NCBI GenBank assembly: GCA_963794955.1 | Contig: CAWCGF010000003.1 | Coordinates: forward strand, 195,915 to 259,914 | Length of the DNA stretch: 64,000 bases | Direction: 5' to 3' | DNA from: an uncultured Acidobacteriota bacterium | GTDB taxonomy: Bacteria > Acidobacteriota > Blastocatellia > RBC074 | Part shown: positions 1 to 64,000 of the stretch, in pieces | How the letters are laid out: every line of letters begins with the position of its first letter | Position numbering within the stretch: the stretch's first letter is position 1 | Translations under genes and position numbers: made by a program | Notes under the pieces: generated by a model | The model's database searches: none | What the model was told of the DNA's origin: nothing | The model's input: only the letters and a program-made list of their open reading frames with translations

Positions 1-813
1 CACCTGCGTAAATTATTTTCTTGCACGGCTGTCACAGACTGCTTATGATTTCGCTCGTCTCAAACATCATTTGCTAACCACTCGCAAGTCGCCACAGTAT
101 CGAACCCCGCACCGTTTCTGAACATCATGACTAACGATCTCGCCGGTTTGGTTTGCCCGCATTGCAAACTGTATAACGAACTCAAGGAATTTAATTGTCG
201 CCGGTGTCGCAAGTCGCTCAGCGCCACACGAGCCGAGGTTGTCGGCAGCGACTCCAACCTATTTACGCCGCGCCGTGTCCTGACACGCATTTCGCTCCTG
301 GCAGGGTTTTTCCTGATCGCCTGGTATGCGTCGTTGCGGACGACCTCTGCTCCGCTCAATCTCGAGCAACGCCAAAGCGTCGAACACGCAATCAATGTTT
401 TGCAGCAACGGGGTTTCACTACTGAAGCCTTTCTGTTGCGCCGGATGACGACCTATTGCGCAACCGATCACTGGTGGAATCAGCAGTTTGGCCATCCGCA
501 AGCATACGCGGCCACGAATTTCCCCTTTGAAGTGATGACGTTGTACCCAGAGTTCTTCACCAAAACCACCGACGACACCGAACGGGCGATTATCTTGCTG
601 CATGAAAGTTATCACCTGTGCGGGCGTGGCGAAGAGACTGCGTATGCGGGGGTGTGGCGCGAGAAAGAGCAACTTGGCTATACCGCCGCGCGCTACAACA
701 AAACCCGCGTCTGGAGCAATATGCGAGATGATACGTTAACATACGCGCCGGAACTATTTACCTGTGGTGCAACGGGCAAAGAGGATTGTGTAACGACAGC
801 GCAGGTAGGCTCA

Positions 814-1614
<801 letters not shown>

Positions 1615-1851
1615 TGTTGATCGTCACCATCTTTTCTTTGCCCGCATTGTTTATCAACATCGGCGTTTCCTGTGTCTCCACCTGTTTGTGGCTGGCACAA
1701 CTCTTGCCACTCTTTATGTTTTGTAACAGCAGGCAAGGGGACTGCGAATCTGCCGAAGCAGATGTGCATCATAGATATACAGAATCGTATGTTAAAGATG
1801 CAATCAGATGGATCGCTGTCACCACTTTCCTCACTATTAAAGGAGCGTTTT

Positions 1852-2460
1852 ATGAATCCCAACGAAAGATACGAACAGCAATATGTTGTTAGCAATAACC
1901 CTTCTGAGCCTAATGAAATTGTAACTACTACAGTACAACAAGGGCCGCGCGAAGTGGGTCTTTCGACCTCCACTATTTTGGTTATTGCAGTGCTGGCAAT
2001 CGTGGCTATCGGCACGGTCTTATACGTTGTAAATAGCAGAAATGAAAACGAAGCTGCTAATCGTGAAGCGGCCCTGGAAGCCAGCAAAATGCAAGCAGAC
2101 GCACAGACCCGCGCCCAACAAGCCGCCGCCCAACAAGCTGCTGCCCAGCAATCGCAACCACCTGTGATCATTCAACAACCTGCTGCGTCGCAAGCGCCAC
2201 CCGTAATTATTCAACAACCTGCTATCTCAACTACCGAGTCGAAAAATACGATTGATGATGCGACGATGCAGGAGTTGGCGCTAAAGCGCCTCACTGACGA
2301 AACAGACCTGGCTACCGTTACCGTGACAGTTCTGGATAGCAAAGCCAGGCTAATGGGAACCGTAGATTCGACAGAGCTGAAAATGAAGGCAGAAAGAGTT
2401 GTGAAGGCAGTGCGCGGTATTAAATCAGTAGAAAACAATATTACTGTTTCTCTGCAATGA
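1852..2460 (+). CDS. BON-domain membrane protein (OsmY-like) with a Q/A/P-rich linker
   Basis: GGAG RBS at 1841-1844 followed by ATG at 1852. One TM segment (ILVIAVLAIVAIGTVLYVV). The linker contains PPVIIQQPA twice. C-terminal BON-like domain (TVTVLDSKARLMGTVDS...AVRGIKSVENNITV). Confidence 0.65.
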   Translation: MNPNERYEQQYVVSNNPSEPNEIVTTTVQQGPREVGLSTSTILVIAVLAIVAIGTVLYVVNSRNENEAANREAALEASKMQADAQTRAQQAAAQQAAAQQSQPPVIIQQPAASQAPPVIIQQPAISTTESKNTIDDATMQELALKRLTDETDLATVTVTVLDSKARLMGTVDSTELKMKAERVVKAVRGIKSVENNITVSLQ

Positions 2461-2538
2461 GTTGTTTCATCAGTTTGCCAAGCGGGCATCTGCTTCTGAC
2501 GGGTGCACCTCTATTTGATTTTGCAGGCTGCAATAAGC

Positions 2539-4507
2539 TTAGGGTTGATTATTTTGCTGCTTGAGAAATGCGCTATATCGCCCTAAAGCTGTTAGGGGGA
2601 ATTGATTGCGATATTGGTGGTAGTTAATGTAGAAATGGCCCGGAAAGCCGGTTCCTGTGAACTCGGCTTCGGGCCAACTTCCTTCACTATTTATTGAGTT
2701 CAATAAATACTCAATGCCCCGCGTTACACTGACCGATTCATAATCGCCCGCAGCCATCAATCCCAACAAAGCCCACGCGGTTTGTGAGGCCGTGCTAGGG
2801 CCTTTGCCGCGTAGCTCTGGTCGTTTGTAAGATTCACACGTTTCGCCCCAGCCGCCGTCCGCATTCTGTCTTGACCGCAGCCATTGCGTCGCGCGTTTCA
2901 CTTCATCGCACTTCATCGCAAAGCCTATAGATTGCCAACCGACCAACACCAGATAAGTCCCATAAACATAATTTACGCCCCAGCGCCCCCAGTATGCGCC
3001 ATCGCGTTCCTGCAAATTCAAGAGGAACTGCATGGCTTGATTTACCTGCGCTGCTGACGCCAGCTTTTCGCCCCAGGCTTTTTGCAGGTGACCGAGCGCT
3101 TCCAGCACACGACTTGTCACGTCTGCCGTCGGCGGATCAATCATCGCCTTCAAATCGCCGTAGGGCATCTGATTCCACAACTCGTTCGTGTTATCCACAT
3201 CAAATGCGCCCCAGCCACCAGCCTTGCATTGCATGGACATTACCCATTGCATCGCCGCGCGAATCGCCTCACGCTTATAAGTATCATTGTCGAGTTTGAG
3301 CGGCAGCAAGGCGAGGACTACGGCGGCAGTATCGTCTACGTCAGGGTAATAATCGTTGTGGAATTCAAACGCCCAGCCCGCTGGTTTGCCCGTGCGATTA
3401 TAGACGGCCCAATCGCCATACTTGAAAATCTGTTTGCTGAGCAACCATTCGCCCGCTTGTTTCAATTTCGGATGTGAGGGCGAGAGACCGGAATCCAGCA
3501 GTGCGGTAATTGCGAGCGCGGTATCCCACGTTGGCGAAACACAAGGCTGCGTGCGGTAATACATCGCTTCACCGTCGGCAGCCGCGCCTTCCGCAATACC
3601 AAACCGCTCAATTGCTTCGAGACCGCGTTTGACATACGGATGATTATTGGAGTAACCAAGCGCATGAAACATCAAAAGGGAATTGAGCATTGCCGGAATA
3701 ATGCCCGCCCAATCACCCGGATGATCCTGCCGTTCAATCACCCATCGCTCCGCTGCCGCAATGCCTTTTTGTCGGAGCGGAACCAGCCCAATTTTGTTGG
3801 CGAATTTTAGCACTTTGTCCGCGAGTAAAAAGCCAGCACCAACCCAGCGTCTTGTCGTTGTTTTTCAGCTTGTAATCCGCTTTCGCTTGTGAGCCTTCGA
3901 CAAACAATTCATCGCATTTCACGCCGCGTTCATACACTGGTCGTTTGTCAATCACCACGAGCAGCGGCACCGTTGAAGACCGCGCCCAACTTGCCATCGA
4001 GTACACATTGAACGGAAACCACTTCGGCAAAAACATAAACCAGGGTGGCAGCGTCGGAATCCCCTCCCACGGAAACGCGCCAAACAGCGCCAGGTGAAGC
4101 TTCGTGAAGACACGTGTTTTGCTCACGCCACCGCGCGCCAATATGAACGCTCGCGCGTTGACCAAACGTTCATCATCCGGGTGGTAGCCCGCCAGCCGCA
4201 GCGCAAAATAGGCTTCCACCGAAGTGCTGATTTCACCGCCATCGCCAAAATACAATTCCCATCCGCCATGCTCACGTTGTTCGCGCAAGATGTAGCGCGC
4301 CGCTTGTTGAATCTGCGCATCCCGATCCGTGCCGAGAATGCGGTGGAGCATAATGAATTCAGCCGTCAACGTGACATTAGCTTCGAGTTCCGCCCACCAA
4401 TACCCTTCGAGTTCCTGTTGCGCCAGCAAATATTCCTGCGCACGATGAATCGCAGCGGCGAGACGTGTGTGTGTGATTGTCTGTGTTGTTCGTTGAAGAA
4501 TCTGCAT
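2539..4507 (-). pseudogene. shc: squalene-hopene cyclase (shc), reading frame disrupted near 3815-3845
   Basis: The N-terminal 257 aa (4507-3734) and C-terminal 424 aa (3813-2539) both match SHC, with QW-type motifs and GWG/DGGWG repeats. The two frames overlap at 3734-3813 around the A5 run at 3833-3837, consistent with a single-nucleotide indel. Confidence 0.8.
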
Positions 4508-4644
4508 CGTCTTACAGTAAAGTTCTAATTCGCAGAGGTGTCAGGAAAGAGAATACGGAACATACGGAAATAACGGAACAAATGGAAGTCGCTTTACCAA
4601 AATATATTTCCGTCCTTTTCGCTATTTCCGTATATTCCATCTTC

Positions 4645-5493
4645 TCAAAACTTCTCCCGCACGCGCAAATAACTCGCAAAGCGTGGCAATCCATTTTTCG
4701 TAAAACCGCGATAAATATACGTCACGAGCGTGCCAATCGCAGGCGGGTTCGCGCGCACGGCATCGGTAAACCCGGTGCCAATCTGAAAGCGTTTGCCGTC
4801 CGCCGTTTCGACTTTGAGCGCGCCCATCTTGCCTTCGTATTTGCCTTTGCCTGGGACGTAGCCAATCACCGTCGCTTCGTCATCTTCGAGCAATTTGAGT
4901 TTGAGCAGCGCATCATTGCGTCCAGTGATGTACGGCGCATCCGCGCGATGGAGCATTAACCCCTCGCCGCCCGCGCGCACCATTTCTTCGAGTTTGCGTT
5001 TGAGCGCCGCGTTGTCGGCCAGGCGGAATTGTTCGACCGCGACGAGTTGCGGGAAAGCTGCTTGTGCAACGATGCGTTTGATCTGATCGTACCGCTGCGC
5101 AAACGTCCCCGGCGCATCGGGCAATTCAAAGATCATATATTTGATTTGCCGCCAGTCCTCATCCTGCGGCGTCGTTTTGCGCACATACCCCGACAGCTTT
5201 TCAAACTGCCCGCGCGCAATCCAGAGTTCGCCGTCGAGAGGTTGTTTCGGCAACTTCGCCAGAAACCAAGCTGGTGCAGCGATTGAATTGCCCGCCCGCG
5301 AACGCAGTGCCTGCCCGTCCCATAATGCGCGTACGCCGTCATATTTTTCGCTGATGAGATACAGCGTCGGATCAATGTCGGCGTGGGCTACGTTAGCGAG
5401 CAAGGCGCGCAACGTGTCGGGTGCTTGTGCAGGAATGAAGGTCGCAGGTAATAGACAAAGGGTGAATATTATAAGGCGGGTCAATGGCCGCAT
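4645..5493 (-). CDS. ATP-dependent DNA ligase with a signal peptide (LigE-type minimal periplasmic ligase)
   Basis: AGGAG RBS then ATG at 5493. Signal peptide MRPLTRLIIFTLCLLPATFIPAQA. Adenylation motif I KYDGVR, and an OB-domain C-terminus. Confidence 0.8.
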   Translation of the reverse strand: MRPLTRLIIFTLCLLPATFIPAQAPDTLRALLANVAHADIDPTLYLISEKYDGVRALWDGQALRSRAGNSIAAPAWFLAKLPKQPLDGELWIARGQFEKLSGYVRKTTPQDEDWRQIKYMIFELPDAPGTFAQRYDQIKRIVAQAAFPQLVAVEQFRLADNAALKRKLEEMVRAGGEGLMLHRADAPYITGRNDALLKLKLLEDDEATVIGYVPGKGKYEGKMGALKVETADGKRFQIGTGFTDAVRANPPAIGTLVTYIYRGFTKNGLPRFASYLRVREKF

Positions 5494-5570
5494 GGGGGCT
5501 CCTGTAATATGCATAAAGGCTCGAGATAGTAATGATAGTGATCCGCAAACACCCTGGATATTAGGCCTGC

Positions 5571-7367
5571 TCAACTCGCCGCCAATTCTTCTTCCAATAA
5601 CTGCCGTTCATACAGCTCAGCGTATTCGCCCTCCAGCCGCATTAATTCTTCGTGCGTGCCGCGCTCGACAATATGTCCGTGATCGAGCACGCAAATCAAA
5701 TCAGCGTCTTTCACGGTGGAAATGCGATGCGCGACGATGAGCGAGGTGCGGCCTTGCATCACGCCGCGCAGTTCGGACAGTATCTTTTCTTCGGTGTAGG
5801 TGTCTACGGCAGAAAGCGCATCGTCTAAGATCAGGATTTTCGGTTCGCGCATGATCGCACGGGCGATAGCCGTGCGCTGCTTTTGTCCGCCGGAAAGCGT
5901 AATGCCGCGCTCGCCGACGAGCGTTTCATATTGCTTGGGAAAGGCATTGATGTCTTCGGCTAAACCGGCAATAGCGGCAGCGCGGGTGATTTGTGGAAGT
6001 TCTGCTTGCGCTACTCCGAACGCGATATTTTCGGCGAGTGTTTCGCTGAATAAAAACGTTTCCTGTGTGACATAGCCGACGCTCGCGCGTAAGCTTTGCA
6101 GCGGAATTTCCCGTATCGGCTGTCCGTCAATCAACACCATGCCCGGTGCCGCGTCGAGCAAGCGCGGCACCAAATTCATTAGCGTAGATTTGCCCGAACC
6201 CGTGCGCCCAATGAACGCGACAGTCTGCCCCGGTTCAATCACTAAATTGATGTTGCGCAATACTTCCGGTGTGCTTTCAGCATATTTAAAAGTAAGATTG
6301 CGAAACTCGATTTTGCCTCTCAACTGGCTCTTTCGCTCTTTCGCTCTTTCGCTCCGCCCCTCATTTTCTTCATCGCGGATCGCTGGTTCTACCCGCATAA
6401 TTTCGTGCATCCGTTTCAAACTTGCCGTGCCACGTTGCACCAGATTGGTCACATAGCCCATCGCAATCAGCGGCCAGATCAATTGCTCCAGATACAAATT
6501 GAAGGCGGCAAATTGGCCGAGCGTCATGTTGCCCAGCGCGGTTTCCCGTCCGCCGTACCACAGAATCGCAGCGAAGCCGAGGCCAATCAGAAACTGCATC
6601 AGCGGGCGAAAGACGGCGGACAGCTTCACTAAATCCAAATTGCGATCCACATATTGCTGATTCAGCTTGTCGAAGTTTTTGATTTCGGCTTGCTCTTGCG
6701 CATATGCACGAATGACGCGAACGCCGTTCAGGTTTTCCTGCGCGCGTGCGGAAATGTCAGAGAAAAATTCCTGAATTTTTTCAAAGCGGACGTGGATTTG
6801 TTGCCCGAACCATTTCACGGTCAACGAGACAAGCGGCATCGTAATCAGCAAAATCAACGTCAGCTTCCAACTGATCGCGAACATAATTGGAATCACGATC
6901 AGGCAGCGAAACAACGTTTGTTCACCATACATAATCGCGGGGCCGACGATTTGGCGTACGGCTCCGAGGTCATTGGTCGCGCGTGCCATCAAATCTCCGG
7001 TGCGATTGTCCTGATAAAATTGCAGTGGCAGCTTTTGCAGATGCGCATAGAAATCGTTGCGCAGGTCGTATTCGATAAAACGCGACATGTTGATGAGCGT
7101 GCGCCGCTGGAAGTAGAGAAAGATACCGCTGATGAAACTTGCGGCGATAATCAAAAGCGCGTGCCGCATGATAATTTCGTAGGTCACGCCGCTGCTTTTT
7201 AAATCATCAATTGCCTGCCCGACTTGATTGGGGACGAAGACGCTGAAAGCGGTCGAGCACAGCACAAACAAAGTGCCTGCGAGCAAGCGCCCGATGTATT
7301 TCTTTTGATAGCTCAGCAACCACGCGTTGCCGGTTAGGTGTTTTGTATTGCTCATAACTTTAGCCAC
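5571..7367 (-). CDS. ABC transporter, fused permease/ATP-binding protein (MsbA/multidrug-exporter type)
   Basis: 598 aa. Six-helix TMD, then Walker [10 protein letters not shown], signature LSGGQKQR, Walker [13 protein letters not shown]. Confidence 0.85.
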
Positions 7368-7454
7368 TGATTACACAGATTTTCACAGACTAGGAAAGAA
7401 AACTAGCCTCTACCAAGAGCAAAATGAATCTGTGTAATCGGTGGCTGAAAAAAA

Positions 7455-7898
7455 TTATTTCTCTTTCAGCGATTTGGCCACCAAGCCAATGCCGCCGACC
7501 AATAGAATCAGCATCGTCAGCGTATTGAATAAATTCGTTGTAGCAAAGTACACGTTCAGGCTGGAAATGATGCCAACGAAAATGATGATGACACCCGCAA
7601 ACGTCAACAGCCAGCCAATCTTTGATTTACCGCTGAAAAACAGCATCCCAACGCCGATCAACAAGGGGAACAACGACATGCCGAATCCGTTATAGCCCCA
7701 GACAGTCCAATAGCCTGTCGAGACGTTCACGTTGCGCATGAATAAATACCCGCCCGCAATCGCCATTGCCAGCCCCGCGAGGAAAGTGCCAATGCCGCCG
7801 GATGTGCCTCCTGCACCGCGCTTCTTTGATTGGAGCTGGTCATCAAACATGCTTTGATACGTTTCGTAATCCTGTTTTTCGCGTTCTTTGAATGGCAT
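7455..7898 (-). CDS. hypothetical membrane protein
   Basis: 147 aa, with a Gly-rich segment and three or four hydrophobic helices. No family recognised. Confidence 0.45.
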   Translation of the reverse strand: MPFKEREKQDYETYQSMFDDQLQSKKRGAGGTSGGIGTFLAGLAMAIAGGYLFMRNVNVSTGYWTVWGYNGFGMSLFPLLIGVGMLFFSGKSKIGWLLTFAGVIIIFVGIISSLNVYFATTNLFNTLTMLILLVGGIGLVAKSLKEK

Positions 7899-8021
7899 TG
7901 CTACTCCTTGGTTTGTATATCAACAGCGATGGGGCGCGAGGCGCATTCTAACTTGCCGTGCGCAGTCTTGTACAATAGGCTGCGATGCTTCAAATCGTGC
8001 CCCCGTTAGATTGAGAATTTT

Positions 8022-9056
8022 ATGCCGAGAAAATTACAGAAAAATAAATCACAAAAACTATATGAAGCCGCCATTCAAGCGGAGGATAACCAGCAAATGG
8101 ATGAAGCAGCACAGCTTTATCATGAAGCGATCAAGGCGGATAAGAATTCTCCTTTGCCACAATTCGGATTTGCCGCGTTGCTTCTGGAGCAAGAGAAGTA
8201 CAAAGAGGCAATTAAAGTTTCCCGTTTATTTGTCAAACGATGGCCTTGGCCGTTGGCATATATGATTATCGGGAGAAGCCATTTAGACTTAGGGCAGTAC
8301 GTTAAAGCTGAGCAAGCGTTTCAGCAATCCCTTGCATTTAAGCCAGAACCCGAAACTTGGTTTTTTCTAGGATTCACACTCATACGCTTGGGTCGTAACG
8401 ATGAGGCTATAGATTGTTACCATCAGGCGCTCAAGCTTGATCCTGATTATGACGAAGCCCACTATAATCTCGGCTGCGAATATAAATTGCAAAACCAACT
8501 GACTCAGGCAGAAATACATTTACGAAAAGCCATTGAGATTGACCCAAAATACTCCATAGCCTACGCTGAACTTGGAATTGTTTTGAGTAAAAAAGGCGAG
8601 TTGAAAGAAGCAGCCAAACTCCTGCGAAAATCTATTCGGTTAGAACCCAATTACGGTTGGGCGCGGGTATATTTGGCGAACACCTTATGGCATCAAAGAA
8701 AGCTCAAAGCGGCGGACGAACAGTATCGAAAAGTGATTGAGATATGGCCTGAATTTTCCTTATCCTACTGGTGTTATGGCGGGTTTCTGGCTGATGAGCA
8801 ACGCGATATTGCTTTAGCCGAAAGTCATTTGAGAAAAGCGGTTGAGCTTGACCCTCAAGATGAGGAGTCGAATTATTGGCTGGGAAAATGCCTACTGCGG
8901 TGGAATAGGCACAACGAAGCAAAAAAATATCTCGATATAGCCACTCGTTTAGGTCATCAGAAAGCGGCTGGTTTAGTAGCCGCCACATGGCCACCTCGCC
9001 CAAAAGCTATTGCCCCAGATGAAACTTCAATCTTGGCCTTGATTCATGAAGACTAG
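8022..9056 (+). CDS. tetratricopeptide (TPR) repeat protein
   Basis: 344 aa with repeated A..Y..A....P......LG TPR signatures throughout. Confidence 0.7.
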
Positions 9057-9669
9057 CATTTTCTTATTCTCTCAACTCGAAGCCGAAGCTGCTGCCTGTG
9101 TGATCTGCGAACGGATGCAGGAACGCAAAGCCGTGTTGAGCAAATTGAATGGCTCGCTCACGCCGCAAGTCATGTTTATCGCCGAAGCGCCGGGGCGGAA
9201 TGGCGCAGATCGCACGCGGATTCCCTTTCATGGTGACGCTTCAGGCAACACATTTGAGAAATTGCTGGCCAGTATTAAGCTCACGCGCGCCGAGATTTTT
9301 ATTACCAACACCGTGCTGTGCTCACCGCGCAAACCAAGCGGTGCCAACGATAAGCCCACGCGCGGCGAAATCCACAATTGCGCTAATTTCTTGCGCCGCA
9401 CCATCGAAATCCTTAACCCACCGGTCATTGCTACGCTCGGCGCAGTTGCCTTGGCGGCGCTCAAGCTGATTGCGGCGCACGAATACAGGCTGAAAGACAC
9501 GGCAGCGCAGGTATTAAATTGGAATGGTCATCGGCTTGTGCCGTTGTATCATCCGAGTCCGCAAGTGCTGATTACGGCACGACCATTCGAGCAGCAGTTA
9601 CAGGATTTCCAGGCTCTTCGCAACGCTATCGAAGTTGATGAAAGCAGGCGACGTGTGCGACTGGGCTAA
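9046..9669 (+). CDS. uracil-DNA glycosylase superfamily protein (family 4/5-like)
   Basis: Motif A-like [19 protein letters not shown] and C-terminal HPSP motif. ATG at 9046 overlaps the TPR gene stop. Confidence 0.6.
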
Positions 9670-9688
9670 CGAAATAACGAGTAGTGTG

Positions 9689-10544
9689 ATGAAAAATCAG
9701 TTTCCCCAAGCCGTGCAAGTTGGTTTGATCGGCGCAGGCATTCAGGCCTCGCGCTCGCCGCACCTCCATGAAAGCGAAGCGCGTGCGGCAGGCTTCGCTT
9801 ATTCGTACCACCTGTTTGACCTTGCACAACTCAACGTCGGTATTGCCGCTTTGCCGCAATTGCTCGCCAACCTGCAAACGCAAGGGTTCGCCGGAGTAAA
9901 CATCACACATCCTTGTAAACAAGCTATTATTCCGCTGCTGGACGAATTGTCGCCCGACGCTGCCGCTATTGGCGCTGTCAATACCGTCGTCTTCGCCGCG
10001 GGCAAGCGCATTGGCCATAACACGGATTGTTCTGGCTTTGCTGAAAGCTTCCGGCGCGGTTTGGCTGATGTCGCACGCCGCCACGTTGTCCTGCTCGGCG
10101 CGGGCGGCGCGGGTGCTGCCGTCGCCACTGCTGCTTTGCAAAGCAGCGTCATCAGGTTACTGATTCACGATGTCGAGAGCCACCGCGCCACTGCCTTGGT
10201 CGAACGATTGCGCTCGTCGCTTTGGCGTTGCTCGCAGCGCGGGTGTTACTAATCTTGCTGCCGCCCTTGCCACTGCGGATGGCTTGCTCCAGGCCACACC
10301 CATCGGCATGCACGGACATCCCGGTTTGCCCTTGCCAATAGCCTTGCTACGGCCTGCGCATTGGGTCGCCGAGATCATTTACTTCCCACTCGAAACCGAA
10401 TTGCTGAAGCAGGCACGCGCACTGGGTTGCCGCACGCTGGATGGTAGTGGGATGGCTGTCTTTCAGGCCGCGGAGGCCTTTCGCCTGTTCACCGGGGTAA
10501 CGCCAGATCGCGAGCGGATGTTGCGTTGTTTTGCAGAAATGTAA
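9689..10544 (+). pseudogene. aroE: shikimate dehydrogenase (aroE), frame disrupted near 10205-10225
   Basis: The N-part (9689-10252) carries AroE motifs: GLIGAGIQASRSP, NITHPCK, GAVNTV, GHNTD, LLGAGGAGAAVA. The C-part (frame +1, about 10215-10544) carries the substrate/NADP C-terminal motifs: ATPIGM...DGSGMAVFQAAEAFRLFTG. The switch lies at ...LVERLRS / RFGVARSAGV. Confidence 0.75.
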
Positions 10545-10642
10545 GAACCGGATATTTATTCTTGGGTACCGCGAAATTCTTCTCAACGTTTTTCGTATCG
10601 CCCCAGTAGTTCTCTATGACAGAGCAAGATGGAGGTTAAAAG

Positions 10643-11275
10643 ATGAGCAGCAACGTTGCCGACATCGCTCTTGTGATGGATCAATTTTCTCAGAGCAGTC
10701 GTCACAGTACACCGATTGAATCGTTGATTGAACGCGCGTGCAGCGGCGATGCCGTTGCCTTCGATCAATTAATGATGGCGTATCAGCAACGCGTGATGGC
10801 AACGGCATGGCGGATGCTCGGCAATATGGAAGACGCGCGTGATGCGGCGCAGGAAGTATTTTTGCGGCTCTACAAGCATTTGCACAAATACGACGCGCAA
10901 CAGGATTTTTCCGGCTGGCTCTATCGTATCGTCATCAACGTTTGCCACGATGTTGCACGCAAACGCGGGAGTCGCCATTCCTCATTTGAGGCTGAGCAGG
11001 AAGCGGGACAATTGCCTGTATTGCTGAGCCGCGACAATTCCGAACGCGCGGCGATGCAGGCGGAAGAACAGGCAATTGTGATGAAAGCGCTATCAACTTT
11101 GACAGAAAAGGAACGCGCTGCATTGGTGTTGCGCGATTTGGAAGGCTTGCCGACCGAGGAAGTCGCGCGGATTTTAGGTTCGTCCGCGACGACCGTGCGT
11201 TCGCAAATCAGCACCGCGCGGACCAAGATCAAACAATACCGCGACCGCTTTTTGAAGGGAGGTCAGCGCAAATAA
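10643..11275 (+). CDS. RNA polymerase ECF-type sigma-70 factor
   Basis: Region 2 (FLRLYKHLHKYD...FSGWLYRIVIN) and region 4 (ALVLRDLEGLPTEEVARILG). GGAGG RBS. Confidence 0.85.
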   Translation: MSSNVADIALVMDQFSQSSRHSTPIESLIERACSGDAVAFDQLMMAYQQRVMATAWRMLGNMEDARDAAQEVFLRLYKHLHKYDAQQDFSGWLYRIVINVCHDVARKRGSRHSSFEAEQEAGQLPVLLSRDNSERAAMQAEEQAIVMKALSTLTEKERAALVLRDLEGLPTEEVARILGSSATTVRSQISTARTKIKQYRDRFLKGGQRK

Positions 11276-12114
11276 TGAACTGTCAAACAACTGAACACCT
11301 CATTCCATTATTTATCGAAGCCGATTTGGATGCGGCAGAAATGCAGCAAGTGACGGCGCATTTAGCAACGTGCAATTCGTGTTGTCAGCTCGCGGCTGAA
11401 TTTCAAACCAGTCAGTCGTTCTTGCACGCGGCGACGTTGCCTGTATTTGACGAAGCCGTGTTGGACGAAATGCGAAGTGCCGTGGTGCAGTGCGTCGCGC
11501 CGACAGGACAACCTACGTTCGTCGCCTGGTTACAACTGAGGTGGACGTGGAAACTTGCGTTTGCTGCGACTGCTGTGCTGTTACTGGTCAGTGGCATTGT
11601 GCTTTCCCGACGTGGCGCAGCACCGGATGCTGTTCAAGTAAAGAGCTATGCGAAAGAAGGCACTTCAAATGCACTCGCATTGAACGCAACTGACAAAGCA
11701 CAAGAAAAAAACTCGCGTTTGGCTCCACCGAATTTTCAGCCCCGAACGAGGCGCAAGCATAAAGCCCCGCATGGAGTGAGCGAACGCAACCTTGGGAACG
11801 ACGCGACAACTTTGCCAAGCAGCGCGATAGACCTTGATAATCAAATCGTTGCTGGCGCTATCGCCCCATCCGGGGCTAATGATTCCTCTGCTCTTCCTCC
11901 CAGGGGTGACACGCTGAGCTTTACTCTGCCAGCTGTTCCACTGGCTGAAACCGCAACTGCTGCTATGCTGACGAACTTGGAAAAATCACCACCCGAACCC
12001 GAAATGCTCAGGATGGAAATTCAGACGGCTGACCCGAATATCAAAATCATCTGGCTCACGCCCAAAGAGCCAATGCGGACGATTCCCGCCCCCCTTACTG
12101 AAGTCACCAAATAA
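11275..12114 (+). CDS. anti-sigma factor (zinc-finger type, single TM)
   Basis: Start codon overlaps the sigma-gene stop (TAATG). N-terminal H..C..C motif (HLATCNSCCQ), central TM (LAFAATAVLLLVSGIVL). Confidence 0.55.
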   Translation: MNCQTTEHLIPLFIEADLDAAEMQQVTAHLATCNSCCQLAAEFQTSQSFLHAATLPVFDEAVLDEMRSAVVQCVAPTGQPTFVAWLQLRWTWKLAFAATAVLLLVSGIVLSRRGAAPDAVQVKSYAKEGTSNALALNATDKAQEKNSRLAPPNFQPRTRRKHKAPHGVSERNLGNDATTLPSSAIDLDNQIVAGAIAPSGANDSSALPPRGDTLSFTLPAVPLAETATAAMLTNLEKSPPEPEMLRMEIQTADPNIKIIWLTPKEPMRTIPAPLTEVTK

Positions 12115-12129
12115 CGTAGGAGATAATCT

Positions 12130-12915
12130 ATGAAAAGCAAAGCACTCTTATTGGTCTTAACATTACTGATCTCGTTCTCTATTCTGGCGCAAACAAACAA
12201 CGAACCCGCCAAAGAAGACCCGAACAAGTTTCAAGTGAAGCTGTTTGAGGTCAAACATAAAAGCCCGAATGTCTTGGTGAATGCCATCGCCGCACTAGGC
12301 AGTGGGCGTCCTAACTCACGGATTGATCCGAACGATAATCTCAAAACGATTACGGTACGCGATCTGCCGGAAAACATTGCGGCTATCGAAGTGGCGCTCA
12401 AGCGATTGGATTTGCCTGACCCCGCGCCGGTCAGTATTCAAACGCAGATTTATTTGATTTCGGCTTCAGACGACGCCGCTGAGTCCGCGCCATTTCCAAA
12501 AGAACTTGAGCCTGTGGTTACACAACTCAAAGCCACGCTGAAATACAAGAATTACCGTTTTGAGAATACCTTCCTCAATCGCGTCAATGATGGTGGCAGC
12601 GTTGAATCGAGTGGAACTTGGCAGGCTTCACCGGGCAATCCTAGCCCAAAGTTTATGAATTTTAGTTTGCGACAGGTTCGGCTTGCGACAGACAATCAAG
12701 GCAAAGAAGCCATTCGCATTGGGAAATTCAATTTTGGCTTACGTGTACCTGTGCAGATGACATCGGGTAGTAATAGCAGCGTTCAGTATCAGGACGTTGG
12801 CATCAACACTGAACTAAGCTTAAGTGAAGGGGGATTGGCCGTGGTTGGAACCGCCAATATCGGAGTCGGTGATGGTGCAATGATCGTTGTCGTGAGCGCA
12901 AAGAAGGTGAAATAG
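12130..12915 (+). CDS. secreted protein with a secretin-N-like domain
   Basis: Signal peptide; the segment FEVKHKSPNVLVNAIAALG...LKTITVRDLPENIAAIEVALKRLD resembles a secretin N-domain. There is no secretin C-domain. Confidence 0.45.
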   Translation: MKSKALLLVLTLLISFSILAQTNNEPAKEDPNKFQVKLFEVKHKSPNVLVNAIAALGSGRPNSRIDPNDNLKTITVRDLPENIAAIEVALKRLDLPDPAPVSIQTQIYLISASDDAAESAPFPKELEPVVTQLKATLKYKNYRFENTFLNRVNDGGSVESSGTWQASPGNPSPKFMNFSLRQVRLATDNQGKEAIRIGKFNFGLRVPVQMTSGSNSSVQYQDVGINTELSLSEGGLAVVGTANIGVGDGAMIVVVSAKKVK

Positions 12916-13050
12916 CCACAACCAAATATTGGTTATTCAAAAGGGCGATCTACACGGGTCGCCCTTTTGCTTTGCACTCCCCGCTGTTGCTGCGCTATAA
13001 CTTTCCCGCACAAACGTTTCCAACTCCAAAACCCGAAAGGTACGAGTAGA

Positions 13051-13932
13051 ATGCTCAAAGCCGCATTGCTTACATTCCTGATTGCCACTGTGACCCTTGC
13101 GCAACGCCCCGAAGCGCGTCCTGAACCGATTCCGCTTTGGCCGCAGGGCGCGCCGCTGGCAAAAGGTTCTGCCGTCGCTGATATTCCTACGCTCTCGATC
13201 TACAAACCGGCGCAAAATCTGACGACGGGGGCGGCGATTGTGGTTTGTCCCGGCGGCGGGTATGGTGCGCTTGCTGATCACGAAGGGCACGACTATGCAA
13301 AGTTTTTGAATAGCATCGGCATCACCGCCGCTGTGCTGAAGTACCGCGTGGCACCGTACCAGCATCCGGCCCCAATGCTGGACGCGGCGCGGGCGATTCG
13401 TTATTTGCGATCAAAAGTGGACGAACTCAAACTTGATCCGAACCGCATTGGTATTATGGGTTCGTCGGCAGGCGGGCATCTGACGGCGACAATGGCAACG
13501 CATTTTGACGACGGCGATAAAAGTGCAAGCGATCCAATTGAGCGGGTCAGTTCGCGGCCTGATGTGGCGATTCTTTGCTATCCGGTGATTACGCTCACCA
13601 ATGAAGCCTTTGTGCATAAAGGTTCGCGCAAAAATCTGTTGGGCGAAACACCGGATGCAAAGCTGGTGGAATTAATGTCGAACGAAAAGCAGGTGACGGC
13701 TAAGACACCGCCGACGTTTCTCTTTCATACGATGGATGATGCGAGCGTGCCGGTCGAAAACAGCATTCTGTTTGCCGAGGCGTTGCGCAAAAATAAAGTC
13801 CCCTACGAGATGCACATCTACGAACACGGCAGACACGGCGTCGGGTTAGCGCCGTATGACAACGCGCTCAACACCTGGCCGAAGCTTCTGGAAAATTGGC
13901 TGCGCGCGCGCGCCTTTATCAAGCAGCAATGA
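13051..13932 (+). CDS. alpha/beta hydrolase (esterase/lipase, GxSxG)
   Basis: Signal peptide, HGGG-like region (CPGGGYG) and nucleophile elbow GSSAGGH. Confidence 0.75.
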
Positions 13933-14651
13933 CGCTGTCCATCGCAACTATGACATCTCTCCAGTCTAAGAATCCTGAAACCCCGGTTACGCCGACGACC
14001 CCGACGGAGTATGTCAACACGTTGGCGCATTACTATCGCGGGGAGATGGCGCGGATGCAAAGCTGGCGCGACCGTATTGATCGTACGACGAACTGGTCCA
14101 TTACCGTAGTCGCCGCGTTGTTGTCGGTGTCGCTGTCTTCGCCGCAATCGCATCACGGCGTTTTGCTCTTCGGGATGGTGTTGGTGTACTTGTTGTTGGT
14201 GATTGAATCGCGGCGCTATCGGTTTTTTGATGTCTATCGCCGTCGCGTACGGTTGATGGAGCGCAATTATTACGGGACGATTTTTACCAAAGATAATTTC
14301 AGCGAATTCGATTGGATGGGCGAACTGGGACGCGACATTCGCAATCCGCAATTTTATGTAACGCTCTATCAGGCGATGTCGCGGCGGTTGCGTCGCAATT
14401 ACATCTGGATTTTTTTGATTTTGCTGTTGGCGTGGACGCTAAAAACAACAGCTTCCCGCCTGCAACCGAATAGTGGTGAAACCGCGTTTATTCGCTCTAC
14501 CACAGAACTTTTCAGCAATGCAGGGATTGGCTACATCAAAGGTTGGATTGTAATTTTGGGCGTTATTGCATTCTATAGCTGGCTGGGCTATGTGGTGGTG
14601 AAACACAAAAAAGCTGATGGCGAACTTTCTTACAGCCCCGTCCATTTTTAG
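13929..14651 (+). CDS. hypothetical membrane protein
   Basis: ATG overlaps the upstream stop. About four TM helices. Family not recognised. Confidence 0.45.
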
Positions 14652-14765
14652 TCCTGCGGTACGGGGACGTGACAGCGACCAGCGCCAGCGTAAAAGGGGC
14701 TGTCTGCCCCCAGGTGTTACGTGGCTAAGCAATTATTTTGAAGTAATGAAAGGAACTTATTTACT

Positions 14766-15629
14766 ATGATCGAAGACCTCTTGAGCCTATTACCAAAAAC
14801 GGAAATCAACCGCCGGAACTTTATGGTCACTTCGTTAACGACTGGGTTCGCGCTCGCGGTGCAACCCATCAATGCGCAGGATGTGATCACCACTGATACG
14901 AACGGCATCATCGCCGGCGAAGTCAAAATCTCGACGAATCTGGGCGAAATCCCAGCCTATCACGCGATGCCCGCCAAAGGGAAAAACTTCCCGACAGTGT
15001 TAGTTGTGCAGGAAATTTTCGGCGTGCATGAACACATCAAAGACGTGTGCCGCCGCTTTGCCAAACTCGGCCACTTAGCGATTGCCCCGGAAATGTACGC
15101 ACGACAGGGCGATGTTTCCAAGCTGCAAATGCGCGACATCATGCCTGTTGTCGCCAAAGTACCGGACGCACAAGTGATGTCAGATTTGGACGCCGCCGTC
15201 ATTTGGGCAGGCAAAAACAAAGGTAATACGCAGAAGCTGGGCATTACAGGCTTTTGTTGGGGCGGACGCATCGTGTGGCTCTATGCTGCGCATAATCCCA
15301 AGGTCAAGGCCGGCGTAGCATGGTATGGGCGTTTAGTTGGCGGACAACAAGCCGCGCCCTTGCAGCCGAAACATCCGATTGATATTGCCGCAACCCTGAA
15401 AGTGCCTGTGCTAGGGCTATACGCGGGGAAAGATGGCGGTATTCCGCTGGATTCGATTGAGAAAATGAAAGCGGAACTGGCAAAGGGCAAGAGCAAATCG
15501 GAATTTGTCATTTATCCAGAAGCGCAGCACGGCTTCCACGCTGATTATCGTCCGAGCTACAAGAAAGACGATGCGCAGGATGGCTGGAAGCGGTTGCAGG
15601 CTTGGTTCAAGAAACACGGAGCCGCTTGA
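14766..15629 (+). CDS. dienelactone hydrolase family protein with Tat signal
   Basis: RRNFMV twin-arginine motif and a DLH-like fold (GFCWGG nucleophile region). Confidence 0.75.
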
Positions 15630-15631
15630 TT

Positions 15632-16468
15632 ATGAGCTATGCCTTTCGCATTACCGGTAAGAAGAAAATCAAACTCAAGAATTTCGATCCTGACTACGAC
15701 GCTGGGCTGACGCGCGCAGAGGTTGAAGCCAAAACGGCGGCGCTCTGCGACGAACTGCAGAAGCTGCAAGAGTTGCTGTATGCCGCCGGAGATCACAGCG
15801 TGCTCATCGTTTTGCAGGGCCGTGACACCAGCGGGAAAGACGGCACGATTCGCGTGGTGATGGGGCCGCTCAACTCGCTCGGTTGTAACGTCGCTTCCTT
15901 CAAAGTCCCGACCGCACACGAACAGGCGCACGATTTCTTATGGCGTGTACACAAAGAAACGCCGGGCCAGGGCGAAATCACGATCTTCAACCGCTCGCAT
16001 TACGAAGACGTGCTGGTGGTGCGCGTCCATCATCTGATGCCAAAGAAGGTTTGGAAACCTCGTTACGAGCACATCAATCATTTCGAGCGGCTGTTAGTTG
16101 ATGCCAACACCATTGTCCTGAAGTTTTACTTGCACATCAGCCAGGCCGAACAGGAGGAACGCTTGCTCGAACGAGAAAAAGATAAGACCAAAGCATGGAA
16201 GCTATCGGTCGGCGACTGGAAAGAACGCGAATTTTGGGACGATTATACGGCGGCGTATGAGGACGCGATCAACCGATGCAGCGCCAAACATGCGCCCTGG
16301 CATATCGTACCCGCGAACAAAAAATGGTTCCGTAACCTGGCGGTGGCGGAGGCTATCGTTGCCGCGCTCAAACCGTATAAGCAAGCGTGGCTGAAAAAGC
16401 TGGAAGCCATGGGCATAGCAGAGAAATCCTTAATTGAAGAATATCGGCGTAGCAAACACCTGGCTTAG
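15632..16468 (+). CDS. polyphosphate kinase 2 (PPK2) family phosphotransferase
   Basis: Walker A-like [11 protein letters not shown] and PPK2 lid region. ATG lies 3 nt after the upstream stop. Confidence 0.8.
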
Positions 16469-16729
16469 GAAGAAACTATACTTCGGCGTGATTTGCCCGT
16501 CGGAGTTTTTCGGGCCTGGCGAGCGGAAACTTCCTCAAATCTCTCGCCTCCCAAAGAACGCCGTGGTGCGATTAAAGCGAAACATTCCCCCTCTTTGCCA
16601 ACAAAACGTACTATCGTGGCAAGGCCCACAAATTGCTTTGCCTGAACACCGCTTCGTCGTTGCAGGGGAGGAACTGCCCGACAAGGCCGTCGTATTATGG
16701 CTTTTAAGATAAAGAATTGCCGCAGAAAG

Positions 16730-16920
16730 TCCCGGAGGGACGACCAGACATTAGCCCCGGATGCAATCCGGGGAACCCAGGCCAATCGCCCCACAAGCCC
16801 CGGCAGGGGCGACCGACGCCGCTTTTCTGGCGGGCGTCGGTCGCCCCTGCCGGGGCTGGGGAACTTGGCTGAACATCCCCAGGGTTGCACCCTGGGCTAA
16901 TGTCTGCTCACCCCTCCGGG
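16730..16920. repeat. nested palindromic element: an outer long-range inverted repeat enclosing three internal hairpins
   Basis: Outer arms CCCGGAGGG..CAGACATTAGCC (16731-16756) and GGCTAATGTCTG..CCCTCCGGG (16896-16920). Inner hairpins at 16756-16774, 16796-16857 (24-bp perfect stem) and 16877-16897. Confidence 0.7.
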
Positions 16921-17059
16921 GTTCCGATCGGAAAATCATTTTCTTGACCGCATAGTTGAGTTGTAGTGCCTGGAATCTGCTCTGTACAATCGCGCTTGTG
17001 GCACTGTTGGAAACGGACTTGCAGGAGTTGATTGTCAGTTGCAAAGAGAGGAGAAATCT

Positions 17060-17974
17060 ATGGATGATCTAAATTGGCCGCGCGCCAGTGCCTGGTTAGC
17101 CGGTGAACACATCGAAAATACCCTGGGCAAAGTTACTGTCATTGGTGCGCCTCTGCGACTTGGCTCAATCACGCCGGGCCGCTGTGATTTAGCACCAGAA
17201 GCGGGGCGCTCAATTCTGCATAAACTCAGTTGCTATGATCTTGAGTCGGACGCTGATTTACAGCAACTCGAAGCGCATGATCTCGGCGATTTGAATTTGG
17301 CGGGAGTGAAGTTGGAAGACGCGCTTATCCCGCTTTCGCAGGCAGTCAGAACCGCGCTCGAAACTTCTGAAGCGGTGCTGCTGCTGGGCGGCGACAATGG
17401 CGTCACGCGTCCCGGCGTGCATGGCGTTTCCAGCTTGCTCGATAATTGTGGGCTGCTGACCTTCGACGCGCATCTTGATTTGCGTGACACCAGCCACGGG
17501 TTGACGAATGGAAACCCCGTCCGCGCCTTGCTCGAAGACGGCTTACTTGGTAAGAACATTGTCCAAATCGGGCTGCAAGGTTTCGCCAATTCGCACGTCT
17601 ACGCACAGGTTGCGCGTGAGGCCGGGATCACCGTTGTAACGATGAACCAGATTCGCGCGCGTGGCATTGAGGCGGTTGTAACAGATGCGTTGACTTACTT
17701 GTCGCAACGGGTCGAAATGATTTACGTGGATTTTGATATTGACGTGCTGGATCGTATCTTTGCTCCTGCCTGTCCCGGCTCGCGTCCCGGTGGGTTAACG
17801 CCGTGGGAATTGCGTCGCGCCGCGTTTTTGTGTGGGCAGCACCCACAAGTGCGCGCGATGGATATCGTCGAAGTTGATCCGACGCAGGATATTGCAGAAG
17901 TGACCGTGTTGGTGATGGGCGCATGCTTGTTGTCGTTTGCGGCTGGCGTGGTCAATCGTTTGAAAAAAATCTGA
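17060..17974 (+). CDS. hutG: formimidoylglutamase / arginase-family hydrolase
   Basis: GAGGAG RBS. Arginase-fold metal-ligand motifs [15 protein letters not shown] and DFDIDVLD. Immediately upstream of hutI. Confidence 0.7.
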
Positions 17975-19248
17975 TGCCTGAAACACTCGTAATTATTAAC
18001 TGCTCCCAACTTGTCACCCTCGCTGGTGTGGCGCGTCCGCGTATTGGTGCAGAGATGCGTGAGCTTAGCATTATTAACAATGGCGCGATGTTGATTCGTG
18101 ACGGACGCATCGCAAGCGTCGGCACGCGCGATGAAATTGAACCCTTAATCCCTCCCGCTTGCGAAATTATTGATGCGCAGCAGCGCGTCGTCTTGCCTGG
18201 CTTTGTGGACGCCCACACGCATCCTGTGTTTGCAGGCCATCGTGCGGATGAATTTGCGTTGCGGGCGAACGGGGCAAATTATCAGGAGATTGCGGCAGCG
18301 GGAGGCGGCATTCGCTCGACAGTGAGACGTACGCGCGCAGCCAGCGAAGATGAGTTGGTGCAAACCGGGAAGCGGTATGCCAATTGGTTTTTGCGCTCCG
18401 GCACGACGACGATTGAAGCGAAATCGGGTTACGGCTTGACGGTCGAAGATGAATTGAAAATGCTGCGGGCGATGCGGCGCTTGCAGGCGGAAACCGCGCT
18501 CGAATATGTACCCACATTTTTGGGCGCGCATGCCTTCCCGGATGAGTTTCAGGTGCGCCGTGATGAATATGTTAATTTGATCGTGCGGGAAATGCTGCCG
18601 CAAGTTGCTGCCGCGAATTTGGCGGATTACTGCGATGCGTTTTTTGAGCAGGGGTATTTTAACGAAGCACAGACGGTGCGTATCATGACTGCCGCCCGCG
18701 CGCACGGCTTGCAATTACGCTTGCACGCCGATCAGCTTTCGCTTTCCGGCGGGGCGCAGCTTGCCGCCAGACTTGGCGCTGTCACGGCGGATCATTTGGA
18801 ACAGACGAATACTGCGGGCATTACCGCGCTCAAGCTGGCGCAGGTGCAACCTGTGTTATTGCCTGCTTCGGTGATGATGATGGGCGTGAAAAAATACCCG
18901 GCGGCGCGCGCTATGATTGATGCAGGGTTAGCCGTTGTGCTTGCGACAGATTTCAATCCCGGTTCTGCGCCAATGCCTTCGATGTTGCTGGCGCTGACGC
19001 TGGCTTCGGCGCAAATGAAAATGACTCCTGCCGAGGCGATTACAGCAGCCACAATCAATGCTGCCTACAGCCTGGGGCGCGGTACAGCGATTGGCTCATT
19101 AGAAGCTGGCAAGCGCGCCAATTTGGTGATTCACGATTGTGCCGACTGGCGGGAGCTTGCGTATTTTGCTGGAATCGAACATCCTGTAGCCGTTTTTATT
19201 GACGGTCGTTCCATAAAAACGCACGACTTTGGACAACCTATCACTTAA
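17974..19248 (+). CDS. hutI: imidazolonepropionase
   Basis: TGATG overlap with hutG. Amidohydrolase HxH motif [11 protein letters not shown]; good match to the HutI family over its whole length. Confidence 0.85.
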
Positions 19249-19343
19249 CAATCTGTACCTTGCCAGTGAGCGATGTGGGCGTATTTCATTAACCAATCGC
19301 AGCAACACCGCGAGGGTTGCTGGTATTACTATCGGAGGAAAAT

Positions 19344-19934
19344 ATGAACATTGAGGGTTTATTAGGGCAGGTCTTGTCGGGAAATAATCTGAGCGCAATT
19401 AGCCAATCTATTGGCGCGGACGAGAGCACCACCAGTTCCGCGATTCAGGCGGCCTTACCGATGCTGGTGGGTGGTTTGGCGCGCAATGCTTCATCTGAAG
19501 GCGGTGCTTCAGCTTTGGCGGGAGCGTTAGATCGAGATCACGACGGTAGTGTGTTGGATGACATTGCTGGTTTCGTGATGGGCGGCGGTGCCCAGCAACG
19601 CAATGGCGCGGGCATTTTGGGACATGTCTTTGGCGGTCGTCAGGAAACGGTGCAGCAAACTGTGGGACAGGCAACCGGCTTAGACGCCGGTACTGTCGGG
19701 CAACTGCTCGTCACGTTGGCACCCTTGGTGATGAGCTATTTAGCCCGCCAGAAACAGGAACAGGGCTTGGATGCTGCCTCCTTAGCCGGAGCACTGGGAC
19801 AGCAGCAACAACAACTGGAATCGCAACAATCGTCTATCATGGGAATGGTTTCAGCCGCTTTGGATTCCAACCGTGATGGTTCGGTCGTAGATGATGTGAT
19901 GCGTCTAGCCGGTGGGTTTTTGAGCCGCCGGTAA
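19344..19934 (+). CDS. DUF937-like protein
   Basis: GGAGG RBS. Repeated ALDRDHDGSVLDD / LDSNRDGSVVDD motifs. Confidence 0.55.
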   Translation: MNIEGLLGQVLSGNNLSAISQSIGADESTTSSAIQAALPMLVGGLARNASSEGGASALAGALDRDHDGSVLDDIAGFVMGGGAQQRNGAGILGHVFGGRQETVQQTVGQATGLDAGTVGQLLVTLAPLVMSYLARQKQEQGLDAASLAGALGQQQQQLESQQSSIMGMVSAALDSNRDGSVVDDVMRLAGGFLSRR

Positions 19935-19952
19935 AACCAAAGTAAATAACAT

Positions 19953-20036
19953 TGGTACAGTACAAGGAGCGGTAGCGACTTGGTCAGTACATCACCTGCG
20001 CCATTCACCGAGTCGCTACCGCTCCTTGTACTGTAC
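19953..20036. repeat. perfect 27-bp inverted repeat (30-nt loop)
   Basis: GGTACAGTACAAGGAGCGGTAGCGACT at 19953-19979 and its exact reverse complement at 20010-20036. Confidence 0.85.
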
Positions 20037-20052
20037 CACGGAGAACGCCAAC

Positions 20053-21150
20053 GTGAATGCCGACAAACAAACGCGACGAGAGTTTATGAAAAAGACCGGA
20101 TTGACTATCACCAGTGCTGCACTCAGTGCTTCCACGCCTGCACAAACTGTTGCCAAAACGGGCCTCAAATTGGGCTTCGATAACTTCTCCATTCGCGCCT
20201 TTGGCTGGAAAGCGCCACAGTTGATTGAGTATGCCATTGCCCAAAAAGTGGACGTGTTGTTGATGTCCGATTTGGATGTTTATGAAAGCTTGGAGGAAAA
20301 ATATCTGAAGTCGCTCAAGGCCAAAGCCGATGCTGGCAAACTTGCCTTGCACGTCGGCACGGGCAGCATCAATCCGGGGTCACGCACGTTCGACAAAAAA
20401 CGCTGGCAGAGCGGGGAAGAGCATATCTTGCAAACGATCAAAGTGGCCAAGCTGCTCGGCTCGCCTGTTGCCCGTTGTTATCAGGGCAATGCCGAGGATC
20501 GCAAAGCGCCCGGCGGCATCGAAGCGCGCATCGCCGAGATGGTCAAGGTTTGCAAAAACGTGCGCAGCCAGGCCGTAGATGCAGGCGTCAAGATCGCTAT
20601 CGAAAACCACGCGGGCGATATGCAGGCGTGGGAATTGGCAATGCTGATCGAAGAGGCCGGCAAAGATTATGTCGGCGCGACGCTGGATTCCGGCAACGCG
20701 ACGTGGACACTGGAAGACCCGCTGGAAAACCTGAAAATCCTCGGCAAATATGCAGTGACGACCGGCCTGCGTGACTCGGTAGTCTGGGAAAATGCGGACG
20801 GCGCAATTGCCCGCTGGGCGGCAATGGGCGATGGCGTCGTAGATTGGAAACAGTACGTGCAAGCGTTTCAGACGCTGGCACCGAACTGTGCCTTTGTTCT
20901 GGAAATCATCTCGGAATTTCAAAAGCCATTGCCATATTACAAAGACGATTTCTGGCCGCCATACGCCAAAGTGCGCCCGCGCGAATTTGCCAGGTATGTG
21001 CAGATGGCACGCCACGGCAAAGAACGCCCCGCGTATGTGATGCCCAAAGGCGAAGCAGGCAAAACGGAATTGCAGGCGTATCAGAAAAGCGAATTGGAAA
21101 AGAGTCTGAAATACTGCAAAGAAGTGTTGGGTGTGGGGATGAAAAGCTGA
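20053..21150 (+). CDS. Tat-secreted sugar-phosphate isomerase/epimerase (xylose-isomerase-like TIM barrel)
   Basis: GGAGA RBS then GTG at 20053. Tat motif TRREFMKK. IAIENH motif. Confidence 0.65.
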   Translation: MNADKQTRREFMKKTGLTITSAALSASTPAQTVAKTGLKLGFDNFSIRAFGWKAPQLIEYAIAQKVDVLLMSDLDVYESLEEKYLKSLKAKADAGKLALHVGTGSINPGSRTFDKKRWQSGEEHILQTIKVAKLLGSPVARCYQGNAEDRKAPGGIEARIAEMVKVCKNVRSQAVDAGVKIAIENHAGDMQAWELAMLIEEAGKDYVGATLDSGNATWTLEDPLENLKILGKYAVTTGLRDSVVWENADGAIARWAAMGDGVVDWKQYVQAFQTLAPNCAFVLEIISEFQKPLPYYKDDFWPPYAKVRPREFARYVQMARHGKERPAYVMPKGEAGKTELQAYQKSELEKSLKYCKEVLGVGMKS

Positions 21151-21214
21151 AAGGAGGGAAGGAGCGAAGAGCGAAAAAACGCGTAGCTTCCCTCTCTCTG
21201 TCTCTCTTTCGCGC

Positions 21215-23488
21215 TTATTCCGCTTGCTCAAAATACAAGCCTTGCTGATGTCCGCAACTGTCGCAATGTAACTGCGCAATCGTCAATCTCCTGCCATCAT
21301 ACAGCGCGGTTTCTTCCCGCAGCGGCTCCTCAGGCCGCAGAAATAATTGCCCACAATGACAACGATAGTTTTGTAGATGTTGCGCCAGACGGACGCTCGG
21401 CGAAAGTTTGACTGCGACTTCTGGCGCAGAACCGCGCGGTGGGAGGGGCTTGCTACTGGGCTTGGATTTTGTCGCTTGCCAAATGACCAGCGCGGCAACC
21501 GGAATCAATAGCACCGCCCCAATTAGCGCAAGTCCTACCACCGCCGCACCAACATTGGGGGGATTTTTCACCGTTCCTTTTTGCAAGCGAATCGAGGTGG
21601 CATTGAGCGCCTTGTCCAGCGTAGCCAGATAGGTTGCCATGCTTTTCGCGGCCACGTAATCCTGCAAGGTCACAAAGCGGTATTCCAAGCGCAGGACGTT
21701 CTTCGCAAAAACTTGTTGGTAATCAAGCTGGAGCGCTTCATCCGCGATCTTGTCGGAATCATCTTCCACCTGAAATCCTGGCGGTAGGTACACTTCCATT
21801 GTCTGGACGATATGCAGCGGAAACGCGAGACGCAACGGTTGCGTGCGTTGCGGGGTCTTTGGGCGACCGAGTTGCGAATAGATAGATTCGGGATGGATGT
21901 ATTGCACGCCGTCGCGCCAGAACTCAGGGATGCGGTATTTTTCCGTGATCGTAATTGTGTTCTTGACCGGATCGTCCGCGACCTGTGGCTCCCCGTCGGC
22001 CATGACAGTAGGAAAGTCGTGGGCATAATAGTTCAGCCATTCTTTGGTTAATTCGGTAAGCGGATGCCCTGACAGATTGAACCGCATCGCATCGGCATCT
22101 TCGCCGCGATAAATGGTCACAACTTCCAACCGGGCCGGCGCGTCGAAGCTTTCGGCATGCAGCGTGTCGCGCACTTGCGTCAGCGGTTGATCGTATTGGT
22201 TGGACGGAATTTCCTGCAATCCCTGTAAACCATCTTGCAGCACTAAGGCCCGTTCGTATGGCGGGTTGTAAAGCTGCTTGAGTCCGCCGCGTTGCAGCGA
22301 TGCCGTCGCATCAACCCAATAAAGCTGGCGGTTGAAAACGACCTGCGCAATCACGTGATCGAACACGTACGGCGAGGGCTGCGACTCATCCAGCATTCGT
22401 TTCGATGCTGTATGGACAAGCGCGGGCGCGGCTTCGATGTTGAGTGCGTGCAGAATAGTCGTCAACAACAGCACCTTGTCTTTGCAATCGCCGAAGCGTT
22501 TGGCAAACACCAAAGATGGATCGTGCGGCAAATGTGAATGCGGCCCCAACTCAATGCCAAGGTAGCGAATCTCATCCTGCACGAAGCGCAACGCCGCGAT
22601 GAATTGTTCTTCCGGCGTAGCATACATTGCGCGCCATTGCGCGATTTGTTTTTGCAGCGCTGCCGACAACGGCGCTTTAACCTGATAGAGCGGAATCGCC
22701 CAGTTACGCACTTCCTCCCAACTGCCAAACTCGCTCAAATGGACATAGGGCGTCGGGAAAAACCAGCCGGGCGTGCTGTTTTCCTCTGTAATCGCCCCGA
22801 TGTTGCTGCCTTCCCACACATATTCCTGCCACTCGGCCACGGCTTTGGTGACAGGTTGCGACGTGGTGTTTTGATTCTTGAGGTGTAAGGCGCGCGCCGT
22901 CGGGTACAGCAAGCGACGATGCAGTTTAGCGACGGGAACGGACGTTGCCAGCGTGATAGTTTTATCGAATTTGCCGCCTAAAATCGGGTTCTCGCCATTG
23001 ATCGAATACGCGAAGTCCAGGATGTCTCCCACGCGCAGGTCATTGAGAATCACAATGGTTGTGAGCGTGCCATTGAAGATTTGCTCGTGGCGTTCCTCTT
23101 CGCGCGGGATGGTTTTGATTTCACTCGTCGCCAGCGCGTTGATGGTTTGTACGCCGCGTCGAATGTAGATGTAATGCAGCAGCAACTTTTGATACGACGG
23201 CTCGAAATCGAAATCCAACTGCGACACCTCCTCCAACCCCGCCGTTGTCACAACCTTTTTGGTGTGGTGATAGTAGCGTTCGACGCTTGCTCCCTGTACG
23301 CGCATTTGCAAATCCAGCAGTAGATAGGCAGTGCTGTAACCTGCTTCGGTAACATTGGGCGCGTAGGTTTGCGGCGCGATCCAACTGGGCGCAAGTGTTA
23401 TGGTGTGCCTAGCTGCCGCCAGGGCATTGGAGAGAAAGGCTAGAAAAAAGAAAGGCAGAATAAGGCTAAGCTTGGAATACAAGTGCAT
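21215..23488 (-). CDS. DUF3857-type / transglutaminase-like cysteine-protease domain protein
   Basis: Signal peptide; catalytic-Cys motif FGDCKDKV; C-terminal TM and CxxC...CxxC zinc ribbon. Confidence 0.65.
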   Translation of the reverse strand: MHLYSKLSLILPFFFLAFLSNALAAARHTITLAPSWIAPQTYAPNVTEAGYSTAYLLLDLQMRVQGASVERYYHHTKKVVTTAGLEEVSQLDFDFEPSYQKLLLHYIYIRRGVQTINALATSEIKTIPREEERHEQIFNGTLTTIVILNDLRVGDILDFAYSINGENPILGGKFDKTITLATSVPVAKLHRRLLYPTARALHLKNQNTTSQPVTKAVAEWQEYVWEGSNIGAITEENSTPGWFFPTPYVHLSEFGSWEEVRNWAIPLYQVKAPLSAALQKQIAQWRAMYATPEEQFIAALRFVQDEIRYLGIELGPHSHLPHDPSLVFAKRFGDCKDKVLLLTTILHALNIEAAPALVHTASKRMLDESQPSPYVFDHVIAQVVFNRQLYWVDATASLQRGGLKQLYNPPYERALVLQDGLQGLQEIPSNQYDQPLTQVRDTLHAESFDAPARLEVVTIYRGEDADAMRFNLSGHPLTELTKEWLNYYAHDFPTVMADGEPQVADDPVKNTITITEKYRIPEFWRDGVQYIHPESIYSQLGRPKTPQRTQPLRLAFPLHIVQTMEVYLPPGFQVEDDSDKIADEALQLDYQQVFAKNVLRLEYRFVTLQDYVAAKSMATYLATLDKALNATSIRLQKGTVKNPPNVGAAVVGLALIGAVLLIPVAALVIWQATKSKPSSKPLPPRGSAPEVAVKLSPSVRLAQHLQNYRCHCGQLFLRPEEPLREETALYDGRRLTIAQLHCDSCGHQQGLYFEQAE

Positions 23489-23786
23489 GCTCGTCTCCAC
23501 AGAAAATCTCAGGGCGGTCGCATCATAGCAAAACCCTGCTGCGGGGAAAGCTGAAAATGTGAGGAATTAAAATGGAACAGCTAGGTAAAGAATCCGAGAC
23601 GCTGGACTTTTTGCTGCCTCGCTTTTACACTCATTCTCGCAAGCTTACCTCAAGTCGGCAAAATGAAGCTTGTCGAAAGATCAACACTCTACCAAGTCTT
23701 TCGCAAATTTCGCAGAATCAATAAAACTCAAAAACAAAGGCTAGACCGAAAAAGCACGCTGGCCTTGGATTGGAAAAGGTGACCTC

Positions 23787-26700
23787 ATGCGCCCCGTTGT
23801 CTTACCCCTCATGCGCCATACTTGGCGTTGGTTTTTTGTGGCTCTTGGTTTTATCAGCTTTGCCTGGATAGGCGTTGCCTTGCTGTTTCCGCCGCCTGTA
23901 CAAGGCCTTTCAGCAGGAATTGTCATCAGCCAGATATATGGCGGTGGCGGAAATACTGGGGCAACGTATAAAAACGACTTTGTCGAGCTTTGCAATCGCG
24001 GGCTGACGCCTGTGACGATGACCAATTGGTCCGTACAATATGCCACGGCAACCGGATCAACCTGGACCGTCGCTGGGCCACTCAATTTTACTTTGCAGCC
24101 GGGGCAATACTTTTTGATTCAATTAGCCGCAGGTGCTGGTGGCACCACGAGTTTACCCACGCCAGATTTTGCCGTGAGTAGTCCAAATCCAAGCGCAACC
24201 GCAGGCAAAATTGCACTGGTCAACACCACCACGATGTTGAGTGGCACTTGTCCCGCTAGCGCCAGCATCATTGATTTTGTTGGTTATGGCTCCTCGGCAG
24301 ATTGCTCCGAGGCCACGCCCGCGGCTGCGCCCAGCAACACTACAGCCATCCTTCGCCAGGCTAATGGCTGCACCGAAACCGATAACAACGCCAGTGATTT
24401 TGCGATTGGTGCCGTCAATCCGCGTAACACCGCGTCGCCGCTCAATTCTTGCGGGGTTCCGACTACTCCCACTGGAACAGGGGCAGCTTCGCCTAATACC
24501 GTTACACCAGGGGGCACAACGCTCTTAACAGTTACTGTCACCCCAGGCACGAATCCGGTCAGCACAGGTCTTAGCGTATCAGGCGATTTGACCTCCATTG
24601 GCGGCGCGGCCTTACAAACCTTCTTTGACAACGGAACCAATGGGGACGTCACGGCCAGTGACAACATCTTCTCGTACCAGGCTATGGTTTCAGGCGGTAC
24701 GACCACAGGCGCAAAGACCTTGAATATAAATATTGCCGATACCCAGGCGCGCACGGGGAGCACCACGATTTCCCTCATGGTGCAACCGCCGACTATGGTT
24801 CCCGGCGGTGTCGTCATCAGCCAGGTGTACGGCGGCGGCGGCAACAGTGGCGCGCCGTATACAAACGATTTCATTGAATTATTTAATCAAGGCATGGTGG
24901 CAGTGAATGTGAATGGCTGGTCCGTACAATATGCTTCTGCGACGAGTGCAAGCTGGTCAAAAACGAATCTTCCTAATATGACGATTCCACCCGGCGGGTA
25001 CCTGTTAATTCAAGAGGCTTCGGGCGGTGCAAATGGCATTGTCCTTCCTACAGTTGATGCGACAGGAACGAGCGCAATGGCGACTAGCGGGGGCAAAGTT
25101 GCATTGGTAAATGACACGATAACTTTAAGCATTGCTTGTCCCACTGGTGCGAACATCGTTGATTTGGTGGGATACGGTTCGTCGGCAAATTGTTTTGAAA
25201 CGGCAACAGCGGCTGCGCATAGCAACAGTAGCGCGACGTTACGCCAAGCCAATGGTTGCACCGAAGCCGATAACAATGCCGCAGATTTTGCGACGGGGGC
25301 ACCGAATCCCCGCAACAGCGCTTCCTCCTTTTTTTCCTGTTTTACCGCACCAAATGTAACTGCGCACCCCAGCGATCAACTCGTCGCTCCAGGCGCAAGC
25401 GTCTCCTTCACCGCCGCCGCTTCCGGCACCGCGCCGCTCGACGTGCAATGGCAAGTCAGCACGGATGGCGGCGCGATGTGGAGCGATATTGCTGGAGCAA
25501 CAACTACGACCCTGACGTTGCCTGCCGTGGCGTTGACCGATCATGGGAAGCGCTTTCGGGCGCACTTCATGAATACTCTGGGCATGGCGGATTCAACGGC
25601 TGCTTTGCTGACGGTACTGCCTGCCGAAGCCAAAATTCTCGATCCGCTCGGCTGCATCGGCGACGGCACGACGCTGCAGGTAAGAGCCGAAATCGTGAAC
25701 ACTTCCAACGTTGCGGTAGCTGGCATTTTTCGCGCGCAACTCGGCGCAAATCTGGTCACGCGCAATAGCTCTTGCGTCATCACAGGCAATGGCAGTTGCA
25801 GCTTCACCGGCGAAGATCGGGTGCGGTGGAGCGGCACGCTCCAGCCCAATGAACGAGTCGTAATCGAATATCAAGTCCAAGTTTTACCCGGTGTGGCGAC
25901 CGGCACGAAGCTTTGCATTATGTCTACGTTTGAACTCAATGCTGGCCCCCTTGCCACCGTGCAGGCTTGCGCGCAAGTGAATTGCCCGCTTGTTCCCCAT
26001 GAAGGCTTGCCGCCGGTCGGAGCCGCTGCGACCGCGCATACGCCTGGCTCGGTATTGTTCTTCAATTATTACACCTCGGATGTGACGCGCCCACAGCTTG
26101 AAAATACGCGCCTGAACCTCACCAACACGGATAGCGCGCGCGGTGTGGTCTTGCATTTGTTTTTCGTGGCTGCCGATGACTGTCGCGTCGCGGATACTTT
26201 CCTGTGCCTGACCGCGAATCAAACGACTTCGTTCCTGGCGTCGGACTACGATCCAGGCATGCAGGGCTTTCTCGTAGTGGTGGCAGTGGATGGGCAATCA
26301 GGTTGTCCGATCAATTTTAATCACCTGATAGGCAGCGAATTCATCAAGATGAGCAGCGGGCACGCTACCAATTTAGGCGCAATGGCAATTGCCGCTGTGC
26401 CCGGTGGCCCGATGGCGTGCGATCTAACGGACACGACTGCTCGGCTGGATTTTGATGGCAACGATTACAACCTCGTCCCACGCGTGTTGGCGGTGAATAA
26501 CATTCAGAGTCCAGTGGATGGCAATTCGACTTTGCTGATTTTGAATCGCATTGGCGGGAATTTCAGCACGGGCACGGCGACCCGACTCAGCGATTTGCAA
26601 GGCTTGGTGTACGACGACAACGAAAGCGGTCACAGTTTTCAATTTGACCCCAGTGGTTGTCAGTACGTGCGGCGAATTTTCGATGGGGTGCCACGAATTT

Positions 26701-26897
26701 CCCCGCCGCTCACGAAAGTCATTCCGCGCGGTCATACGGGCTGGCTGCGATTGAACCACGTGGCGGATTCCGCGATGTTCGGCGCAGTCATTAACCTGAA
26801 TCCGAATGGCTTCAGCCACGGTCATACACTACACGCGCTTTCGTATACGGATGCGAGTATCACCATTCCGCTCATTCCACCTGCCTGTCGGCTATAA
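23787..26897 (+). CDS. large secreted protein with two lamin-tail-domain (LTD) repeats plus Ig-like and unknown C-terminal domains
   Basis: VISQIYGGGGNTGATYKNDFVELCN...NWSVQY and VISQVYGGGGNSGAPYTNDFIELFN...GWSVQY. Each is followed by IVDLVGYGSSANC...LRQANGCTE.DNNA.DFA. Confidence 0.7.
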   Translation: MRPVVLPLMRHTWRWFFVALGFISFAWIGVALLFPPPVQGLSAGIVISQIYGGGGNTGATYKNDFVELCNRGLTPVTMTNWSVQYATATGSTWTVAGPLNFTLQPGQYFLIQLAAGAGGTTSLPTPDFAVSSPNPSATAGKIALVNTTTMLSGTCPASASIIDFVGYGSSADCSEATPAAAPSNTTAILRQANGCTETDNNASDFAIGAVNPRNTASPLNSCGVPTTPTGTGAASPNTVTPGGTTLLTVTVTPGTNPVSTGLSVSGDLTSIGGAALQTFFDNGTNGDVTASDNIFSYQAMVSGGTTTGAKTLNINIADTQARTGSTTISLMVQPPTMVPGGVVISQVYGGGGNSGAPYTNDFIELFNQGMVAVNVNGWSVQYASATSASWSKTNLPNMTIPPGGYLLIQEASGGANGIVLPTVDATGTSAMATSGGKVALVNDTITLSIACPTGANIVDLVGYGSSANCFETATAAAHSNSSATLRQANGCTEADNNAADFATGAPNPRNSASSFFSCFTAPNVTAHPSDQLVAPGASVSFTAAASGTAPLDVQWQVSTDGGAMWSDIAGATTTTLTLPAVALTDHGKRFRAHFMNTLGMADSTAALLTVLPAEAKILDPLGCIGDGTTLQVRAEIVNTSNVAVAGIFRAQLGANLVTRNSSCVITGNGSCSFTGEDRVRWSGTLQPNERVVIEYQVQVLPGVATGTKLCIMSTFELNAGPLATVQACAQVNCPLVPHEGLPPVGAAATAHTPGSVLFFNYYTSDVTRPQLENTRLNLTNTDSARGVVLHLFFVAADDCRVADTFLCLTANQTTSFLASDYDPGMQGFLVVVAVDGQSGCPINFNHLIGSEFIKMSSGHATNLGAMAIAAVPGGPMACDLTDTTARLDFDGNDYNLVPRVLAVNNIQSPVDGNSTLLILNRIGGNFSTGTATRLSDLQGLVYDDNESGHSFQFDPSGCQYVRRIFDGVPRISPPLTKVIPRGHTGWLRLNHVADSAMFGAVINLNPNGFSHGHTLHALSYTDASITIPLIPPACRL

Positions 26898-27088
26898 ACA
26901 TCTGATTCGTGAAGTGAAGGGAGCTTTTTGTGACTTCATTCGCGCGGCAATGGCAAACCGCCCGCGTCGCGGTTACTATGGCGGCTGCAAAAATTGTCAT
27001 TTTCGTTTGGATGTCGCTTGCTCGGTTGGTCTTGAGCAAAATCAAGTCAGTCATGAATTGCGTGGTAGCTATTTGGGATTAGGAATCA

Positions 27089-28195
27089 ATGATAAAAACT
27101 CTGCTCCGCGAACTCACCTTTCCACTCATTGCTGTGATTGCCGCGTTCATTTTGGGCGGTATTATTATTCTGGCGATCCGAGATAATCCGATTGAAGTTT
27201 ACAGCATCCTGCTCAACAGTGCGTTTGGCCTGTTCGATGCACGCGGCAATTTTACCTTTGATAATTGGGGCTACACGTTGTTTTATGCGACGCCGCTGAT
27301 TTTTACGGGCTTGTCGGTAGCGTTGGCCATGCGCTGTGGTTTGCTCAATATTGGTGCCGAAGGACAGCTTTATATGGGCGCGTTTGCAGCGGCTTGGGTC
27401 GGGCTGACGTTCACGGGGTTGCCTGCGATATTGCTGGTGCCGTTGGCGATTCTGGCAGCCATGATTGCGGGTGGGACCTGGGGCGCAATCCCTGGCGTTT
27501 TGAAAGCGCGCTTCGGTTCGCACGAAGTCATCAACACGATTATGATGAACTTCATTGCGCTGGGACTGTTGAGCTACTTGGTACAATACCATTTCAAAGA
27601 GCCGTCGGATGCGATTATGGAAACGCACGAAATCGCGCCTGCCGGACGCTTTGCCCGTTTCTATACCTTGCTCGCGCCGTTCGGCATTCACTTCCCGTAC
27701 CGTATTCCACTGAACGCCTCGTTTTTGCTGGCGATTCTGATGTGCTTTTTGGTGTGGGTGTTTTTGTGGAAGACGAAATGGGGCTACGAACTGCGGGCGG
27801 TGGGCGCGAATCCTGATGCGGCGGAGTACGCCGGGATCAGCGTGAAAAAACAAATTGTGCTGGCGATGGCGTTGTCGGGCGCGCTTGCGGGGTTGGTCGG
27901 CGTGAATGAGGTATTGGGCTATCGCTATCGCTACTATCACGACTTCGGCGCGAGTTATGGTTTCACCGGGATTGCGGTAGCGTTGCTCGGTCGCAATCAT
28001 CCGTTTGGCGTCTTGCTTGCCGCAATCTTGTTTGGTGCGTTGATTCGTGGCGGTTTGTTCGTAGATATTTTCACCGAAAACGTCTCGAAAGATTTAGTGC
28101 AGGTCTTGCAGGCGATCATTATTTTGTTTGTCGCAATGGAATATATGTTTCGCGGCAAGCTGGAACGCCTGATTCCGCAATTAGCAGGGAAGTAG
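27089..28195 (+). CDS. ABC transporter permease (BMP/ribose-type branched permease family)
   Basis: 368 aa with about ten TM helices. No ATPase or binding-protein gene adjacent. Confidence 0.7.
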   Translation: MIKTLLRELTFPLIAVIAAFILGGIIILAIRDNPIEVYSILLNSAFGLFDARGNFTFDNWGYTLFYATPLIFTGLSVALAMRCGLLNIGAEGQLYMGAFAAAWVGLTFTGLPAILLVPLAILAAMIAGGTWGAIPGVLKARFGSHEVINTIMMNFIALGLLSYLVQYHFKEPSDAIMETHEIAPAGRFARFYTLLAPFGIHFPYRIPLNASFLLAILMCFLVWVFLWKTKWGYELRAVGANPDAAEYAGISVKKQIVLAMALSGALAGLVGVNEVLGYRYRYYHDFGASYGFTGIAVALLGRNHPFGVLLAAILFGALIRGGLFVDIFTENVSKDLVQVLQAIIILFVAMEYMFRGKLERLIPQLAGK

Positions 28196-28466
28196 GGTTA
28201 ACAAAGATTGCGGCTCCTTGCTTTGATTGACGAAACTCGCAACGTGTCTCGTGCGTCATAACAACTTACTCCTCTTACAAGTATATTTTTTCGCACTGCA
28301 ACGCAATCCTTTTCCCGCTTGCAAGAGAGTCGAGTTCAAGAAATTCCCGCGAAACCCGCGACGGCAACGGCAGTGCAAGTGACTCTATGATATGCTTCGT
28401 GTGGTTTCGCCTTCTTCATTTTAAGCGGCCATAATTCAATTTTGGGAAGAAATTTCAGGAGACAGA

Positions 28467-29483
28467 ATGACAGCAGAAACAATCCAAGCAGATGAATTAC
28501 TTGATCGTTTAGTGCATGCGCGCAAACAACTCCTCAACGAAATCCGCAAGGCTGTGATCGGTCAGGACGAAGCCGTCGAGCAAGTCCTGATGTCACTTCT
28601 TGTCGGCGGCCATTCGATTCTAACCGGGGTGCCAGGACTCGCTAAAACCTTGCTCGTGCGCACGATTGCTAACGTGCTTGATCTTTCTTTCAAGCGCATC
28701 CAGTTTACGCCTGACCTGATGCCTGCTGATATTACCGGCACGGAAATTATTGAAGAAGATCGCGCAACGGGACACCGCGCGTTGCAATTTATCAAAGGCC
28801 CGGTATTCGCCAATATGGTGCTCGCGGACGAAATCAACCGCACGCCGCCCAAGACGCAGGCTGCGTTGCTCGAAGCTATGCAGGAAGGCAATGTCACTGT
28901 GCAGGGCAACACGTATCAATTGCCGAAGCCGTTTTATGTGTTGGCCACGCAAAACCCCATCGAAATGGAAGGCACGTATCCGCTGCCCGAAGCGCAGTTG
29001 GATCGTTTCATGTTCAATATCCGCGTTGGCTATTTGTCGGAAGCCGATGAAATCAAAGTCGTGCAGGCAACCACAATGCCACAGGATACAAAGTTCGAGC
29101 GGTTGATGTCTGCCGAAGAAATCATCGCCTTCCAGCGCCTCGTGCGACAGATTCCTGCCTCTGAATCCGTCGTTCGTTATGCGGTAAATCTGGCGGCTAC
29201 GAGCCGCCCCGTGAATGGCAATACGCCGGACTTTGTAAAGAAGTACATTACGTGGGGGGCCTCCCTGCGCGCTTCACAATTTTTGGTTTTGGCCGGGAAA
29301 GCGCGTGCGATTATGAATGGTCGCTATAACGTGAGTTGCGACGACATCCGCGCCTCTGCCGCACCTGTTATGCGACATCGCATTCTGTTGAACTTCCAGG
29401 CTGAGTCGGAAAAATTGGATACCGATCAAATCATCAAACGCCTGATTGAGTATGTGCCGGAACCGAAGTCGGGACTGAACTAA
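28467..29483 (+). CDS. MoxR-family AAA+ ATPase
   Basis: Walker A GVPGLAKT, Walker B VLADEINR, MoxR C-terminal region. Confidence 0.9.
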   Translation: MTAETIQADELLDRLVHARKQLLNEIRKAVIGQDEAVEQVLMSLLVGGHSILTGVPGLAKTLLVRTIANVLDLSFKRIQFTPDLMPADITGTEIIEEDRATGHRALQFIKGPVFANMVLADEINRTPPKTQAALLEAMQEGNVTVQGNTYQLPKPFYVLATQNPIEMEGTYPLPEAQLDRFMFNIRVGYLSEADEIKVVQATTMPQDTKFERLMSAEEIIAFQRLVRQIPASESVVRYAVNLAATSRPVNGNTPDFVKKYITWGASLRASQFLVLAGKARAIMNGRYNVSCDDIRASAAPVMRHRILLNFQAESEKLDTDQIIKRLIEYVPEPKSGLN

Positions 29484-29614
29484 ACAAAGCAAAAGACAAA
29501 TTGCAAAAGTTAAAAGGGCAGCACTTAACTTAAGTAATTGAGAAATGAATTCCTTCCGACTCTTCCTTTTGCGCTTTGCCTTTTGCGCTTCGCCTTTTGA
29601 TTTCGGGAAACTTT

Positions 29615-30583
29615 ATGTGGTGGAAAAAGAAAAAAGAACCGGGACTCACGCTCAATTCACAAGACACGGAACTGCTCAAGACGCCACATTCGGCCTCGCA
29701 CAATCCGAATTCCTTTCTTGATCCTGAAGTGCTGGCGCGCGTCTCGTCACTCGAAATTCTGGCGCGTACCGTCGTCGAAGGGTTTATCTCTGGCTTACAT
29801 CGTTCGCCTTTCACCGGCTTCTCGACGGAATTCGCCGAGTACCGGCAATATATGCCCGGTGACGATTTGCGGTACTTGGATTGGAAGCTGTTGGGGCGGA
29901 CGGATCGCTATTACATCAAAAAATACCGCGCCGACACGAACACGCAGTTTCACTTGCTCGTGGATGCAAGTGGCTCAATGAAATATGCGTCAGGCGGCGT
30001 AAGCAAGCTGCAATATGCGAAGATGCTTGCGGCTTCGCTGGCTTATTTGGTCAACAAGCAAAACGATGCGGTGGGGTTACTGGCCTTCGATGATGCGGTA
30101 CGTGTGCAAGTCCCCTCGCAAAATCGCACCGGCCATTTGCGTTCGATCTTTGGGCACTTGGAGCAATTAGCGCCGGGCCGGGAAACGCGCCTTTCGGCGA
30201 TTTTGCACGAAGCTGCTGACCGCATTACGAAGCGCAGTTTTATCATTATCGTGTCAGATTTCTACGATGACGCCGATGCGATCAAAGAAGCCTTGCAGCA
30301 CCTGAGTTTCAAGGGCAACAACGTCATTGCCTTCCAAGTTCTCGACCAAAACGAAATCGCCTTTGACTTCGATGAGCCGATCCTGCTGGAAGATTGCGAA
30401 ACCGAAGAACAATTACACGTGATGCCGGATGTGTTGGCAGAAGGCTACCGCGAGACGTTTCAGCATCACCTGACACGCGTACGCGAAGCGGCGATCAACA
30501 ATCGCGTCGAGTACGAATTGTTGACGACGAACAAGCCGTTGGATTATGCGCTGTTTTCGTTTTTGTCAAAGCGCGCAAGTTGA
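29615..30583 (+). CDS. DUF58 (vWA-like) protein
   Basis: Motifs YRQYMPGDDLRYLDWK and LLVDASGSM. Partner of MoxR. Confidence 0.8.
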   Translation: MWWKKKKEPGLTLNSQDTELLKTPHSASHNPNSFLDPEVLARVSSLEILARTVVEGFISGLHRSPFTGFSTEFAEYRQYMPGDDLRYLDWKLLGRTDRYYIKKYRADTNTQFHLLVDASGSMKYASGGVSKLQYAKMLAASLAYLVNKQNDAVGLLAFDDAVRVQVPSQNRTGHLRSIFGHLEQLAPGRETRLSAILHEAADRITKRSFIIIVSDFYDDADAIKEALQHLSFKGNNVIAFQVLDQNEIAFDFDEPILLEDCETEEQLHVMPDVLAEGYRETFQHHLTRVREAAINNRVEYELLTTNKPLDYALFSFLSKRAS

Positions 30584-30600
30584 GTTCAGCAGAGCCTCGC

Positions 30601-31251
30601 ATGAACACAAAAGTATTCCAATTCATCGCGATCACGATTTTAATAGGAAGCCTGAGTCTGCCAACTTTTAGTCAGAGTAAGAAAACTGTAGCCCCGCCCA
30701 CGATTCCCAAACAACCCGCCGCCCTGGACGCCGAAGACTACGCCGTTTATTCCGTTTTGCTGCAATCACTTTATGGCAACGGCGCGAAACTCCTCGTGCT
30801 TGATAATTACGTGTCCGCTTGTGTTCCGGTAGGGAACAACACTGAGGGGGAAAAGGCGTGGCAGCAAAGCTTGAGTAGCTTGCCCGGCAAGATGCCGAAG
30901 CTGAGTCCGAAAACGGTTGCCGACTTCAAGCGCAAAACGCGGCAATGTCGCAACGTCGAAGCCAACTTCACCTTGCCTGCCAAGTACATTTTGCTGAGCA
31001 AACAGGAACGTAAGCAGGTCTTTTCTACTTCCGATACCAAGAAGGCGTGGGCGAACTTTTACCAAAAATATGCGGGGGCTTCCGGCTACATCAATTTGTC
31101 GAATATCGGCTTCAACGAAGATCGGACGCAGGCGCTGGTGGACACCTATCGCAAATGCGGGACACAATGCGGAGCCGAGAAAATGGTATTGTTGACGAAA
31201 GTAAACGGGAGTTGGAACGTAGCGGCGACACATAAAATCTGGGAATTTTAA
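30601..31251 (+). CDS. hypothetical secreted protein
   Basis: ATG at 30601 with a signal peptide; sits inside the Bat-like operon. Confidence 0.5.
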   Translation: MNTKVFQFIAITILIGSLSLPTFSQSKKTVAPPTIPKQPAALDAEDYAVYSVLLQSLYGNGAKLLVLDNYVSACVPVGNNTEGEKAWQQSLSSLPGKMPKLSPKTVADFKRKTRQCRNVEANFTLPAKYILLSKQERKQVFSTSDTKKAWANFYQKYAGASGYINLSNIGFNEDRTQALVDTYRKCGTQCGAEKMVLLTKVNGSWNVAATHKIWEF

Positions 31252-31254
31252 GCA

Positions 31255-33297
31255 ATGTCATTTCTAAATCCATTATTTCTCCTTGGTCTTGCTGCGGTGG
31301 CTGTGCCAATCATTGTGCATCTGGTGCGACGCACGCGCGCGAAAAAAATTGAATTTCCTTCGCTGATGTTTGTGCGTCAGGTGCCGCAGCGAACGATTCG
31401 GCGCAAGCGGCTTATCAATTGGCTGCTGCTTTTGTTGCGCTCGCTGGCTTTGCTCTGTCTTGTGCTGGCGTTTGCGCGTCCGTATTTTAGTGGCAGTGGT
31501 GCGGCGGAAGCTACGGGCCGGGAAAAGGCGACGATAATCCTCTTCGACAATTCGTTCAGCATGCGCTACGGCACACGCTTCGAGCAGGCGAAAACCAAAG
31601 CGCGTGCCCTCGTCAACGAAGCAGCGGGCAATGATCAGGTCGCGTTTGTGACGTTCGGGCAAGGCTATGAGGTGCTAAGTCGCTTTACGAATGACAAAGG
31701 CAAACTCCTTTCGCTTATTGACAGTGCGCAGGCCGGGCTGGGTTCGACGGCATATACGCAAGCCTTACGCGGAGCCGAAGAGTTGATGAAAGAAGCGACC
31801 ACGAAGGACCGCCGCATTGTTTTGATTTCGGATTATCAGGCAGCGGGCTGGAATCAGGCGGACACGTCGTATCGCCTCAGCAATGATATTAAGCTAGTGA
31901 CCAACGACGTGGGCGAAGCTGATGCGACGAACCTTGCTATTACCGACATCAACGCTCAGCCTGTAATTTATCAGCAGAAATATGCGGACAAACTGGCGGC
32001 TCGCCTCGCCAATTTTTCAGACGAAGCGCGTGACAATGTGCAGGTGGAATTTCAACTCAACGATCATACGGTGGAGAAGCGTCAGGTCAAAATCGCGGCG
32101 CGTGATTCGACGCTGGTGGAATTCACTGACTTCAACTTGAACGAAGGCGTGAATCGTGGCGTGATTGAAATTTCTGACACGAGTTTCCCTGTGGATAATC
32201 GCTTTTACTTCACGTTGCACCGCGAAGTGCAGGGGCAGGCGTTAGTCATTGAATCCGCCGGACGTGGGCGCAGCGAAAGTTTGTTTTTGCGCAACGCGTT
32301 GACGACAGGCGAAAACCTGCCCTTTGCTCTGACCATTAAGACGCCCGCTTCGGTGAATCCTGGTGATCTGCCTGGTTACAAAGTCATCATCCTCAACGAT
32401 GTTGACAGCATCAATCCGGCGTTGGCAGAACAGCTACAATCCTACGTCGAAAAAGGCGGTGGCTTGATTATTGCTGCCGGGCGTCATGTGGATGCGGCTG
32501 GCTTCAACGAAGCGTTCAAGCAGATCACGCCTGCTACGATTGGCGAACCAGTGCAACCCAAAGGCGATTACGTCACCCTCAGCGACATCAGAACGGATCA
32601 CCCGGTGTTTGAAGTCTTCCGGCAAAGCGGACGCTTCGCCGCCGCGCGCGTGTTTGGTTATCGGCGCGCGACGCCGCAGGAAAAAGCATCGGTACTGGCG
32701 CGTTTTGAAGATGGCACTCCGGCGTTGCTGGAATCTTCGTTCGGGCAAGGCAAAGTGCTGCTTTTCACTTCGACGTTGGATTCAAGCTGGAACGACCTGC
32801 CACTCACCCCGTTGTATTTGCCATTGATGCGACAGATGGCCCGCTATTTGGGGGAACGCGACCGGCAAGCGTGGCAATTAGTGGGGCAAACCTTCACGGC
32901 AATCCAAGCCAAAGACGGCGCGATTCCTGCGGTAGATTCGCCGAGCAACAATCGCATTACGGAACGCAATCAAACCGCGGCTGGTGATCTGCTCGTAAAC
33001 GCCCGCGAAAACGGTTTCTATCGGTTGCGCTATGCGGCGGCGACAGATTTTGCTGCCGTAGATTTGGACGGCAAAGAGTCTGATTTGACCAAGCTGAATG
33101 GCGATGAGTTTGTCGCCGCCGTCACAGGTGCCGACCCGAAAGCCGATGCGGTTGCCGCTGGGCAAGGCAAGCTCACGAACGAGGAGCGCGAAGCCAAGCA
33201 GCGTGTGTGGTGGCCGTTGCTGATCGCGGCCCTGTTGCTGTTTGTGACCGAAGCCGTGCTGGCGCGGAGGACGAAGATGGCTCGAGTGATTGGTTGA
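31255..33297 (+). CDS. BatA-like protein: N-terminal double-TM domain plus vWA domain
   Basis: N-terminus PLFLLGLAAVAVPIIVHL...RLINWLLLLLRSLALLCLVLAFARP, a vWA MIDAS-like block (ILFDNSFSM), and a C-terminal TM helix. Confidence 0.8.
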   Translation: MSFLNPLFLLGLAAVAVPIIVHLVRRTRAKKIEFPSLMFVRQVPQRTIRRKRLINWLLLLLRSLALLCLVLAFARPYFSGSGAAEATGREKATIILFDNSFSMRYGTRFEQAKTKARALVNEAAGNDQVAFVTFGQGYEVLSRFTNDKGKLLSLIDSAQAGLGSTAYTQALRGAEELMKEATTKDRRIVLISDYQAAGWNQADTSYRLSNDIKLVTNDVGEADATNLAITDINAQPVIYQQKYADKLAARLANFSDEARDNVQVEFQLNDHTVEKRQVKIAARDSTLVEFTDFNLNEGVNRGVIEISDTSFPVDNRFYFTLHREVQGQALVIESAGRGRSESLFLRNALTTGENLPFALTIKTPASVNPGDLPGYKVIILNDVDSINPALAEQLQSYVEKGGGLIIAAGRHVDAAGFNEAFKQITPATIGEPVQPKGDYVTLSDIRTDHPVFEVFRQSGRFAAARVFGYRRATPQEKASVLARFEDGTPALLESSFGQGKVLLFTSTLDSSWNDLPLTPLYLPLMRQMARYLGERDRQAWQLVGQTFTAIQAKDGAIPAVDSPSNNRITERNQTAAGDLLVNARENGFYRLRYAAATDFAAVDLDGKESDLTKLNGDEFVAAVTGADPKADAVAAGQGKLTNEEREAKQRVWWPLLIAALLLFVTEAVLARRTKMARVIG

Positions 33298-33300
33298 TCT

Positions 33301-33564
33301 ATGAAGGTGTTGCGAACCATTCAGTTGATATTTGGATTACTTCTCTCAAGCTTTGGGGCGCTAGGATTTGCCGTCTGGACTTTAAGCTTTATTGATCCAG
33401 TCGGATCAAAAATGTCTGATGATGGCGATCCCTTTGGTACTCCGCCTGAACGCTGGAAGACACTGGTTGGAGTGGTGATCTGGGCGATCATTTCTGTCAG
33501 TGGTCTATTGATTTTCTGGATTGTGACAACAAAGGGAGGGCAAAGGAGGGACGAACATGAGTGA
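33301..33564 (+). CDS. small two-TM membrane protein
   Basis: 87 aa, starting 3 nt after the batA-like stop. Confidence 0.4.
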   Translation: MKVLRTIQLIFGLLLSSFGALGFAVWTLSFIDPVGSKMSDDGDPFGTPPERWKTLVGVVIWAIISVSGLLIFWIVTTKGGQRRDEHE

Positions 33565-33755
33565 TTTGGCTACATCTATGGCGTCTGAAAGATTTTTACG
33601 CGGCATAGGCCGAGAACGAAAAACTCGCGCAAATGGCACGAGAAATTGCCTAGCCCCGCACAAGTGGTAATTGTGATGGATGGAATTGATTGACTGGGTA
33701 AAGAAGCGCGTTGACAGTTATTCAGTCAGACGCCATTCTTATTGCGGAGGTAATT

Positions 33756-33983
33756 ATGTCTATCTTAATCCGAAAGAAAACGGCCACAGCAATAAACCCG
33801 GAACAGGCTGAACGAGAGCAATTGATCATCGCGTTGGAAGAAACGACACCAGCAACCAAGCTGGGGCGAAGGTTGAAAACCTTGCGATTGAAGATGCTGC
33901 GTGAAGGGCAGAAGCTGCGGTCGTTAGATGAAATCAACCGGAGCTTGGGGAGAGCCAGCGATGCCGATCTTAACCTTCCTTGA
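33756..33983 (+). CDS. putative type II antitoxin (VapB-like position)
   Basis: GGAGG RBS 8 nt upstream. 75 aa. Its 3' end overlaps the PIN-domain gene start by 23 nt. TTGACA box at 33714-33719. Confidence 0.5.
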   Translation: MSILIRKKTATAINPEQAEREQLIIALEETTPATKLGRRLKTLRLKMLREGQKLRSLDEINRSLGRASDADLNLP

Positions 33984-34368
33984 TGCCAACGTTTTGATCG
34001 CTGCTGCAACGGGACGATTTACCGTTTCAATGGACGCACAGGCGATCTTGAGTGATGCCAATCGGCTCTTTGCGTCTTCTCCTTTTGTTCGGCTTGAAAC
34101 GATTCCGAAGGCGTTCTTTCATCGCAACACGGATGAGGTGAAATTTTACGAAGCATACTTTTCAGCCGTGAGTTCGTATGACGATGAATTAAATGAGTTG
34201 GGCGCTGAAGCTGAACGAGTCGGAAAACGATTTGGCTTGAATATGGGCGATGCATTGCACATTGCCGCAGCCTTGCGTTTACAGGCAGATGAATTTATTA
34301 CCGCCGAACGTCCGACTTCACCTTTCAAAAATGTGGTCGGCGTGAAAGTTATTTCCATCTATCGCTGA
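33961..34368 (+). CDS. PIN-domain ribonuclease (VapC-like toxin)
   Basis: N-terminal ILTFLDANVLI with the conserved Asp, and later acidic residues (GDALHIAAA). Confidence 0.7.
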   Translation: MPILTFLDANVLIAAATGRFTVSMDAQAILSDANRLFASSPFVRLETIPKAFFHRNTDEVKFYEAYFSAVSSYDDELNELGAEAERVGKRFGLNMGDALHIAAALRLQADEFITAERPTSPFKNVVGVKVISIYR

Positions 34369-34390
34369 GATTATTTGCAGGAGTCTTGCC

Positions 34391-36343
34391 TTGTACCTCT
34401 CACGTTTATTCATCAAAAATTATCGTTCGATCAAAGAACTTGACTTGACCTTTGCCAAAGGCAAGAACGTGCTCGTCGGCAGGAATAATGCGGGCAAGAG
34501 CAATGTCATCAAGGCAATTGACCTGGTATTGGGCGAATACTCACCGACCTACACAAAATCGGAGAACGTCACCGAAAGTGATTTCTATTCGTGGCACGAC
34601 GATGTGGCAGGCCGCGAAGTTATTCAATCTGCCAGCGACATGTTCATCTGGTGCGAGTTGCGGCGTGATGTTGGCGAAATGCTGAACTACGACGAAATGT
34701 ACAAGGCGAATTCGCTGGTGATTTACACCCGGCTCGAAGGCTGGACGGTAGACAACAAGCCGATCAAACAGGCTGCGCGCATCTCGCAGCACGCATTGCC
34801 TTACAGTTACGAACCCATCTTTGAACTCAACGAAGACAATGCCGACCGCGATTGGATTGTGACGCGCAAGCGGGAATTGCAGCCGCTCGAAAAACAATTC
34901 GACGACAAATATCATTACGCGTTTGCCTTCCGTGCGACCAAAGACGAATTCGGGCACATCAACAAAGATATGCGGTTCCTCTACCGCGAAGACGAGTTCA
35001 GCGATTGGGTCTTGGCCTTTCGCGCGCCGATTCGCAACGAGCTATTACAAAGCGCGATTATCCCCGCTTTTCGTGATCCCGGCTCGCAACTGCGGCTCAA
35101 TAATTGGACGTGGTATGGACGTCTGATGCGGCATCTGACGGCGGGGCAGGAAGGCTCGACTGAATTGCAGTCCGCGATGGATCAGGTCAAATCCGTCGCC
35201 GACAAAATCTTTGCCGAAGCCAAAGAGCAAACGACGGCCAACACGCTTGATCTCGCTTTCCCGGACACCGAACTGCACTTTCAATTCAACACGGAAACGC
35301 GCGCCGACCTCTATAAAAGTGCGGCGTTGTACGTGGACGATGGCTACAAATCGCAGCTTGCCGACAAAGGCTCCGGCATTCAGAGCGCCGTTGTGATTGG
35401 CTTGTTTCAATATTACACGCGCGCTGTCAACACGGTGACGTCGGCGCTGCTTTGCATCGAAGAGCCGGAACTTTTCCTGCATCCCCACGCGCGCAAAGTC
35501 ATCAGCAATCGGCTCGACAACTTTTTGGACGGCAACAAACATCAAGTGATTTTGTCCACACACAGCGAAGAGTTCATTCGCTCGCAAGCAGGCGATTTGC
35601 ACGTCGTCCGCATTCGCAAAGATGCCAGCGGCACGCAGGCGACCAGTGTTAATTACCGTGCCTTCAGGCCATTGCTGCTGTGGGAAAAACAAAACGAATT
35701 GTTTTTTGCGGACAAGGTAATCGTCTGCGCGGGCTATCACGACTTCATCTTGAAAGCCGTCGCCGAAGAATTATTCCCCGGCCAGCTTGAAGAACAAAAC
35801 ATCTCCATCATCGCCGTCGGCGACAAACGCTATCTCAGTCAGGTTGTGCAGTTGATTTTGCAACTCGGCATCAAATGTTTTGTCTTCGCCGATTTTGAGT
35901 TTTTGTTGCGTGACGAAGCCGAAACTGCCACATACTATTCCGCCACGCCGCAAGAACATTTGCTGAGTTTGAGCGATGCGTTCTTCACGCAGGAATGCAC
36001 TTTTGGTGCGACCGGAGCCAAAGCCAAACAGTTCATCGAAAAGCTTCGCTCGCAAATCAAAGAATTGGATGTGGTGGCCTTTTACACCGCCAAATCCGCC
36101 GCGCAAATTTCGCATCCGAACATCCAACAAGTCCTTGACCGCCTGCGCAGTAACGGCGTTGGCATCCTCAGCGGCGAACTCGAAAACCTGTCTAACGATT
36201 ACGCGTTTCTGTCGCCCACGGACGGGCTTTCGCTGGCAAAGATTTACGCGCTGAATCAACGATTGATGAGTGGAGAAAAGATCAGCGAGTTGTTGCTGAC
36301 GAGCGAATTGAGTGATTTCTTGCGGGTGGTCTTGGCGCGCTAA
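34391..36343 (+). CDS. OLD-family ABC-type ATPase (AAA_15/AAA_21-like) with a C-terminal Toprim-like region
   Basis: GGAG RBS then TTG at 34391, 23 nt after the vapC stop. Walker A GRNNAGKSN, Walker B LLCIEEPELFLHP, H-loop ILSTHS. C-terminal VIVCAGYHD...IIAVGDK...FVFADFE resembles a Toprim with the first Glu replaced. Confidence 0.7.
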   Translation: MYLSRLFIKNYRSIKELDLTFAKGKNVLVGRNNAGKSNVIKAIDLVLGEYSPTYTKSENVTESDFYSWHDDVAGREVIQSASDMFIWCELRRDVGEMLNYDEMYKANSLVIYTRLEGWTVDNKPIKQAARISQHALPYSYEPIFELNEDNADRDWIVTRKRELQPLEKQFDDKYHYAFAFRATKDEFGHINKDMRFLYREDEFSDWVLAFRAPIRNELLQSAIIPAFRDPGSQLRLNNWTWYGRLMRHLTAGQEGSTELQSAMDQVKSVADKIFAEAKEQTTANTLDLAFPDTELHFQFNTETRADLYKSAALYVDDGYKSQLADKGSGIQSAVVIGLFQYYTRAVNTVTSALLCIEEPELFLHPHARKVISNRLDNFLDGNKHQVILSTHSEEFIRSQAGDLHVVRIRKDASGTQATSVNYRAFRPLLLWEKQNELFFADKVIVCAGYHDFILKAVAEELFPGQLEEQNISIIAVGDKRYLSQVVQLILQLGIKCFVFADFEFLLRDEAETATYYSATPQEHLLSLSDAFFTQECTFGATGAKAKQFIEKLRSQIKELDVVAFYTAKSAAQISHPNIQQVLDRLRSNGVGILSGELENLSNDYAFLSPTDGLSLAKIYALNQRLMSGEKISELLLTSELSDFLRVVLAR

Positions 36344-36448
36344 TCCCCACATGATTTTTGGCTCACAATTTTCCTGACCTTACTATTGGCAGCCTATTTT
36401 CCTGGTGATATGGTTTGGCTCTCGAAACCGCTGTAAGCTGGGAACTCC

Positions 36449-37693
36449 ATGAAAATTACAGACATTAAAGCAACCACCGTTACCGTTCCGCTCGAAGCCC
36501 CCTTGCGTCACGCCAACGGCTGTCATTGGGGGCGTTTCGTGCGCACTATCGTCGAAGTGGAAACCGACGAAGGGATCGTTGGCCTCGGCGAAATGGGGGG
36601 CGGCGGCGAATCAGCCGAAGCTATCTTTCGTGCGATGAAAGGCTATTTGCTCGGGCACGATCCGGCGCGACTGGAAGAAATGCGCTTCCTGATCGCCAAC
36701 CCCACAGCGTCGCTTTACAACAATCGCACGCAGGTATTGGCTGCACTCGAATTCGCCTGCCTCGACATTCTGGGGCAAAAGTGGGGCGTGCCTGTTTACG
36801 ACATTTTGGGCGGTCGTTTGAATGATCGTGTGCCGTTCGCGTCGTATCTGTTCTTTCGCTATCCGAATCCCAAAGATGGCAGCGGCGAATCGCGCACGGC
36901 GGAACAACTGGTCACGCTCGCCAAAGATTTGAAAGCGAAGTATGGCTTCACTTCGCACAAGCTGAAAGGCGGCGTGTTTGCGCCAGAATATGAATTAGAA
37001 TGCTATCGTGCTGTGGCTGACGAATTAAAAGGCGACCGCTTCCGCTTTGATCCGAACGGCGCATTTTCGACTGAGACGGCGATTTGGTTTGGGCAGCAAA
37101 TCGAAGACATTCGTAACGACTATCTCGAAGACCCGGTGTTCGGCTTGCACGGTATGCGACGGGTGCGCGAGAAAGTGCGGATGCCACTGGCTACGAATAC
37201 GGTCGTCGTGAATTTCGAGCAACTTGCCGCGAACATTCTGAACACTGCGGTAGACGTGATTCTGCTCGACACGACCTTCTGGGGCGGCATTCGTCCATGC
37301 GTGAAAGCGGCGGGCATTTGCGAGACATTCCAGCTTGGCGTCGCCGTGCATTCATCAGGCGAACTGGGCATTCAACTGGCCACGATGCTGCATTTCGGAG
37401 CGGTGATTCCCAATCTCTCATTTGCCGCTGACGCGCATTATCACCATGTCGTTGACGACATCATCGTGGGCGGCAAATTGCAATACGAAAACGGTTCGCT
37501 TGCTGTGCCCACTGGGCCGGGCTTGGGCGTCAAGCTCGACCGCGACAAATTGGGCCAATACAGCGACCTGTACAAACGACTTGGCGGGTATCCTTATGAT
37601 CAAGACCCGCTGCGACCGGGCTGGACGCCGACCGTGCCGAACAATCGGTGGGCGAATCCGAATGATGCGCGCCCCCCTGAGATAGGTTATTGA
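36449..37693 (+). CDS. enolase-superfamily dehydratase (glucarate dehydratase-like)
   Basis: MR/MLE N- and C-domains; DPNGAFS motif; length and motifs fit GudD-like proteins. Confidence 0.75.
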
Positions 37694-38168
37694 TAAAAAC
37701 AGCTCTTCCACTACGCCACAAGAAGAAGTACGAAGGATAGCGCGGCCCTATCTTTCGCCACGAATTTACGTTGACGCCCGATGGTGTATTGGCAACCTTG
37801 CGCGCAGAAGACACAACAGCATTCGGCGTCACGTGGTCGTTGCTGGATAATGACGGCGCACCGCTCAATCCAACACGCGGTCGTTGAAGCTGCGGTCAGT
37901 AAAATCCGCGTGGGCTTTACTGACGGGCGCGCGCAAGCGATAATCCTCCCCGACTATCGCAGGGCCATAGGCTCCGAAAAGAATAGTCGCGCGAGACACC
38001 ACATAACTCGACGATAAAAACATCACATCTTTAGCTGGGATGCGTAGCAACAAAAAGTATTTTTAGTCGTTGGACGATGGAACTGTATTTCGTCTCCTGT
38101 GCTTAGAGACCCAGGCTTGCACTCTCTCGATCCAACTTTTCAATAACCTAGGAAAATTAGGAGACACC

Positions 38169-41100
38169 ATGAATTATCCGAGACAAGTTATTTTCAAACT
38201 GACAGCCGCAATATTTTTACTCCTTTGTTTGGCCGGAGCGGTAGCGGCACAGGTTGCCACAGGCAGCATTCTCGGTTCGGTGCGTGACAATTCGGGCGCT
38301 GCCGTTAAAGGTGCGCGCGTTACCATCACTGAAATTGGGAAGAGCAATTCCTCCACGCTTACGACCGATGACGAAGGAGCGTACACCGCCCCGTTTCTGA
38401 TTCCCGGAACCTATAACGTCGCGGTCGAAGCGCAAGGCTTCAAGAAAGGCGTGACCAATACGGTCGTCGTCCAGATTGACCAAAAAGCGCGCGTGGATTT
38501 TAGCCTGGAGGTCGGGCAACTGACCGAAGTGGTTGAGGTTTCTGCCGCCGTCACGCTCGTCAACACGGAATCCTCAGAAATCGGGCAGGTGATTGAAGAA
38601 CGTTCGGTGAAAGAATTGCCACTCAACGGACGCAACTTCGCGCAACTGGTTTATCTGGTGCCGGGCGTCACGCCGGGGCAACAGGGCGAAAATCTGTCGG
38701 GCGCTTCGACGTTTAATCCGCGCGCGTCTTCCAACTTCAACTCCTTGGGACATCACGCCAACTCTAATGGTTGGCTGATTGACGGGATTGACAACAACGA
38801 ATACACCTTTAATACCGTCATTGTGCAACCAACCGTCGAATCCGTGCGCGAATTCAAAGCCTTGACGGGAACCTTTTCGGCGGAGTTCGGACGCGGCGCA
38901 GGTGTCGTGGCAGTCTCCACGAAATCGGGTGGCAACGATTTTCATGGCGGATTGTTTGAGTTTTTGCGCAACGACAAAGTGGATGCGTTCCAACATCAAT
39001 TCGTCAATCCGCGGCCCACGAAAAAGCCGACGTTTCGCCGCAATCAATTCGGCGGGTATTTGAGTGGCCCGGTGCTGTTCCCGCGTTTCGGCGAGGGTGG
39101 CCCGGCGCTGTACAACGGCAAGAACAAGAGTTTCTTCTTCTTCGATTATGCAGGCTTGCGCGAAATCCGCGGCAACACTTTCGTCAACAGCGTGCCGACC
39201 GCCCGATCACGCACCGGCGATTTTGGCGAATTTTTAGGCGCGAATCTCTGTACAAATTCAGCAGGCGCGGCAGGCGCGTGTACGGGCGCCTTCACCACGC
39301 CGCTCAATGTCACCAACCTTGCCGGGCAGACGATCCAAGCGCGGGTCGGGATGATGTTTGATCCGCTGACGACGCGGGCGAATCCGGCCTTCAATGCTGC
39401 CTCGCCGGTCAGTGCGGCGAATCCGCAAACGCTTCGTTCTGCCTTCACCAATAACATCATTCCAACGTCGCGCCTCAATCAAGTCGGACTAAACGTCGCC
39501 AGCATTTATCCGTTGCCGCAAAACAGCAGCTTGACCAACAACTACACCTCGGTCGTCAACCGCGATGTGAGCAGCAATGCGTTTACCTTCCGCTTTGATC
39601 ACAGCTTCAGCGACCGCGACAAATTTTTTGCGCGCTATAGCCTGGAAAACTTTCGGCTCGACGCGCCGCAAGGACAGGCCAATTGTTGCCTGCCGACGCC
39701 GAGCTTTGCCGCCACTAGATTTGAGTTAGGGCCATTTGTAGCAGGCATTCAGAACACGACATTGCGCACGCAAGGGCTGGCGCTGAATCATACGCATACG
39801 TTCTCACCAACCGTCCTGCTGGAATTGCGTGCTGGTTTCGCTCGTACCAATCCGGTCACCGTGCCATCGGATTTTGGCAAAAACGCTTCCACCTCGCTCG
39901 GCATTCAGGGCATCAACATTTCGCAATTCACATCGGGTATTGCGAATATCAACATCAACGAACTGACCGGTCTTAGCGGTGGCCCGGCTTTCTTGCCTGT
40001 CAACCCGAAGCAAACCCATTACCAATTCACCAGCAATCTGTTTTACACGATGGGCAAGCAAACGCTGAAATTCGGCTATCACATGGTCATTCGCAAACCG
40101 GTGCCGTTTACGCAATCGAACACGCGTGGCGCTTTGAATATCGGCAACGAATATGTGCGCTTGCCGTTTTCGGCAGGAGCGGCAGTCAGTGGCACAGGCA
40201 CGGGCTTGGCAACGTTGTTACTGGGTTATGTGAATAGTGGTTCGCGCGGCTTTTTGAATGAGAATTATTACCTGACGAACAAAGAGTTCGCGGGCTTCAT
40301 TCAAGACGACATTAAAGTCACCAGCCGCCTAACGATCAACGCGGGATTGCGCTATGAGGTGTACACGCCGGACGTTGAAAACCGCAATCTGATCGTCAAT
40401 TTCGACCCGGATAAATTACGTTTGATTTATGCCAACGAAGAGGGCTATTCGCGTTCGGCGGGCAAAAAGACAAACTATAAAAACTTCGGCCCGCGCCTGG
40501 GCTTTGCATACGACATTTTTGGCACCGCCAAGACGGTTTTGCGCGGCGGCTATGGCATCAGCTATTTCCCGGAACCGTATGCGGCGGGCAATCTGTTAGG
40601 GCAAAATATTCCGCTGTCCGTGTCACAGACGTTTGCCAACGATGTCACCCCGGCGAATTTCGCCACGGTGACGCAGATCAATCGCCCGTTCCCGACGCCC
40701 GTGCAATTCAAACCGACGACGACGGCGGCCCTCAATGCCGTCACGCCCTCTCCCTCCATCATCGGGCATGAGTTCTCGAACCTGACGCCGTATGCCCAAT
40801 CCTACGGGCTGAACATTCAGCAATCGCTGACCCGTAGCATCGTCCTCGAAGTCGGCTACGCCGGCAGTCGTGGCATTCACATCCCGGTGTTCTACAACAT
40901 CAATGAAGTGTTGCCGGGCGCAGGGACGCAAGCTTCGCGGCGCTTGATTCAATCGCTCAGCAACCTTCCCAGCATCAACATTGCGCAATACCGCAATTCA
41001 TCGAGCTACAATGGCTTGCTGGTCAAAGCCAACAAGCGGTTCAGCGGTGGCTCGAACTTCCTGTTGAGTTACACCTATGGCAAATCGTTGGATTACGGCA

Positions 41101-41711
41101 GTTCGCCCGCCAGCGGCGGCGGTTCGGTCGGGAATCCCCAAACCTACACCAACATCAAAGCCGGGCGCGGCCCGTCGGGGTACGATGTGAAACATCGCGC
41201 CGTTTTCAGCAGCGTGTTTGAATCGCCCTTTGGCAGAGGCAAGAAATGGCTGACCGGTGGCCCGCTCTCGTATGTGTTGGGTGGTTGGCAAACGACCGGT
41301 ATCGTGACAGCGACGACAGGCCGTCCATTCACCGTGTTTTTGCAGAACGGCGTTAACAACGGCGCGCCGAGTTGGCCAAATCGCATCGGCAGCGGCAAGC
41401 TCGACAATGCGACGACGGACAGATGGTTCAATATTGACGATTTTGTCGCACCCGCCCCGAACACCTACGGCAACAGTTCGCGCGGCACGCTCTATTCGCC
41501 GGGGCATTTCAATATAGATGGTTCGCTGGCGAAGTCGTTCAACTTCACTGAGAAGCTGCGCCTTCAGTTCCGCTTTGAGGCGTACAATCTGTTCAATACT
41601 CCGTATTTTGGCTTCCCGAACGCGAACATTGGGAACCCGAATGCGGGGCAGATTCGTTCGACCTTGTCCGACAATCGCAGCTTGCAAGGGGCCTTGAAAC
41701 TTGAGTTCTGA
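38169..41711 (+). CDS. TonB-dependent outer-membrane receptor with an N-terminal carboxypeptidase-regulatory-like domain
   Basis: GGAG RBS then ATG at 38169. Signal peptide. CarbopepD_reg-like GSILGSVRDNSGAAVKGARVTITE, a plug region, and a beta-barrel ending in a C-terminal Phe (LKLEF). Confidence 0.85.
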   Translation: MNYPRQVIFKLTAAIFLLLCLAGAVAAQVATGSILGSVRDNSGAAVKGARVTITEIGKSNSSTLTTDDEGAYTAPFLIPGTYNVAVEAQGFKKGVTNTVVVQIDQKARVDFSLEVGQLTEVVEVSAAVTLVNTESSEIGQVIEERSVKELPLNGRNFAQLVYLVPGVTPGQQGENLSGASTFNPRASSNFNSLGHHANSNGWLIDGIDNNEYTFNTVIVQPTVESVREFKALTGTFSAEFGRGAGVVAVSTKSGGNDFHGGLFEFLRNDKVDAFQHQFVNPRPTKKPTFRRNQFGGYLSGPVLFPRFGEGGPALYNGKNKSFFFFDYAGLREIRGNTFVNSVPTARSRTGDFGEFLGANLCTNSAGAAGACTGAFTTPLNVTNLAGQTIQARVGMMFDPLTTRANPAFNAASPVSAANPQTLRSAFTNNIIPTSRLNQVGLNVASIYPLPQNSSLTNNYTSVVNRDVSSNAFTFRFDHSFSDRDKFFARYSLENFRLDAPQGQANCCLPTPSFAATRFELGPFVAGIQNTTLRTQGLALNHTHTFSPTVLLELRAGFARTNPVTVPSDFGKNASTSLGIQGINISQFTSGIANININELTGLSGGPAFLPVNPKQTHYQFTSNLFYTMGKQTLKFGYHMVIRKPVPFTQSNTRGALNIGNEYVRLPFSAGAAVSGTGTGLATLLLGYVNSGSRGFLNENYYLTNKEFAGFIQDDIKVTSRLTINAGLRYEVYTPDVENRNLIVNFDPDKLRLIYANEEGYSRSAGKKTNYKNFGPRLGFAYDIFGTAKTVLRGGYGISYFPEPYAAGNLLGQNIPLSVSQTFANDVTPANFATVTQINRPFPTPVQFKPTTTAALNAVTPSPSIIGHEFSNLTPYAQSYGLNIQQSLTRSIVLEVGYAGSRGIHIPVFYNINEVLPGAGTQASRRLIQSLSNLPSINIAQYRNSSSYNGLLVKANKRFSGGSNFLLSYTYGKSLDYGSSPASGGGSVGNPQTYTNIKAGRGPSGYDVKHRAVFSSVFESPFGRGKKWLTGGPLSYVLGGWQTTGIVTATTGRPFTVFLQNGVNNGAPSWPNRIGSGKLDNATTDRWFNIDDFVAPAPNTYGNSSRGTLYSPGHFNIDGSLAKSFNFTEKLRLQFRFEAYNLFNTPYFGFPNANIGNPNAGQIRSTLSDNRSLQGALKLEF

Positions 41712-41822
41712 GGCGCAATGCCACAAGTTATTTGCCGAGGCACATAAACTTTCTATTGGTATTTGACGGTGCAGGCTACTGCCTGGACAAATACCAATTT
41801 CAACTGTATAGGTCAGTATCGT

Positions 41823-41890
41823 GTGCGGTAGCGAGTGTTCCTAAGACTCTCAACCGCACACGATACTGATTTTTTTCTTTAGCAGCGAGG
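41823..41890 (+). terminator. rho-independent terminator
   Basis: 17-bp perfect stem (TCAGTATCGTGTGCGGT / ACCGCACACGATACTGA) followed by TTTTTTTCTTT. Confidence 0.8.
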
Positions 41891-41919
41891 CTGCTCATCC
41901 CGACGCCAGGAGGTATTGC

Positions 41920-42831
41920 TTGAAGACACGTTTTATTTTCTCTTTGTTGCTTGCTTTGCTTTTGCTTGACCTGACCGCCACGGCTGGGGAACTGGTGCAA
42001 CGGGTCAGATCAAAGCTCTCTGCGGGAGATTTGGCCAGCGGCATCGCGTACGTCGAGGATTACAAAAAGAAAACGGGCGTAGATGCCGAATATCTGGATG
42101 CCGTCGGCTGGCTGGCGCGCGGGGCAGAGATGCTGAATCAGCCCGATGCTGCCGCGCAGTACGTGGCCGAACTGCGCCGTGAAATCCGCGAAGAAAAAAA
42201 GGAATGGTTAGCTCCACTTGGTGCCGCCATCGAAGTTGAAGGCAAATTGAAGGTGCGACGCGAAGGGCGTAGCGCGGCGCTCCGCTTTCTAAACGACGAA
42301 CTGGCGCGCGCGAAAAATATTGGCCTGCGCTCGCGCATCAACAAGAACATCAATCAGCTTTCGTTGGAAGGGCAGAGCGCGCCGCCGCTCAACACGACGG
42401 ATTTTATCGGCCAGCAACCCTCCGCGCTCGCGGCGTACAAGGGCAAGCCGGTTCTCCTCTTCCTCTGGGCGAATTGGTGTGGCGATTGCAAAGCGCAGTC
42501 CGCCTCGCTCCTCAGCCTCTGGCAAAAATATCGCGCGCAGGGACTCGTCATTATTGCGCCCACGCGCTACTACGAAACCGAAAGCGAGAAAGCGATGACG
42601 CCAGCCGCCGAGAAAGCGCAAATCGAAAAGGTCTGGAAAGAGTCGTACGCCGGACTGGAAGAGGTTCCCATCGTGATTGACACTGAAACGATGGTGCGCT
42701 ACGGCGTCTCCGGGACGCCTACGTTTGTCTTGATAGATCGCAAAGGCATCGTGCGCTTGTATGCGCCCACACGTCTGTCCGAAGCGGAACTTTCCCGCCG
42801 CATTGAGGCGATATTAGCCGAAAAAATGTAG
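41920..42831 (+). CDS. TlpA-like thiol:disulfide oxidoreductase (redoxin) with an N-terminal helical/TPR-like region
   Basis: AGGAGG RBS then TTG start. Signal peptide. WCGDC active site. Confidence 0.75.
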   Translation: MKTRFIFSLLLALLLLDLTATAGELVQRVRSKLSAGDLASGIAYVEDYKKKTGVDAEYLDAVGWLARGAEMLNQPDAAAQYVAELRREIREEKKEWLAPLGAAIEVEGKLKVRREGRSAALRFLNDELARAKNIGLRSRINKNINQLSLEGQSAPPLNTTDFIGQQPSALAAYKGKPVLLFLWANWCGDCKAQSASLLSLWQKYRAQGLVIIAPTRYYETESEKAMTPAAEKAQIEKVWKESYAGLEEVPIVIDTETMVRYGVSGTPTFVLIDRKGIVRLYAPTRLSEAELSRRIEAILAEKM

Positions 42832-42832
42832 G

Positions 42833-42904
42833 GCAAACTGGAAAATTTGCACTATTCACAACGAGATAACACTTGGGGAAACAGACGCAAACTGGAAAGT
42901 TTGC
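42833..42904. promoter_or_regulatory. two direct copies of the 18-bp motif GCAAACTGGAAA(A/G)TTTGC upstream of the HD-domain gene
   Basis: Copies at 42833-42850 and 42887-42904. The second ends 15 nt before the ATG at 42919. Confidence 0.6.
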
Positions 42905-42918
42905 TCTACAAGGTAGCA

Positions 42919-43479
42919 ATGGAAACTTCAAATCAATTCACTGCGCTGCTCAAGGCATTGCAGTTCGCTTCTATCAAGCATCGGGATCAGCGTCGCAAGG
43001 ATGTGGAGGCTTCACCTTACATCAACCACCCCATTGAAGTGGCTGAGTTATTGGCACGGGTCGGGCAACTCACCGACTTGGTGGTGTTGCAAAGCGCCAT
43101 TTTACACGACACCGTCGAAGACACGCTGACCACGCCGGAGGAGATTGAAGAACTTTTTGGCGCGGAAGTGCGGGGCGTAGTGGAAGAAGTGACAGATGAT
43201 AAAAGCCTGCCGAAAGCCGCGCGCAAGCAACTCCAAATTGAACACGGGCCGCATCTCTCGCGCCGCGCCCAACTCGTGAAACTTGCCGATAAAATCTCGA
43301 ATGTGCGTGGTGTCACCCAGACCCCACCAGCGGATTGGTCGGTCACGCGCCGCATCGAGTACTTAGCTTGGGCGGAAAGCGTTGTCGCTGGCCTGCGCGG
43401 TTGCAATGCGCCGCTGGAAGAACTGTTTGATCAACTCCTGCGGCAAGGACGAGCGGCGTTAGCCTCCGGGCAAGATTAG
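42919..43479 (+). CDS. HD-domain (p)ppGpp hydrolase-like protein (small alarmone hydrolase / Mesh1-like)
   Basis: HD motif: HRDQRRKD...[10 protein letters not shown]...[10 protein letters not shown]. Confidence 0.7.
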
Positions 43480-43489
43480 TATGGGCTTG

Positions 43490-43598
43490 AGCATGAGTCA
43501 TTGGTCATTGGCCATTTGTTATCGCGGTGGTCGCCATTTGCACACAACCAATGACCAATGACCAGTGACTAATGACCAATGGAAAATAGCGATTACCC
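43490..43598. repeat. 14-bp inverted repeat plus tandem ATGACC heptads
   Basis: TCATTGGTCATTGG and its reverse complement CCAATGACCAATGA; four copies of ATGACC; a possible TTGACA-17-TAGTTT promoter at 43629-43657. Confidence 0.6.
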
Positions 43599-43773
43599 TG
43601 CAGAACTTTTGCCCCCGTGCTTAATTCTTGACAAACCTCTGACCGTACGTTAGTTTCCGCCCTGTCAAAACAGCCCTTATGCGGCGTAGATCAGAGTGAC
43701 GAGAATCTTGCTCCCCTCACGTGAAATGCCGGACGCCTCGATACCCGGCGCAGTAGCAGTCAGGCAGAGGCCC

Positions 43774-45918
43774 ATGCAAAGAATAGACAAATACGAAGTC
43801 CTTGAAGTCATCGGACGTGGTGCGATGGGGGCCGTTTATAAGGCGCTGCATCCGCAATTTAAGAAATACGTCGCGATCAAAGAAATCCTCGCCGATCTGG
43901 CCCAGCATCCCGAAATTCAACAACGCTTCGAGCGCGAAGCCGAACTGCTGGCGCATCTGCCCGCGCATCCGAACATCGTGATGGTGCGCGATGCTTTGGT
44001 GTGGCAAGGCAAGCTGTATCTGGTGATGGATTACATCGAAGGCGGTACGCTGGCTGATCTCGTCCGACAAGGGGGCGTGAAGCCTGACCGTGCAATGGCC
44101 TTGCTTGATCAAATTCTCTCCGGTCTCGAAGCGATTCACGCGCGCGGCATCATTCATCGGGATTTGAAAGCCAGCAATATTTTGCTGGGCAATGACGGCA
44201 CGGCGTATCTCTCCGACTTTGGCATTGCGGAATCAGTGAAGCAATCGCAAGCCGGGGATGTGATGGCGACGGCAAAATGCGTGGCACCGGAAATGATTGA
44301 AGAGGCGCTGGGGCGGAATGCCCAGCCAGAGCAGGCGGATATTTACGCCGCCGGGATTTTGGCTTACGAAATGTTACTGGGCGAAACAAAGTTTCGACAT
44401 GCTTTGCCCGCAATTTACAGTACAGGTGAGGCCAGTCAAATCGCGCGCAATTGGATTGCGTGGCATCCTGATTTGACGCGGCCTGCGCCGAATTTGCAGC
44501 GGATCGAGCCGAGCCTTCCGTCGGCATTGGCCACCATCGTCGAACGAATGATGGCGAAAGATGTCAGTGCACGGTATCGCAAAGCCAGTGAGGTCCGCCG
44601 CGATTTGGCCGCCATAAGCACCGCGAAACAGGGGAATATGGCAATGAATGAACCACAACGTCCGGCGGCAGATGATGCAACAGTGCCGCTGTCGCAACTT
44701 CGTAATACACAGGTTTCGCGCATGGGAAGTGCGCCACCTGCGCCACCTGCGCGCCAACCGCAGCCTGCTCCTATGGTGCGCGCCAGTCGTGTTCCGGCTT
44801 GGGCTTTGCCTGTTGCGGGAGCCGGATTGTTTGTCCTGCTGGCAGTTGGCTTGTGGGCGATGAACCGCAATCCGGGCTTCACTGTGGTTGTCAAAGGTAT
44901 CGCACCGAACAGCGATTTGTACGTGAACGACATCCGGCGCGGCATCCCGACTATCGGTGCGACCCAGGCTGGAATCGCAGAAGGCGAGTTGCGTGTGGCG
45001 GGCTTGAAGGCGGGCGAATTGTACGCCTTACGGCTAGGCTGCGGCGAATTATTACGCGATAACCAGTCGCTTGGCAATAACAAGCTGACGGGTGAGGACG
45101 GGCAGGAAATCGTGTTGCAGGCACGATGCGGCGCGACGCCAGCAAAGGTTTCTGATCTGAAAGACGAAATCAATTTGCACGGGCCGATGCGGCTTATCAA
45201 AGCAAGCGCGTTTTGGATGGGCGATGACAGCGGCTCGGACAATGAGAAGCCCGGTCATAAAGTGGATTTGAATTACGATTACTACATTGACAAGTACGAA
45301 GTGACGAATCGTCAGTTTGCGGAGTTCTGTCAGGCTACGGGCAAGCAAATACCCAAGAATCCGTTTTGGGATACGAGCTACGCCGAGAAAAATCCCGATC
45401 AGCCCGTTGTAGGCGTGACGTGGGAAGAAGCGCAGGCCTACGCAAATTGGGCGGGCAAAGGATTGCCGACCGAACAGGAATGGGAAAAGGCAGCGTCATG
45501 GGACCCGAAAGCAACGGATGCCGATCCGAAATGGAAGCGGCGTTTCCCCTGGGGCAACACGCCGGGCAATAATGCCAACATTGGTTCTGCGCATGCGACC
45601 AATGTCGGACAGAAAGCGGCTAGCGCGAGTGCTTATGGGGTCGTAGATATGGCGGGCAATGTGGCGGAATGGGTGGCGGACAACTATCAAGCCTATCCGG
45701 GCAACCAAGTCGCCGATAGTAATTACGGCGCAACAAATCGCGTCGTACGCGGCGGACATTTCCGCAGTCCGAGCAATGAAATTCGTACTACGATTCGCGC
45801 TTATCATACGCCGATTTATTCGGATGCCGAGTTACAACAAGGCGCGTGGCTGGTGGGCTTCCGTTGTGCCGCGCGTGCCGATAGCCCAAAAGTGAAAGAG
45901 GTCTTGCAACAGAAATGA
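43774..45918 (+). CDS. Ser/Thr protein kinase fused to a C-terminal FGE-sulfatase-like domain
   Basis: Kinase motifs GRGAMGAVYKA...VAIK, HRDLKASNILL, DFG, APE. The C-terminus carries the FGE/SUMF1 fold signature (WMGDD...KPGHKV...VTWEEAQAYANWAGKGLPTEQEWE...RVVRGG) but lacks the catalytic Cys pair. Confidence 0.85.
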   Translation: MQRIDKYEVLEVIGRGAMGAVYKALHPQFKKYVAIKEILADLAQHPEIQQRFEREAELLAHLPAHPNIVMVRDALVWQGKLYLVMDYIEGGTLADLVRQGGVKPDRAMALLDQILSGLEAIHARGIIHRDLKASNILLGNDGTAYLSDFGIAESVKQSQAGDVMATAKCVAPEMIEEALGRNAQPEQADIYAAGILAYEMLLGETKFRHALPAIYSTGEASQIARNWIAWHPDLTRPAPNLQRIEPSLPSALATIVERMMAKDVSARYRKASEVRRDLAAISTAKQGNMAMNEPQRPAADDATVPLSQLRNTQVSRMGSAPPAPPARQPQPAPMVRASRVPAWALPVAGAGLFVLLAVGLWAMNRNPGFTVVVKGIAPNSDLYVNDIRRGIPTIGATQAGIAEGELRVAGLKAGELYALRLGCGELLRDNQSLGNNKLTGEDGQEIVLQARCGATPAKVSDLKDEINLHGPMRLIKASAFWMGDDSGSDNEKPGHKVDLNYDYYIDKYEVTNRQFAEFCQATGKQIPKNPFWDTSYAEKNPDQPVVGVTWEEAQAYANWAGKGLPTEQEWEKAASWDPKATDADPKWKRRFPWGNTPGNNANIGSAHATNVGQKAASASAYGVVDMAGNVAEWVADNYQAYPGNQVADSNYGATNRVVRGGHFRSPSNEIRTTIRAYHTPIYSDAELQQGAWLVGFRCAARADSPKVKEVLQQK

Positions 45919-46694
45919 GCAACATCAATCTGCGTCAAATTGGCAAAGTCACTTGCCTTCTGGTGGTCATTGTCTTGAGTTGTTGGTCAAGCCAGACGAT
46001 AGCCCAATCGCCTTCGTTGATGTGGGGCAAACCGGTGCAGGTGACGCGCGTCGAAAAGCCGCGTCGCACGCCATCGAAAGCGCGTCCGAAAGCGCGTCCG
46101 AAAGCGCCCGTCGTGCAAAGCGTCCCGCTGCTTTCGCTGCGCTGGAGCATCATGAAAGGCGCTTGGGCCGACGCGCCTGATACGTCCAAAAAGCCGACGG
46201 CGACCAATCCTGAAACCGCTTTCAAGGTGAAGGATCATTTGCAATTGGTGATGGAGGTCAATCAGGATGGATATTTATATCTGATTCAGGATTCCGATTT
46301 GGCGATAATCTTTCCCGATGCGCGCATCAACGGTGGCAAGAACTTCGTCAAGAAGGGGCAGAAGATCATCATCCCGTCGAATTGTGATAAAAAATACCGC
46401 GACGCGGAAGGCAATCCAATTGTGGATGCCAACGGCAATTGCTGGTTTAGAGTCGAGGCCAAAGACGATGACCTGACGTTGATTTTTAGCCGCGACCGCA
46501 TTGACGATTTACCGAACTTCGCCGATGAAAGCGGAGCCATGACGGTGAAGAAAGAAGCCTTGGCCGCGCTCAAAAGCGGCACGAGCCAGCAGTTTAGTAA
46601 AACCAATCCTGATGCGGTGACGGTGCAATTCACGAACCTGAACAAAAAGGATAACGAAGAGTTGATCATCGAAACCAAAATCAAACATCAGTAA
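45915..46694 (+). CDS. secreted protein with a DUF4384-like domain
   Basis: Signal peptide; HLQLVMEVNQDGYLYLIQDS motif. Confidence 0.5.
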   Translation: MSNINLRQIGKVTCLLVVIVLSCWSSQTIAQSPSLMWGKPVQVTRVEKPRRTPSKARPKARPKAPVVQSVPLLSLRWSIMKGAWADAPDTSKKPTATNPETAFKVKDHLQLVMEVNQDGYLYLIQDSDLAIIFPDARINGGKNFVKKGQKIIIPSNCDKKYRDAEGNPIVDANGNCWFRVEAKDDDLTLIFSRDRIDDLPNFADESGAMTVKKEALAALKSGTSQQFSKTNPDAVTVQFTNLNKKDNEELIIETKIKHQ

Positions 46695-46712
46695 AGACCA
46701 GTGAGGAACGCT

Positions 46713-47474
46713 ATGAAAACCAAAATGATCAATTGTCTTGTCATTGCTGTTTTGCTGACGGCGAATTTTTCCGCCTCCTCAGCGCAAGGCAAAAGCAAAA
46801 GTAAGCAGGAAGGGATGCGCGCGCGCGCTATGTTCGTCGGCAAAAAAGCCGACGGGCTGGAAGTGAAGTTGACAAACGAAAAAGGCGAGTTGATTGATCC
46901 CGGCAAATCGTTCAGGGGGGGCGAGCGCATTCGCGTCAGCTTCGAGAGCAATTTCAAAGGCTTTGTCTATTTTATCAACGTCACCCCCGGCGGTGTCACC
47001 AAGGTAATTTACAGTAGCGAAATTGAGGCCGATCAATCGTACGATTTGCCGAGCAAGCCCTACGCCATCGAATTTGACAAAGAGCCAGGCACCGAAATTC
47101 TGAAAGTGGTGCTTTCGTATGAGCGCATCAAGCCGTATGAGGAAGCACTGAAGAGCGCGGAGGGCGAATTAGGCAAATCTGCTTCCAGCGTCGCGGACGA
47201 GTTGGCCGACAATAATCCCAAGGCAGGGGGCAAGAAAGGTAGTGGCAAACCTCCCGGCGAAGCGGTTGGTATCGTCACTTCAAGTAACGCCTGCGGACGT
47301 GAACGCGGCTTGGTCTTAGCGTCCGGGCAGGAAGCGCGTTGCCGCAGCCTCGTCCTCGCGTCCGGCAATCAAGCCAAGAACGAAGGCTCCGTCGTGGCGA
47401 TTTCCGATAAGCAAGGCACGAAATTGCAAACCGGCGAAGTGGCCGTGTTCGAGCTACGCCTGAAACACCTGTGA
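46713..47474 (+). CDS. secreted protein with a DUF4384-like domain (paralogous fold to 45915-46694)
   Basis: GAGG RBS then ATG at 46713. Signal peptide. IRVSFESNFKGFVYFINVTPGG motif. Confidence 0.5.
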   Translation: MKTKMINCLVIAVLLTANFSASSAQGKSKSKQEGMRARAMFVGKKADGLEVKLTNEKGELIDPGKSFRGGERIRVSFESNFKGFVYFINVTPGGVTKVIYSSEIEADQSYDLPSKPYAIEFDKEPGTEILKVVLSYERIKPYEEALKSAEGELGKSASSVADELADNNPKAGGKKGSGKPPGEAVGIVTSSNACGRERGLVLASGQEARCRSLVLASGNQAKNEGSVVAISDKQGTKLQTGEVAVFELRLKHL

Positions 47475-47560
47475 GGGGAGAAGGGGAGAAGGGAGATAAG
47501 ATTCCTCTTCTCCTCTTCTCCCTTTCTCCCCCCTCTCCCTCTCCTTCTTTATAATTCACA
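47463..47560. repeat. polypurine tract followed by its complementary polypyrimidine tract (imperfect long hairpin / mirror repeat)
   Basis: GAGGGGAGAAGGGGAGAAGGGAG...CTCTTCTCCTCTTCTCCCTTTCTCCCCCCTCTCCCTCTCC, immediately after the stop at 47474. Confidence 0.6.
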
Positions 47561-47590
47561 AAGCGCCCCATCCTCATTCGGAGGCCGATT

Positions 47591-48754
47591 ATGCTGACAG
47601 AAATATGCAAGTCCGACACGTTTCTCCCGCTGACCAAATGGGCTGTCGCGTTGCTGGTAGTTTTGTTTAGCACTGAGGCTTCTGCTCAGCAGAGCGAACT
47701 GCCGAACCGCACGGTTGCTTTCACCTCCGACGTTCGTGAGCAAATTAAAAAAGTGATTCCGGCAATCGGCCTCGTGCTGGTCAGAAATGTGGGCGATCCT
47801 GACCAAAAGCTGCGGCCCCGCGGCTCGGCTGTGATCGTTCGCAAAGACGGGCTGGTCGTCACGAACTTTCATGTCATCGCGCGCGACCGTTCGGTGAAGG
47901 TCTTCGATGACATCTATCTTAACCTGCCTTCGGAACCCGGAGCCGATGCCACCACTGCTTCGCGGCAATTTCGCCTCAAACCTGTCTTGACCAATCAAGA
48001 CCGCGACTTGGCCTTGTTGCGCGTAATACCTGCCAAGCCAGATGATCCGCCGTTAGCCTTCCCCTTCATTGAAATCGGTGACACGCGGAGTGTGGAATTG
48101 CTCGACGATGTTTTCATCATTGGCTTCCCGGAAAAAGGCGGCACGACCGTGACCGTCAACCCCGGTGTTGTGGAAGGCAAAGACGCGCTGGATGATTGGA
48201 TCAAAACCAATGGTCGTTTATTGCACGGCAATAGCGGCGGCGCGGCGGTGAATAGTACCGGCAAACTGATCGGCATCCCGACGCGTGTTGTCGTGGACAG
48301 CGATTCCGAAAAGACATACGGTTCGGTTGGCTATTTGCGTCCGGCGCATTTGGTCGCCGCCTTGATTTCCAAATATCAGGAAGCGGAAATGAACGCCGCG
48401 ACACAAAAGACTGCGCCCTCCATTGCCGCGACGCCGAATGCGGCAACTCCGGCGGAGGTGAAAGCACCCAGCCTGCTTTCCGTTCACGGCATCGTGAAAT
48501 CTACTTCCGGCCAGCCATTGGCAGGCGTGCGCGTTGGGTTGTTATTGGTTGGCAAAGAAGTCGCTGCCTCGAACCTGGTGACCTGGGGCGGATCAAATGC
48601 CGAAGGGAAATTCGTCCTGGAAAAACCGGTTGCGCCGGGGCGGTACAATTTGCGCGCGCGCGTCGTTGGCTATGACACCTATAGTTTTGATCTTGATCTT
48701 TCTTCTGCCAATGTTCCACTGATGATTGAACTGAAACCCAGTTCCAAAGAATAA
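47591..48754 (+). CDS. trypsin-like serine protease (S1 family) with a C-terminal carboxypeptidase-regulatory-like beta-sandwich
   Basis: Signal peptide; HGNSGGAAVN catalytic Ser motif; C-terminal GIVKSTSGQPLAGVRVGLL. Confidence 0.8.
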   Translation: MLTEICKSDTFLPLTKWAVALLVVLFSTEASAQQSELPNRTVAFTSDVREQIKKVIPAIGLVLVRNVGDPDQKLRPRGSAVIVRKDGLVVTNFHVIARDRSVKVFDDIYLNLPSEPGADATTASRQFRLKPVLTNQDRDLALLRVIPAKPDDPPLAFPFIEIGDTRSVELLDDVFIIGFPEKGGTTVTVNPGVVEGKDALDDWIKTNGRLLHGNSGGAAVNSTGKLIGIPTRVVVDSDSEKTYGSVGYLRPAHLVAALISKYQEAEMNAATQKTAPSIAATPNAATPAEVKAPSLLSVHGIVKSTSGQPLAGVRVGLLLVGKEVAASNLVTWGGSNAEGKFVLEKPVAPGRYNLRARVVGYDTYSFDLDLSSANVPLMIELKPSSKE

Positions 48755-48763
48755 GGATGTACG

Positions 48764-48842
48764 GCAAACTTTCCAGTTTGCTGTTGTATTCACTAGCGAC
48801 TTGCACCGGAGACAGCAGCAAACTGGAAAGTTTGCTGTACAT
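48764..48842. promoter_or_regulatory. near-perfect 26-bp inverted repeat carrying two inverted copies of GCAAACTGGAAAGTTTGC
   Basis: Arms TGTACGGCAAACTTTCCAGTTTGCTG and CAGCAAACTGGAAAGTTTGCTGTACA (one mismatch). Lies between the protease stop and the ceramidase-like start. Confidence 0.7.
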
Positions 48843-48856
48843 TTAAGGCCCCACGA

Positions 48857-50558
48857 ATGTCACGCTTATTTCTTATTGCAATTCTGCTCACCTTGCCCTT
48901 CACGCTCAGTCCGTCTGCGCCTAAAAAAGAACTCAAAGCGGGTTTCGCCGCCATCACCATCACACCGTTTGGCAACAATCCCGCGTGGGATGGCACGGTT
49001 ACAGACACGGGCGTGTGGGGCGAAAAGTTCACCGACACTAATAAAAACAGGCATTGGGATAAAGGCGAGCCGTTTGAAGATGACGAGGGAAATACGCAGA
49101 TTGACGCTGGCTCGAAAGAAAAATACGACGGCATTTATCTCGCCGGCTTTGGTGACAATCGTCTTGCTACAGGCAAGCACGATGATTTGTGGGCACGCAC
49201 GATGGTGCTGGATTATGGCTCAACGCGCATTGCCATTGTCTCTGTGGATTTGATTGGGTATTACTCGGATGGTTCTTACTACGGTATCAGCCAGGTAAAG
49301 AAGCTGCTTGACCCAAAACTAGGCATTCAAGAAATCCTCGTGGCTGCGACGCATAACCACGAAGCGCCCGATAGCATTGGGGCCTGGGGCGAGAATTTTA
49401 TGAAGGATGGGAAGTATCCGAAATACTTGCGCTTTGTGGATCGGATGATTGCCCGAAGCATCGAAGATGCCGCGAAAAGTTTGCAACCTGCCAAATTCAA
49501 AATCGGCGTGACTGATCCGGTGCAAGTCTCCCAGCCTTGCCGGAATGCAGGTGCGCAATGGTGGGCGTCCGCCAAAATTCTTTGACGAAGAAATGCGCGT
49601 GATGCAATTCATCAGCAAGCAATCCAACCAGACAATTGGCACGCTCATCAACTGGAACACGCATCCTGAATCCATGGAAGACAAGAACCGGGAGATTTCC
49701 TCGGACTTTATTCATGCTGCGCGCGCAACCGTTGAGAAGAAATTCGGCGGCACGGCGCTGTACATTTCCGGTGCAATTGGCGCAGTTGAAATCGTGGGCG
49801 ACTCGAATACAAAGCACACTGACCGCACCAAATTTGACGGCCAGGAATTTCCGCTCAAACCGAACAGCACCCGGCCTGTTTTTGCGTTCGAGCGCACGGA
49901 AGCTATTGGGCGCGACATCGGCAAAGCTGCCATTGAAGCGATTGATAAGGGCGAATGGAGTAAGAGCAATGAGTTGGAAGTGAAGAAAGCGGATTTGCAC
50001 GTGCCGATGGACAATCAAGCGTATCTGATTTTGCTCAAACTCGGCGTATTGGATACGGTGATGAATCCAGATGTGACAGGCCAACCACAGTCACGGACGA
50101 CGATTTATGCGATCAACTTGGGCGATGCACAGATCGTCACGACGCCGGGCGAACTGTTTCCTGAACTCTATTACGGCCTGGATAAATATCGCCGCAACGA
50201 TTGCCCTGCTGCTGACACGGGCGCGCCGCTGGAGCCGAGCATTCGCGGCGCAATGACCAGGAAATATCGCTTTATGTTTGGGCTGTGTCCTGATGAGTTC
50301 GGCTATATCGTTCCCGCGCACGATTTCCGCCGCGAGACGATTGATTTAAAAAATCCGCAGATCAAAAAATCGCCCGATGCGTGCAAGGCGCAAGGCGTGC
50401 CGGATCATTATCACGAAACGAATTCCTCTAGTTCTGTTCTCGCCCCCGCTTCGGCTTGTGTGACCGTCGCGCTGTTGACGGGCAAAATGCCGAGCGCTGC
50501 GGCTTGTAAGAATGTGGCGCAGTATTCGGAATATGTGAAGGGCTTGCCGACACGATAG
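48857..50558 (+). pseudogene. neutral/alkaline ceramidase-like hydrolase, frame disrupted near 49521-49585
   Basis: N-part (48857-49585) has a signal peptide and [23 protein letters not shown]...[10 protein letters not shown]. The C-part (49545-50558) continues the same family in another frame; the two ORFs overlap by about 40 nt. Confidence 0.55.
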
Positions 50559-50584
50559 CGCCTGCGTTTCCAGACGCTATCGCG

Positions 50585-52192
50585 TTATCTCACCTTCAGC
50601 ACGACGAACGTCACATCGTCATCTTGCGGTTTGCCGTGCGCCCAATCATCGCCGCTTTGAACGAATTGTCGGATGATTTCAGCCGCTGATAAATTCACCG
50701 CATTTGCCAGAATCGCTTGCATCTGTTCGTAGCCGAGCATCTCGGCTGCGTCATTGAATCGTTCCGGCAATCCATCGCTCATCAACACTACCACATCGCC
50801 GGAAGCCAGCGTGAGTTCCTGTTCCTGGTAGGCGTAATTCGAGATGCTGCCGAGCGGCATGGCTTTGTGCAGGATTTCTTCGATCTGGTTTGTTGCTGCG
50901 CGATACAGCAGGATCGGAGGCATTCCGGCGGCGGCCAGCGTCAAGCGATAGTCGGTTACTTTGGCAATTGTCAGCGCCATAAACAGCCCACGCATATTCA
51001 TCTTTTTGAGCGCACGCGAAAATCGTTGCAGCATCGCGGCAGGCGGTTCGGCACCACTTGTTTCATTGAAGAGGCTTTTCGTTGCCGTCACCATTGTGCC
51101 AGCTTTCAAGCCATGTCCCGTCGCATCGCCAATCGCAATCGTCAACGTGTTATCGTCCGCGACGTGAAAGTCGTAGTAGTCGCCACCCACTTCCGTCGCC
51201 GTTTTCATATATGCCGCGATTTCCAAATCGGGAAACTGCGGCACCTTCTTCGGCAGCATCGAAAGCTGCAATTGGCGCGCTTCTTCCAACTCTTTGGCGC
51301 GTTGTTCATTTTGCGCTTCGAGTTCGATTTTCTGTTCGATCAGGCGCGAGTTTTCCAGCGCCATCGCCGTTTGCCCTGCGACATTCATCAGCATTCGTTT
51401 GTCTTCGCGCGAGTACGGCAAATCGCCTGCGCGCGGCCCCAACGCCAACACGCCCAGCAATTCGTCTTTCGCCGCCAGCGGCAACACCAGATTCGTTTTC
51501 AATGCGCGCAACGTATCGAATTCCTGCTGTGCTGTGCCATCGCCGTTCGCCATCGCGGCAAGCTGTGTAGCGACGGGCGAATACGGATCGTCCCAATCAA
51601 TTTCCGCCGGCTGAGCGGATTCCTGAATGCGCTGCACAACAAACGCATCATCGGGCAAATGTAATTCACGCGCGACGGCATGCGACAGCTTCTCGCGTTC
51701 GTGATAATCGCTCGACACCGCGCTGCTGAAATCGTGTCGTCCATTGCGCAAAAAGATCGTCACGTTCGCGGCATAAAGCGCCTGCTGAATGATTTTTGCC
51801 GAGAGTTCCAGCACCTGATTGACGTTGGTTGTCGTGCGCAGCGAACTCGTCAGTTCCGTCAAAATCTGCTGTGCATCGTACGCATCACGAAAGAAGCGGC
51901 GCTCAATCAGCGGATGCACTTTGCGATTGACGTATTGCAACCCCAGCACCATCAGCACCGTGCCGACAACGATGATGAGCGTGCGCGTGTTGCTCCCAAA
52001 GCGATCCAGCCAAACGCCGATGCGTCCGGCGAACAGGAAGCTGAGCAGCGCGAAGGCGAGCAAGGCTTCGATCAGGATGAAGCCACGTGAAGCGAGCAGA
52101 TAGCGAACGCTGCGGCGAATGACAACGCTAATGTCGAGAACACGATGTTTTAGGATAGCGTAAGCCCAAGCTATGGGAATCCATAAAATCAA
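50585..52192 (-). CDS. SpoIIE/PP2C-family serine phosphatase with N-terminal TM helices and a GAF domain
   Basis: PP2C block MLPKKVPQFPDLEIAAYMKTATEVGGDYYDF...IAIGDATGHG...LMSDGLPE...DDDVTFVVLKVR. Paralogous to 54048-56665. Confidence 0.8.
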   Translation of the reverse strand: MILWIPIAWAYAILKHRVLDISVVIRRSVRYLLASRGFILIEALLAFALLSFLFAGRIGVWLDRFGSNTRTLIIVVGTVLMVLGLQYVNRKVHPLIERRFFRDAYDAQQILTELTSSLRTTTNVNQVLELSAKIIQQALYAANVTIFLRNGRHDFSSAVSSDYHEREKLSHAVARELHLPDDAFVVQRIQESAQPAEIDWDDPYSPVATQLAAMANGDGTAQQEFDTLRALKTNLVLPLAAKDELLGVLALGPRAGDLPYSREDKRMLMNVAGQTAMALENSRLIEQKIELEAQNEQRAKELEEARQLQLSMLPKKVPQFPDLEIAAYMKTATEVGGDYYDFHVADDNTLTIAIGDATGHGLKAGTMVTATKSLFNETSGAEPPAAMLQRFSRALKKMNMRGLFMALTIAKVTDYRLTLAAAGMPPILLYRAATNQIEEILHKAMPLGSISNYAYQEQELTLASGDVVVLMSDGLPERFNDAAEMLGYEQMQAILANAVNLSAAEIIRQFVQSGDDWAHGKPQDDDVTFVVLKVR

Positions 52193-52769
52193 TAACCAAG
52201 AGATGATAAATAAGCTCTCATAACACAGGCGGGGACATCACGGGGAGAGAAACTAGAACATAACAGATAAGTATAAGCGGAGTGGCAACGGTGATACTGA
52301 CTATAATCCACTTGATTCGCTTTCGCTGTTGAAGCTCTGTAGTAACCCTGTAGTTACGAATCACAACAAGAATGATTGCGATGGAAACACAATGAAAAAG
52401 GTAAAGATAAGCGCATGAGAAATAGGGGCGTAGGTCTCATGAGGCTAAGAAATGGATACGGCATGTGTGTTCCTATGCCTATTGCATAAAGCGCCCATTT
52501 TATGATGTTCCAGAATCTACCTTTGCGGACACCTGGCGGAAAACGTAAGAAAAGATGAAAAAGTATCGGAAACGCAAGTGAATGGCCTCAAAAAGAATAT
52601 TCAAGATAGTTCCAGATCAGCTTTTCCCTATCGTCGAAGAGAAGAGAAGGAAGGCTTAGCACAATTAATAATTGGTTCTGTCCGAAAAAATAAAAGGCCG
52701 CAAAAAAGAGTCGAACGATTAGAGTCGGAAGGCCGTAGTAAACCAGCCAGGATTGCTACAAGAAGGCAG

Positions 52770-53054
52770 CTAAGAGAAACTAATCCTATGGAAAAGACTC
52801 TCCGCAATTCGCGAGAAAAATATCGGTGACCGATGAAGGCTTAGACTCAATTCAATTTGTTGCCTTATTCCATTGCGTTCGACTTCTAACCAATAAGTTG
52901 TGCCAATAGGCATGAAGCGTCTAGCTTGGTTGAGATCATCCCGCGCAACGGGAACCTCATTGATTGCCAGAATACTATCACCTACTTGTAATTTGCCTTC
53001 TGCCGGGCCACCGGGATAAATGCGTGTAACTCGCAATTTGTCTATCCACTTCAT
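52770..53054 (-). pseudogene. orphan PDZ-domain gene fragment (remnant of a SpoIIE-paralog N-terminus)
   Basis: LRVTRIYPGGPAEGKLQVGDSILAINEVPV aligns with the PDZ domain of the downstream paralog (VTRTDPKGPATVLLPGDEFLAINGITP). It is followed by a low-GC segment with no coding frame. Confidence 0.5.
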
Positions 53055-53062
53055 ACCCGGTC

Positions 53063-53197
53063 TTACTCCATCCCCAGATACTTGTAGACCATTGTCCCGG
53101 CGAACGCCCAGCTACACACGCCGATTACAGCGGCTACGACAACGACCCAGAAAAAGGGGTGTTTGTCTCGGAACTGATCGCGCAAGGTTCTCCGCAT
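53063..53197 (-). CDS. small single-TM protein (44 aa)
   Basis: AGGAGA RBS 6 nt upstream of ATG at 53197. Hydrophobic core FFWVVVVAAVIGVCSWAFAG. Confidence 0.35.
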   Translation of the reverse strand: MRRTLRDQFRDKHPFFWVVVVAAVIGVCSWAFAGTMVYKYLGME

Positions 53198-53277
53198 GAT
53201 CGTTTCTCCTGATTGATTTGAACTGCTGTTGGCTGAGGCGCATTGTAGCACGCGCGGGGTAGAGAACAAGGGCGCGG

Positions 53278-53613
53278 TTAGGCTGCGGCGTATTCGGTAT
53301 ACGGTCTGACATACGGCGGCTGAAAGCCCAACACGATGTCGCTCTTTGGCACGCCTGCCTCTTCTAATTCAGCAGTGATGCCGTGCTCGATCCAATCTTC
53401 CTGCACCCAGATTTTTCCATTGATGATTTCCAAATGGGTGATGACAGTATGCACGCGCCGCCCGTTGTCCCAGCCTTCGCGCACCAACAGATAGCTATCC
53501 GACTGGCGATCAAAGACCGTCTTGTCGCGCAAGTCAGTATACCGTCGCAATTCTCCGACGTGTTGCGTCAGGAGTCGCTCGATGATGGTTCGATAGTGTT
53601 CCACTTGATCCAT
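53278..53613 (-). CDS. xisI: XisI-family protein
   Basis: N-terminus MDQVEHYRTIIERLLTQ and overall length match the XisI family. Confidence 0.75.
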   Translation of the reverse strand: MDQVEHYRTIIERLLTQHVGELRRYTDLRDKTVFDRQSDSYLLVREGWDNGRRVHTVITHLEIINGKIWVQEDWIEHGITAELEEAGVPKSDIVLGFQPPYVRPYTEYAAA

Positions 53614-54017
53614 TGCACAACCTCCGTAGTTTGCGGGTCAAACACCAGCAAATTCACGTGCTCTGTTCGCAAAAACTCTATGACGTGCGGCAAGCTGATG
53701 TAGCTTTCATACACATCTTTCCGTATAGCCAAAAACAATTCGCGGTCAGGCTGCGTCCGGCGCAGCAGGTAGCGATACAGCACGATTTGCCCCATCGCAT
53801 CTTCCAAATCTTCTGTCCGCGATCCGCGCAAAAAGCTTTTGACTTCAACCGCAATTTTACGCTCGTCTTTTTCTGCGGCAATGATCTTTTCTGCGCCGAG
53901 ATCAACGTAAACCGGAGCGCTTCCCCACAGCAGCAACAGCGGATCGTCCGTGATCGTCCAGCCGTCTTTTTCGAGCGCGAGCCGAACGTGGGGATGGAAC
54001 AGGTCTTTTGCTGGCAT
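53568..54017 (-). CDS. xisH: XisH-family protein (restriction-endonuclease-like fold)
   Basis: MPAKDLFHPHVRLALEKDGWTIT... is a typical XisH N-terminus. Overlaps xisI by 46 nt. Confidence 0.75.
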   Translation of the reverse strand: MPAKDLFHPHVRLALEKDGWTITDDPLLLLWGSAPVYVDLGAEKIIAAEKDERKIAVEVKSFLRGSRTEDLEDAMGQIVLYRYLLRRTQPDRELFLAIRKDVYESYISLPHVIEFLRTEHVNLLVFDPQTTEVVQWIKWNTIEPSSSDS

Positions 54018-54047
54018 AGGCAAGTAGTATAGCGTTTTTCAGCAAGT

Positions 54048-56665
54048 CTATCGAATCTTCAGCACGACAAACGTCACGTCATCATCCGCCAACCGACTCT
54101 GCCCCCAATCATCTCCGGCTTGCACCAGGCGTGTCAGGATTTCTTGCGACGACAAATGCGCGGTGGCGACCAGCGTATGTTTCGCTTGATCGTAGCCGAG
54201 CATTTCGTTGGCTGGATTGAAGCGTTCGGGGAAGCCGTCGCTCATCAGCACAACAATGTCGCCGGGCTGAAGCGCGACGTCTTCCTGTTTGTACGTGTAA
54301 TTCGTCAGGCAGCCGAGCGGCATGGCTTTGATGAAGATTTCTTCGATGTGACGCTGCAGAGGCGCGATAAATCAGGATGGGCGGCATCCCGGCAACCGTG
54401 ATCGTGAGGCCGTGATTCTTGAGCCGCACGACGGTCAGCGCCATAAACAGCGAGCGCAGATTCATCTTCTTGAGCGCGTGCGAAAACCGCTTGAGCATGT
54501 CGGGCAAATCGTCACCGTTGCGCTAATTCGTGAAAGAGGCTTTTCGTTGCGGTCACGACGGTGCCAGCTTTCAACCCGTGTCCCGTTGCGTCGCCAATGG
54601 CTATCGTTAATGTGCCGTCATCGGCGACGTGAAAATCGTAGTAATCGCCGCCCACTTCCGTGGCCGTTTTCATGTACGCGGCGATTTCCAAGTCGGGCAA
54701 TTGCGGCACGTTCTTCGGCAGCATCGAAAGCTGCAATTGGCGCGCTTCTTCCAACTCTTTGGCGCGTTGTTCGTTTTCTGCTTCGAGTTCTTCGCGGCGT
54801 CGCGCGTCTTCGATCATGCGTTCGATCAACCGCGTGTTTTCAAGCGCGAAGGACATCGGCGCGCTGACCGACAGCAGCAATCGTTTGTCTTCATTGGAGA
54901 AGGGCAGATCGCCCAAACGAGCGCCAAGCGAAATGATGCCAGACATTTCGTCTTTGCCTTTGAGCGGCAGGAGCAAGGCGGAGTTCAAGGCCTGCAAGGT
55001 TTCCGTTTCGGCTTCTGTCAATACGGAGACGTTTTCGACGAACACCGATTCACCTTCGCGTTCGACTTCCAACGGGTTGGCGGCTTCAAGCAAGCGGTTG
55101 GCAAGCTCGGTTTGTGATGTGAACTGATGCCCATTGACGCTTGTTGTGGAATGCGGGCTGCGCGGATCGTAATCGCACGAATAGGCGCAAGTGTATGCGC
55201 CTGTCGCTTCATCTTTCAGCAGGATCGTGACCCGCTCGGTTTGCAACGCCGCTTGGATTTTGGTGGCGACCAGTTGGGGCAACTGCTTACGGTCGGTCGT
55301 CGTGCGCAGCGATTCCGAAAGCTCAGACATGATCTGCTGGGCGTTGTACGATTGGCGGAAAAACTTGCGATCAATCAGCGGCGCTAGATAACGGTTGTGA
55401 ATCGCGCGCGTGCCTTGCCAGACAGCAACGCTCACGATGCCGGACACGAGTCCAACGACCAGATGCGATGCCTGAAAGTACCTCATAATCATTCGCAGAA
55501 CGACGGTCAGGACGAGGATGACGGTCAGGAATTCGAGAATGACCGCGCCGCGTGAGACCAATAAATACCGCACGCCGCGCCGAATAATCAGACTGATCGG
55601 AATGACTTTGTGGCGAATGATGGCGTAGGCGAACGACAGCGGAATCAGCGGCATCGTCACCACCATGCTGATTTCTATCCATTGATTCGCTTGTGGTATC
55701 CGCCTTTGCAAACCGAAGAATTCCCCGATAATGACCAGCAGTAATGTGAGAAACCCAATCCCGCTCCCAAACATAATGACGCGCAATCGTCGTCGCGCAT
55801 CTACGCCGGCAACGCGATAATTCACGGCCAGGCAAAACAGCCCTGCGGCCAAATATGCCACTAACGTGGGCATCGGCAGGTGTAGGAAATGATGGGCATT
55901 GAGCCATTTGATGGGCGGTAAGCTGAAGTACCAGAGCCTCGGCAAATCGGGCAGTCTGGTGCCCGCAAAGAAAGGCAGCGCACCCAAATAAAACGGCCAG
56001 TACAGATACCGCTCCACTTTGGGCCAACGCTTCAGAATCGGTGAACGATCCGGAAAAATGAGGAAGAACTTTACGAGCAAGGGCAACGACCAGAGGCCGA
56101 GGATTTTGACAAAGGACACGACAAACTCTACCCCGCGCCCCAGCGCCATCAGGGGCATTGTCCACGTACTCAACAGCGTAAACGTGCCGAGCATCAAAGC
56201 TAAGTACCACGCTTGATCGTTGTCCGGTTTGAGCAGGAACACGAATAGCCCCGTCAGCAGAAAAATCAAATAAATCAGCAGGAAAACCTTTTGCCCCCAG
56301 TCCGGCTGCTGTGCGAGATTTTCCACCGTCACGAGCCGGAACGACAACTCCTGCCCGTTGCGTCGCACCGTCATCGTGTAATTCGTTCCCGGCGGCACGC
56401 GGCCTGCGAAGTTCATAATGCTGGGGTCTTGGCGCGGTGTGATGCCATTGATCGCCAGAAATTCATCGCCTGGCAGTAATACCGTAGCTGGGCCTTTGGG
56501 GTCGGTGCGTGTGACGAGGGGTGGTTTGTCAAATCCCTGTTGTTCTCCGCTCCATCCGTCATAGCTGCCGATGTGAAAGAAGACAAAGTACACCCGCACG
56601 CCGAAGTAAAAAAACAACAAGGCGAAAAAGAGGCTACCTAAAATGAGGCGACGTTTGTTCTTCAC
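54048..56665 (-). pseudogene. SpoIIE/PP2C-family phosphatase paralog (PDZ, polytopic TM, GAF-like, PP2C) with two or more frame disruptions (about 54505-54515 and about 54345-54375)
   Basis: The long ORF (56665-54512) stops inside the PP2C domain right after IAIGDATGHGLKAG...SLFHELAQR. The PP2C domain continues in two further frames (54507-54109, 54323-54048) and matches the upstream paralog residue by residue. ORF bases 56746-56950 overlap the pbp gene and are not coding. Confidence 0.7.
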
Positions 56666-56745
56666 AAGAGAGGTAAGAGAGCGAGCGACTGCGTGAGTAA
56701 AATTGCAAGTCCTGATGCTCGCACTACGTTCTATTCCGATAATTT

Positions 56746-58557
56746 CTATTGCCGCCGCGCGGTACGACTCACACGCGGTGAAGCAGCAGACGTAGCCGCT
56801 CCATCTGCTTTCAGCAATCCCAATTCTTTCGCTGTGACCAATAAATTGGCGGCGATAGGCGCGGCAATCTTCGAGCCGTAGCCGCCGCCTTCGACCATCA
56901 CGGCAAATGCAATCTGTGGATTGTTCACAGGCGCGAAACCGATAAACCATGAATCAATGCGGTTTTCTTTCTTGGTGCGCTCTTTGCCGCGCGAATCTTT
57001 GTAGGTGGCGGGCTGCCCTGTTTTAGGATCAATAACAGGCACTTCGCGTTGCGCGGTTCCGGTCTTGCCGCCAGCGGTGAGGCCTGCCTGTCGCACGGTG
57101 GTGCCGAATACGCCGGCTGCGGTGCCGCGTTCGACGACGCCGGCCATCATTTCGCGCAATCGCTTGGCGGTTTCGGCGGTCATCGCCTGGCTCAAGACCA
57201 TTGGGGGCCGTCCCATTTCCAGCAGCGGACGCATCACGTTGCCTTGATTGTTGGCGGCAGCGGCGGCGACGAACGCCATCTGAAACGGCGTGAGTTGCAC
57301 ATAGCCTTGCCCGATAGATTCGAGTGCCAAGTCGTATTTGGAAATCTTGTTGCCATTTACAAATGTCGAATTCAGCGGTGCCAGCACATCGCTCAGAATT
57401 TTATTTTCGCTATTCCAAAGCCCGCGCGTCGCTCCCGTGCCAATCGAATCGCCGGGATTGCTATGGACTTTCAAGCCAAAGCGCGCCGCTGCCTCACCCA
57501 TCCGTTGCCGTTCGACTTCGACGCCGAGTTGTGCGAAGTATTGATTGCACGATTTGACGTAGGCTTCTTCCATTGTGATGCTGCCGTGGACGTGGCCTTC
57601 GTCATCCTGAATGGGGCGACCTGAACCGGGCGGCGTCCAGCCTCCGCCCTGACAGACGAAGGGTTTATTTTCACTGACGCGGGCATCCAAGGCGGCGGCG
57701 GCAGTCAAGGTTTTCAAGGTCGAACCGGGCGGATAATATTCGTTCAGCGCGCGATTCAAGAGGGGGCGGTTTTTCAAATCGCGGCGAATCTCTTCCCACT
57801 TCACATCGTTGTTAATGTCATCCGGGTCAAAGCTCGGATTGCTGGCGATGGCCAACACTTCGCCCGTTTGCGGGTTAACCATCACGACCGCGCCTTTGTG
57901 GCCTTTGCTTTGGAGTTGCTCAAACGCCGCCTTTTGCAAATCGTAATCCATCGTCAGTTGCAGATCACGCCCGGCTTCGATCTTTGGTTCCTCCGATTCA
58001 AACGAAGCGGCAGCAACGATTTTCTCCCACCAACTCTTTTCCGGTTGTTTCGGCGGCGGTTGCGCGACGACGGCACGTTCCAATTCTGCATCACCACGCG
58101 CCAGCCCGCTGTAGCCGATGATGTGCGAAGCCGCTGCGCCGAGCGGATAGTCACGCATAATCTTGCTGTTAAGGTAGCGGTATTTAGCCAGGCATTTCCG
58201 GTAATCTTTGCTGCGATCAAAAATCCAGCCACGTAAATTGGACTCCGCATCGCGGCGATTGCGTTGGTCGCGGGTGTTTTTCAGATGCGCAAAATCTTTA
58301 TTCTCACTGACCGGCCCGGCGGCGAACAAGCCCCAATACACGTGAAAGCCAAAGGCCGCGACGACCAAAATAGCGAACGCCCAGCGCACGTAGCGCAGGC
58401 GCTTACTGGTGAGACGTGGGCCAAAATCATCTGGCAAGCCGCTGGCGTCGCTGGCCGCTGGCTTGCGCGAAAAGCGCCAAGTGGAGAGCAGCAGCGACAA
58501 CAATAGGAAGACAATGCCGCCGATAAAAATAAGGGTAGCGATGAAGGGAAAATTCAT
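56746..58557 (-). CDS. penicillin-binding protein 2-type peptidoglycan D,D-transpeptidase
   Basis: N-terminal TM; SxxK (GSTLK), SxN (SCN) and KTG (GGKTGTA) motifs. Confidence 0.85.
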
Positions 58558-58699
58558 AGGGCACGATGATAAATCTCATTTTCCATTTGTGTTTTGAAAT
58601 TTTCATTGAAAACGAGTAGGTGGGCAACGATGGCAAATGATGAATCACAAATGGAAAATGGTAAATGCTCTGGGCATAGTTATAAACGGGCCATGCAGC

Positions 58700-59473
58700 T
58701 TAACCTGCGCTGCATTCCAAGCGTAATTCGACATCGCCAAACCGTAACTGATCTCCGGCGCGCACAATCGTTTTGTCGCCCATCGCGATTTGCACGCCAT
58801 TGACGAACGTGCCGTTGCTGCTGCCGAGATCGGTGATATAGAGCGTGCCGTTAGCGGCGAGCGTGAATGCGGCGTGGACGCTCGAAACTGTGGAGTCCTC
58901 GATCACCAGCGCATTGTCTTGACCGCGTCCCAAACTGATGCGTGTGCCGCTGACGGCCTTGGTGCGCAGCACAAATCGCTTGCTCTTGAGCAGGAGTTCG
59001 GTTTGTACAGCAGGCGCGGCGGGGGGGCCTTGTTCGGCCACTAGCTTGGAGGGGGCGTCGGAAAAGTTCGCCGTAATGGTCAGCTTGCGCGTGAACATGT
59101 CGTACGCGATTTTGACCTGTACGTCGCCGAGCGTCGTGTACCGGCGATTGTGAATATATTCGTAGACCGACAGTCGCAGTTCGCGTGCGAGAAAATCAAT
59201 CCGTTTGTTGGTAAGTTGCTGATAGGTTTCGTAATCGTAGCGTAATTCAATCAAGTTCGGTGCGATCACCTTGTTGCCTTCATGCCGTAGCTTGTCGTCA
59301 ATCGCGCGTTCGAGCGGCGGAATCAAGGCGGTGATGTCGGTGCGCGGTTGCGGATTCAGCGGACGCCGCAAGGCAAAATCCAAGGCTCCGCCGAGCCGCT
59401 CGAAAAACTTGCGCACACCGCCTTCAACGCGATTGGTAATGGCTTCATCTTTGGGGAGTTCGGAGTTGCTCAT
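58700..59473 (-). CDS. FHA-domain protein (FhaA-like: N-terminal DUF3662-like region, C-terminal FHA)
   Basis: C-terminal FHA: ISLGRGQDNALVIEDSTVSSVHAAFT...LYITDLGSSNGTFVNG. Confidence 0.7.
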   Translation of the reverse strand: MSNSELPKDEAITNRVEGGVRKFFERLGGALDFALRRPLNPQPRTDITALIPPLERAIDDKLRHEGNKVIAPNLIELRYDYETYQQLTNKRIDFLARELRLSVYEYIHNRRYTTLGDVQVKIAYDMFTRKLTITANFSDAPSKLVAEQGPPAAPAVQTELLLKSKRFVLRTKAVSGTRISLGRGQDNALVIEDSTVSSVHAAFTLAANGTLYITDLGSSNGTFVNGVQIAMGDKTIVRAGDQLRFGDVELRLECSAG

Positions 59474-59520
59474 CGCAATGGCACTATACGAGAAAACAGC
59501 GGGAAAGTTTTCCCCTTGAT

Positions 59521-60303
59521 TTATAACCTTCTTTGGCGTGCTGCTTCAAAGAGGATTGCCGCTGCCGCTGCCGCTACGTTCAGCGATTCCACGGGCGGCG
59601 CTAACGGCACGCGTAATTTAACATCGCAGGCCTCCAACAAACTGGCGCGCACGCCTTGCGCCTCATTGCCCAAAATCACCGCCGTTGGTTGCTGCCAATC
59701 ATAATCACTATACACGAGAGAAGTACGCGCCGTCGTGACCGCGAGGGTAATTTTCGCAGCTTGGCAGCGATCAAGCAACTGCTGTGGCTCGACATCCGTG
59801 ATGATCGGCAGACGAAACGCCGCGCCCATCGTGCTGCGCAGGGTTTTGGGGGCAAAGCAATCCACCGTTCCTTTTAGCGCCACCGCGCCTCGGACGCCTG
59901 CCGCTTCCGCTGTCCGCAGGATTGTGCCCACATTGCCGGGGTCTTGTACCGCATCCAGCACAACTAGCAAGTTAGCTTGCGGATGGATGACCGCTTCAAG
60001 CTCCCAGGTCGGGCGTGTGGCAATGAGGATGATGCCTTGCGGCGTAACGGTGTCGCTTACGACAGCGAAGGCTTCCGGCACGGTTTCGTACACGTGGCAT
60101 TGGCGCTGCCATAATTCTTCAATGATGGCCGTTGTGCGTGGGGATGGATTAGGAGTGTGAAACGCAACCGTCAATGGCAAATTGGATTTCAGGCATTCCT
60201 CGCACAAGCGTTCGCCTTCGACAAAAATGGCCTCCGGTTCTTTGCCTTCGCGCACACGTCGGGCAAATTTGAGTTGGGGATTAACAGGACTGGTGATGAG
60301 CAT
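59521..60303 (-). CDS. TrmH/SpoU-family RNA 2'-O-methyltransferase (RlmB-like)
   Basis: SpoU motifs: LVVLDAVQDPGNVGTILRTAEAAG, ILGNEAQG, ESLNVAAAAAILFE. Confidence 0.85.
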   Translation of the reverse strand: MLITSPVNPQLKFARRVREGKEPEAIFVEGERLCEECLKSNLPLTVAFHTPNPSPRTTAIIEELWQRQCHVYETVPEAFAVVSDTVTPQGIILIATRPTWELEAVIHPQANLLVVLDAVQDPGNVGTILRTAEAAGVRGAVALKGTVDCFAPKTLRSTMGAAFRLPIITDVEPQQLLDRCQAAKITLAVTTARTSLVYSDYDWQQPTAVILGNEAQGVRASLLEACDVKLRVPLAPPVESLNVAAAAAAILFEAARQRRL

Positions 60304-60379
60304 ATTCGATTGCGGATTTGGGATTGCGGATTGCGGAATCAGGTTTCAATTCGAAATCTGAAATCCGCAATCCGCAATT

Positions 60380-60413
60380 AAAAAAGGCAGGTGATCGTGT
60401 GACCACCTGCCTT
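60380..60413 (-). terminator. rho-independent terminator of the 60444-62756 gene
   Basis: 9-bp stem AGGCAGGTG / CACCTGCCT, followed on the minus strand by TTTTT. Confidence 0.65.
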
Positions 60414-60443
60414 GTGTTGAGGTCGTATTGCTACGACAAGTTA

Positions 60444-62756
60444 TTAACGACGCTTTCTTGCAGGCTTCTTCGCGCGACGTACTGGAGCCGCCCGCTTCTC
60501 TGGGGTGACTTCACCCAAAGTCGCTGGCGCACCGTCTTGCGGCAGTGCTGAAGCATTGCCACCCGCCGGGAGGATCACCAGGCGGACTTGACGTCCATCC
60601 GTGGAGACGCCGCTCGGACGTACAGTAATGCGGTTAGCGTCAATCGCTGATCCGAGTCCACCATCCGCCAGGCGGTCGCGGATGTTCTTACCACGTTGCA
60701 AGTCAAGATCAGCAGGTTTTTCTTGCTCGCCACGATAAGAGTAGACGAACAATTGTGCCTGCGGGTCAGACTGCAACTGTCGAATCGCGTCTTGCAATAC
60801 TGCCTTACAAGTATTATCAACGCGTGCGTTGTTCTTCTTGAAGGTGGTGCAAGAGGAGAGTTCAATTGGCTCAGGTACAGGCTTCACAACGTCAGCCGCC
60901 TTCGTTGTGACAGATGCTCTGCCGCTCGCTGAGCAATTGCCCATTGAACTGGAAGCCGTAACTGTCACTTCGATAGTCGAGCTATTCGCCACGCCTGTCG
61001 TGTCGAGACGTGCGCTTGTGCCGTTGCCAGTAATCGTGCCAGCCGAAGCCGTCCAGGTATAGGTCACGTTACCAAAGGCCGTGCCACCCGAAACACCGGA
61101 GGTTGAGAACGTTACTGCTTCACCCGGAGCCACATCGCTCGTCGAAGCCGGGGTAACGTCAAGTGAGCCACCGAAGCAAAGCAGGATGGGCGGGCAATTG
61201 GAAACACGTATGACTTTGGTATCATACGCCACGCAACCGCAGCCATCGTCCACTTCGCAAGTGACAGTGTATTCGCCCGCCGCTAAGCCTGCGGAGTCGA
61301 ATGAGACATTCGGGCCTTCGCCCACAATGCGGCCACCAGTGGTCGTCCATTTATAGGTTAAGGTGTCCCCATCAGGGTCAGAAGCTCTGGCGCTCAACGC
61401 TACTGCATCGCCAATACAAACCGTGCTGGCATCCGCATGTACCAAGTCTCTGGTATTGTTGGTAACAGCGCCCACCGACAAAGCAATCGTCGGCGCGTTG
61501 TTGGGCAGAATCGCTGGTTCACGACTGTTGACGTGGCCAAACGATACCCCTGCGATAAAGCCATTCGGACTGCCTGTGTTCTTGTCTATTTCCGACATCC
61601 AGTTCAGATGTCGTTGATACGCGGCAGTGATTGACCACCAGCGTGTCGGAAAAATCCTGGCTCCGGCGATCAGATCAACCGGATTGTTGGTGATCAACAT
61701 CGGCGTGCGGGAGCCAACATAACGCGTGGCATTGATCTCCGCCATAAATGCCAAATATTGGCTGAGCGGGAAATCTATGCCAATGCCAGAACGCCATTCG
61801 TTGGGTAGGTCAAGCGCGCGTTCGCTACGTCCAAATCCTTGAATGACACCCGCGCCACCCGCGAGCGGCCCCAACCGCATGTCTTGCGCACGCGGATCGC
61901 CACGTTTGATGAAGCCGCTGTTGGCACTTAAGTGAATGTGCTTGTGTAAGCGACCATCCAAGGCCAACGTTAACCCGTAATCGAAAGCGCCGGTCGAACG
62001 CCCACGCTCTAAGCCGGTATTAAGTTCACGTGTGGTCGGAATTTTAAAGGTTGGGATAAAGGCTAAACCGAACGCATTATTCGGAGCCGTCATGCGAATT
62101 TTCGCCCCAATAGTAATATCGCCCACGCCGGTACCTGTAAAGCGTGACAGGAACGGTGCGCTCGGCAGATAGTTGGGCGTGTGGCCCGCAAAAATGGCGG
62201 GTAAGATGCCGCCTACCGGAGCGCCTAAGCCGGGATATAAGGCTGTGTCGTTGCCGGTGGGTTGCGCCCTAAAGGGACCAAACGGTGCGCACGGGCCGGC
62301 AAAGCCGCCGTTGCCGCAGGGATCGCCCACGGTGATTCCCACCACGTTGGTGCCGGGACGAATAGTGACGCGACCCGGCGCTAACGTTTTCGTTCGCACG
62401 TCGGGCAGGTAATAGCCGCTGAGTAATTGCGGTTGTCCAGTGGTGATGACTTTCTGGGCTTCAAAATTGACGAAAACCTCAAAATAATCGTTGAAGCCAA
62501 CCTGGAAATTGGCGGGATAGACCTGAAACCGTGCATCGCCTGCATCACGGTGATAGAAGTTTGCAAAAAAACCAAAGTTAAACTCGCCTCTTCTCAAGGT
62601 CTGCGCATCGTAGACGGTGAAAAGTCCGGTTCCGCCATTGACGGTAGGAGCCAGATTGCGAGGGTCGTCGTCCGAACGCGGGGTTTGTGCCATCGTACAC
62701 ATCGTGCTGAGCACCATCATCAGCAACAAACCCAAGCTTCTTCTCGCGCAACTCAT
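60444..62756 (-). CDS. outer-membrane protein: N-terminal beta-barrel-like region, PKD/Ig-like domains, OmpA-like C-terminal domain, basic tail
   Basis: AGGAGG RBS then ATG at 62756. Signal peptide. PKD-like [16 protein letters not shown]. OmpA-like C-terminal block. Tail [17 protein letters not shown]. Confidence 0.6.
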
Positions 62757-63180
62757 AGTTGTCCTCCTGGAAGTGATTGATTGAATATCTGCATCCCGCT
62801 TCTTGACCTTAAAGTCGAGCGAGACCTGCACATTTGTTAACGCCCAAACCAAATAAATAATAGCTATTTTTCAATTTGCTCTGAAACGGTTTGGGGAAGT
62901 TCTTTACCGCACAAACTTTGCATCATCAAATTGTATGCCAGCTTGGCGGGTACTGCATTGCGGCTGGCTCTTGATTTGAAAGCTTCTCTCTTGCTTTTCA
63001 AGTTATCAATAAACTCTGTTTGTCTATGATAAGTCTGTGATAAAACTTTTCCGCGAGAATCTATACGATAGCCCGTGATGTGTCAACACTTTAATGTACT
63101 GAATGTTACCCCCAAAAACTTAAAGTCGCATCACACGAATTCGCAAGAAAAGGTAGTGACTTATCACAAATCTCCTCGTC

Positions 63181-64000
63181 CTATGGTTTAGCCGCCATCC
63201 AATTGTTGCCCACCCCAATATCTACAATGAGTGGAACATCCAGCGAAAAGGCTGTTTCCATCGCTTGCTTGATAACCTTCGCGGTGGCCTCGACTTCGTT
63301 TTGGGGCAACTCAAACACGAGTTCATCGTGAACTTGCAAAATCATTTTGGCGGCCAGCTTGGCACGGTCTAAGGCCTCGTCCGTTTTGAGCATGGCCAGC
63401 TTTACCACATCGCTGGCTGTCCCTTGCATGGGCATGTTGATGGCCTCGCGTTCGGCCCGCGCGCGCAGGTTGTGATTCTTGTTGCTGATGTCTGGCAACT
63501 TGCGCCAACGGCCAAACAACGAACGAACGACACCATTGGCAGCACGCACTTTCTCTGGCATTTCTTCCATATATTGCCGCACGCCTTTGAAGGTGCTGTA
63601 GTAATCTTCGATCACCTTCTTGGCTTCTGTTCGTGTAATTCCCACCCGTGGCGCTAAGCCGAAAGCCCCAACGGCATACGCAATCGCAAAATTCACGATC
63701 TTTGCCACCCGCCGCTTTTCTTTTAACTCAGCATCGGTCTGCGCCCCGAAAACCTTGCGGGCTGTGCGCGCGTGAATGTCTTCGCCATTGCGGAACGCGT
63801 CAAGCATTTCTTCGTCCTGGGTAATATGTGCCAGCAAACGCAATTCGATTTGTGAATAGTCGGCTGATAATAGTACACATCCTTCGGCTGGAATGAATGC
63901 TCGCCGTATGTGTCGTCCTAATTCCGTACGGATCGGAATGTTCTGTAAATTCGGGTTTTCACTACTCAGTCGCCCGGTGGCCGCAACTGTTTGGTTGAGC
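63181..64000 (-). CDS. polA: DNA polymerase I, C-terminal part (continues beyond the window end)
   Basis: Family-A polymerase motifs DYSQIELRLLAH, RRVAKIVNFAIAYA, QVHDELVFE; stop at 63181. Confidence 0.9.
   Translation of the reverse strand, partial: LNQTVAATGRLSSENPNLQNIPIRTELGRHIRRAFIPAEGCVLLSADYSQIELRLLAHITQDEEMLDAFRNGEDIHARTARKVFGAQTDAELKEKRRVAKIVNFAIAYAVGAFGLAPRVGITRTEAKKVIEDYYSTFKGVRQYMEEMPEKVRAANGVVRSLFGRWRKLPDISNKNHNLRARAEREAINMPMQGTASDVVKLAMLKTDEALDRAKLAAKMILQVHDELVFELPQNEVEATAKVIKQAMETAFSLDVPLIVDIGVGNNWMAAKP

Follow-up and report, generated by a model that had tools for sequence, protein, structure and literature searches.

Within the 64,000-nucleotide stretch of Blastocatellia (Acidobacteriota) DNA analysed here (the window), four genes are interrupted by a total of five frame breaks: a squalene-hopene cyclase gene (shc), an aroE-like gene, a neutral/alkaline-ceramidase-like gene, and a gene for a membrane PDZ-GAF-PP2C (SpoIIE-domain) phosphatase, here called gene A, which carries two of the five. 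Between gene A and its tandem paralogue, gene B, lie genes for XisI and XisH (53278..54017), which are used below as anchors for a comparison with read-derived sequence. Table 1 collects the positions of these features. The splitting of shc, aroE, the ceramidase-like gene and the "SpoIIE paralog" into adjacent ORFs had already been remarked upon in a first-pass annotation, and is confirmed both by the ORF lists and by the continuity of Pfam domains across the fragments.

Table 1 Positions, strands and source or state of the features discussed.
Feature	Position	Strand	Remarks
shc	2539..4507	-	655 aa after removal of one G
shc ORF fragments	4507..3734 and 3813..2539	-	ORF list
aroE-like gene (shikimate-dehydrogenase-family paralogue)	9689..10544	+	284 aa after removal of one base
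aroE-like ORF fragments	9635..10252 and 10170..10544	+	ORF list
Intergenic spacer	14652..14765	.	115 bases in the window, 114 in the Logan contig
Neutral/alkaline-ceramidase-like gene	48857..50558	+	566 aa after removal of one base
Ceramidase-like ORF fragments	48857..49585 and 49545..50558	+	ORF list
Gene B (tandem paralogue of gene A)	50585..53197	-	~870 aa; threading on orthologue P0375
XisI	53278-53613	-	Pfam assignments on the Logan contig and on L148
XisH	53568-54017	-	Pfam match
Gene A (membrane/PDZ-GAF-PP2C phosphatase)	54048..56665	-	871 aa after two one-base removals
Gene A ORF fragments	56665..54512, 54507..54109 and 54323..54048	-	ORF list

Alignment with relatives shows each of the five breaks to consist of exactly one surplus base, and once that base is deleted at each site every relative can be aligned without gaps. 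Comparison with orthologous loci, which had been suggested as a check, found the affected genes to be full-length in every relative examined. In shc the break is a GG read as GGG at 3843-3845, rather than lying at the A5/T5 run where it had earlier been placed; the nucleotide alignment at this point is CTG[G]GTT against TTGGTC. The Pfam domains SQHop_cyclase_N and SQHop_cyclase_C continue over both ORFs (E-values 4e-86 and 1e-134), and the corrected protein contains DVDD, an instance of the DXDD motif, so that on its domains and this motif the product is predicted to be a squalene-hopene cyclase. It shows no gap against 40 relatives, is 85-88% identical to its Blastocatellia orthologues, and includes the peptide KNNDKTLVGAGFLLADK, which is the same in the relatives L004 and L002; a scan of genome contigs returned relatives only, at no more than 88% amino-acid identity.

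The remaining breaks can be placed similarly. In the aroE-like gene, whose Pfam domains are divided between the two ORFs, the surplus base lies inside TCGT at 10214-10217, and where the frame shifts the relatives read ERLRPRFG; the catalytic motifs NITHPCK, NTD and GAGGAG can be seen by eye in the corrected translation. In the ceramidase-like gene it lies at 49522-49523 (GT[G]C or GTG[C]AAG), the nucleotide alignment being GTGCAAG against GT-CAAG; over the junction the relatives read DPVKSPS, and intact orthologues have 565-569 aa and up to 87% identity. Gene A has one surplus base within 54514-54520 (break 1) and a surplus C at 54356, in TCTG[C]AGCG (break 2), and positions 1-35 and 103-191 of the SpoIIE Pfam model fall on separate fragments. 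After both deletions there are no gaps against the relatives (L148 and L147 in the nucleotide alignment), and the corrected protein of 871 aa can be aligned from one end to the other with theirs, which have 839-873 aa. The catalytic motifs GGDYYDF, GDATGHG and DDDVT are visible by eye in its translation. On its domains, with SpoIIE continuous once the frame is corrected, it is classed as a PP2C phosphatase with GAF and PDZ, of the same architecture as its relatives. It is the orthologue of their single PP2C gene, with 71% amino-acid identity to L148.

One way of reconciling split frames with functional genes would be to suppose that the breaks are decoded biologically, whether by programmed +1 ribosomal frameshifting or as split, two-piece proteins. 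Break 1 of gene A does place a zero-frame TGA right where the frame shifts (CGG TGA C), which superficially resembles the prfB type of +1 frameshifting, but it is the only one of the five to do so: elsewhere there is no adjacent stop, and the old frame continues for some 10 to 80 codons before reaching one. The five sites share no common motif or slippery sequence, no relative has a frameshift at any of them, all orthologues being in one frame, and the ten or so additional shifts found in gene B (see below) cannot be programmed. This possibility is therefore regarded as scarcely credible.

A more serious alternative is that the five insertions are genuine and very recent frameshifts, in a lineage that is losing hopanoid synthesis, an accessory shikimate dehydrogenase, a ceramidase-like hydrolase and a signalling phosphatase. 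The first-pass annotation had offered gene decay and assembly indel errors as its two alternatives, and of these the evidence favours assembly errors and not decay. One of its arguments was that aroE is normally indispensable. However, the best match of the aroE-like gene is to the NF009201/PRK12549 shikimate-dehydrogenase subfamily (418 bits, NCBIfam); against the TIGR00507 aroE model it scores 186.5, under the cut-off of 200.2, while against NF001319 (the equivalog "shikimate dehydrogenase") it is narrowly above, at 259.6 against a cut-off of 252. In the close relatives L007 and L008 the UDG and ECF-sigma genes are found without this gene between them (a statement that concerns this same position only). 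On these profile scores it is best classed as an accessory shikimate-dehydrogenase paralogue, not as the biosynthetic AroE of TIGR00507, and the argument from essentiality fails because the gene is accessory and close relatives lack it at that position. This cuts in the other direction also, since the organism could plausibly do without any of the four affected genes, as one would expect of real pseudogenes, and the occurrence of two breaks in gene A is what would be expected once a gene was already dead.

The character of the lesions themselves, in contrast, is not what genuine frameshift pseudogenes would lead one to expect. All five reported breaks are insertions, and when the lesions of gene B and of one intergenic spacer are included the totals become 14 insertions and 2 deletions (five reported, eight and two in the gene B patch, and one in the spacer). 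Replication slippage would favour runs of five or more bases. In fact four of the five breaks lie outside homopolymers, the fifth being the GG read as GGG in shc, and none of the 231 runs of at least five bases in the window is affected, which as a whole makes an atypical spontaneous spectrum. No nonsense codons, larger indels or insertion elements are found among the lesions of the window, and the corrected genes contain no in-frame stops. Nor was any relaxation of selection found in the affected genes: the private nonsynonymous:synonymous counts on the window branch are 10:29 for shc (the lowest ratio among nine taxa), 19:25 for the ceramidase-like gene (inside the range of the relatives) and 114:104 for gene A (within or below their range), none of them above the relatives. 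It also counts against real decay that gene A is a conserved, single-copy orthologue in those relatives. Motifs of methylation type (TGCA, GATC, CTGCAG) were sought at the five sites, and nothing consistent was shared among them.

Much of the remaining evidence comes from gene B. Here the final 535 codons make up one intact ORF, the first ~335 codons are broken, and it is this N-terminal third of a full-length gene, broken only by some ten single-base indels at 52223-53066 (843 bases), that had previously been described as a gene fragment beside the SpoIIE paralog. The earlier count of "five or more" disruptions thus holds as a minimum, at least five being present, but is too low once these are included. 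When threaded, with protein guidance, on its orthologue P0375 (882 aa), gene B is 73% identical and has no in-frame stop, at the cost of eight extra and two missing bases. At the nucleotide level the identity to L149 is 74-89% from XisH down to ~52540, a degree similar to that of XisH and XisI on its flank; below that point the identity is lower. The patch is not substitutionally degraded, because it retains 73% identity without stops and, over most of its length, an identity to L149 like that of its flanks. A reading of the gene B N-terminus as a substitutionally degraded remnant, suggested by codon-usage scoring, was rejected on the strength of the threading on P0375 and the flank-like identity; the region has atypical codon usage and is not decayed. 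Threading guided instead by the distant paralogue A gave a poor and misleading alignment, which was set aside.

The same region can be compared with independent sequence in the Logan contigs of run ERR12037361 (on which no literature was found), a comparison that rests on gene coordinates and exact protein matches. Three Logan contigs encode six proteins exactly identical to those of the window and two others that differ at 1/259 and 1/714 residues, amounting to two residue differences in ~2,300. On the contig that reaches gene B, the XisI protein is exactly identical and XisH is equal in length and spacing, and an ORF of 246 codons or more runs unbroken from the ATG that maps to window position 53197; to cross the same span, the window itself has to change frame at least five times. 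Independent sequence of the same population lacks the breaks of gene B over most of the patch. The first-pass argument that two breaks clustered next to a gene fragment speak for at least the SpoIIE break being real fails, the "fragment" being the N-terminal third of gene B and the Logan ORF being unbroken over the part of gene B that it covers. A further difference lies outside coding sequence: the intergenic spacer of Table 1 has one base more in the window than in a Logan contig of 3,807 bases that encodes four complete proteins, all of them exact matches to those of the window (at 14766 there is a single possible ORF). In the 10.2 kb covered by Logan there are therefore at least six indel differences, to be set against the two amino-acid differences in ~2,300 residues; indels far outnumber substitutions because at least five frame switches and one spacer base stand against two residue changes. 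Biological divergence would give the opposite pattern, with substitutions exceeding indels.

The coverage of this comparison has its limits. No Logan contigs were found over any of the five reported sites, which thus lie outside read-level coverage, a point in favour of genuine frameshifts. The corrected shc, ceramidase-like and aroE-like proteins have no exact match in the collection, where strain variants and the shortness of the Logan contigs limit such a look-up, while the ORF fragments of the window occur in the source record only and not in Logan. Nevertheless, the same assembly that carries the five breaks differs by many indels from a contig built out of reads of the same population, and the breaks of gene B are not seen in that population's reads; taken with the lesion spectrum, this makes genuine frameshifts at the five sites quite unlikely.

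The explanation preferred here is that the five breaks are consensus errors of the assembly and not gene decay, to which a probability of roughly 85% is assigned. The window comes from a draft, unannotated 328-kb Blastocatellia contig, probably metagenome-derived, whose consensus probably carries insertion-biased single-base indel errors. Five isolated surplus bases would then split shc, the aroE-like gene, the ceramidase-like gene and gene A, all of them presumably intact in the organism, while a low-quality patch of ~850 bases with ~10 more indels would make the first third of gene B resemble a gene fragment. On the lesion spectrum and by analogy, we infer that the five reported sites probably arose by the same error process as the gene B patch. 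In keeping with an artefact, the indels are all small and the corrected genes otherwise undamaged, an indel is found outside coding sequence as well, and indels outnumber substitutions against the same population.

Indel errors that turn genes into apparent pseudogenes are a known fault of long-read assemblies (PMC12007338, PMC8574707), and the likeness extends to several particulars: in long-read or poorly polished assemblies, as here, single-base indels split genes that are otherwise perfect into neighbouring ORFs that overlap, the lesions of the window (about one per 4-13 kb) are clustered in a low-quality patch, and those of gene B are lacking from an independent read-derived contig. However, the published residual errors of common long-read platforms fall chiefly within homopolymers (PMC8574707), whereas the surplus bases of the window mostly do not, so that such platform errors fit four of the five sites poorly. 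It must also be borne in mind that the Logan population matches the window closely but not exactly, that the dispensability of all four genes is equally what real pseudogenes would show, and that the two breaks in gene A lie only ~160 bases apart, for which we estimate a chance of ~5% if errors were distributed uniformly.

Raw read error need not be the immediate cause. The consensus might instead be a chimera of co-existing strains, with indels introduced where reads from diverged haplotypes were merged, and the very uneven error density (~10 indels in 843 bases against five in the remaining ~60 kb) would suit this, as would the strain-level variants of the Logan population (1/259 and 1/714 residues). 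Such a chimera would still be an assembly artefact, overlapping with the preferred explanation and indistinguishable here from low-coverage consensus error; it is thought possible, though somewhat doubtful, as the specific origin of the indels.

If consensus error is indeed the cause, the finding is an ordinary one and its value mainly cautionary. Taken at face value the window would imply the loss of hopanoid synthesis, of shikimate dehydrogenase and of a conserved phosphatase, together with a "truncated paralogue", and it is likely that none of these is true of the organism; any metabolic or pseudogene analysis of this contig calls first for polishing or for conceptual correction of the frameshifts. 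Were the extra bases real, a natural Blastocatellia population would very recently have inactivated shc, the conserved PDZ-GAF-PP2C phosphatase and also two accessory enzymes, by way of an unusual mutational process that favours insertions and does not depend on homopolymers. This is considered very unlikely and, as a recent loss of genes by a free-living acidobacterium, would be of modest interest.

As regards the rest of the window, tRNA and Rfam scans, run with a view to indels in RNA genes, found no structured RNA. Pairs of ORFs that overlap near 15.5, 17.9 and 30.4 kb were considered as further splits and rejected, being distinct genes, and the other large ORFs with a Pfam match show no split domain and mostly cover their domains from end to end.

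Four genes in the window are each broken into neighbouring overlapping ORFs (from ORF lists), and the family domains recognised by Pfam carry on across the fragments. In shc, SQHop_cyclase_N positions 1-211 lie on the first fragment and positions 203-289, with the C domain, on the second; in the shikimate-dehydrogenase-family (aroE-like) gene the N domain and SDH_C are on separate fragments; in the ceramidase-like gene Ceramidase_alk positions 18-147 are followed by 176-233 on the next fragment; and the GAF-PP2C ('SpoIIE') phosphatase gene, gene A, is in three pieces. At each of the five breaks, removal of a single base yields a junction that is gap-free against all relatives (5/5). All five are thus +1 insertions, four of them outside homopolymers, and none of the window's 231 runs of five or more bases is hit by a break. 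The shc break had been placed at an A5/T5 run in the first-pass annotation; its actual site is a GG run (see table), and the corrected junction peptide, KNNDKTLVGAGFLLADK, is the same in two relatives. Neither a frame plot of codon usage across the entire window nor Pfam searches of the other overlapping ORF pairs found further split genes outside 50.5-56.7 kb, and no domain was split in any other large ORF that Pfam matched. The original count of five or more breaks was correct but understated, there being about 15 frame-disrupting indels, strongly clustered; overall, 14 insertions stand against 2 deletions.

Features of the window, with read-derived (Logan) contigs that overlap it
Feature	Window coordinates	Detail
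shc break	3843-3845	CTG[G]GTT vs TTGGTC in relatives; GG run read as GGG
TPR-repeat gene	8022-9056	
Shikimate-dehydrogenase paralogue (aroE-like)	9689-10544	
aroE-like break	10214-10217	one extra base within TCGT; relatives: ERLRPRFG
Logan contig, 3,807 bases	~11.1-14.9 kb	4/4 complete proteins exactly identical
Spacer	14652-14765	T5, A4G4 and C5 runs
Bat/MoxR-type cluster	28467-33297	MoxR AAA_3 ATPase, DUF58 protein, Pfam-unmatched ORF, BatA/VWA protein
Candidate islet	33711-36343	
PIN-domain gene	33928-34368	overlapped by small ORF
OLD-family ATPase/TOPRIM protein	34391-36343	Pfam AAA_15 + OLD-like_TOPRIM
Logan contig, 4,802 bases	~42.0-46.8 kb	one exact protein; two differing at 1/259 and 1/714 residues
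Ceramidase-like break	49522-49523	GTGCAAG vs GT-CAAG in L146, a relative's locus
Phosphatase paralogues with XisI/XisH	50585-56665	
Gene B, intact ORF	52192-50585	535 codons
Logan contig, 1,619 bases		XisH, exactly identical XisI, then ORF of at least 246 codons up to contig end
Gene A	56665-54048	minus strand
Gene A break	54356	extra C, TCTG[C]AGCG vs ACCG-AACG
Gene A, other break	within 54514-54520	one extra base
Near-identical A/B stretch	54704-54764 (A); 51200-51260 (B)	60 bases

With the corrected shc protein as query, a search of species-representative genomes gave 65 loci, nearly all from Blastocatellia or Acidobacteriota MAGs (some are labelled with other taxa in their records), the best of them at 85-88% protein and about 80% DNA identity. 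The aroE-like gene has as its top NCBIfam match the 'shikimate dehydrogenase' subfamily NF009201/PRK12549 (418 bits); it scores narrowly over the cut-off of the 'shikimate dehydrogenase' equivalog NF001319 (259.6; cut-off 252) and under that of TIGR00507 aroE (186.5; cut-off 200.2). In the window it is flanked by uracil-DNA-glycosylase and ECF sigma-factor genes, and in L007 and L008, the loci of the two closest relatives for which the flanks are available, 137-154 bases separate these same two genes and no dehydrogenase gene intervenes. As this gap is empty, and as none of the 65 shc-linked loci has an aroE homologue, the gene is best regarded on comparative grounds as an accessory paralogue where it stands here, so that breaking it would be uninformative on viability; the earlier argument that aroE is indispensable accordingly does not apply. 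The TPR-repeat gene is likewise missing from the otherwise syntenic L007 and L008, and the two genes (8022-10544) appear to have been either inserted in this lineage specifically or lost from the relatives.

The phosphatase family (about 865 aa, in relatives from metagenomes) runs from an N-terminal membrane/PDZ part through GAF to PP2C. Close relatives have a single phosphatase gene, to which gene A is orthologous, with 71% aa identity to that of locus L148 (gene order ceramidase, phosphatase, XisI, XisH, PBP, FHA, SpoU); gene B is the second paralogue and shares about 52% identity with A. Between the gene B ORF and XisI, at 52.2-53.2 kb, short ORFs chained in shifting frames make up the 'gene fragment' beside which the clustering of breaks had been taken as a sign of real decay. 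Full-length gene B orthologues do occur among cluster representatives (P0375, 882 aa, and P0374), and P0375 can be threaded on the window from the ATG at 53197 with 73% identity over 383 positions and no in-frame stop, given ten single-base frame events from 53065 to 52223 (8 extra and 2 missing bases). Down to about 52540 the window matches the orthologous locus L149 at 74-89% nucleotide identity (78-89% in the flanking XisH/XisI); identity drops over the final 350 bases, a part that aligns less reliably. Because the threading is stop-free and the identity to L149 is much as in the flanking genes, gene B is a full-length gene, broken by indels only, of which the 'fragment' is part. The same two results rule out a degraded remnant as the identity of its N-terminal region, a candidate raised by codon-usage scoring. 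Ten frameshifts without any stop or extra substitution cannot be produced by evolutionary decay.

Three Logan contigs, assembled straight from the reads of run ERR12037361 and representing independent sequence of the window's own population, were compared with it through gene coordinates and protein identity. The ORF of at least 246 codons begins where the window has the ATG at 53197; to stay clear of stops over its span the window must change frame at least five times, and reaching the main ORF of gene B takes at least seven switches. In the spacer, where a single ORF is possible, the window is one base longer than the Logan contig, in which the four flanking proteins are exactly identical; the extra base is probably a consensus error, a real polymorphism being possible. 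Over the 10.2 kb comparable there are at least six or seven single-base indels as against two amino-acid differences in about 2,300, and such an excess is characteristic of consensus error and not of strain divergence.

We would put the probability that the five reported breaks, all of which lie outside the three Logan contigs, are assembly artefacts at roughly 0.85, because lesions of this same kind, in gene B, are absent from the reads, because only insertions occur and long runs are spared, an atypical spectrum for spontaneous mutation, because there is neither other damage nor relaxed selection, and because gene A is a conserved orthologue that relatives keep intact. The corrected genes contain no in-frame stops, and those catalytic motifs that were inspected by eye in their translations are present. 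Window-private nonsynonymous to synonymous changes, counted per lineage from codon alignments, are 10:29 for shc (the lowest ratio among nine taxa), 19:25 for the ceramidase-like gene and 114:104 for gene A, the latter two inside the relatives' range. Comparison with orthologous loci, as the first-pass annotation had proposed, found full-length orthologues everywhere: shc in relatives with contigs spanning it, ceramidases of 565-569 aa (up to 87% identical), dehydrogenases of 284-286 aa (up to 79%) and phosphatases of 839-873 aa. Real recent frameshift mutations are an improbable explanation, and programmed frameshifting, or split genes that function as such, a barely credible one. Indels that fragment genes are known in long-read assemblies (PMC12007338, PMC8574707); the published errors are, however, mostly homopolymer-associated, which the breaks here match only partly. 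The errors may have come from low depth or from the merging of co-existing strains. As between the two alternatives first offered, then, assembly error fits, while decay loses both its aroE and its clustering arguments; the frame breaks are probably not a biological feature.

The divergent tandem PDZ-GAF-PP2C membrane phosphatase paralogues lie on either side of an XisI/XisH pair. L148 has one phosphatase gene and then one XisI-XisH pair, L149 has two tandem XisH-XisI pairs upstream of its gene B orthologue, and the XisH/XisI-phosphatase association recurs across relatives. One stretch is 98% identical between genes A and B, whose DNA is elsewhere 50-70% identical; either strong constraint on the ELEEARQLQLSMLPK segment or a short tract of gene conversion could account for it. 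Elsewhere in the window, the small ORF overlapping the PIN-domain gene is possibly an antitoxin gene and, with the OLD-family gene directly following, the islet may be a toxin-antitoxin or defence locus. The Bat/MoxR-type cluster is intact.

Follow-up and report, generated by a model that had tools for sequence, protein, structure and literature searches.

A nested palindromic repeat upstream of a hutG-like gene is built from inverted Acido-Lenti-1 copies and probably represents a non-autonomous mobile element

Described hairpin repeats, transposases and palindromic elements

Repeats of the REP/REPIN-RAYT type are extragenic hairpin sequences found as singlets, inverted doublets and clusters; their inverted doublets can form one long hairpin, and they are accompanied by a Y1 HUH transposase gene with inverted flanking repeats (Nunvar 2010; Bertels & Rainey 2011; Ton-Hoang 2012; PMC6006769, PMC3733652). 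These traits are shared by the repeat family to which the palindrome that we describe here belongs, found in a 64-kb stretch of DNA that was analysed as a whole (hereafter the window). At the foot of the hairpin, the NTAG head seen here resembles the GT[AG]G head of REPs in part, and neither system shows a target duplication at bare doublets. It is established that the GTAG head of REPs is read by TnpA-REP of E. coli (summarised in PMC6006769). The systems differ in that the partner enzyme found here is not a RAYT by sequence, and in that the repeat is larger (46 nt, two hairpins), a third hairpin being present at both ends of full units.

By Pfam, NCBIfam and nearest structures (IS608 2A6M, ISDra2 2XM3), the partner TnpA falls in the IS200/IS605 family. 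Subterminal hairpins and the lack of a target duplication at bare units are common to our repeats, to IS200/IS605 elements and to PATEs/MITEs, and the unit is sharply bounded at its outer hairpins, as in IS200/IS605, in three of four related pairs here. In IS200/IS605, however, the hairpins are read on the same strand and the ends are not inverted, whereas the ends here are long inverted repeats, so that the transposition chemistry of that family is not simply transferable.

Palindromic MITEs (ERIC, Correia/NEMIS, RUP/BOX and those of the IS982 family) resemble the element in their size of ~130-270 bp, their TIRs, their TA or short AT-rich duplications, their intergenic location and their ability to form one long hairpin, but at the core of our element is a module conserved in several phyla, whose associated transposase is of another type (Y1). 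Closer in taxonomy are the TIRtrons of Acidobacteria, in which Y1 genes (TIRYTs) are flanked by long, sometimes double-palindromic inverted repeats that are also dispersed as singles, dimers and groups (Di Nocera et al. 2013, PMC3733652). TIRYT proteins are RAYT-like (e.g. aba 1552, '..VVMPDHVH..WQKGFS'), unlike the enzymes found here, which read 'GGVxDHVHLL..FAWQEGYGAFSVS..YIxNQxxHH'. On this comparison of protein sequences, we rejected the idea that the enzymes found here are TIRYTs.

The last of these systems is Acido-Lenti-1 (Rfam RF01687), a 46-nt motif made of an 8-bp hairpin (hp1), a ~12-nt linker containing GGCUA and a 5-bp hairpin (hp2). It was graded as a probable RNA by Weinberg et al. 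2010 (PMC2864571) and is classed in Rfam as a trans sRNA, described as a stand-alone unit. Each arm of our palindrome fits the full 46-position model, with its 8-bp hairpin, GGCUAAU-type linker and 5-bp hairpin, and the hosts belong to the same taxa (Acidobacteria and the PVC group). In contrast to the solitary Rfam unit, the unit in the window serves as an arm of a palindrome of ~196 nt; as a family, the motif studied here forms the inverted flank of a Y1 transposase gene. A link between Acido-Lenti-1 and a Y1 transposase was not found in the literature searched. The published RF01687 seed coordinates already contain inverted pairs ~93-106 nt apart as well as tandem arrays, and the seed holds dozens of motif copies on contigs of Lentisphaera araneosa.

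Anatomy of the palindrome and identity of its arms

The initial annotation described a nested palindrome with more structure than is likely by chance, and this was borne out. Its terminal arms (CCCGGAGGG-n5-CAGACATTAGCC at 16731-16756 on the + strand, with the exact complement at 16895-16920) are exact reverse complements, as had been claimed, and such an inverted-arm match is expected 0 times by chance. On either strand, 16700-16950 folds into one long hairpin (-168 and -173 kcal/mol; z = -13.3 and -13.1), and 0/200 shuffles were as stable. The finer measurements had to be revised. The central hairpin is perfect, yet 25 bp long and not 24; the two small hairpins, given as 6 and 7 bp, are both of 8 bp (16755-16762/16766-16773 and 16878-16885/16889-16896); and the inverted repeat is real but longer than claimed, with arms at 16706-16773 / 16878-16945 that are 74% complementary. 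The ORFs across the element had been dismissed as artefacts; they indeed have no Pfam match, but one of them, of 141 aa and on the minus strand, contains a genuine gene remnant of 32 codons. Coordinates of all features are collected in Table 1.

Table 1. Features of the palindromic element and its surroundings (window coordinates).
Feature	Position	Strand	Basis and remarks
TA dinucleotide at left end of shell	16696-16697		TA lies outside TAG...CTA at both ends in sibling copies
Left TIR of outer shell (TGGCTTTTAAGATAAAGAATTGCCG; family consensus TAGTTTTTAAGAAAAAGAATTTCCG)	16698-16722	+	Alignment with six copies from Blastocatellia MAGs
M(-), Acido-Lenti-1 copy	16728-16773	-	hp2 GUCCC/GGGAC, linker GGCUAAUGUCUG, hp1 CCCCGGAU/AUCCGGGG; full-length RF01687 match
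22-nt spacer between outer motif and inner hp2 module	16774-16795		~22 nt also in transposase units and other doublets
Central perfect 25-bp hairpin with 12-nt loop	16796-16857		Stems 16796-16820 / 16833-16857, loop 16821-16832
20-nt spacer	16858-16877		Length like that in transposase units and other doublets
M(+), Acido-Lenti-1 copy	16878-16923	+	hp1 CCCAGGGU/ACCCUGGG, linker GGCUAAUGUCUG, hp2 ACCCC/GGGGU; full-length RF01687 match
Right TIR of outer shell (CGGAAAATCATTTTCTTGACCGCA)	16929-16952	-	Sibling alignment; hutG homology of relatives starts just outside
TA dinucleotide at right end of shell	16953-16954		Sibling copies and homology boundary of relatives
Gene remnant (final 32 codons; DHODB-type Fe-S/NAD-binding oxidoreductase)	16538-16630	-	tblastn, 40% identity to the C-terminus of the gene at 309-1172 of locus L073

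Each arm of the palindrome is a copy of Acido-Lenti-1, which we call M(-) and M(+) according to strand. In a permissive local Rfam search both aligned with model positions 1-46 of RF01687, M(-) from 16773 to 16728 with 35.2 bits (E = 3e-6) and M(+) from 16878 to 16923 with 34.4 bits (E = 5e-6). The gathering score of the family is 37 bits, and at Rfam gathering thresholds the window gave zero matches, both arms being 2-3 bits short. A custom covariance model (R1), for which 38 sequences of the published seed were combined with both copies from the window, scored M(-) at 46.7 bits and M(+) at 46.6 bits, values to be read with both copies being part of the alignment of R1. Permissive thresholds also returned microRNA-family and narK matches, which we rejected as chance matches to a GC-rich hairpin. 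An attC/integron site was likewise rejected, since the conserved heptamers are wrongly oriented relative to each other and cassettes are absent.

Both window copies have the hp1 + hp2 layout with compensatory variation, and share a subtype with hp1 CCCCGGAUGCAAUCCGGGG and linker GGCUAAUGUCUG, in a shell with the TIR TAGTTTTTAAGAAAAAG. Between M(-) and M(+), three stem positions of hp1 and two of hp2 have changed, and all these changes are compensated inside their own arm. Compensation within arms, and not between them, indicates that it is the local hairpins that are conserved and not a closing helix P1, which figured in one of the two readings of the initial annotation. Judged by this pattern, the outer 'closing helix' arises secondarily, from the presence of a single 46-nt motif in two opposite orientations. 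The central hairpin also has an internal order: it is formed by a pair of inverted 'inner hp2 + half-linker' modules, its arms each bearing a GCCCC-GGCA-GGGGC hairpin of their own, and its 12-nt loop occupies the place that tnpA has in full transposase units.

Recurrence of the doublet, its Y1 transposase partner and the outer shell

The initial annotation had suggested a search for further copies, which turned up sibling copies in other genomes (see below) and at least 27 doublet sites in several phyla, but no second copy in the 64-kb window, where searches with the arms, with the central stem and with the shell TIR gave no further instance. A DNA pattern scan with one genome per species yielded 71 loci from Acidobacteriota, Verrucomicrobiota, Planctomycetota, Victivallales, Ignavibacteria, Eremiobacterota and others; viral contigs scanned with the same pattern gave no match. 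R1 found 80 strong matches in 46 sources (45 genome loci and the window). Adjacent matches were divergent (-,+) in 27 pairs, direct in 5 and convergent in 0, and the gap of the divergent pairs was 87-105 nt in 22/27 (104 nt in the window). The layout M(-), ~22 nt, central hairpin, ~22 nt, M(+) occurs in at least 27 places in four phyla (Acidobacteriota, Verrucomicrobiota, Planctomycetota and Eremiobacterota). The interior of the doublet is common across phyla: a spacer of ~22-25 nt, a long hairpin AGCCCCGGAGGGGCGACAT ... ATGTCGCCCCTCCGGGGCT and a second spacer. By its match to this layout, the perfect 25-bp hairpin of the window is the conserved inner pair of inverted hp2 + half-linker modules.

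Motif copies are found as singlets, inverted doublets, tandem arrays and pairs flanking a transposase gene. Doublets lie in ORF-free gaps in 22/29 cases and, among the 24 with a called gene on each side, 9 are between convergent genes and 11 between tandem genes. A narrow pattern search found at least 10 doublets in one Pyrinomonadaceae MAG. A CRISPR-like or type III antitoxin-like nature was considered for the tandem arrays, which have a period of ~67 nt; their repeats vary in sequence while pairing is kept, and no genes were enriched beside them. Outside Blastocatellia, bare doublets have neither a TIR extension nor a flanking duplication. On the complementary strand, the head before hp1 was TTAG in 37, ATAG in 36, GTAG in 18 and AAAG in 9 of 106 copies, in a set not chosen by DNA pattern; in this NTAG head AG is invariant, T reaches 88% and GTAG 17%.

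The 131 ORFs nearest to motif copies matched 142 Pfam families, none of them present in more than 3 ORFs. One of these was PF01797 (Y1_Tnp), a normally rare family, in 3 of the 131, and tblastn added a fourth copy. All four PF01797 genes (~150 aa), from Acidobacteriota, Planctomycetota and Verrucomicrobiota, lie between an M(-) on the left and an M(+) on the right. As an independent test, metagenome loci were picked by homology to the four TnpA proteins alone, taking the best 80 of 589 relatives, and R1 found 204 matches in these 80 loci (202 kb). The flank count was limited to the 69/80 loci with at least 150 nt on either side: M(-) less than 200 nt upstream and M(+) less than 200 nt downstream of tnpA were both present in 54 of them, and one flanking motif or more in 66. 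Median motif-to-tnpA distances in the metagenome loci were 53.5 nt upstream and 52.5 nt downstream.

The 17 units inspected share one architecture, M(-), ~22 nt, AGTCCCGGAGGGACG.., tnpA, ..CGTCCCTCCGGGACT, ~22 nt, M(+), and in 16/17 the inner AGTCCCGGAGGGACG-type module abuts the start codon and its complement the stop codon. We also made pairwise alignments of related units with 80-90% identity, for four pairs. Three of these alignments span from the outer end of M(-), or at most ~65 nt beyond it, to the outer end of M(+); this confinement to the motif ends marks the tnpA unit as discrete. The fourth pair also shares the downstream gene, suggesting an orthologous site.

The partner TnpA matches PF01797 with E = 1e-23 to 1e-27 and passes the NCBIfam model NF033573 transpos_IS200 (69-72 bits, cutoff 55), but fails the RAYT model NF047646 REP_Tyr_transpos (20-22 bits, cutoff 80). 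Its nearest solved structures are the ISDra2, IS608 and Sulfolobus TnpAs, with no TnpA-REP chain among its PDB matches. In the alignment, H55-x-H57 and Y115 (the HUH motif and the catalytic Tyr) are invariant, as are Y115, Q119, H122 and H123 of a Y---Q--HH signature, and F128, E131, G140 and Y143 are conserved in the C-terminal part. The Y---Q--HH signature together with a specific C-terminal domain defines TnpA-Y1 subclass 1.2 (Quentin et al. 2018, PMC6006769), and the partner TnpA has the motifs of this subclass according to its published description. In that reference classification, the matching subclass has no IS-like ends. Class 3 of Quentin (NHVH, W[TA], YV..EQ) was rejected on motifs. 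The clade comprises at least 7,932 database proteins at E <= 1e-20, among at most 8,000 candidates that the search could return, named IS200/IS605 family transposase by NCBI and, for some, RayT by IMG; most protein clusters were seen on 1-2 contigs. An orphan Rfam "sRNA" is linked here to a large IS200-like transposase clade, in a REPtron-like organisation. The 64-kb window itself has no Y1 transposase gene.

Around the doublet, the window has an outer shell (16698-16952, 255 bp) with TIRs of 25 and 24 nt, and the ORFs across it have no Pfam match. Two Blastocatellia MAGs contain six sibling copies that can be aligned to the window all the way from TAGTTTTTAAGAAAAAGAATTTCCG to CGGAAAATCATTTTCTTGATTTCTA; identity over ~250 bp is 74-78% for five of them and 69% for the degenerate L014. 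The five well-preserved siblings (L005, L015, L016, L032 and L061) have TA directly outside TAG...CTA at both ends, a pair that may be a target-site duplication. At the window locus, the DNA becomes similar to that of the hutG loci in three relatives from 16954-16956 onwards, and this resumption of homology confirms the right boundary. No empty site for this shell family was found among hutG relatives at 89, 86, 82 and 79% identity, because the left side is rearranged and, where upstream sequence was available, the relatives have another upstream neighbour. The window shell has the features of a DDE-type MITE, i.e.: TIRs, small size, no ORF and several copies; a partner IS for it was found in none of the loci compared. 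Given its divergence from the siblings, the window copy may be a fossil.

A second shell helps to interpret the first. One Pyrinomonadaceae MAG carries nine doublet-bearing copies of ~265 bp with the TIR ACGTGAGTTCGA and variable AT-rich duplications of 6-7 bp (e.g. TATTTA, TAGATTA, TTCTTA), as well as a centre-deleted variant (L044) that keeps the TIR and has a TATCTTA duplication. A complete IS982-family IS adjoins one of these copies, with the same TIR and the same TAAATA duplication, and its transposase matches NF033520 with 250 bits. The Pyrinomonadaceae doublet therefore clearly rides inside an IS982-derived MITE and, by analogy, the window shell would be a DDE-type MITE as well. The Blastocatellia and Pyrinomonadaceae shells have unrelated TIRs and the same inner doublet.

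The surroundings of the window copy have changed too. The PPK2 gene ends at 16468 and the arginase-family hutG-like gene (formiminoglutamase in IMG names), whose homologues are labelled Blastocatellia and Acidobacteria, starts at 17060, leaving a gap of 591 bp and not the 570 bp initially given. Both genes are co-oriented, and the element is ~105 nt upstream of hutG. Relatives of hutG at 79-89% identity lack the element and have an upstream spacer of only 60-95 bp, directly preceded by a divergent three-gene block (Fer4_22, cNMP-binding and DHODB-type oxidoreductase). All that the window keeps of this block is the 32-codon remnant, which is part of the context and lies outside the element. Reduction of the block to this remnant places the element at the junction of a deletion or rearrangement of ~2.5 kb, and the window copy may itself have caused the adjacent deletion.

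Pairing evidence and competing explanations

The initial annotation also proposed a covariation analysis, which gave a very strong pairing signal in both hairpins and in two data sets. In the first, 98.7% of ~920 pair cells were paired, with 134 double-sided changes; in the second, 98.5% of 1364, with 236. In both sets 0/500 shuffles reached the observed values, and slid controls paired 25-56% of cells. A structured RNA read from the annotated strand would be expected to tolerate G:U pairs but not A:C. The counts of G:T and A:C were 9 and 6 in the ~920 cells, 4 and 16 in the 1364 cells, and 7 and 17 in the Rfam seed subset. Stems that are ~98% Watson-Crick, with no excess of G:U over A:C, argue for a function in DNA over one in RNA. 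Such pairing agrees with a palindrome that is maintained on both strands of the DNA; any bias there is would be towards use of the complementary strand.

We weighed these data against the reading of the element as a structured non-coding RNA, acting either in trans as an sRNA or in cis, on hutG, as a regulatory leader or riboswitch; its hairpins would then be RNA helices. Covariation in both hairpins, the published grading of the motif as a probable RNA (Weinberg et al. 2010, PMC2864571), its position ~105 nt upstream of hutG and the great stability of the whole stretch as RNA speak for it, and a palindrome this large would fold in RNA too. Against it, the genes beside the copies are unrelated and have every orientation (131 neighbours matched 142 Pfam families), the copies themselves form inverted doublets, tandem arrays or pairs that bracket a transposase gene, and the composition of the stems is unlike that of typical structured RNAs. 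In 16400-17100 no sigma-70-like promoter was found, and terminator-like matches on the + strand come down to one weak stem of 5 bp (16915-16932) at the right edge of the element, about as many as in shuffled sequence. An intrinsic terminator was rejected, as no T-run follows the main hairpin, and a riboswitch is further contradicted by the hutG relatives that lack the element. With the compensation running within each arm, we consider the multi-stem RNA, riboswitch or sRNA put forward by the initial annotation very improbable. Slightly less so, but still improbable, is a structure domesticated by the host, such as a transcription barrier or an mRNA-stabilising hairpin in the PPK2-hutG gap, or a place where gyrase or a nucleoid protein binds. 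Such roles are documented for REPs (summarised in PMC3733652), most doublets with two called neighbours lie between convergent or tandem genes (9 and 11 of 24), and the window element separates two co-oriented genes; but the same region of the relatives does without it, and the missing T-run and the weak 5-bp stem at 16915-16932 tell against this role as well.

A pure DDE-transposon MITE is a stronger competitor, even if we hold it to be rather unlikely. Only the TIR/TA shell would then be mobile, and the inner palindrome would be inert cargo, or a hairpin joining the TIRs, with no present link to Y1. Conservation of the window family as a whole 255-bp unit including its TIRs, the true 6-7-bp duplications and IS982 partner of the Pyrinomonadaceae family, and the lack of a Y1 gene in the window are all in its favour. 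On the other hand, two shells with unrelated TIRs contain the same inner doublet, doublets outside Blastocatellia have no TIR extension or flanking duplication, and the inner hairpins keep compensatory changes between arms and across phyla, all of which suggests independent maintenance of the inner module. This explanation overlaps with the one that we prefer, and differs from it only on whether the inner layer is still active.

Our preferred explanation, which we consider likely, is that the element is a non-autonomous, non-coding mobile DNA repeat of two nested layers, a gene-less Y1-unit doublet in a TIR/TA shell. The MITE/REP-BIME-like unit that the initial annotation offered as its other option is thereby upheld, as a Y1-type palindromic doublet in a TIR/TA shell with sibling copies in other genomes. 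This explanation builds on what was observed of the anatomy, of the recurring layout and the transposase that goes with it, of the siblings in other MAGs, of the boundary on the right and of the IS982-derived MITE. The inner layer (16728-16923) is the doublet M(-), 22 nt, inner hp2 pair, 20 nt, M(+), and shares its skeleton with IS200-related Y1 (HUH) units, tnpA being replaced by the 12-nt loop; given this shared layout, the window copy would be a gene-less (REPIN/MITE/PATE-like) derivative that arose by loss of tnpA. The inverted flanks around the Y1 gene, the occurrence as singlets, doublets and arrays, the extragenic location in 22/29 cases and the lack of TIRs or duplications outside Blastocatellia point to recognition of the hairpins on single-stranded DNA. 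The hairpins would form on such DNA, for instance on the lagging-strand template, and a Y1 transposase supplied in trans would bind them through hp1 and the invariant ..TAG head by its foot on the complementary strand, in the way in which the TnpAs of IS608 and ISDra2 and E. coli TnpA-REP recognise their own hairpins. As to the outer layer (16698-16952), in Blastocatellia the doublet is carried in the TIR/TA shell, and the family probably spread as that unit.

A broader reading is possible, and in our view falls just short of probable: that Acido-Lenti-1 is not an sRNA but the DNA recognition element of a second, independent REP/REPIN-type system with a subclass-1.2 Y1 enzyme, and that it has repeatedly been captured as the core of unrelated DDE-type MITEs. 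If true, a 16-year-old orphan Rfam "sRNA" family would move to mobile DNA, which would affect genome annotation, as pipelines that rely on Rfam now tag the repeats as genes for sRNAs. The IS200-like Y1 enzymes of a very large clade, so far without known DNA ends, would gain a DNA partner, and REP/REPIN-like biology would reach soil phyla in which it is little described (Acidobacteriota and the PVC group), with two-hairpin repeats and doublets kept across Acidobacteriota, Planctomycetota, Verrucomicrobiota, Lentisphaerota and Eremiobacterota. One repeat would also have been spread by two transposition chemistries, in an IS982 shell in one lineage and in a TA-flanked shell in that of the window, the same palindromic module being nested in two different MITE shells. 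The element itself is ordinary in kind, a small non-autonomous repeat, and at the window locus it marks a rearrangement junction upstream of histidine-utilisation genes.

A deletion or rearrangement junction beside the element

In relatives, the genes found directly upstream of hutG encode a DHODB-type oxidoreductase, a cNMP-binding protein and a Fer4_22 protein. The window retains the last 32 codons of the oxidoreductase gene (see table), and the remainder of this three-gene block is absent from the whole window. The site of the palindromic element is a deletion or rearrangement junction. In the stretch that separates the element from the gene remnant, the Rfam narK RNA model gives a weak match (16623-16693; 23.3 bits against a gathering score of 43.2), which is most likely due to chance.

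Features of the window and of loci from other genomes
Feature	Location	Strand	Remarks
DHODB-type Fe-S/NAD-binding oxidoreductase remnant, last 32 codons	window 16538-16630	-	compare L073:309-2919
Long purine/pyrimidine hairpin (GGGGAGAAGGGGAGAAGGGAGA ... TCTCCTCTTCTCCCTTTCTCCCC)	window 47472-47535		starts at stop codon of ORF 46701-47474
Minimal Pyrinomonadaceae MITE variant	L044:5074-5221		centre deleted
Extra 26-nt hp2 module (AGCCCCGGAGGGGCGAGATGTTAGTT)	L034 and L054, left arm of MITE		tandem duplicate adjoining outer motif
18-nt tandem repeat (gcggcggcgttctcaagc), at least 4 copies	L035:650-720		just outside M(+), the plus-strand motif copy, of Planctomycetota tnpA unit

Arrangements of the motif outside the window

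The IS982-derived MITE of Pyrinomonadaceae, which carries an inverted pair of Acido-Lenti-1 motifs, occurs in several forms. In its minimal variant a single, perfectly palindromic first hairpin (hp1) is common to both motif copies, which therefore overlap, and the 7-bp flanking duplication (TATCTTA) is retained; two other copies carry an additional module of the second hairpin (hp2). At a further locus, a complete IS982-family insertion sequence with a 291-aa transposase adjoins a MITE copy and shares its terminal repeat (L066:6346-7341 and 7347-7603). The hexamer TAAATA is present three times there, at the junction of the two and at both outer sides, as if one target had been used by both.

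Motif copies also occur in direct tandem, with two to four per array (L046:4642-4901, L007:359-472 and L013:1790-1987). Spacers are of ~20 nt and the period of ~67 nt in the first two arrays, while spacing in the third is wider and less regular. Wherever stem sequences differ among copies of these arrays, pairing is kept. The doublet model, i.e.: an inverted motif pair around a central hairpin, does not explain them, and they may be similar to REP clusters.

Strand of the motif and a second hairpin

On the strand annotated by Rfam, A:C mismatches are commoner than G:U pairs, both in a subset of the published RF01687 seed (17 vs 7) and in our own motif alignment, A5 (16 vs 4). If only one strand is functional, that strand is possibly the complement of the one annotated.

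Spurious microRNA-family matches in Rfam arise from the purine/pyrimidine hairpin of the window, possibly a terminator. A T-rich stretch lies after this hairpin.

Follow-up and report, generated by a model that had tools for sequence, protein, structure and literature searches.

XisH and XisI are reportedly known from the fdxN element of Anabaena PCC 7120, in work said to be that of Ramaswamy et al. in 1997, and 2OKF, 2INB, 2NVM and 3D7Q are solved structures of the two families. XisH is included in a list of the PD-(D/E)XK superfamily (PMC3424549). In Beggiatoa and Thiomargarita, xisHI has been reported without xisF, and the same paper cites XisH/XisI models by Hwang et al. 2014 (PMC4853749).

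We analysed a stretch of 64,000 nucleotides (the window) from an uncultured Acidobacteriota bacterium, in which xisH and xisI lie between two phosphatase genes, A and B. A and B are ancient paralogous membrane sensor phosphatase genes with the compact xisH-xisI cassette between them. Our overall reading, which we consider likely, is that the paralogues are ancient, that gene A is collinear with its orthologues, that xisHI is a mobile cassette of toxin-antitoxin (TA) type and that the frame breaks are artefacts. The features of the locus are the following.

48857..50558, plus strand: ceramidase-like gene, convergent, split in two ORFs; borders the xisHI-A unit, outside the cassette
50585..52222, minus strand: 3' part of gene A (last transmembrane helices, GAF, PP2C)
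52224..52816, minus strand: gene A segments 3-5, multi-transmembrane domain (tblastn with P0001-P0003), previously a low-GC non-coding stretch
52824..53063, minus strand: gene A segment 2 (tblastn, Pfam PDZ_6), previously an orphan PDZ fragment
53063..53197, minus strand: gene A segment 1, N-terminal cytoplasmic tail and first transmembrane helix, previously a 44-aa membrane ORF
53198..53277, minus strand: gene A promoter and 5'UTR (alignment of the window, L005, L006, L001, L002 and L003)
53278..53613, minus strand: xisI, 111 aa, PF08869
53568..54017 (from ATG) or 53568..54023 (from TTG), minus strand: xisH, 149 aa or 151 aa
54018..54054, minus strand: leader of the xisHI cassette (alignment of seven cassettes)
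54048..56665, minus strand: gene B, full-length PDZ-multiTM-GAF-PP2C (SpoIIE/RsbU-type) phosphatase, about 866 codons
54347..54521, minus strand: two frame breaks of gene B (A/B DNA alignment, HSP boundaries, ORF ends mod 3 = 2, 1, 0)

All the features listed in the preliminary description of this DNA lie where it had placed them, but their anatomy was misread. The open ORF of gene A (50585..52192, minus strand, 535 aa) carries undisrupted GAF and SpoIIE domains according to Pfam, and its PP2C domain is complete in one frame (PF07228, model positions 1-192 of 192, 8.2e-37). The 3' part is 80% identical to residues 317-860 of P0001 by tblastn, and the A orthologues used for comparison are intact proteins of 861-882 aa. 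The small single-transmembrane ORF does exist, with an ATG at 53197 and AGGAG ahead of it as ribosome binding site, but it is not a separate gene, since this segment is 88% identical to residues 1-43 of P0001 (tblastn). Similarly, the PDZ fragment is real (ORF as read 52770..53054, minus strand; PDZ_6 at 1.2e-8) and is no orphan: segment 2 matches residues 45-124 of P0001 with 66% identity in tblastn and is a collinear piece of gene A.

The stretch at 52193-52770 was correctly described as low in GC, the content being 0.41-0.43 across about 52200-52950, yet the claim that it holds no coding frame did not stand, as it encodes the transmembrane domain of A-type orthologues in alternating frames (52816..52720, 52719..52471 and 52421..52224). 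The tblastn identities to P0001 are about 87% (27/31), 70% and 64%, respectively. Low GC does not point to decay or to a foreign origin here, as the intact A orthologues in L001 and L003 share the dip (0.38-0.48). The ordered HSPs of the window DNA span residues 1-860 of P0001, and the reconstructed A, 73% identical to P0001, aligns across 100% of P0001-P0008. Together, the AT-rich stretch, the PDZ piece and the small membrane ORF thus make up the collinear 5' part, about 980 nt, of gene A. Since all segments are in order over the whole length of intact orthologues, nothing was lost or replaced. The first residue of the 535-aa ORF does align to about residue 341 of B, as had been noted, but the PDZ and transmembrane parts supposed to be missing are all there, in order and as long as expected: the PDZ lies 689 nt from the C-terminal part in A versus 711 nt in B. 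The supposedly orphan pieces are the front half of gene A cut by tiny insertions, so the locus is mostly ordinary. The predicted promoter of gene A (-35 TTGTTC at 53269..53264, -10 TACAAT at 53247..53242, ribosome binding site AGGAG at 53210..53206) lies in a region that every A orthologue keeps, whether or not xisHI precedes it.

Gene B is read in three successive frames (56665..54521, 54510..54358 and 54347..54051; tblastn of P0015, P0050 and P0021). Pfam detects PDZ_2 (weakly), GAF and pieces of SpoIIE, whose model positions 1-35 and 103-191 are matched, the PP2C domain being split over the three frames. The reconstructed B aligns over positions 1-866 with P0015 at 59% identity. Gene B follows mrdA as a conserved neighbour: the order polA-PKD-rlmB-FHA-mrdA-B is the same in the window and in L004, and P0015, the best match of B, lies in this polA...mrdA synteny too. 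A and B share the PDZ-TM-GAF-PP2C architecture of their family and a conserved C-terminal tail, and the layout we propose for both is an N-terminal transmembrane helix, a periplasmic PDZ domain, a multi-transmembrane block, GAF and PP2C/SpoIIE. The relatives of A and B are named sigma-B regulation protein RsbU or SpoIIE family protein phosphatase in databases. In this phosphatase family the N- and C-terminal modules show discordant relationships, that is, a mosaic. In L008 a member of the family shares its operon with genes of STAS type and anti-sigma-kinase type, as assigned by eye.

Comparison of the two genes gave about 42-50% amino acid identity, around 50% over the common part, and 71% nucleotide identity in the catalytic domain. 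Nearer orthologues are found elsewhere for each (A-P0001, 73%; B-P0015, 59%), and A and B are old paralogues. A recent tandem gene duplication was rejected, as the two are not each other's closest relatives.

The xisH-xisI pair between the phosphatase genes, with its 46-nt overlap, was confirmed by ORFs and Pfam, and the same overlap occurs in L005, L006b, L089, L105 and L107. XisH matches PF08814 over model positions 1-134 of 134 (5.8e-49) and the solved XisH structures 2INB (3.2e-35) and 2OKF (8.3e-33). In the alignment to 2INB the motifs VDLGAEK and IAVEVK are kept, and by inspection they hold the putative catalytic D...(D/E)xK residues. XisI matches PF08869 over positions 1-109 of 110 (1.2e-39) and the structure 3D7Q (5.8e-24). 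Neither protein hit a PADLOC family at E<=1 or any NCBIfam model. The cassette leader contains a conserved CGCTATACTAC block, with TATACT at 54031..54026. A promoter-like TCGATA-17-TATACT overlaps the stop codon of B (54050..54048), a weak signal given that the scan found 3 sites versus 2.9 expected.

The cassette measures about 760 bp and has sharp edges, one about 30 nt ahead of xisH and the other at the xisI stop. Its nucleotide identity is 80-86% across at least six different genomic contexts, and 82-86% in the unrelated contexts of L007, L008, L086 and L089. The xisH-xisI-A unit is shared by six or more further Blastocatellia contigs, none of which has a B-type gene alongside, and xisHI lies there upstream of A's conserved promoter, a synteny that speaks against the duplication previously proposed. 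The unit recurs in L006, L105/L106 and L107/L108, and L005 matches the window at 80-82% nucleotide identity exactly from the B stop to the A stop. Upstream of the A promoter, in an otherwise conserved slot, xisHI is either present or absent: the slot holds nothing but xisHI in L107, two xisHI pairs in L006, two xisHI pairs plus a 79-aa+PIN pair (vapBC-like) in L105, a pair of an 85-aa and an Asp-protease-like gene in L001, and a GNAT gene in L002. Tandem arrays thus combine xisHI with a second xisHI type and with the 79-aa+PIN pair. In a small sample baited with XisH/XisI, xisH is broken and xisI intact at about 11 distinct loci versus about one for the reverse, and L089 and L102 carry additional xisI copies without a partner.

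In this genome the xisHI-A unit lies in a non-ancestral place, away from the usual neighbours of A, which are GFO_IDH_MocA on the upstream side and a sigma54 response regulator on the downstream side. To this extent the earlier reading finds support, but the PDZ fragment, the small ORF and the AT-rich stretch are not debris of a rearrangement. Pfam scans of about 50 window ORFs, among them every ORF within 10 kb, gave no recombinase or resolvase match, nor does a recombinase adjoin xisHI in L005, L006, L086 and L105-L108. We propose that xisHI would be a two-gene module that is complete in itself, carries its own -10-like element, is shuffled horizontally and has no functional tie to a recombinase at this locus. 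XisH, with its PD-(D/E)XK fold and D..ExK residues, would be the putative harmful partner and XisI its putative neutraliser; with such partners the module would be retained and spread like a TA cassette. The earlier suggestion of a selfish or addiction-type module is supported in spirit by the boundaries, the slot, the contexts, the tandem arrays and the xisH breakage, but not as an insertion inside a recent duplication.

Relative to its orthologues, the window gene A has private +1 insertions at 53066, 53036, 52822, 52720, 52610 and 52259, and larger ones at 52589 (+2), 52457 (+3) and 52278 (+5). All nine are at non-homopolymer sites, and no private deletion was found inside the gene. The two frame breaks described in the catalytic domain of B were confirmed; they lie between 54521 and 54510 (+4/-3 relative to A) and between 54358 and 54347, net +1 each and about 160 bp apart. 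One small insertion each is present in shc, aroE and the ceramidase-like gene, where the frame changes near 49540-49585 and the Ceramidase_alk model is matched at 18-147 in ORF 1 and 176-233 in ORF 2 (Pfam). The breaks in B and in these three genes are all in the +1 direction. Insertions account for 14 of 14 events (p ~6e-5 if insertions and deletions are equally likely), and bacterial pseudogenes are usually deletion-biased. Once the private insertions are removed, the 5' part of A is under normal purifying selection, with dN/dS of 0.36 against L001, the same as for L001 against L006. The dN of the window branch (0.065) is lower than that of L001 (0.107), and the amino acid relative rates of the window A are not raised. 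The breaks are uneven, with nine in 0.85 kb of A and none in the next 1.6 kb or in xisHI, a clustering that is not predicted by simple random error. The 1619-nt Logan contig ERR12037361 encodes XisH and XisI 100% identical to those of the window, the next closest XisI having at least 7 differences in 111 residues; an ORF of at least 246 codons, known from coordinates alone, begins there 81 nt after xisI, at the position of A's ATG. The frame breaks are probably consensus artefacts of assembly, a polymorphic site written into the consensus as an additional base being one possible cause. The phrase "visibly decaying" is consequently not acceptable as a fact.

Two histories of real change at this locus have to be weighed against this reading. 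The one implied by the preliminary description, a recent SpoIIE tandem duplication followed by xisHI insertion and a rearrangement that removed or replaced the PDZ and transmembrane parts of one copy, leaving as debris AT-rich filler, a newly arisen small membrane ORF and a PDZ fragment without its gene, would explain why co-oriented paralogues flank xisHI and agrees with the non-ancestral position of the xisHI-A unit. We regard it as extremely improbable: the low A/B identity with closer orthologues elsewhere, the presence and order of every N-terminal segment in the reconstructed A, AT-richness that is native to A-type genes, and the position of xisHI before A's promoter in contigs lacking B refute it, and calling the locus a tandem duplication is misleading. 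Real decay would make true pseudogenes of recent origin out of A, B, shc, aroE and the ceramidase-like gene, with a 535-aa GAF-PP2C protein, truncated at its N-terminus, as what remains of A; this reading fares better, although we still find it unlikely. The clustered 5' breaks next to an untouched 3' ORF fit selection on a truncated product, the A gene of L005 has a genuine-looking in-frame TAA, a premature stop, and the DNA belongs to a 328-kb contig of a deposited MAG; against this stand the insertion-only pattern, the absence of a substitution excess or raised dN/dS, and the ORF that is open, by its coordinates, in the Logan assembly with identical xisHI. If real, the breaks must be extremely recent.

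The mobility of xisHI could also be tied to the phosphatase genes themselves, the pair being a nuclease and a directionality factor that act on the 3' tail conserved in SpoIIE-family genes (coding motif DDDVTFVVLK), into which the cassette homes or recombines. In the window, L008 and L086, xisH begins 20-40 nt past the stop of a co-oriented family gene; an orphan second tail motif follows xisI by 24-65 nt in L008 (a 21/22 nt repeat) and L086/L087; five independent matches of the 15 to the motif in 1.06 Mb are within 70 nt of cassette ends; L007 has a decayed tail-like remnant before xisH without a gene body; and the Logan contig begins inside B's tail. The sample is small, however, SpoIIE paralogues are numerous in these genomes, a tail copy is missing after xisI in the window, L005, L006, L105 and L107 and before xisH in L089 and L107, and the roughly 50 scanned window ORFs include no recombinase; we consider this model quite unlikely. 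A bolder combination, that the Blastocatellia xisHI is a free-standing nuclease/inhibitor addiction cassette that moves between genomes and between paralogous loci via SpoIIE-family 3' tails, leaves duplicated tail motifs (L008, L086) and causes real insertion-only scars in its flanks by repeated cleavage and error-prone repair, seems very unlikely to us.

Under the preferred reading of a mobile TA-like cassette, the window pair can be compared with type II TA systems such as VapBC. It is likewise an overlapping two-gene operon of about 0.75 kb, patchy, multi-copy, found in several contexts and in tandem with the 79-aa+PIN pair, and the putative toxin gene xisH decays more often than xisI in the small, baited sample. 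It differs in its order, with the putative nuclease first. The literature searched contained no description of XisH/XisI as a TA pair. Compared with the RsbU/SpoIIE-type PP2C sensor phosphatases of Acidobacteria, A and B differ in being both interrupted as assembled.

With the XisH/XisI of the Anabaena fdxN element, the window proteins share full-length Pfam and strong structure matches, the adjacent and overlapping xisH-xisI order and, as predicted from sequence, a PD-(D/E)XK fold with D..ExK residues in XisH. Unlike that system, the window has no XisF-type large serine recombinase among the roughly 50 ORFs scanned and no nearby interrupting element; xisHI stands between the B stop and the A promoter, and A and B are separate full-length genes. 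An excision system of the fdxN type (XisF+XisH+XisI) was rejected on these grounds, there being no recombinase among those ORFs and no interrupted gene. The host also differs, being a non-cyanobacterial, non-differentiating member of the Blastocatellia, and the 760-bp cassette stands alone. In this respect the window xisHI resembles the situation in Beggiatoa and Thiomargarita, where xisHI occurs without xisF (PMC4853749).

The main outcome of our analysis is a correction: what looked like a rearrangement scar around xisH and xisI is a single ordinary gene, interrupted by what are probably consensus errors, and the supposed duplication beside it is a pair of old paralogues. The ORF list and Pfam scans confirmed that the features named in the preliminary description are all present at the locus:

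54048..56665, minus strand: gene B, the longer SpoIIE-family gene, in three successive frames (ORF list, Pfam)
53568..54017/54023, minus strand: xisH (ORF list, Pfam)
53278..53613, minus strand: xisI (ORF list, Pfam), overlapping xisH by 46 nt
start 53197, minus strand: single-TM ORF of 44 codons (ORF list)
52770..53054, minus strand: PDZ ORF of 94 codons (ORF list, Pfam)
50585..52192, minus strand: gene A ORF with GAF and SpoIIE domains, 535 aa (ORF list, Pfam)

The GC content drops to 0.41-0.43 across about 52200-52950, and the PDZ match is separated from the beginning of the C-terminal homology between A and B by 689 nt in A and by 711 nt in B. With B itself as query, the search for B-like remnants in the AT-rich stretch gave weak matches only, and the stretch was resolved once A-type orthologues replaced B. 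A conceptual A protein that combines the 44-aa, PDZ and 535-aa ORFs with three pieces taken from the AT-rich stretch aligns over 100% of its length with intact proteins of 860-908 aa. One of these, P0001 (861 aa, 73% identical), was located on the window by tblastn in collinear segments:

residues 1-43: 53197..53069
residues 45-124: 53063..52824
residues 127-158: 52816..about 52720
residues 159-238: 52719..52471
residues 253-316: 52421..52224
residues 317-860: 52222..50591

The ordered segments of P0001 show that the PDZ fragment taken for an orphan, the small ORF and the AT-rich stretch together make up the 5' half of gene A itself. The proposed loss or replacement of the PDZ and TM regions is contradicted, since all segments of A are present in order and nothing is missing; the RBS noted before the small ORF does exist, but it belongs to gene A. 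The low GC of this part is a mark neither of decay nor of foreign origin, because the corresponding part of the gene dips likewise (0.38-0.48) in the intact orthologues of the related loci L001 and L003. Gene B does not have it.

Sequence comparison also shows that A and B are old paralogues rather than the products of a recent tandem duplication. They share about 50% amino acid identity over their common part and 71% nucleotide identity in the catalytic domain, and each has closer relatives elsewhere (P0001 and P0002 for A, 71-73%; P0015 for B, 59%). In L004, the locus of P0015, this gene follows polA and genes for a PKD protein, a SpoU/RlmB methylase, an FHA protein and a transpeptidase; this six-gene order matches the window from 64000 down to 54048, which makes B the resident gene. 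Orthologues of A have GFO_IDH_MocA upstream (L001, L002, L107) and a convergent sigma54 response regulator downstream (L001, L002, L005). Neither neighbour was found in the window, and therefore the unit formed by xisHI and A has a derived location in this genome, with junctions exactly at the stop codons of B and A. Comparison of A's last 13 residues with B, as a test for a hybrid tail that would point to recombination between the gene ends, was suggestive and not significant (4 differences in 12 residues). Distance matrices of the N-terminal and C-terminal parts of the A family disagree, with P0006 grouping with P0001 in the former and with P0007 and P0008 in the latter, so the family is mosaic. 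Among P0001-P0012, the discordance between PDZ/TM and GAF/PP2C parts implies module exchange between paralogues near the last TM helices, a zone that coincides with a GC jump from about 0.42 to about 0.58.

The frame breaks had been read as visible decay. Compared with L001, L005 and L006, the first 0.95 kb of A carries nine private indels, all of them insertions at non-homopolymer sites (+1 six times, plus +2, +3 and +5; inserted bases include 53066, 53036, 52822, 52720, 52610, 52589-88 and 52259), and no private deletions were found within the gene. The apparent in-frame stop of A falls within a brief out-of-frame segment enclosed by a +1 and a +2 insertion. The two breaks of B (54521/54510 and 54358/54347, that is, about 54515 and about 54352) are each net +1, and three more genes of the window are split, every one in the +1 direction:

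48857-50558, plus strand: ceramidase-like gene, convergent with A, split at about 49540-49585
2539-4507, minus strand: squalene-hopene cyclase (shc), overlapping ORFs 3734..4507 and 2539..3813
9635-10544, plus strand: shikimate dehydrogenase (aroE-like), Shikimate_dh_N in 9635..10252 and SDH_C in 10170..10544

The frame of shc changes near 3830-3860 (about 3.8 kb), with Pfam N-domain positions 1-211 in one ORF and 216-289 plus the C-domain in the other; that of aroE changes near 10215-10225. Because aroE is a housekeeping-type gene, its breakage favours assembly error. Confinement of the frameshifts to the focal 8 kb was considered, since five gene pairs looked intact, but was rejected given the splits in shc and aroE. 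A suspected break in polA was dismissed, as its ORF runs uninterrupted to the window end, and programmed frameshifting was discarded because the nine sites differ and have no common motif.

Once the private insertions are removed, only one stop interrupts the reading frame of the 5' part of A. Compared with L001, this part has a dN/dS of 0.36, the same as for L001 against L006, and the dN branch of the window (0.065) is shorter than that of L001 (0.107), in agreement with amino acid relative rates. Nine neutral indels should be accompanied by roughly 5-10% extra substitutions at an indel-to-substitution ratio of 0.1-0.2, and no such excess was seen in this part of A. A 1619-nt Logan contig from an independent assembly (ERR12037361) encodes XisH and XisI identical to those of the window, while the remaining members of the 90% XisI cluster each have no fewer than 7 differences in 111 residues. 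Judged from coordinates alone, its next gene starts 81 nt past xisI, exactly at the ATG of A, and stays open for 246 codons up to the contig end. The insertion-only breaks, the normal dN/dS, the lack of a substitution excess and the open Logan ORF together make it fairly probable that the breaks are consensus artefacts. Biological decay is the less likely explanation; in its favour, the A orthologue adjoining xisHI in L005 (an ENA scaffold) has one genuine-looking in-frame TAA (L005:1378-1380) at a codon that is Tyr (FFAAF-Y) in relatives, and the resulting two ORFs keep one frame.

Searching with the reconstructed A N-terminus (259-aa query) returned two short proteins of 143-165 aa; for the B C-terminus (183-aa query, matches of at most 321 aa) no near-identical intact copy was found, the best match being 61%. 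Both searches seemed limited to targets of about query length and missed long proteins that do match, so their negatives carry little weight. The clustering of breaks in the 5' part of A might reflect a strain-polymorphic mosaic module. The Logan contig ends map, from coordinates, to about 54077, inside the SpoIIE tail motif of B, and to about 52455, adjoining the +3 insertion private to the window at 52457; both ends would fit branch points of the assembly graph, as heterogeneity in the population would produce.

Comparison across contexts suggests that xisHI forms a discrete cassette that has been shuffled between loci. The homology begins about 10-30 nt upstream of xisH, with a conserved CGCTATACTAC block within this end, and stops at the xisI stop codon; cassettes from different contexts share 80-86% nucleotide identity. 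Directly downstream in the window lie the promoter and 5'UTR of A (TTGTTC-16-TACAAT, then AGGAG), which are conserved in every A orthologue compared, whether xisHI is present or absent. The slot upstream of this promoter has variable contents:

L005 and L107/L108: xisHI
L006: two xisHI pairs
L105/L106: two xisHI pairs and a pair of a 79-aa gene and a PIN gene
L001: a pair of an 85-aa gene and an Asp-protease-like gene
L002: a GNAT gene

The tandem arrays (L006:273-1806, L105:2424-4623, L106:402-2601) contain two xisHI types that are mutually 66-68% identical in nucleotides, with the 79-aa and PIN pair in L105/L106. An integron-like array was rejected, since the spacers measure only about 25-45 nt and attC sites are longer than that. 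Copies of this cassette also lie outside the neighbourhood of A-type genes, in L007, L008, L089 and L086; in L086 it lies among YhcG, Uma2 and AAA_15/21 genes and adjoins an Asp-protease-like pair of the L001 type. A metagenome scan with XisI revealed an A-type gene downstream in 0 of 17 loci. Pfam scans of about 50 window ORFs gave no recombinase, nor does one adjoin the cassette in relatives. The AAA_15/21 gene of L086 resembles one in the window, where a PIN-domain gene (33928..34368, plus strand) directly precedes a gene for an AAA_15/AAA_21 ATPase of 650 aa that has an OLD-like TOPRIM domain (34391..36343, plus strand); this pair (33928-36343) could serve in defence or abortive infection.

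At three loci (the window, L008 and L086), a SpoIIE-family gene in the same orientation ends 20-40 nt before the start of xisH. L008 and L086/L087 also have an orphan second SpoIIE C-terminal coding motif (DD[VI]T[FL]..., then a stop within 5-9 codons; DNA GATGATGACGTGACGTTTGTCGTGCTGAAG) that follows xisI after 24-65 nt, so that direct repeats of about 22-29 nt flank the cassette. The 1.06 Mb of sequence collected contains only 15 such motifs, and five of these, independent of one another, lie at the end of a cassette; in this small sample, other cassettes do not have it. The placement gives a hint, of low probability, that xisHI recombines at, or targets, SpoIIE tails. The orphan copies (L008:5900-6700; L086:5900-6860, also L087) duplicate the tail of the upstream SpoIIE-family gene, and the gene after them looks like a Uma2-family member (by Pfam in L086, by eye in L008).

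Each of the 81 loci that match xisH matches xisI too. Among about 100 copies, xisH is broken by a premature stop, frameshift or truncation in about 11 distinct loci that keep xisI intact; the reverse was seen in about one case, and L089 and L102 have orphan copies of xisI. Two JGI metagenome contigs (L094:153-580, L095:4098-4525) carry the same frameshifted xisH, changing frame at about residue 32, and an intact xisI. Preferential xisH breakage is what a harmful XisH and a protective XisI would be expected to leave. Together with the variable slots and the tandem arrays with a PIN pair, this bias is indirect evidence that xisHI may behave like a toxin-antitoxin cassette. Overall, the preliminary observation is confirmed in part and its reading supported in part: the suggestion of a selfish or addiction module is plausible for the cassette, but its placement in a scar within a decaying duplication is implausible.

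To our knowledge, the role of XisH/XisI outside heterocyst-forming cyanobacteria has never been established, and the comparative evidence gathered here is of wider interest in that respect, as is the apparent affinity of xisHI for the 3' ends of SpoIIE-type genes. No PADLOC or NCBIfam model matches XisH/XisI, and in the literature searched they figure only as factors of fdxN excision or as multi-copy genes with no explanation given. The parts of the locus all come from known families, and the locus adds an acidobacterial case to those of xisHI without xisF.
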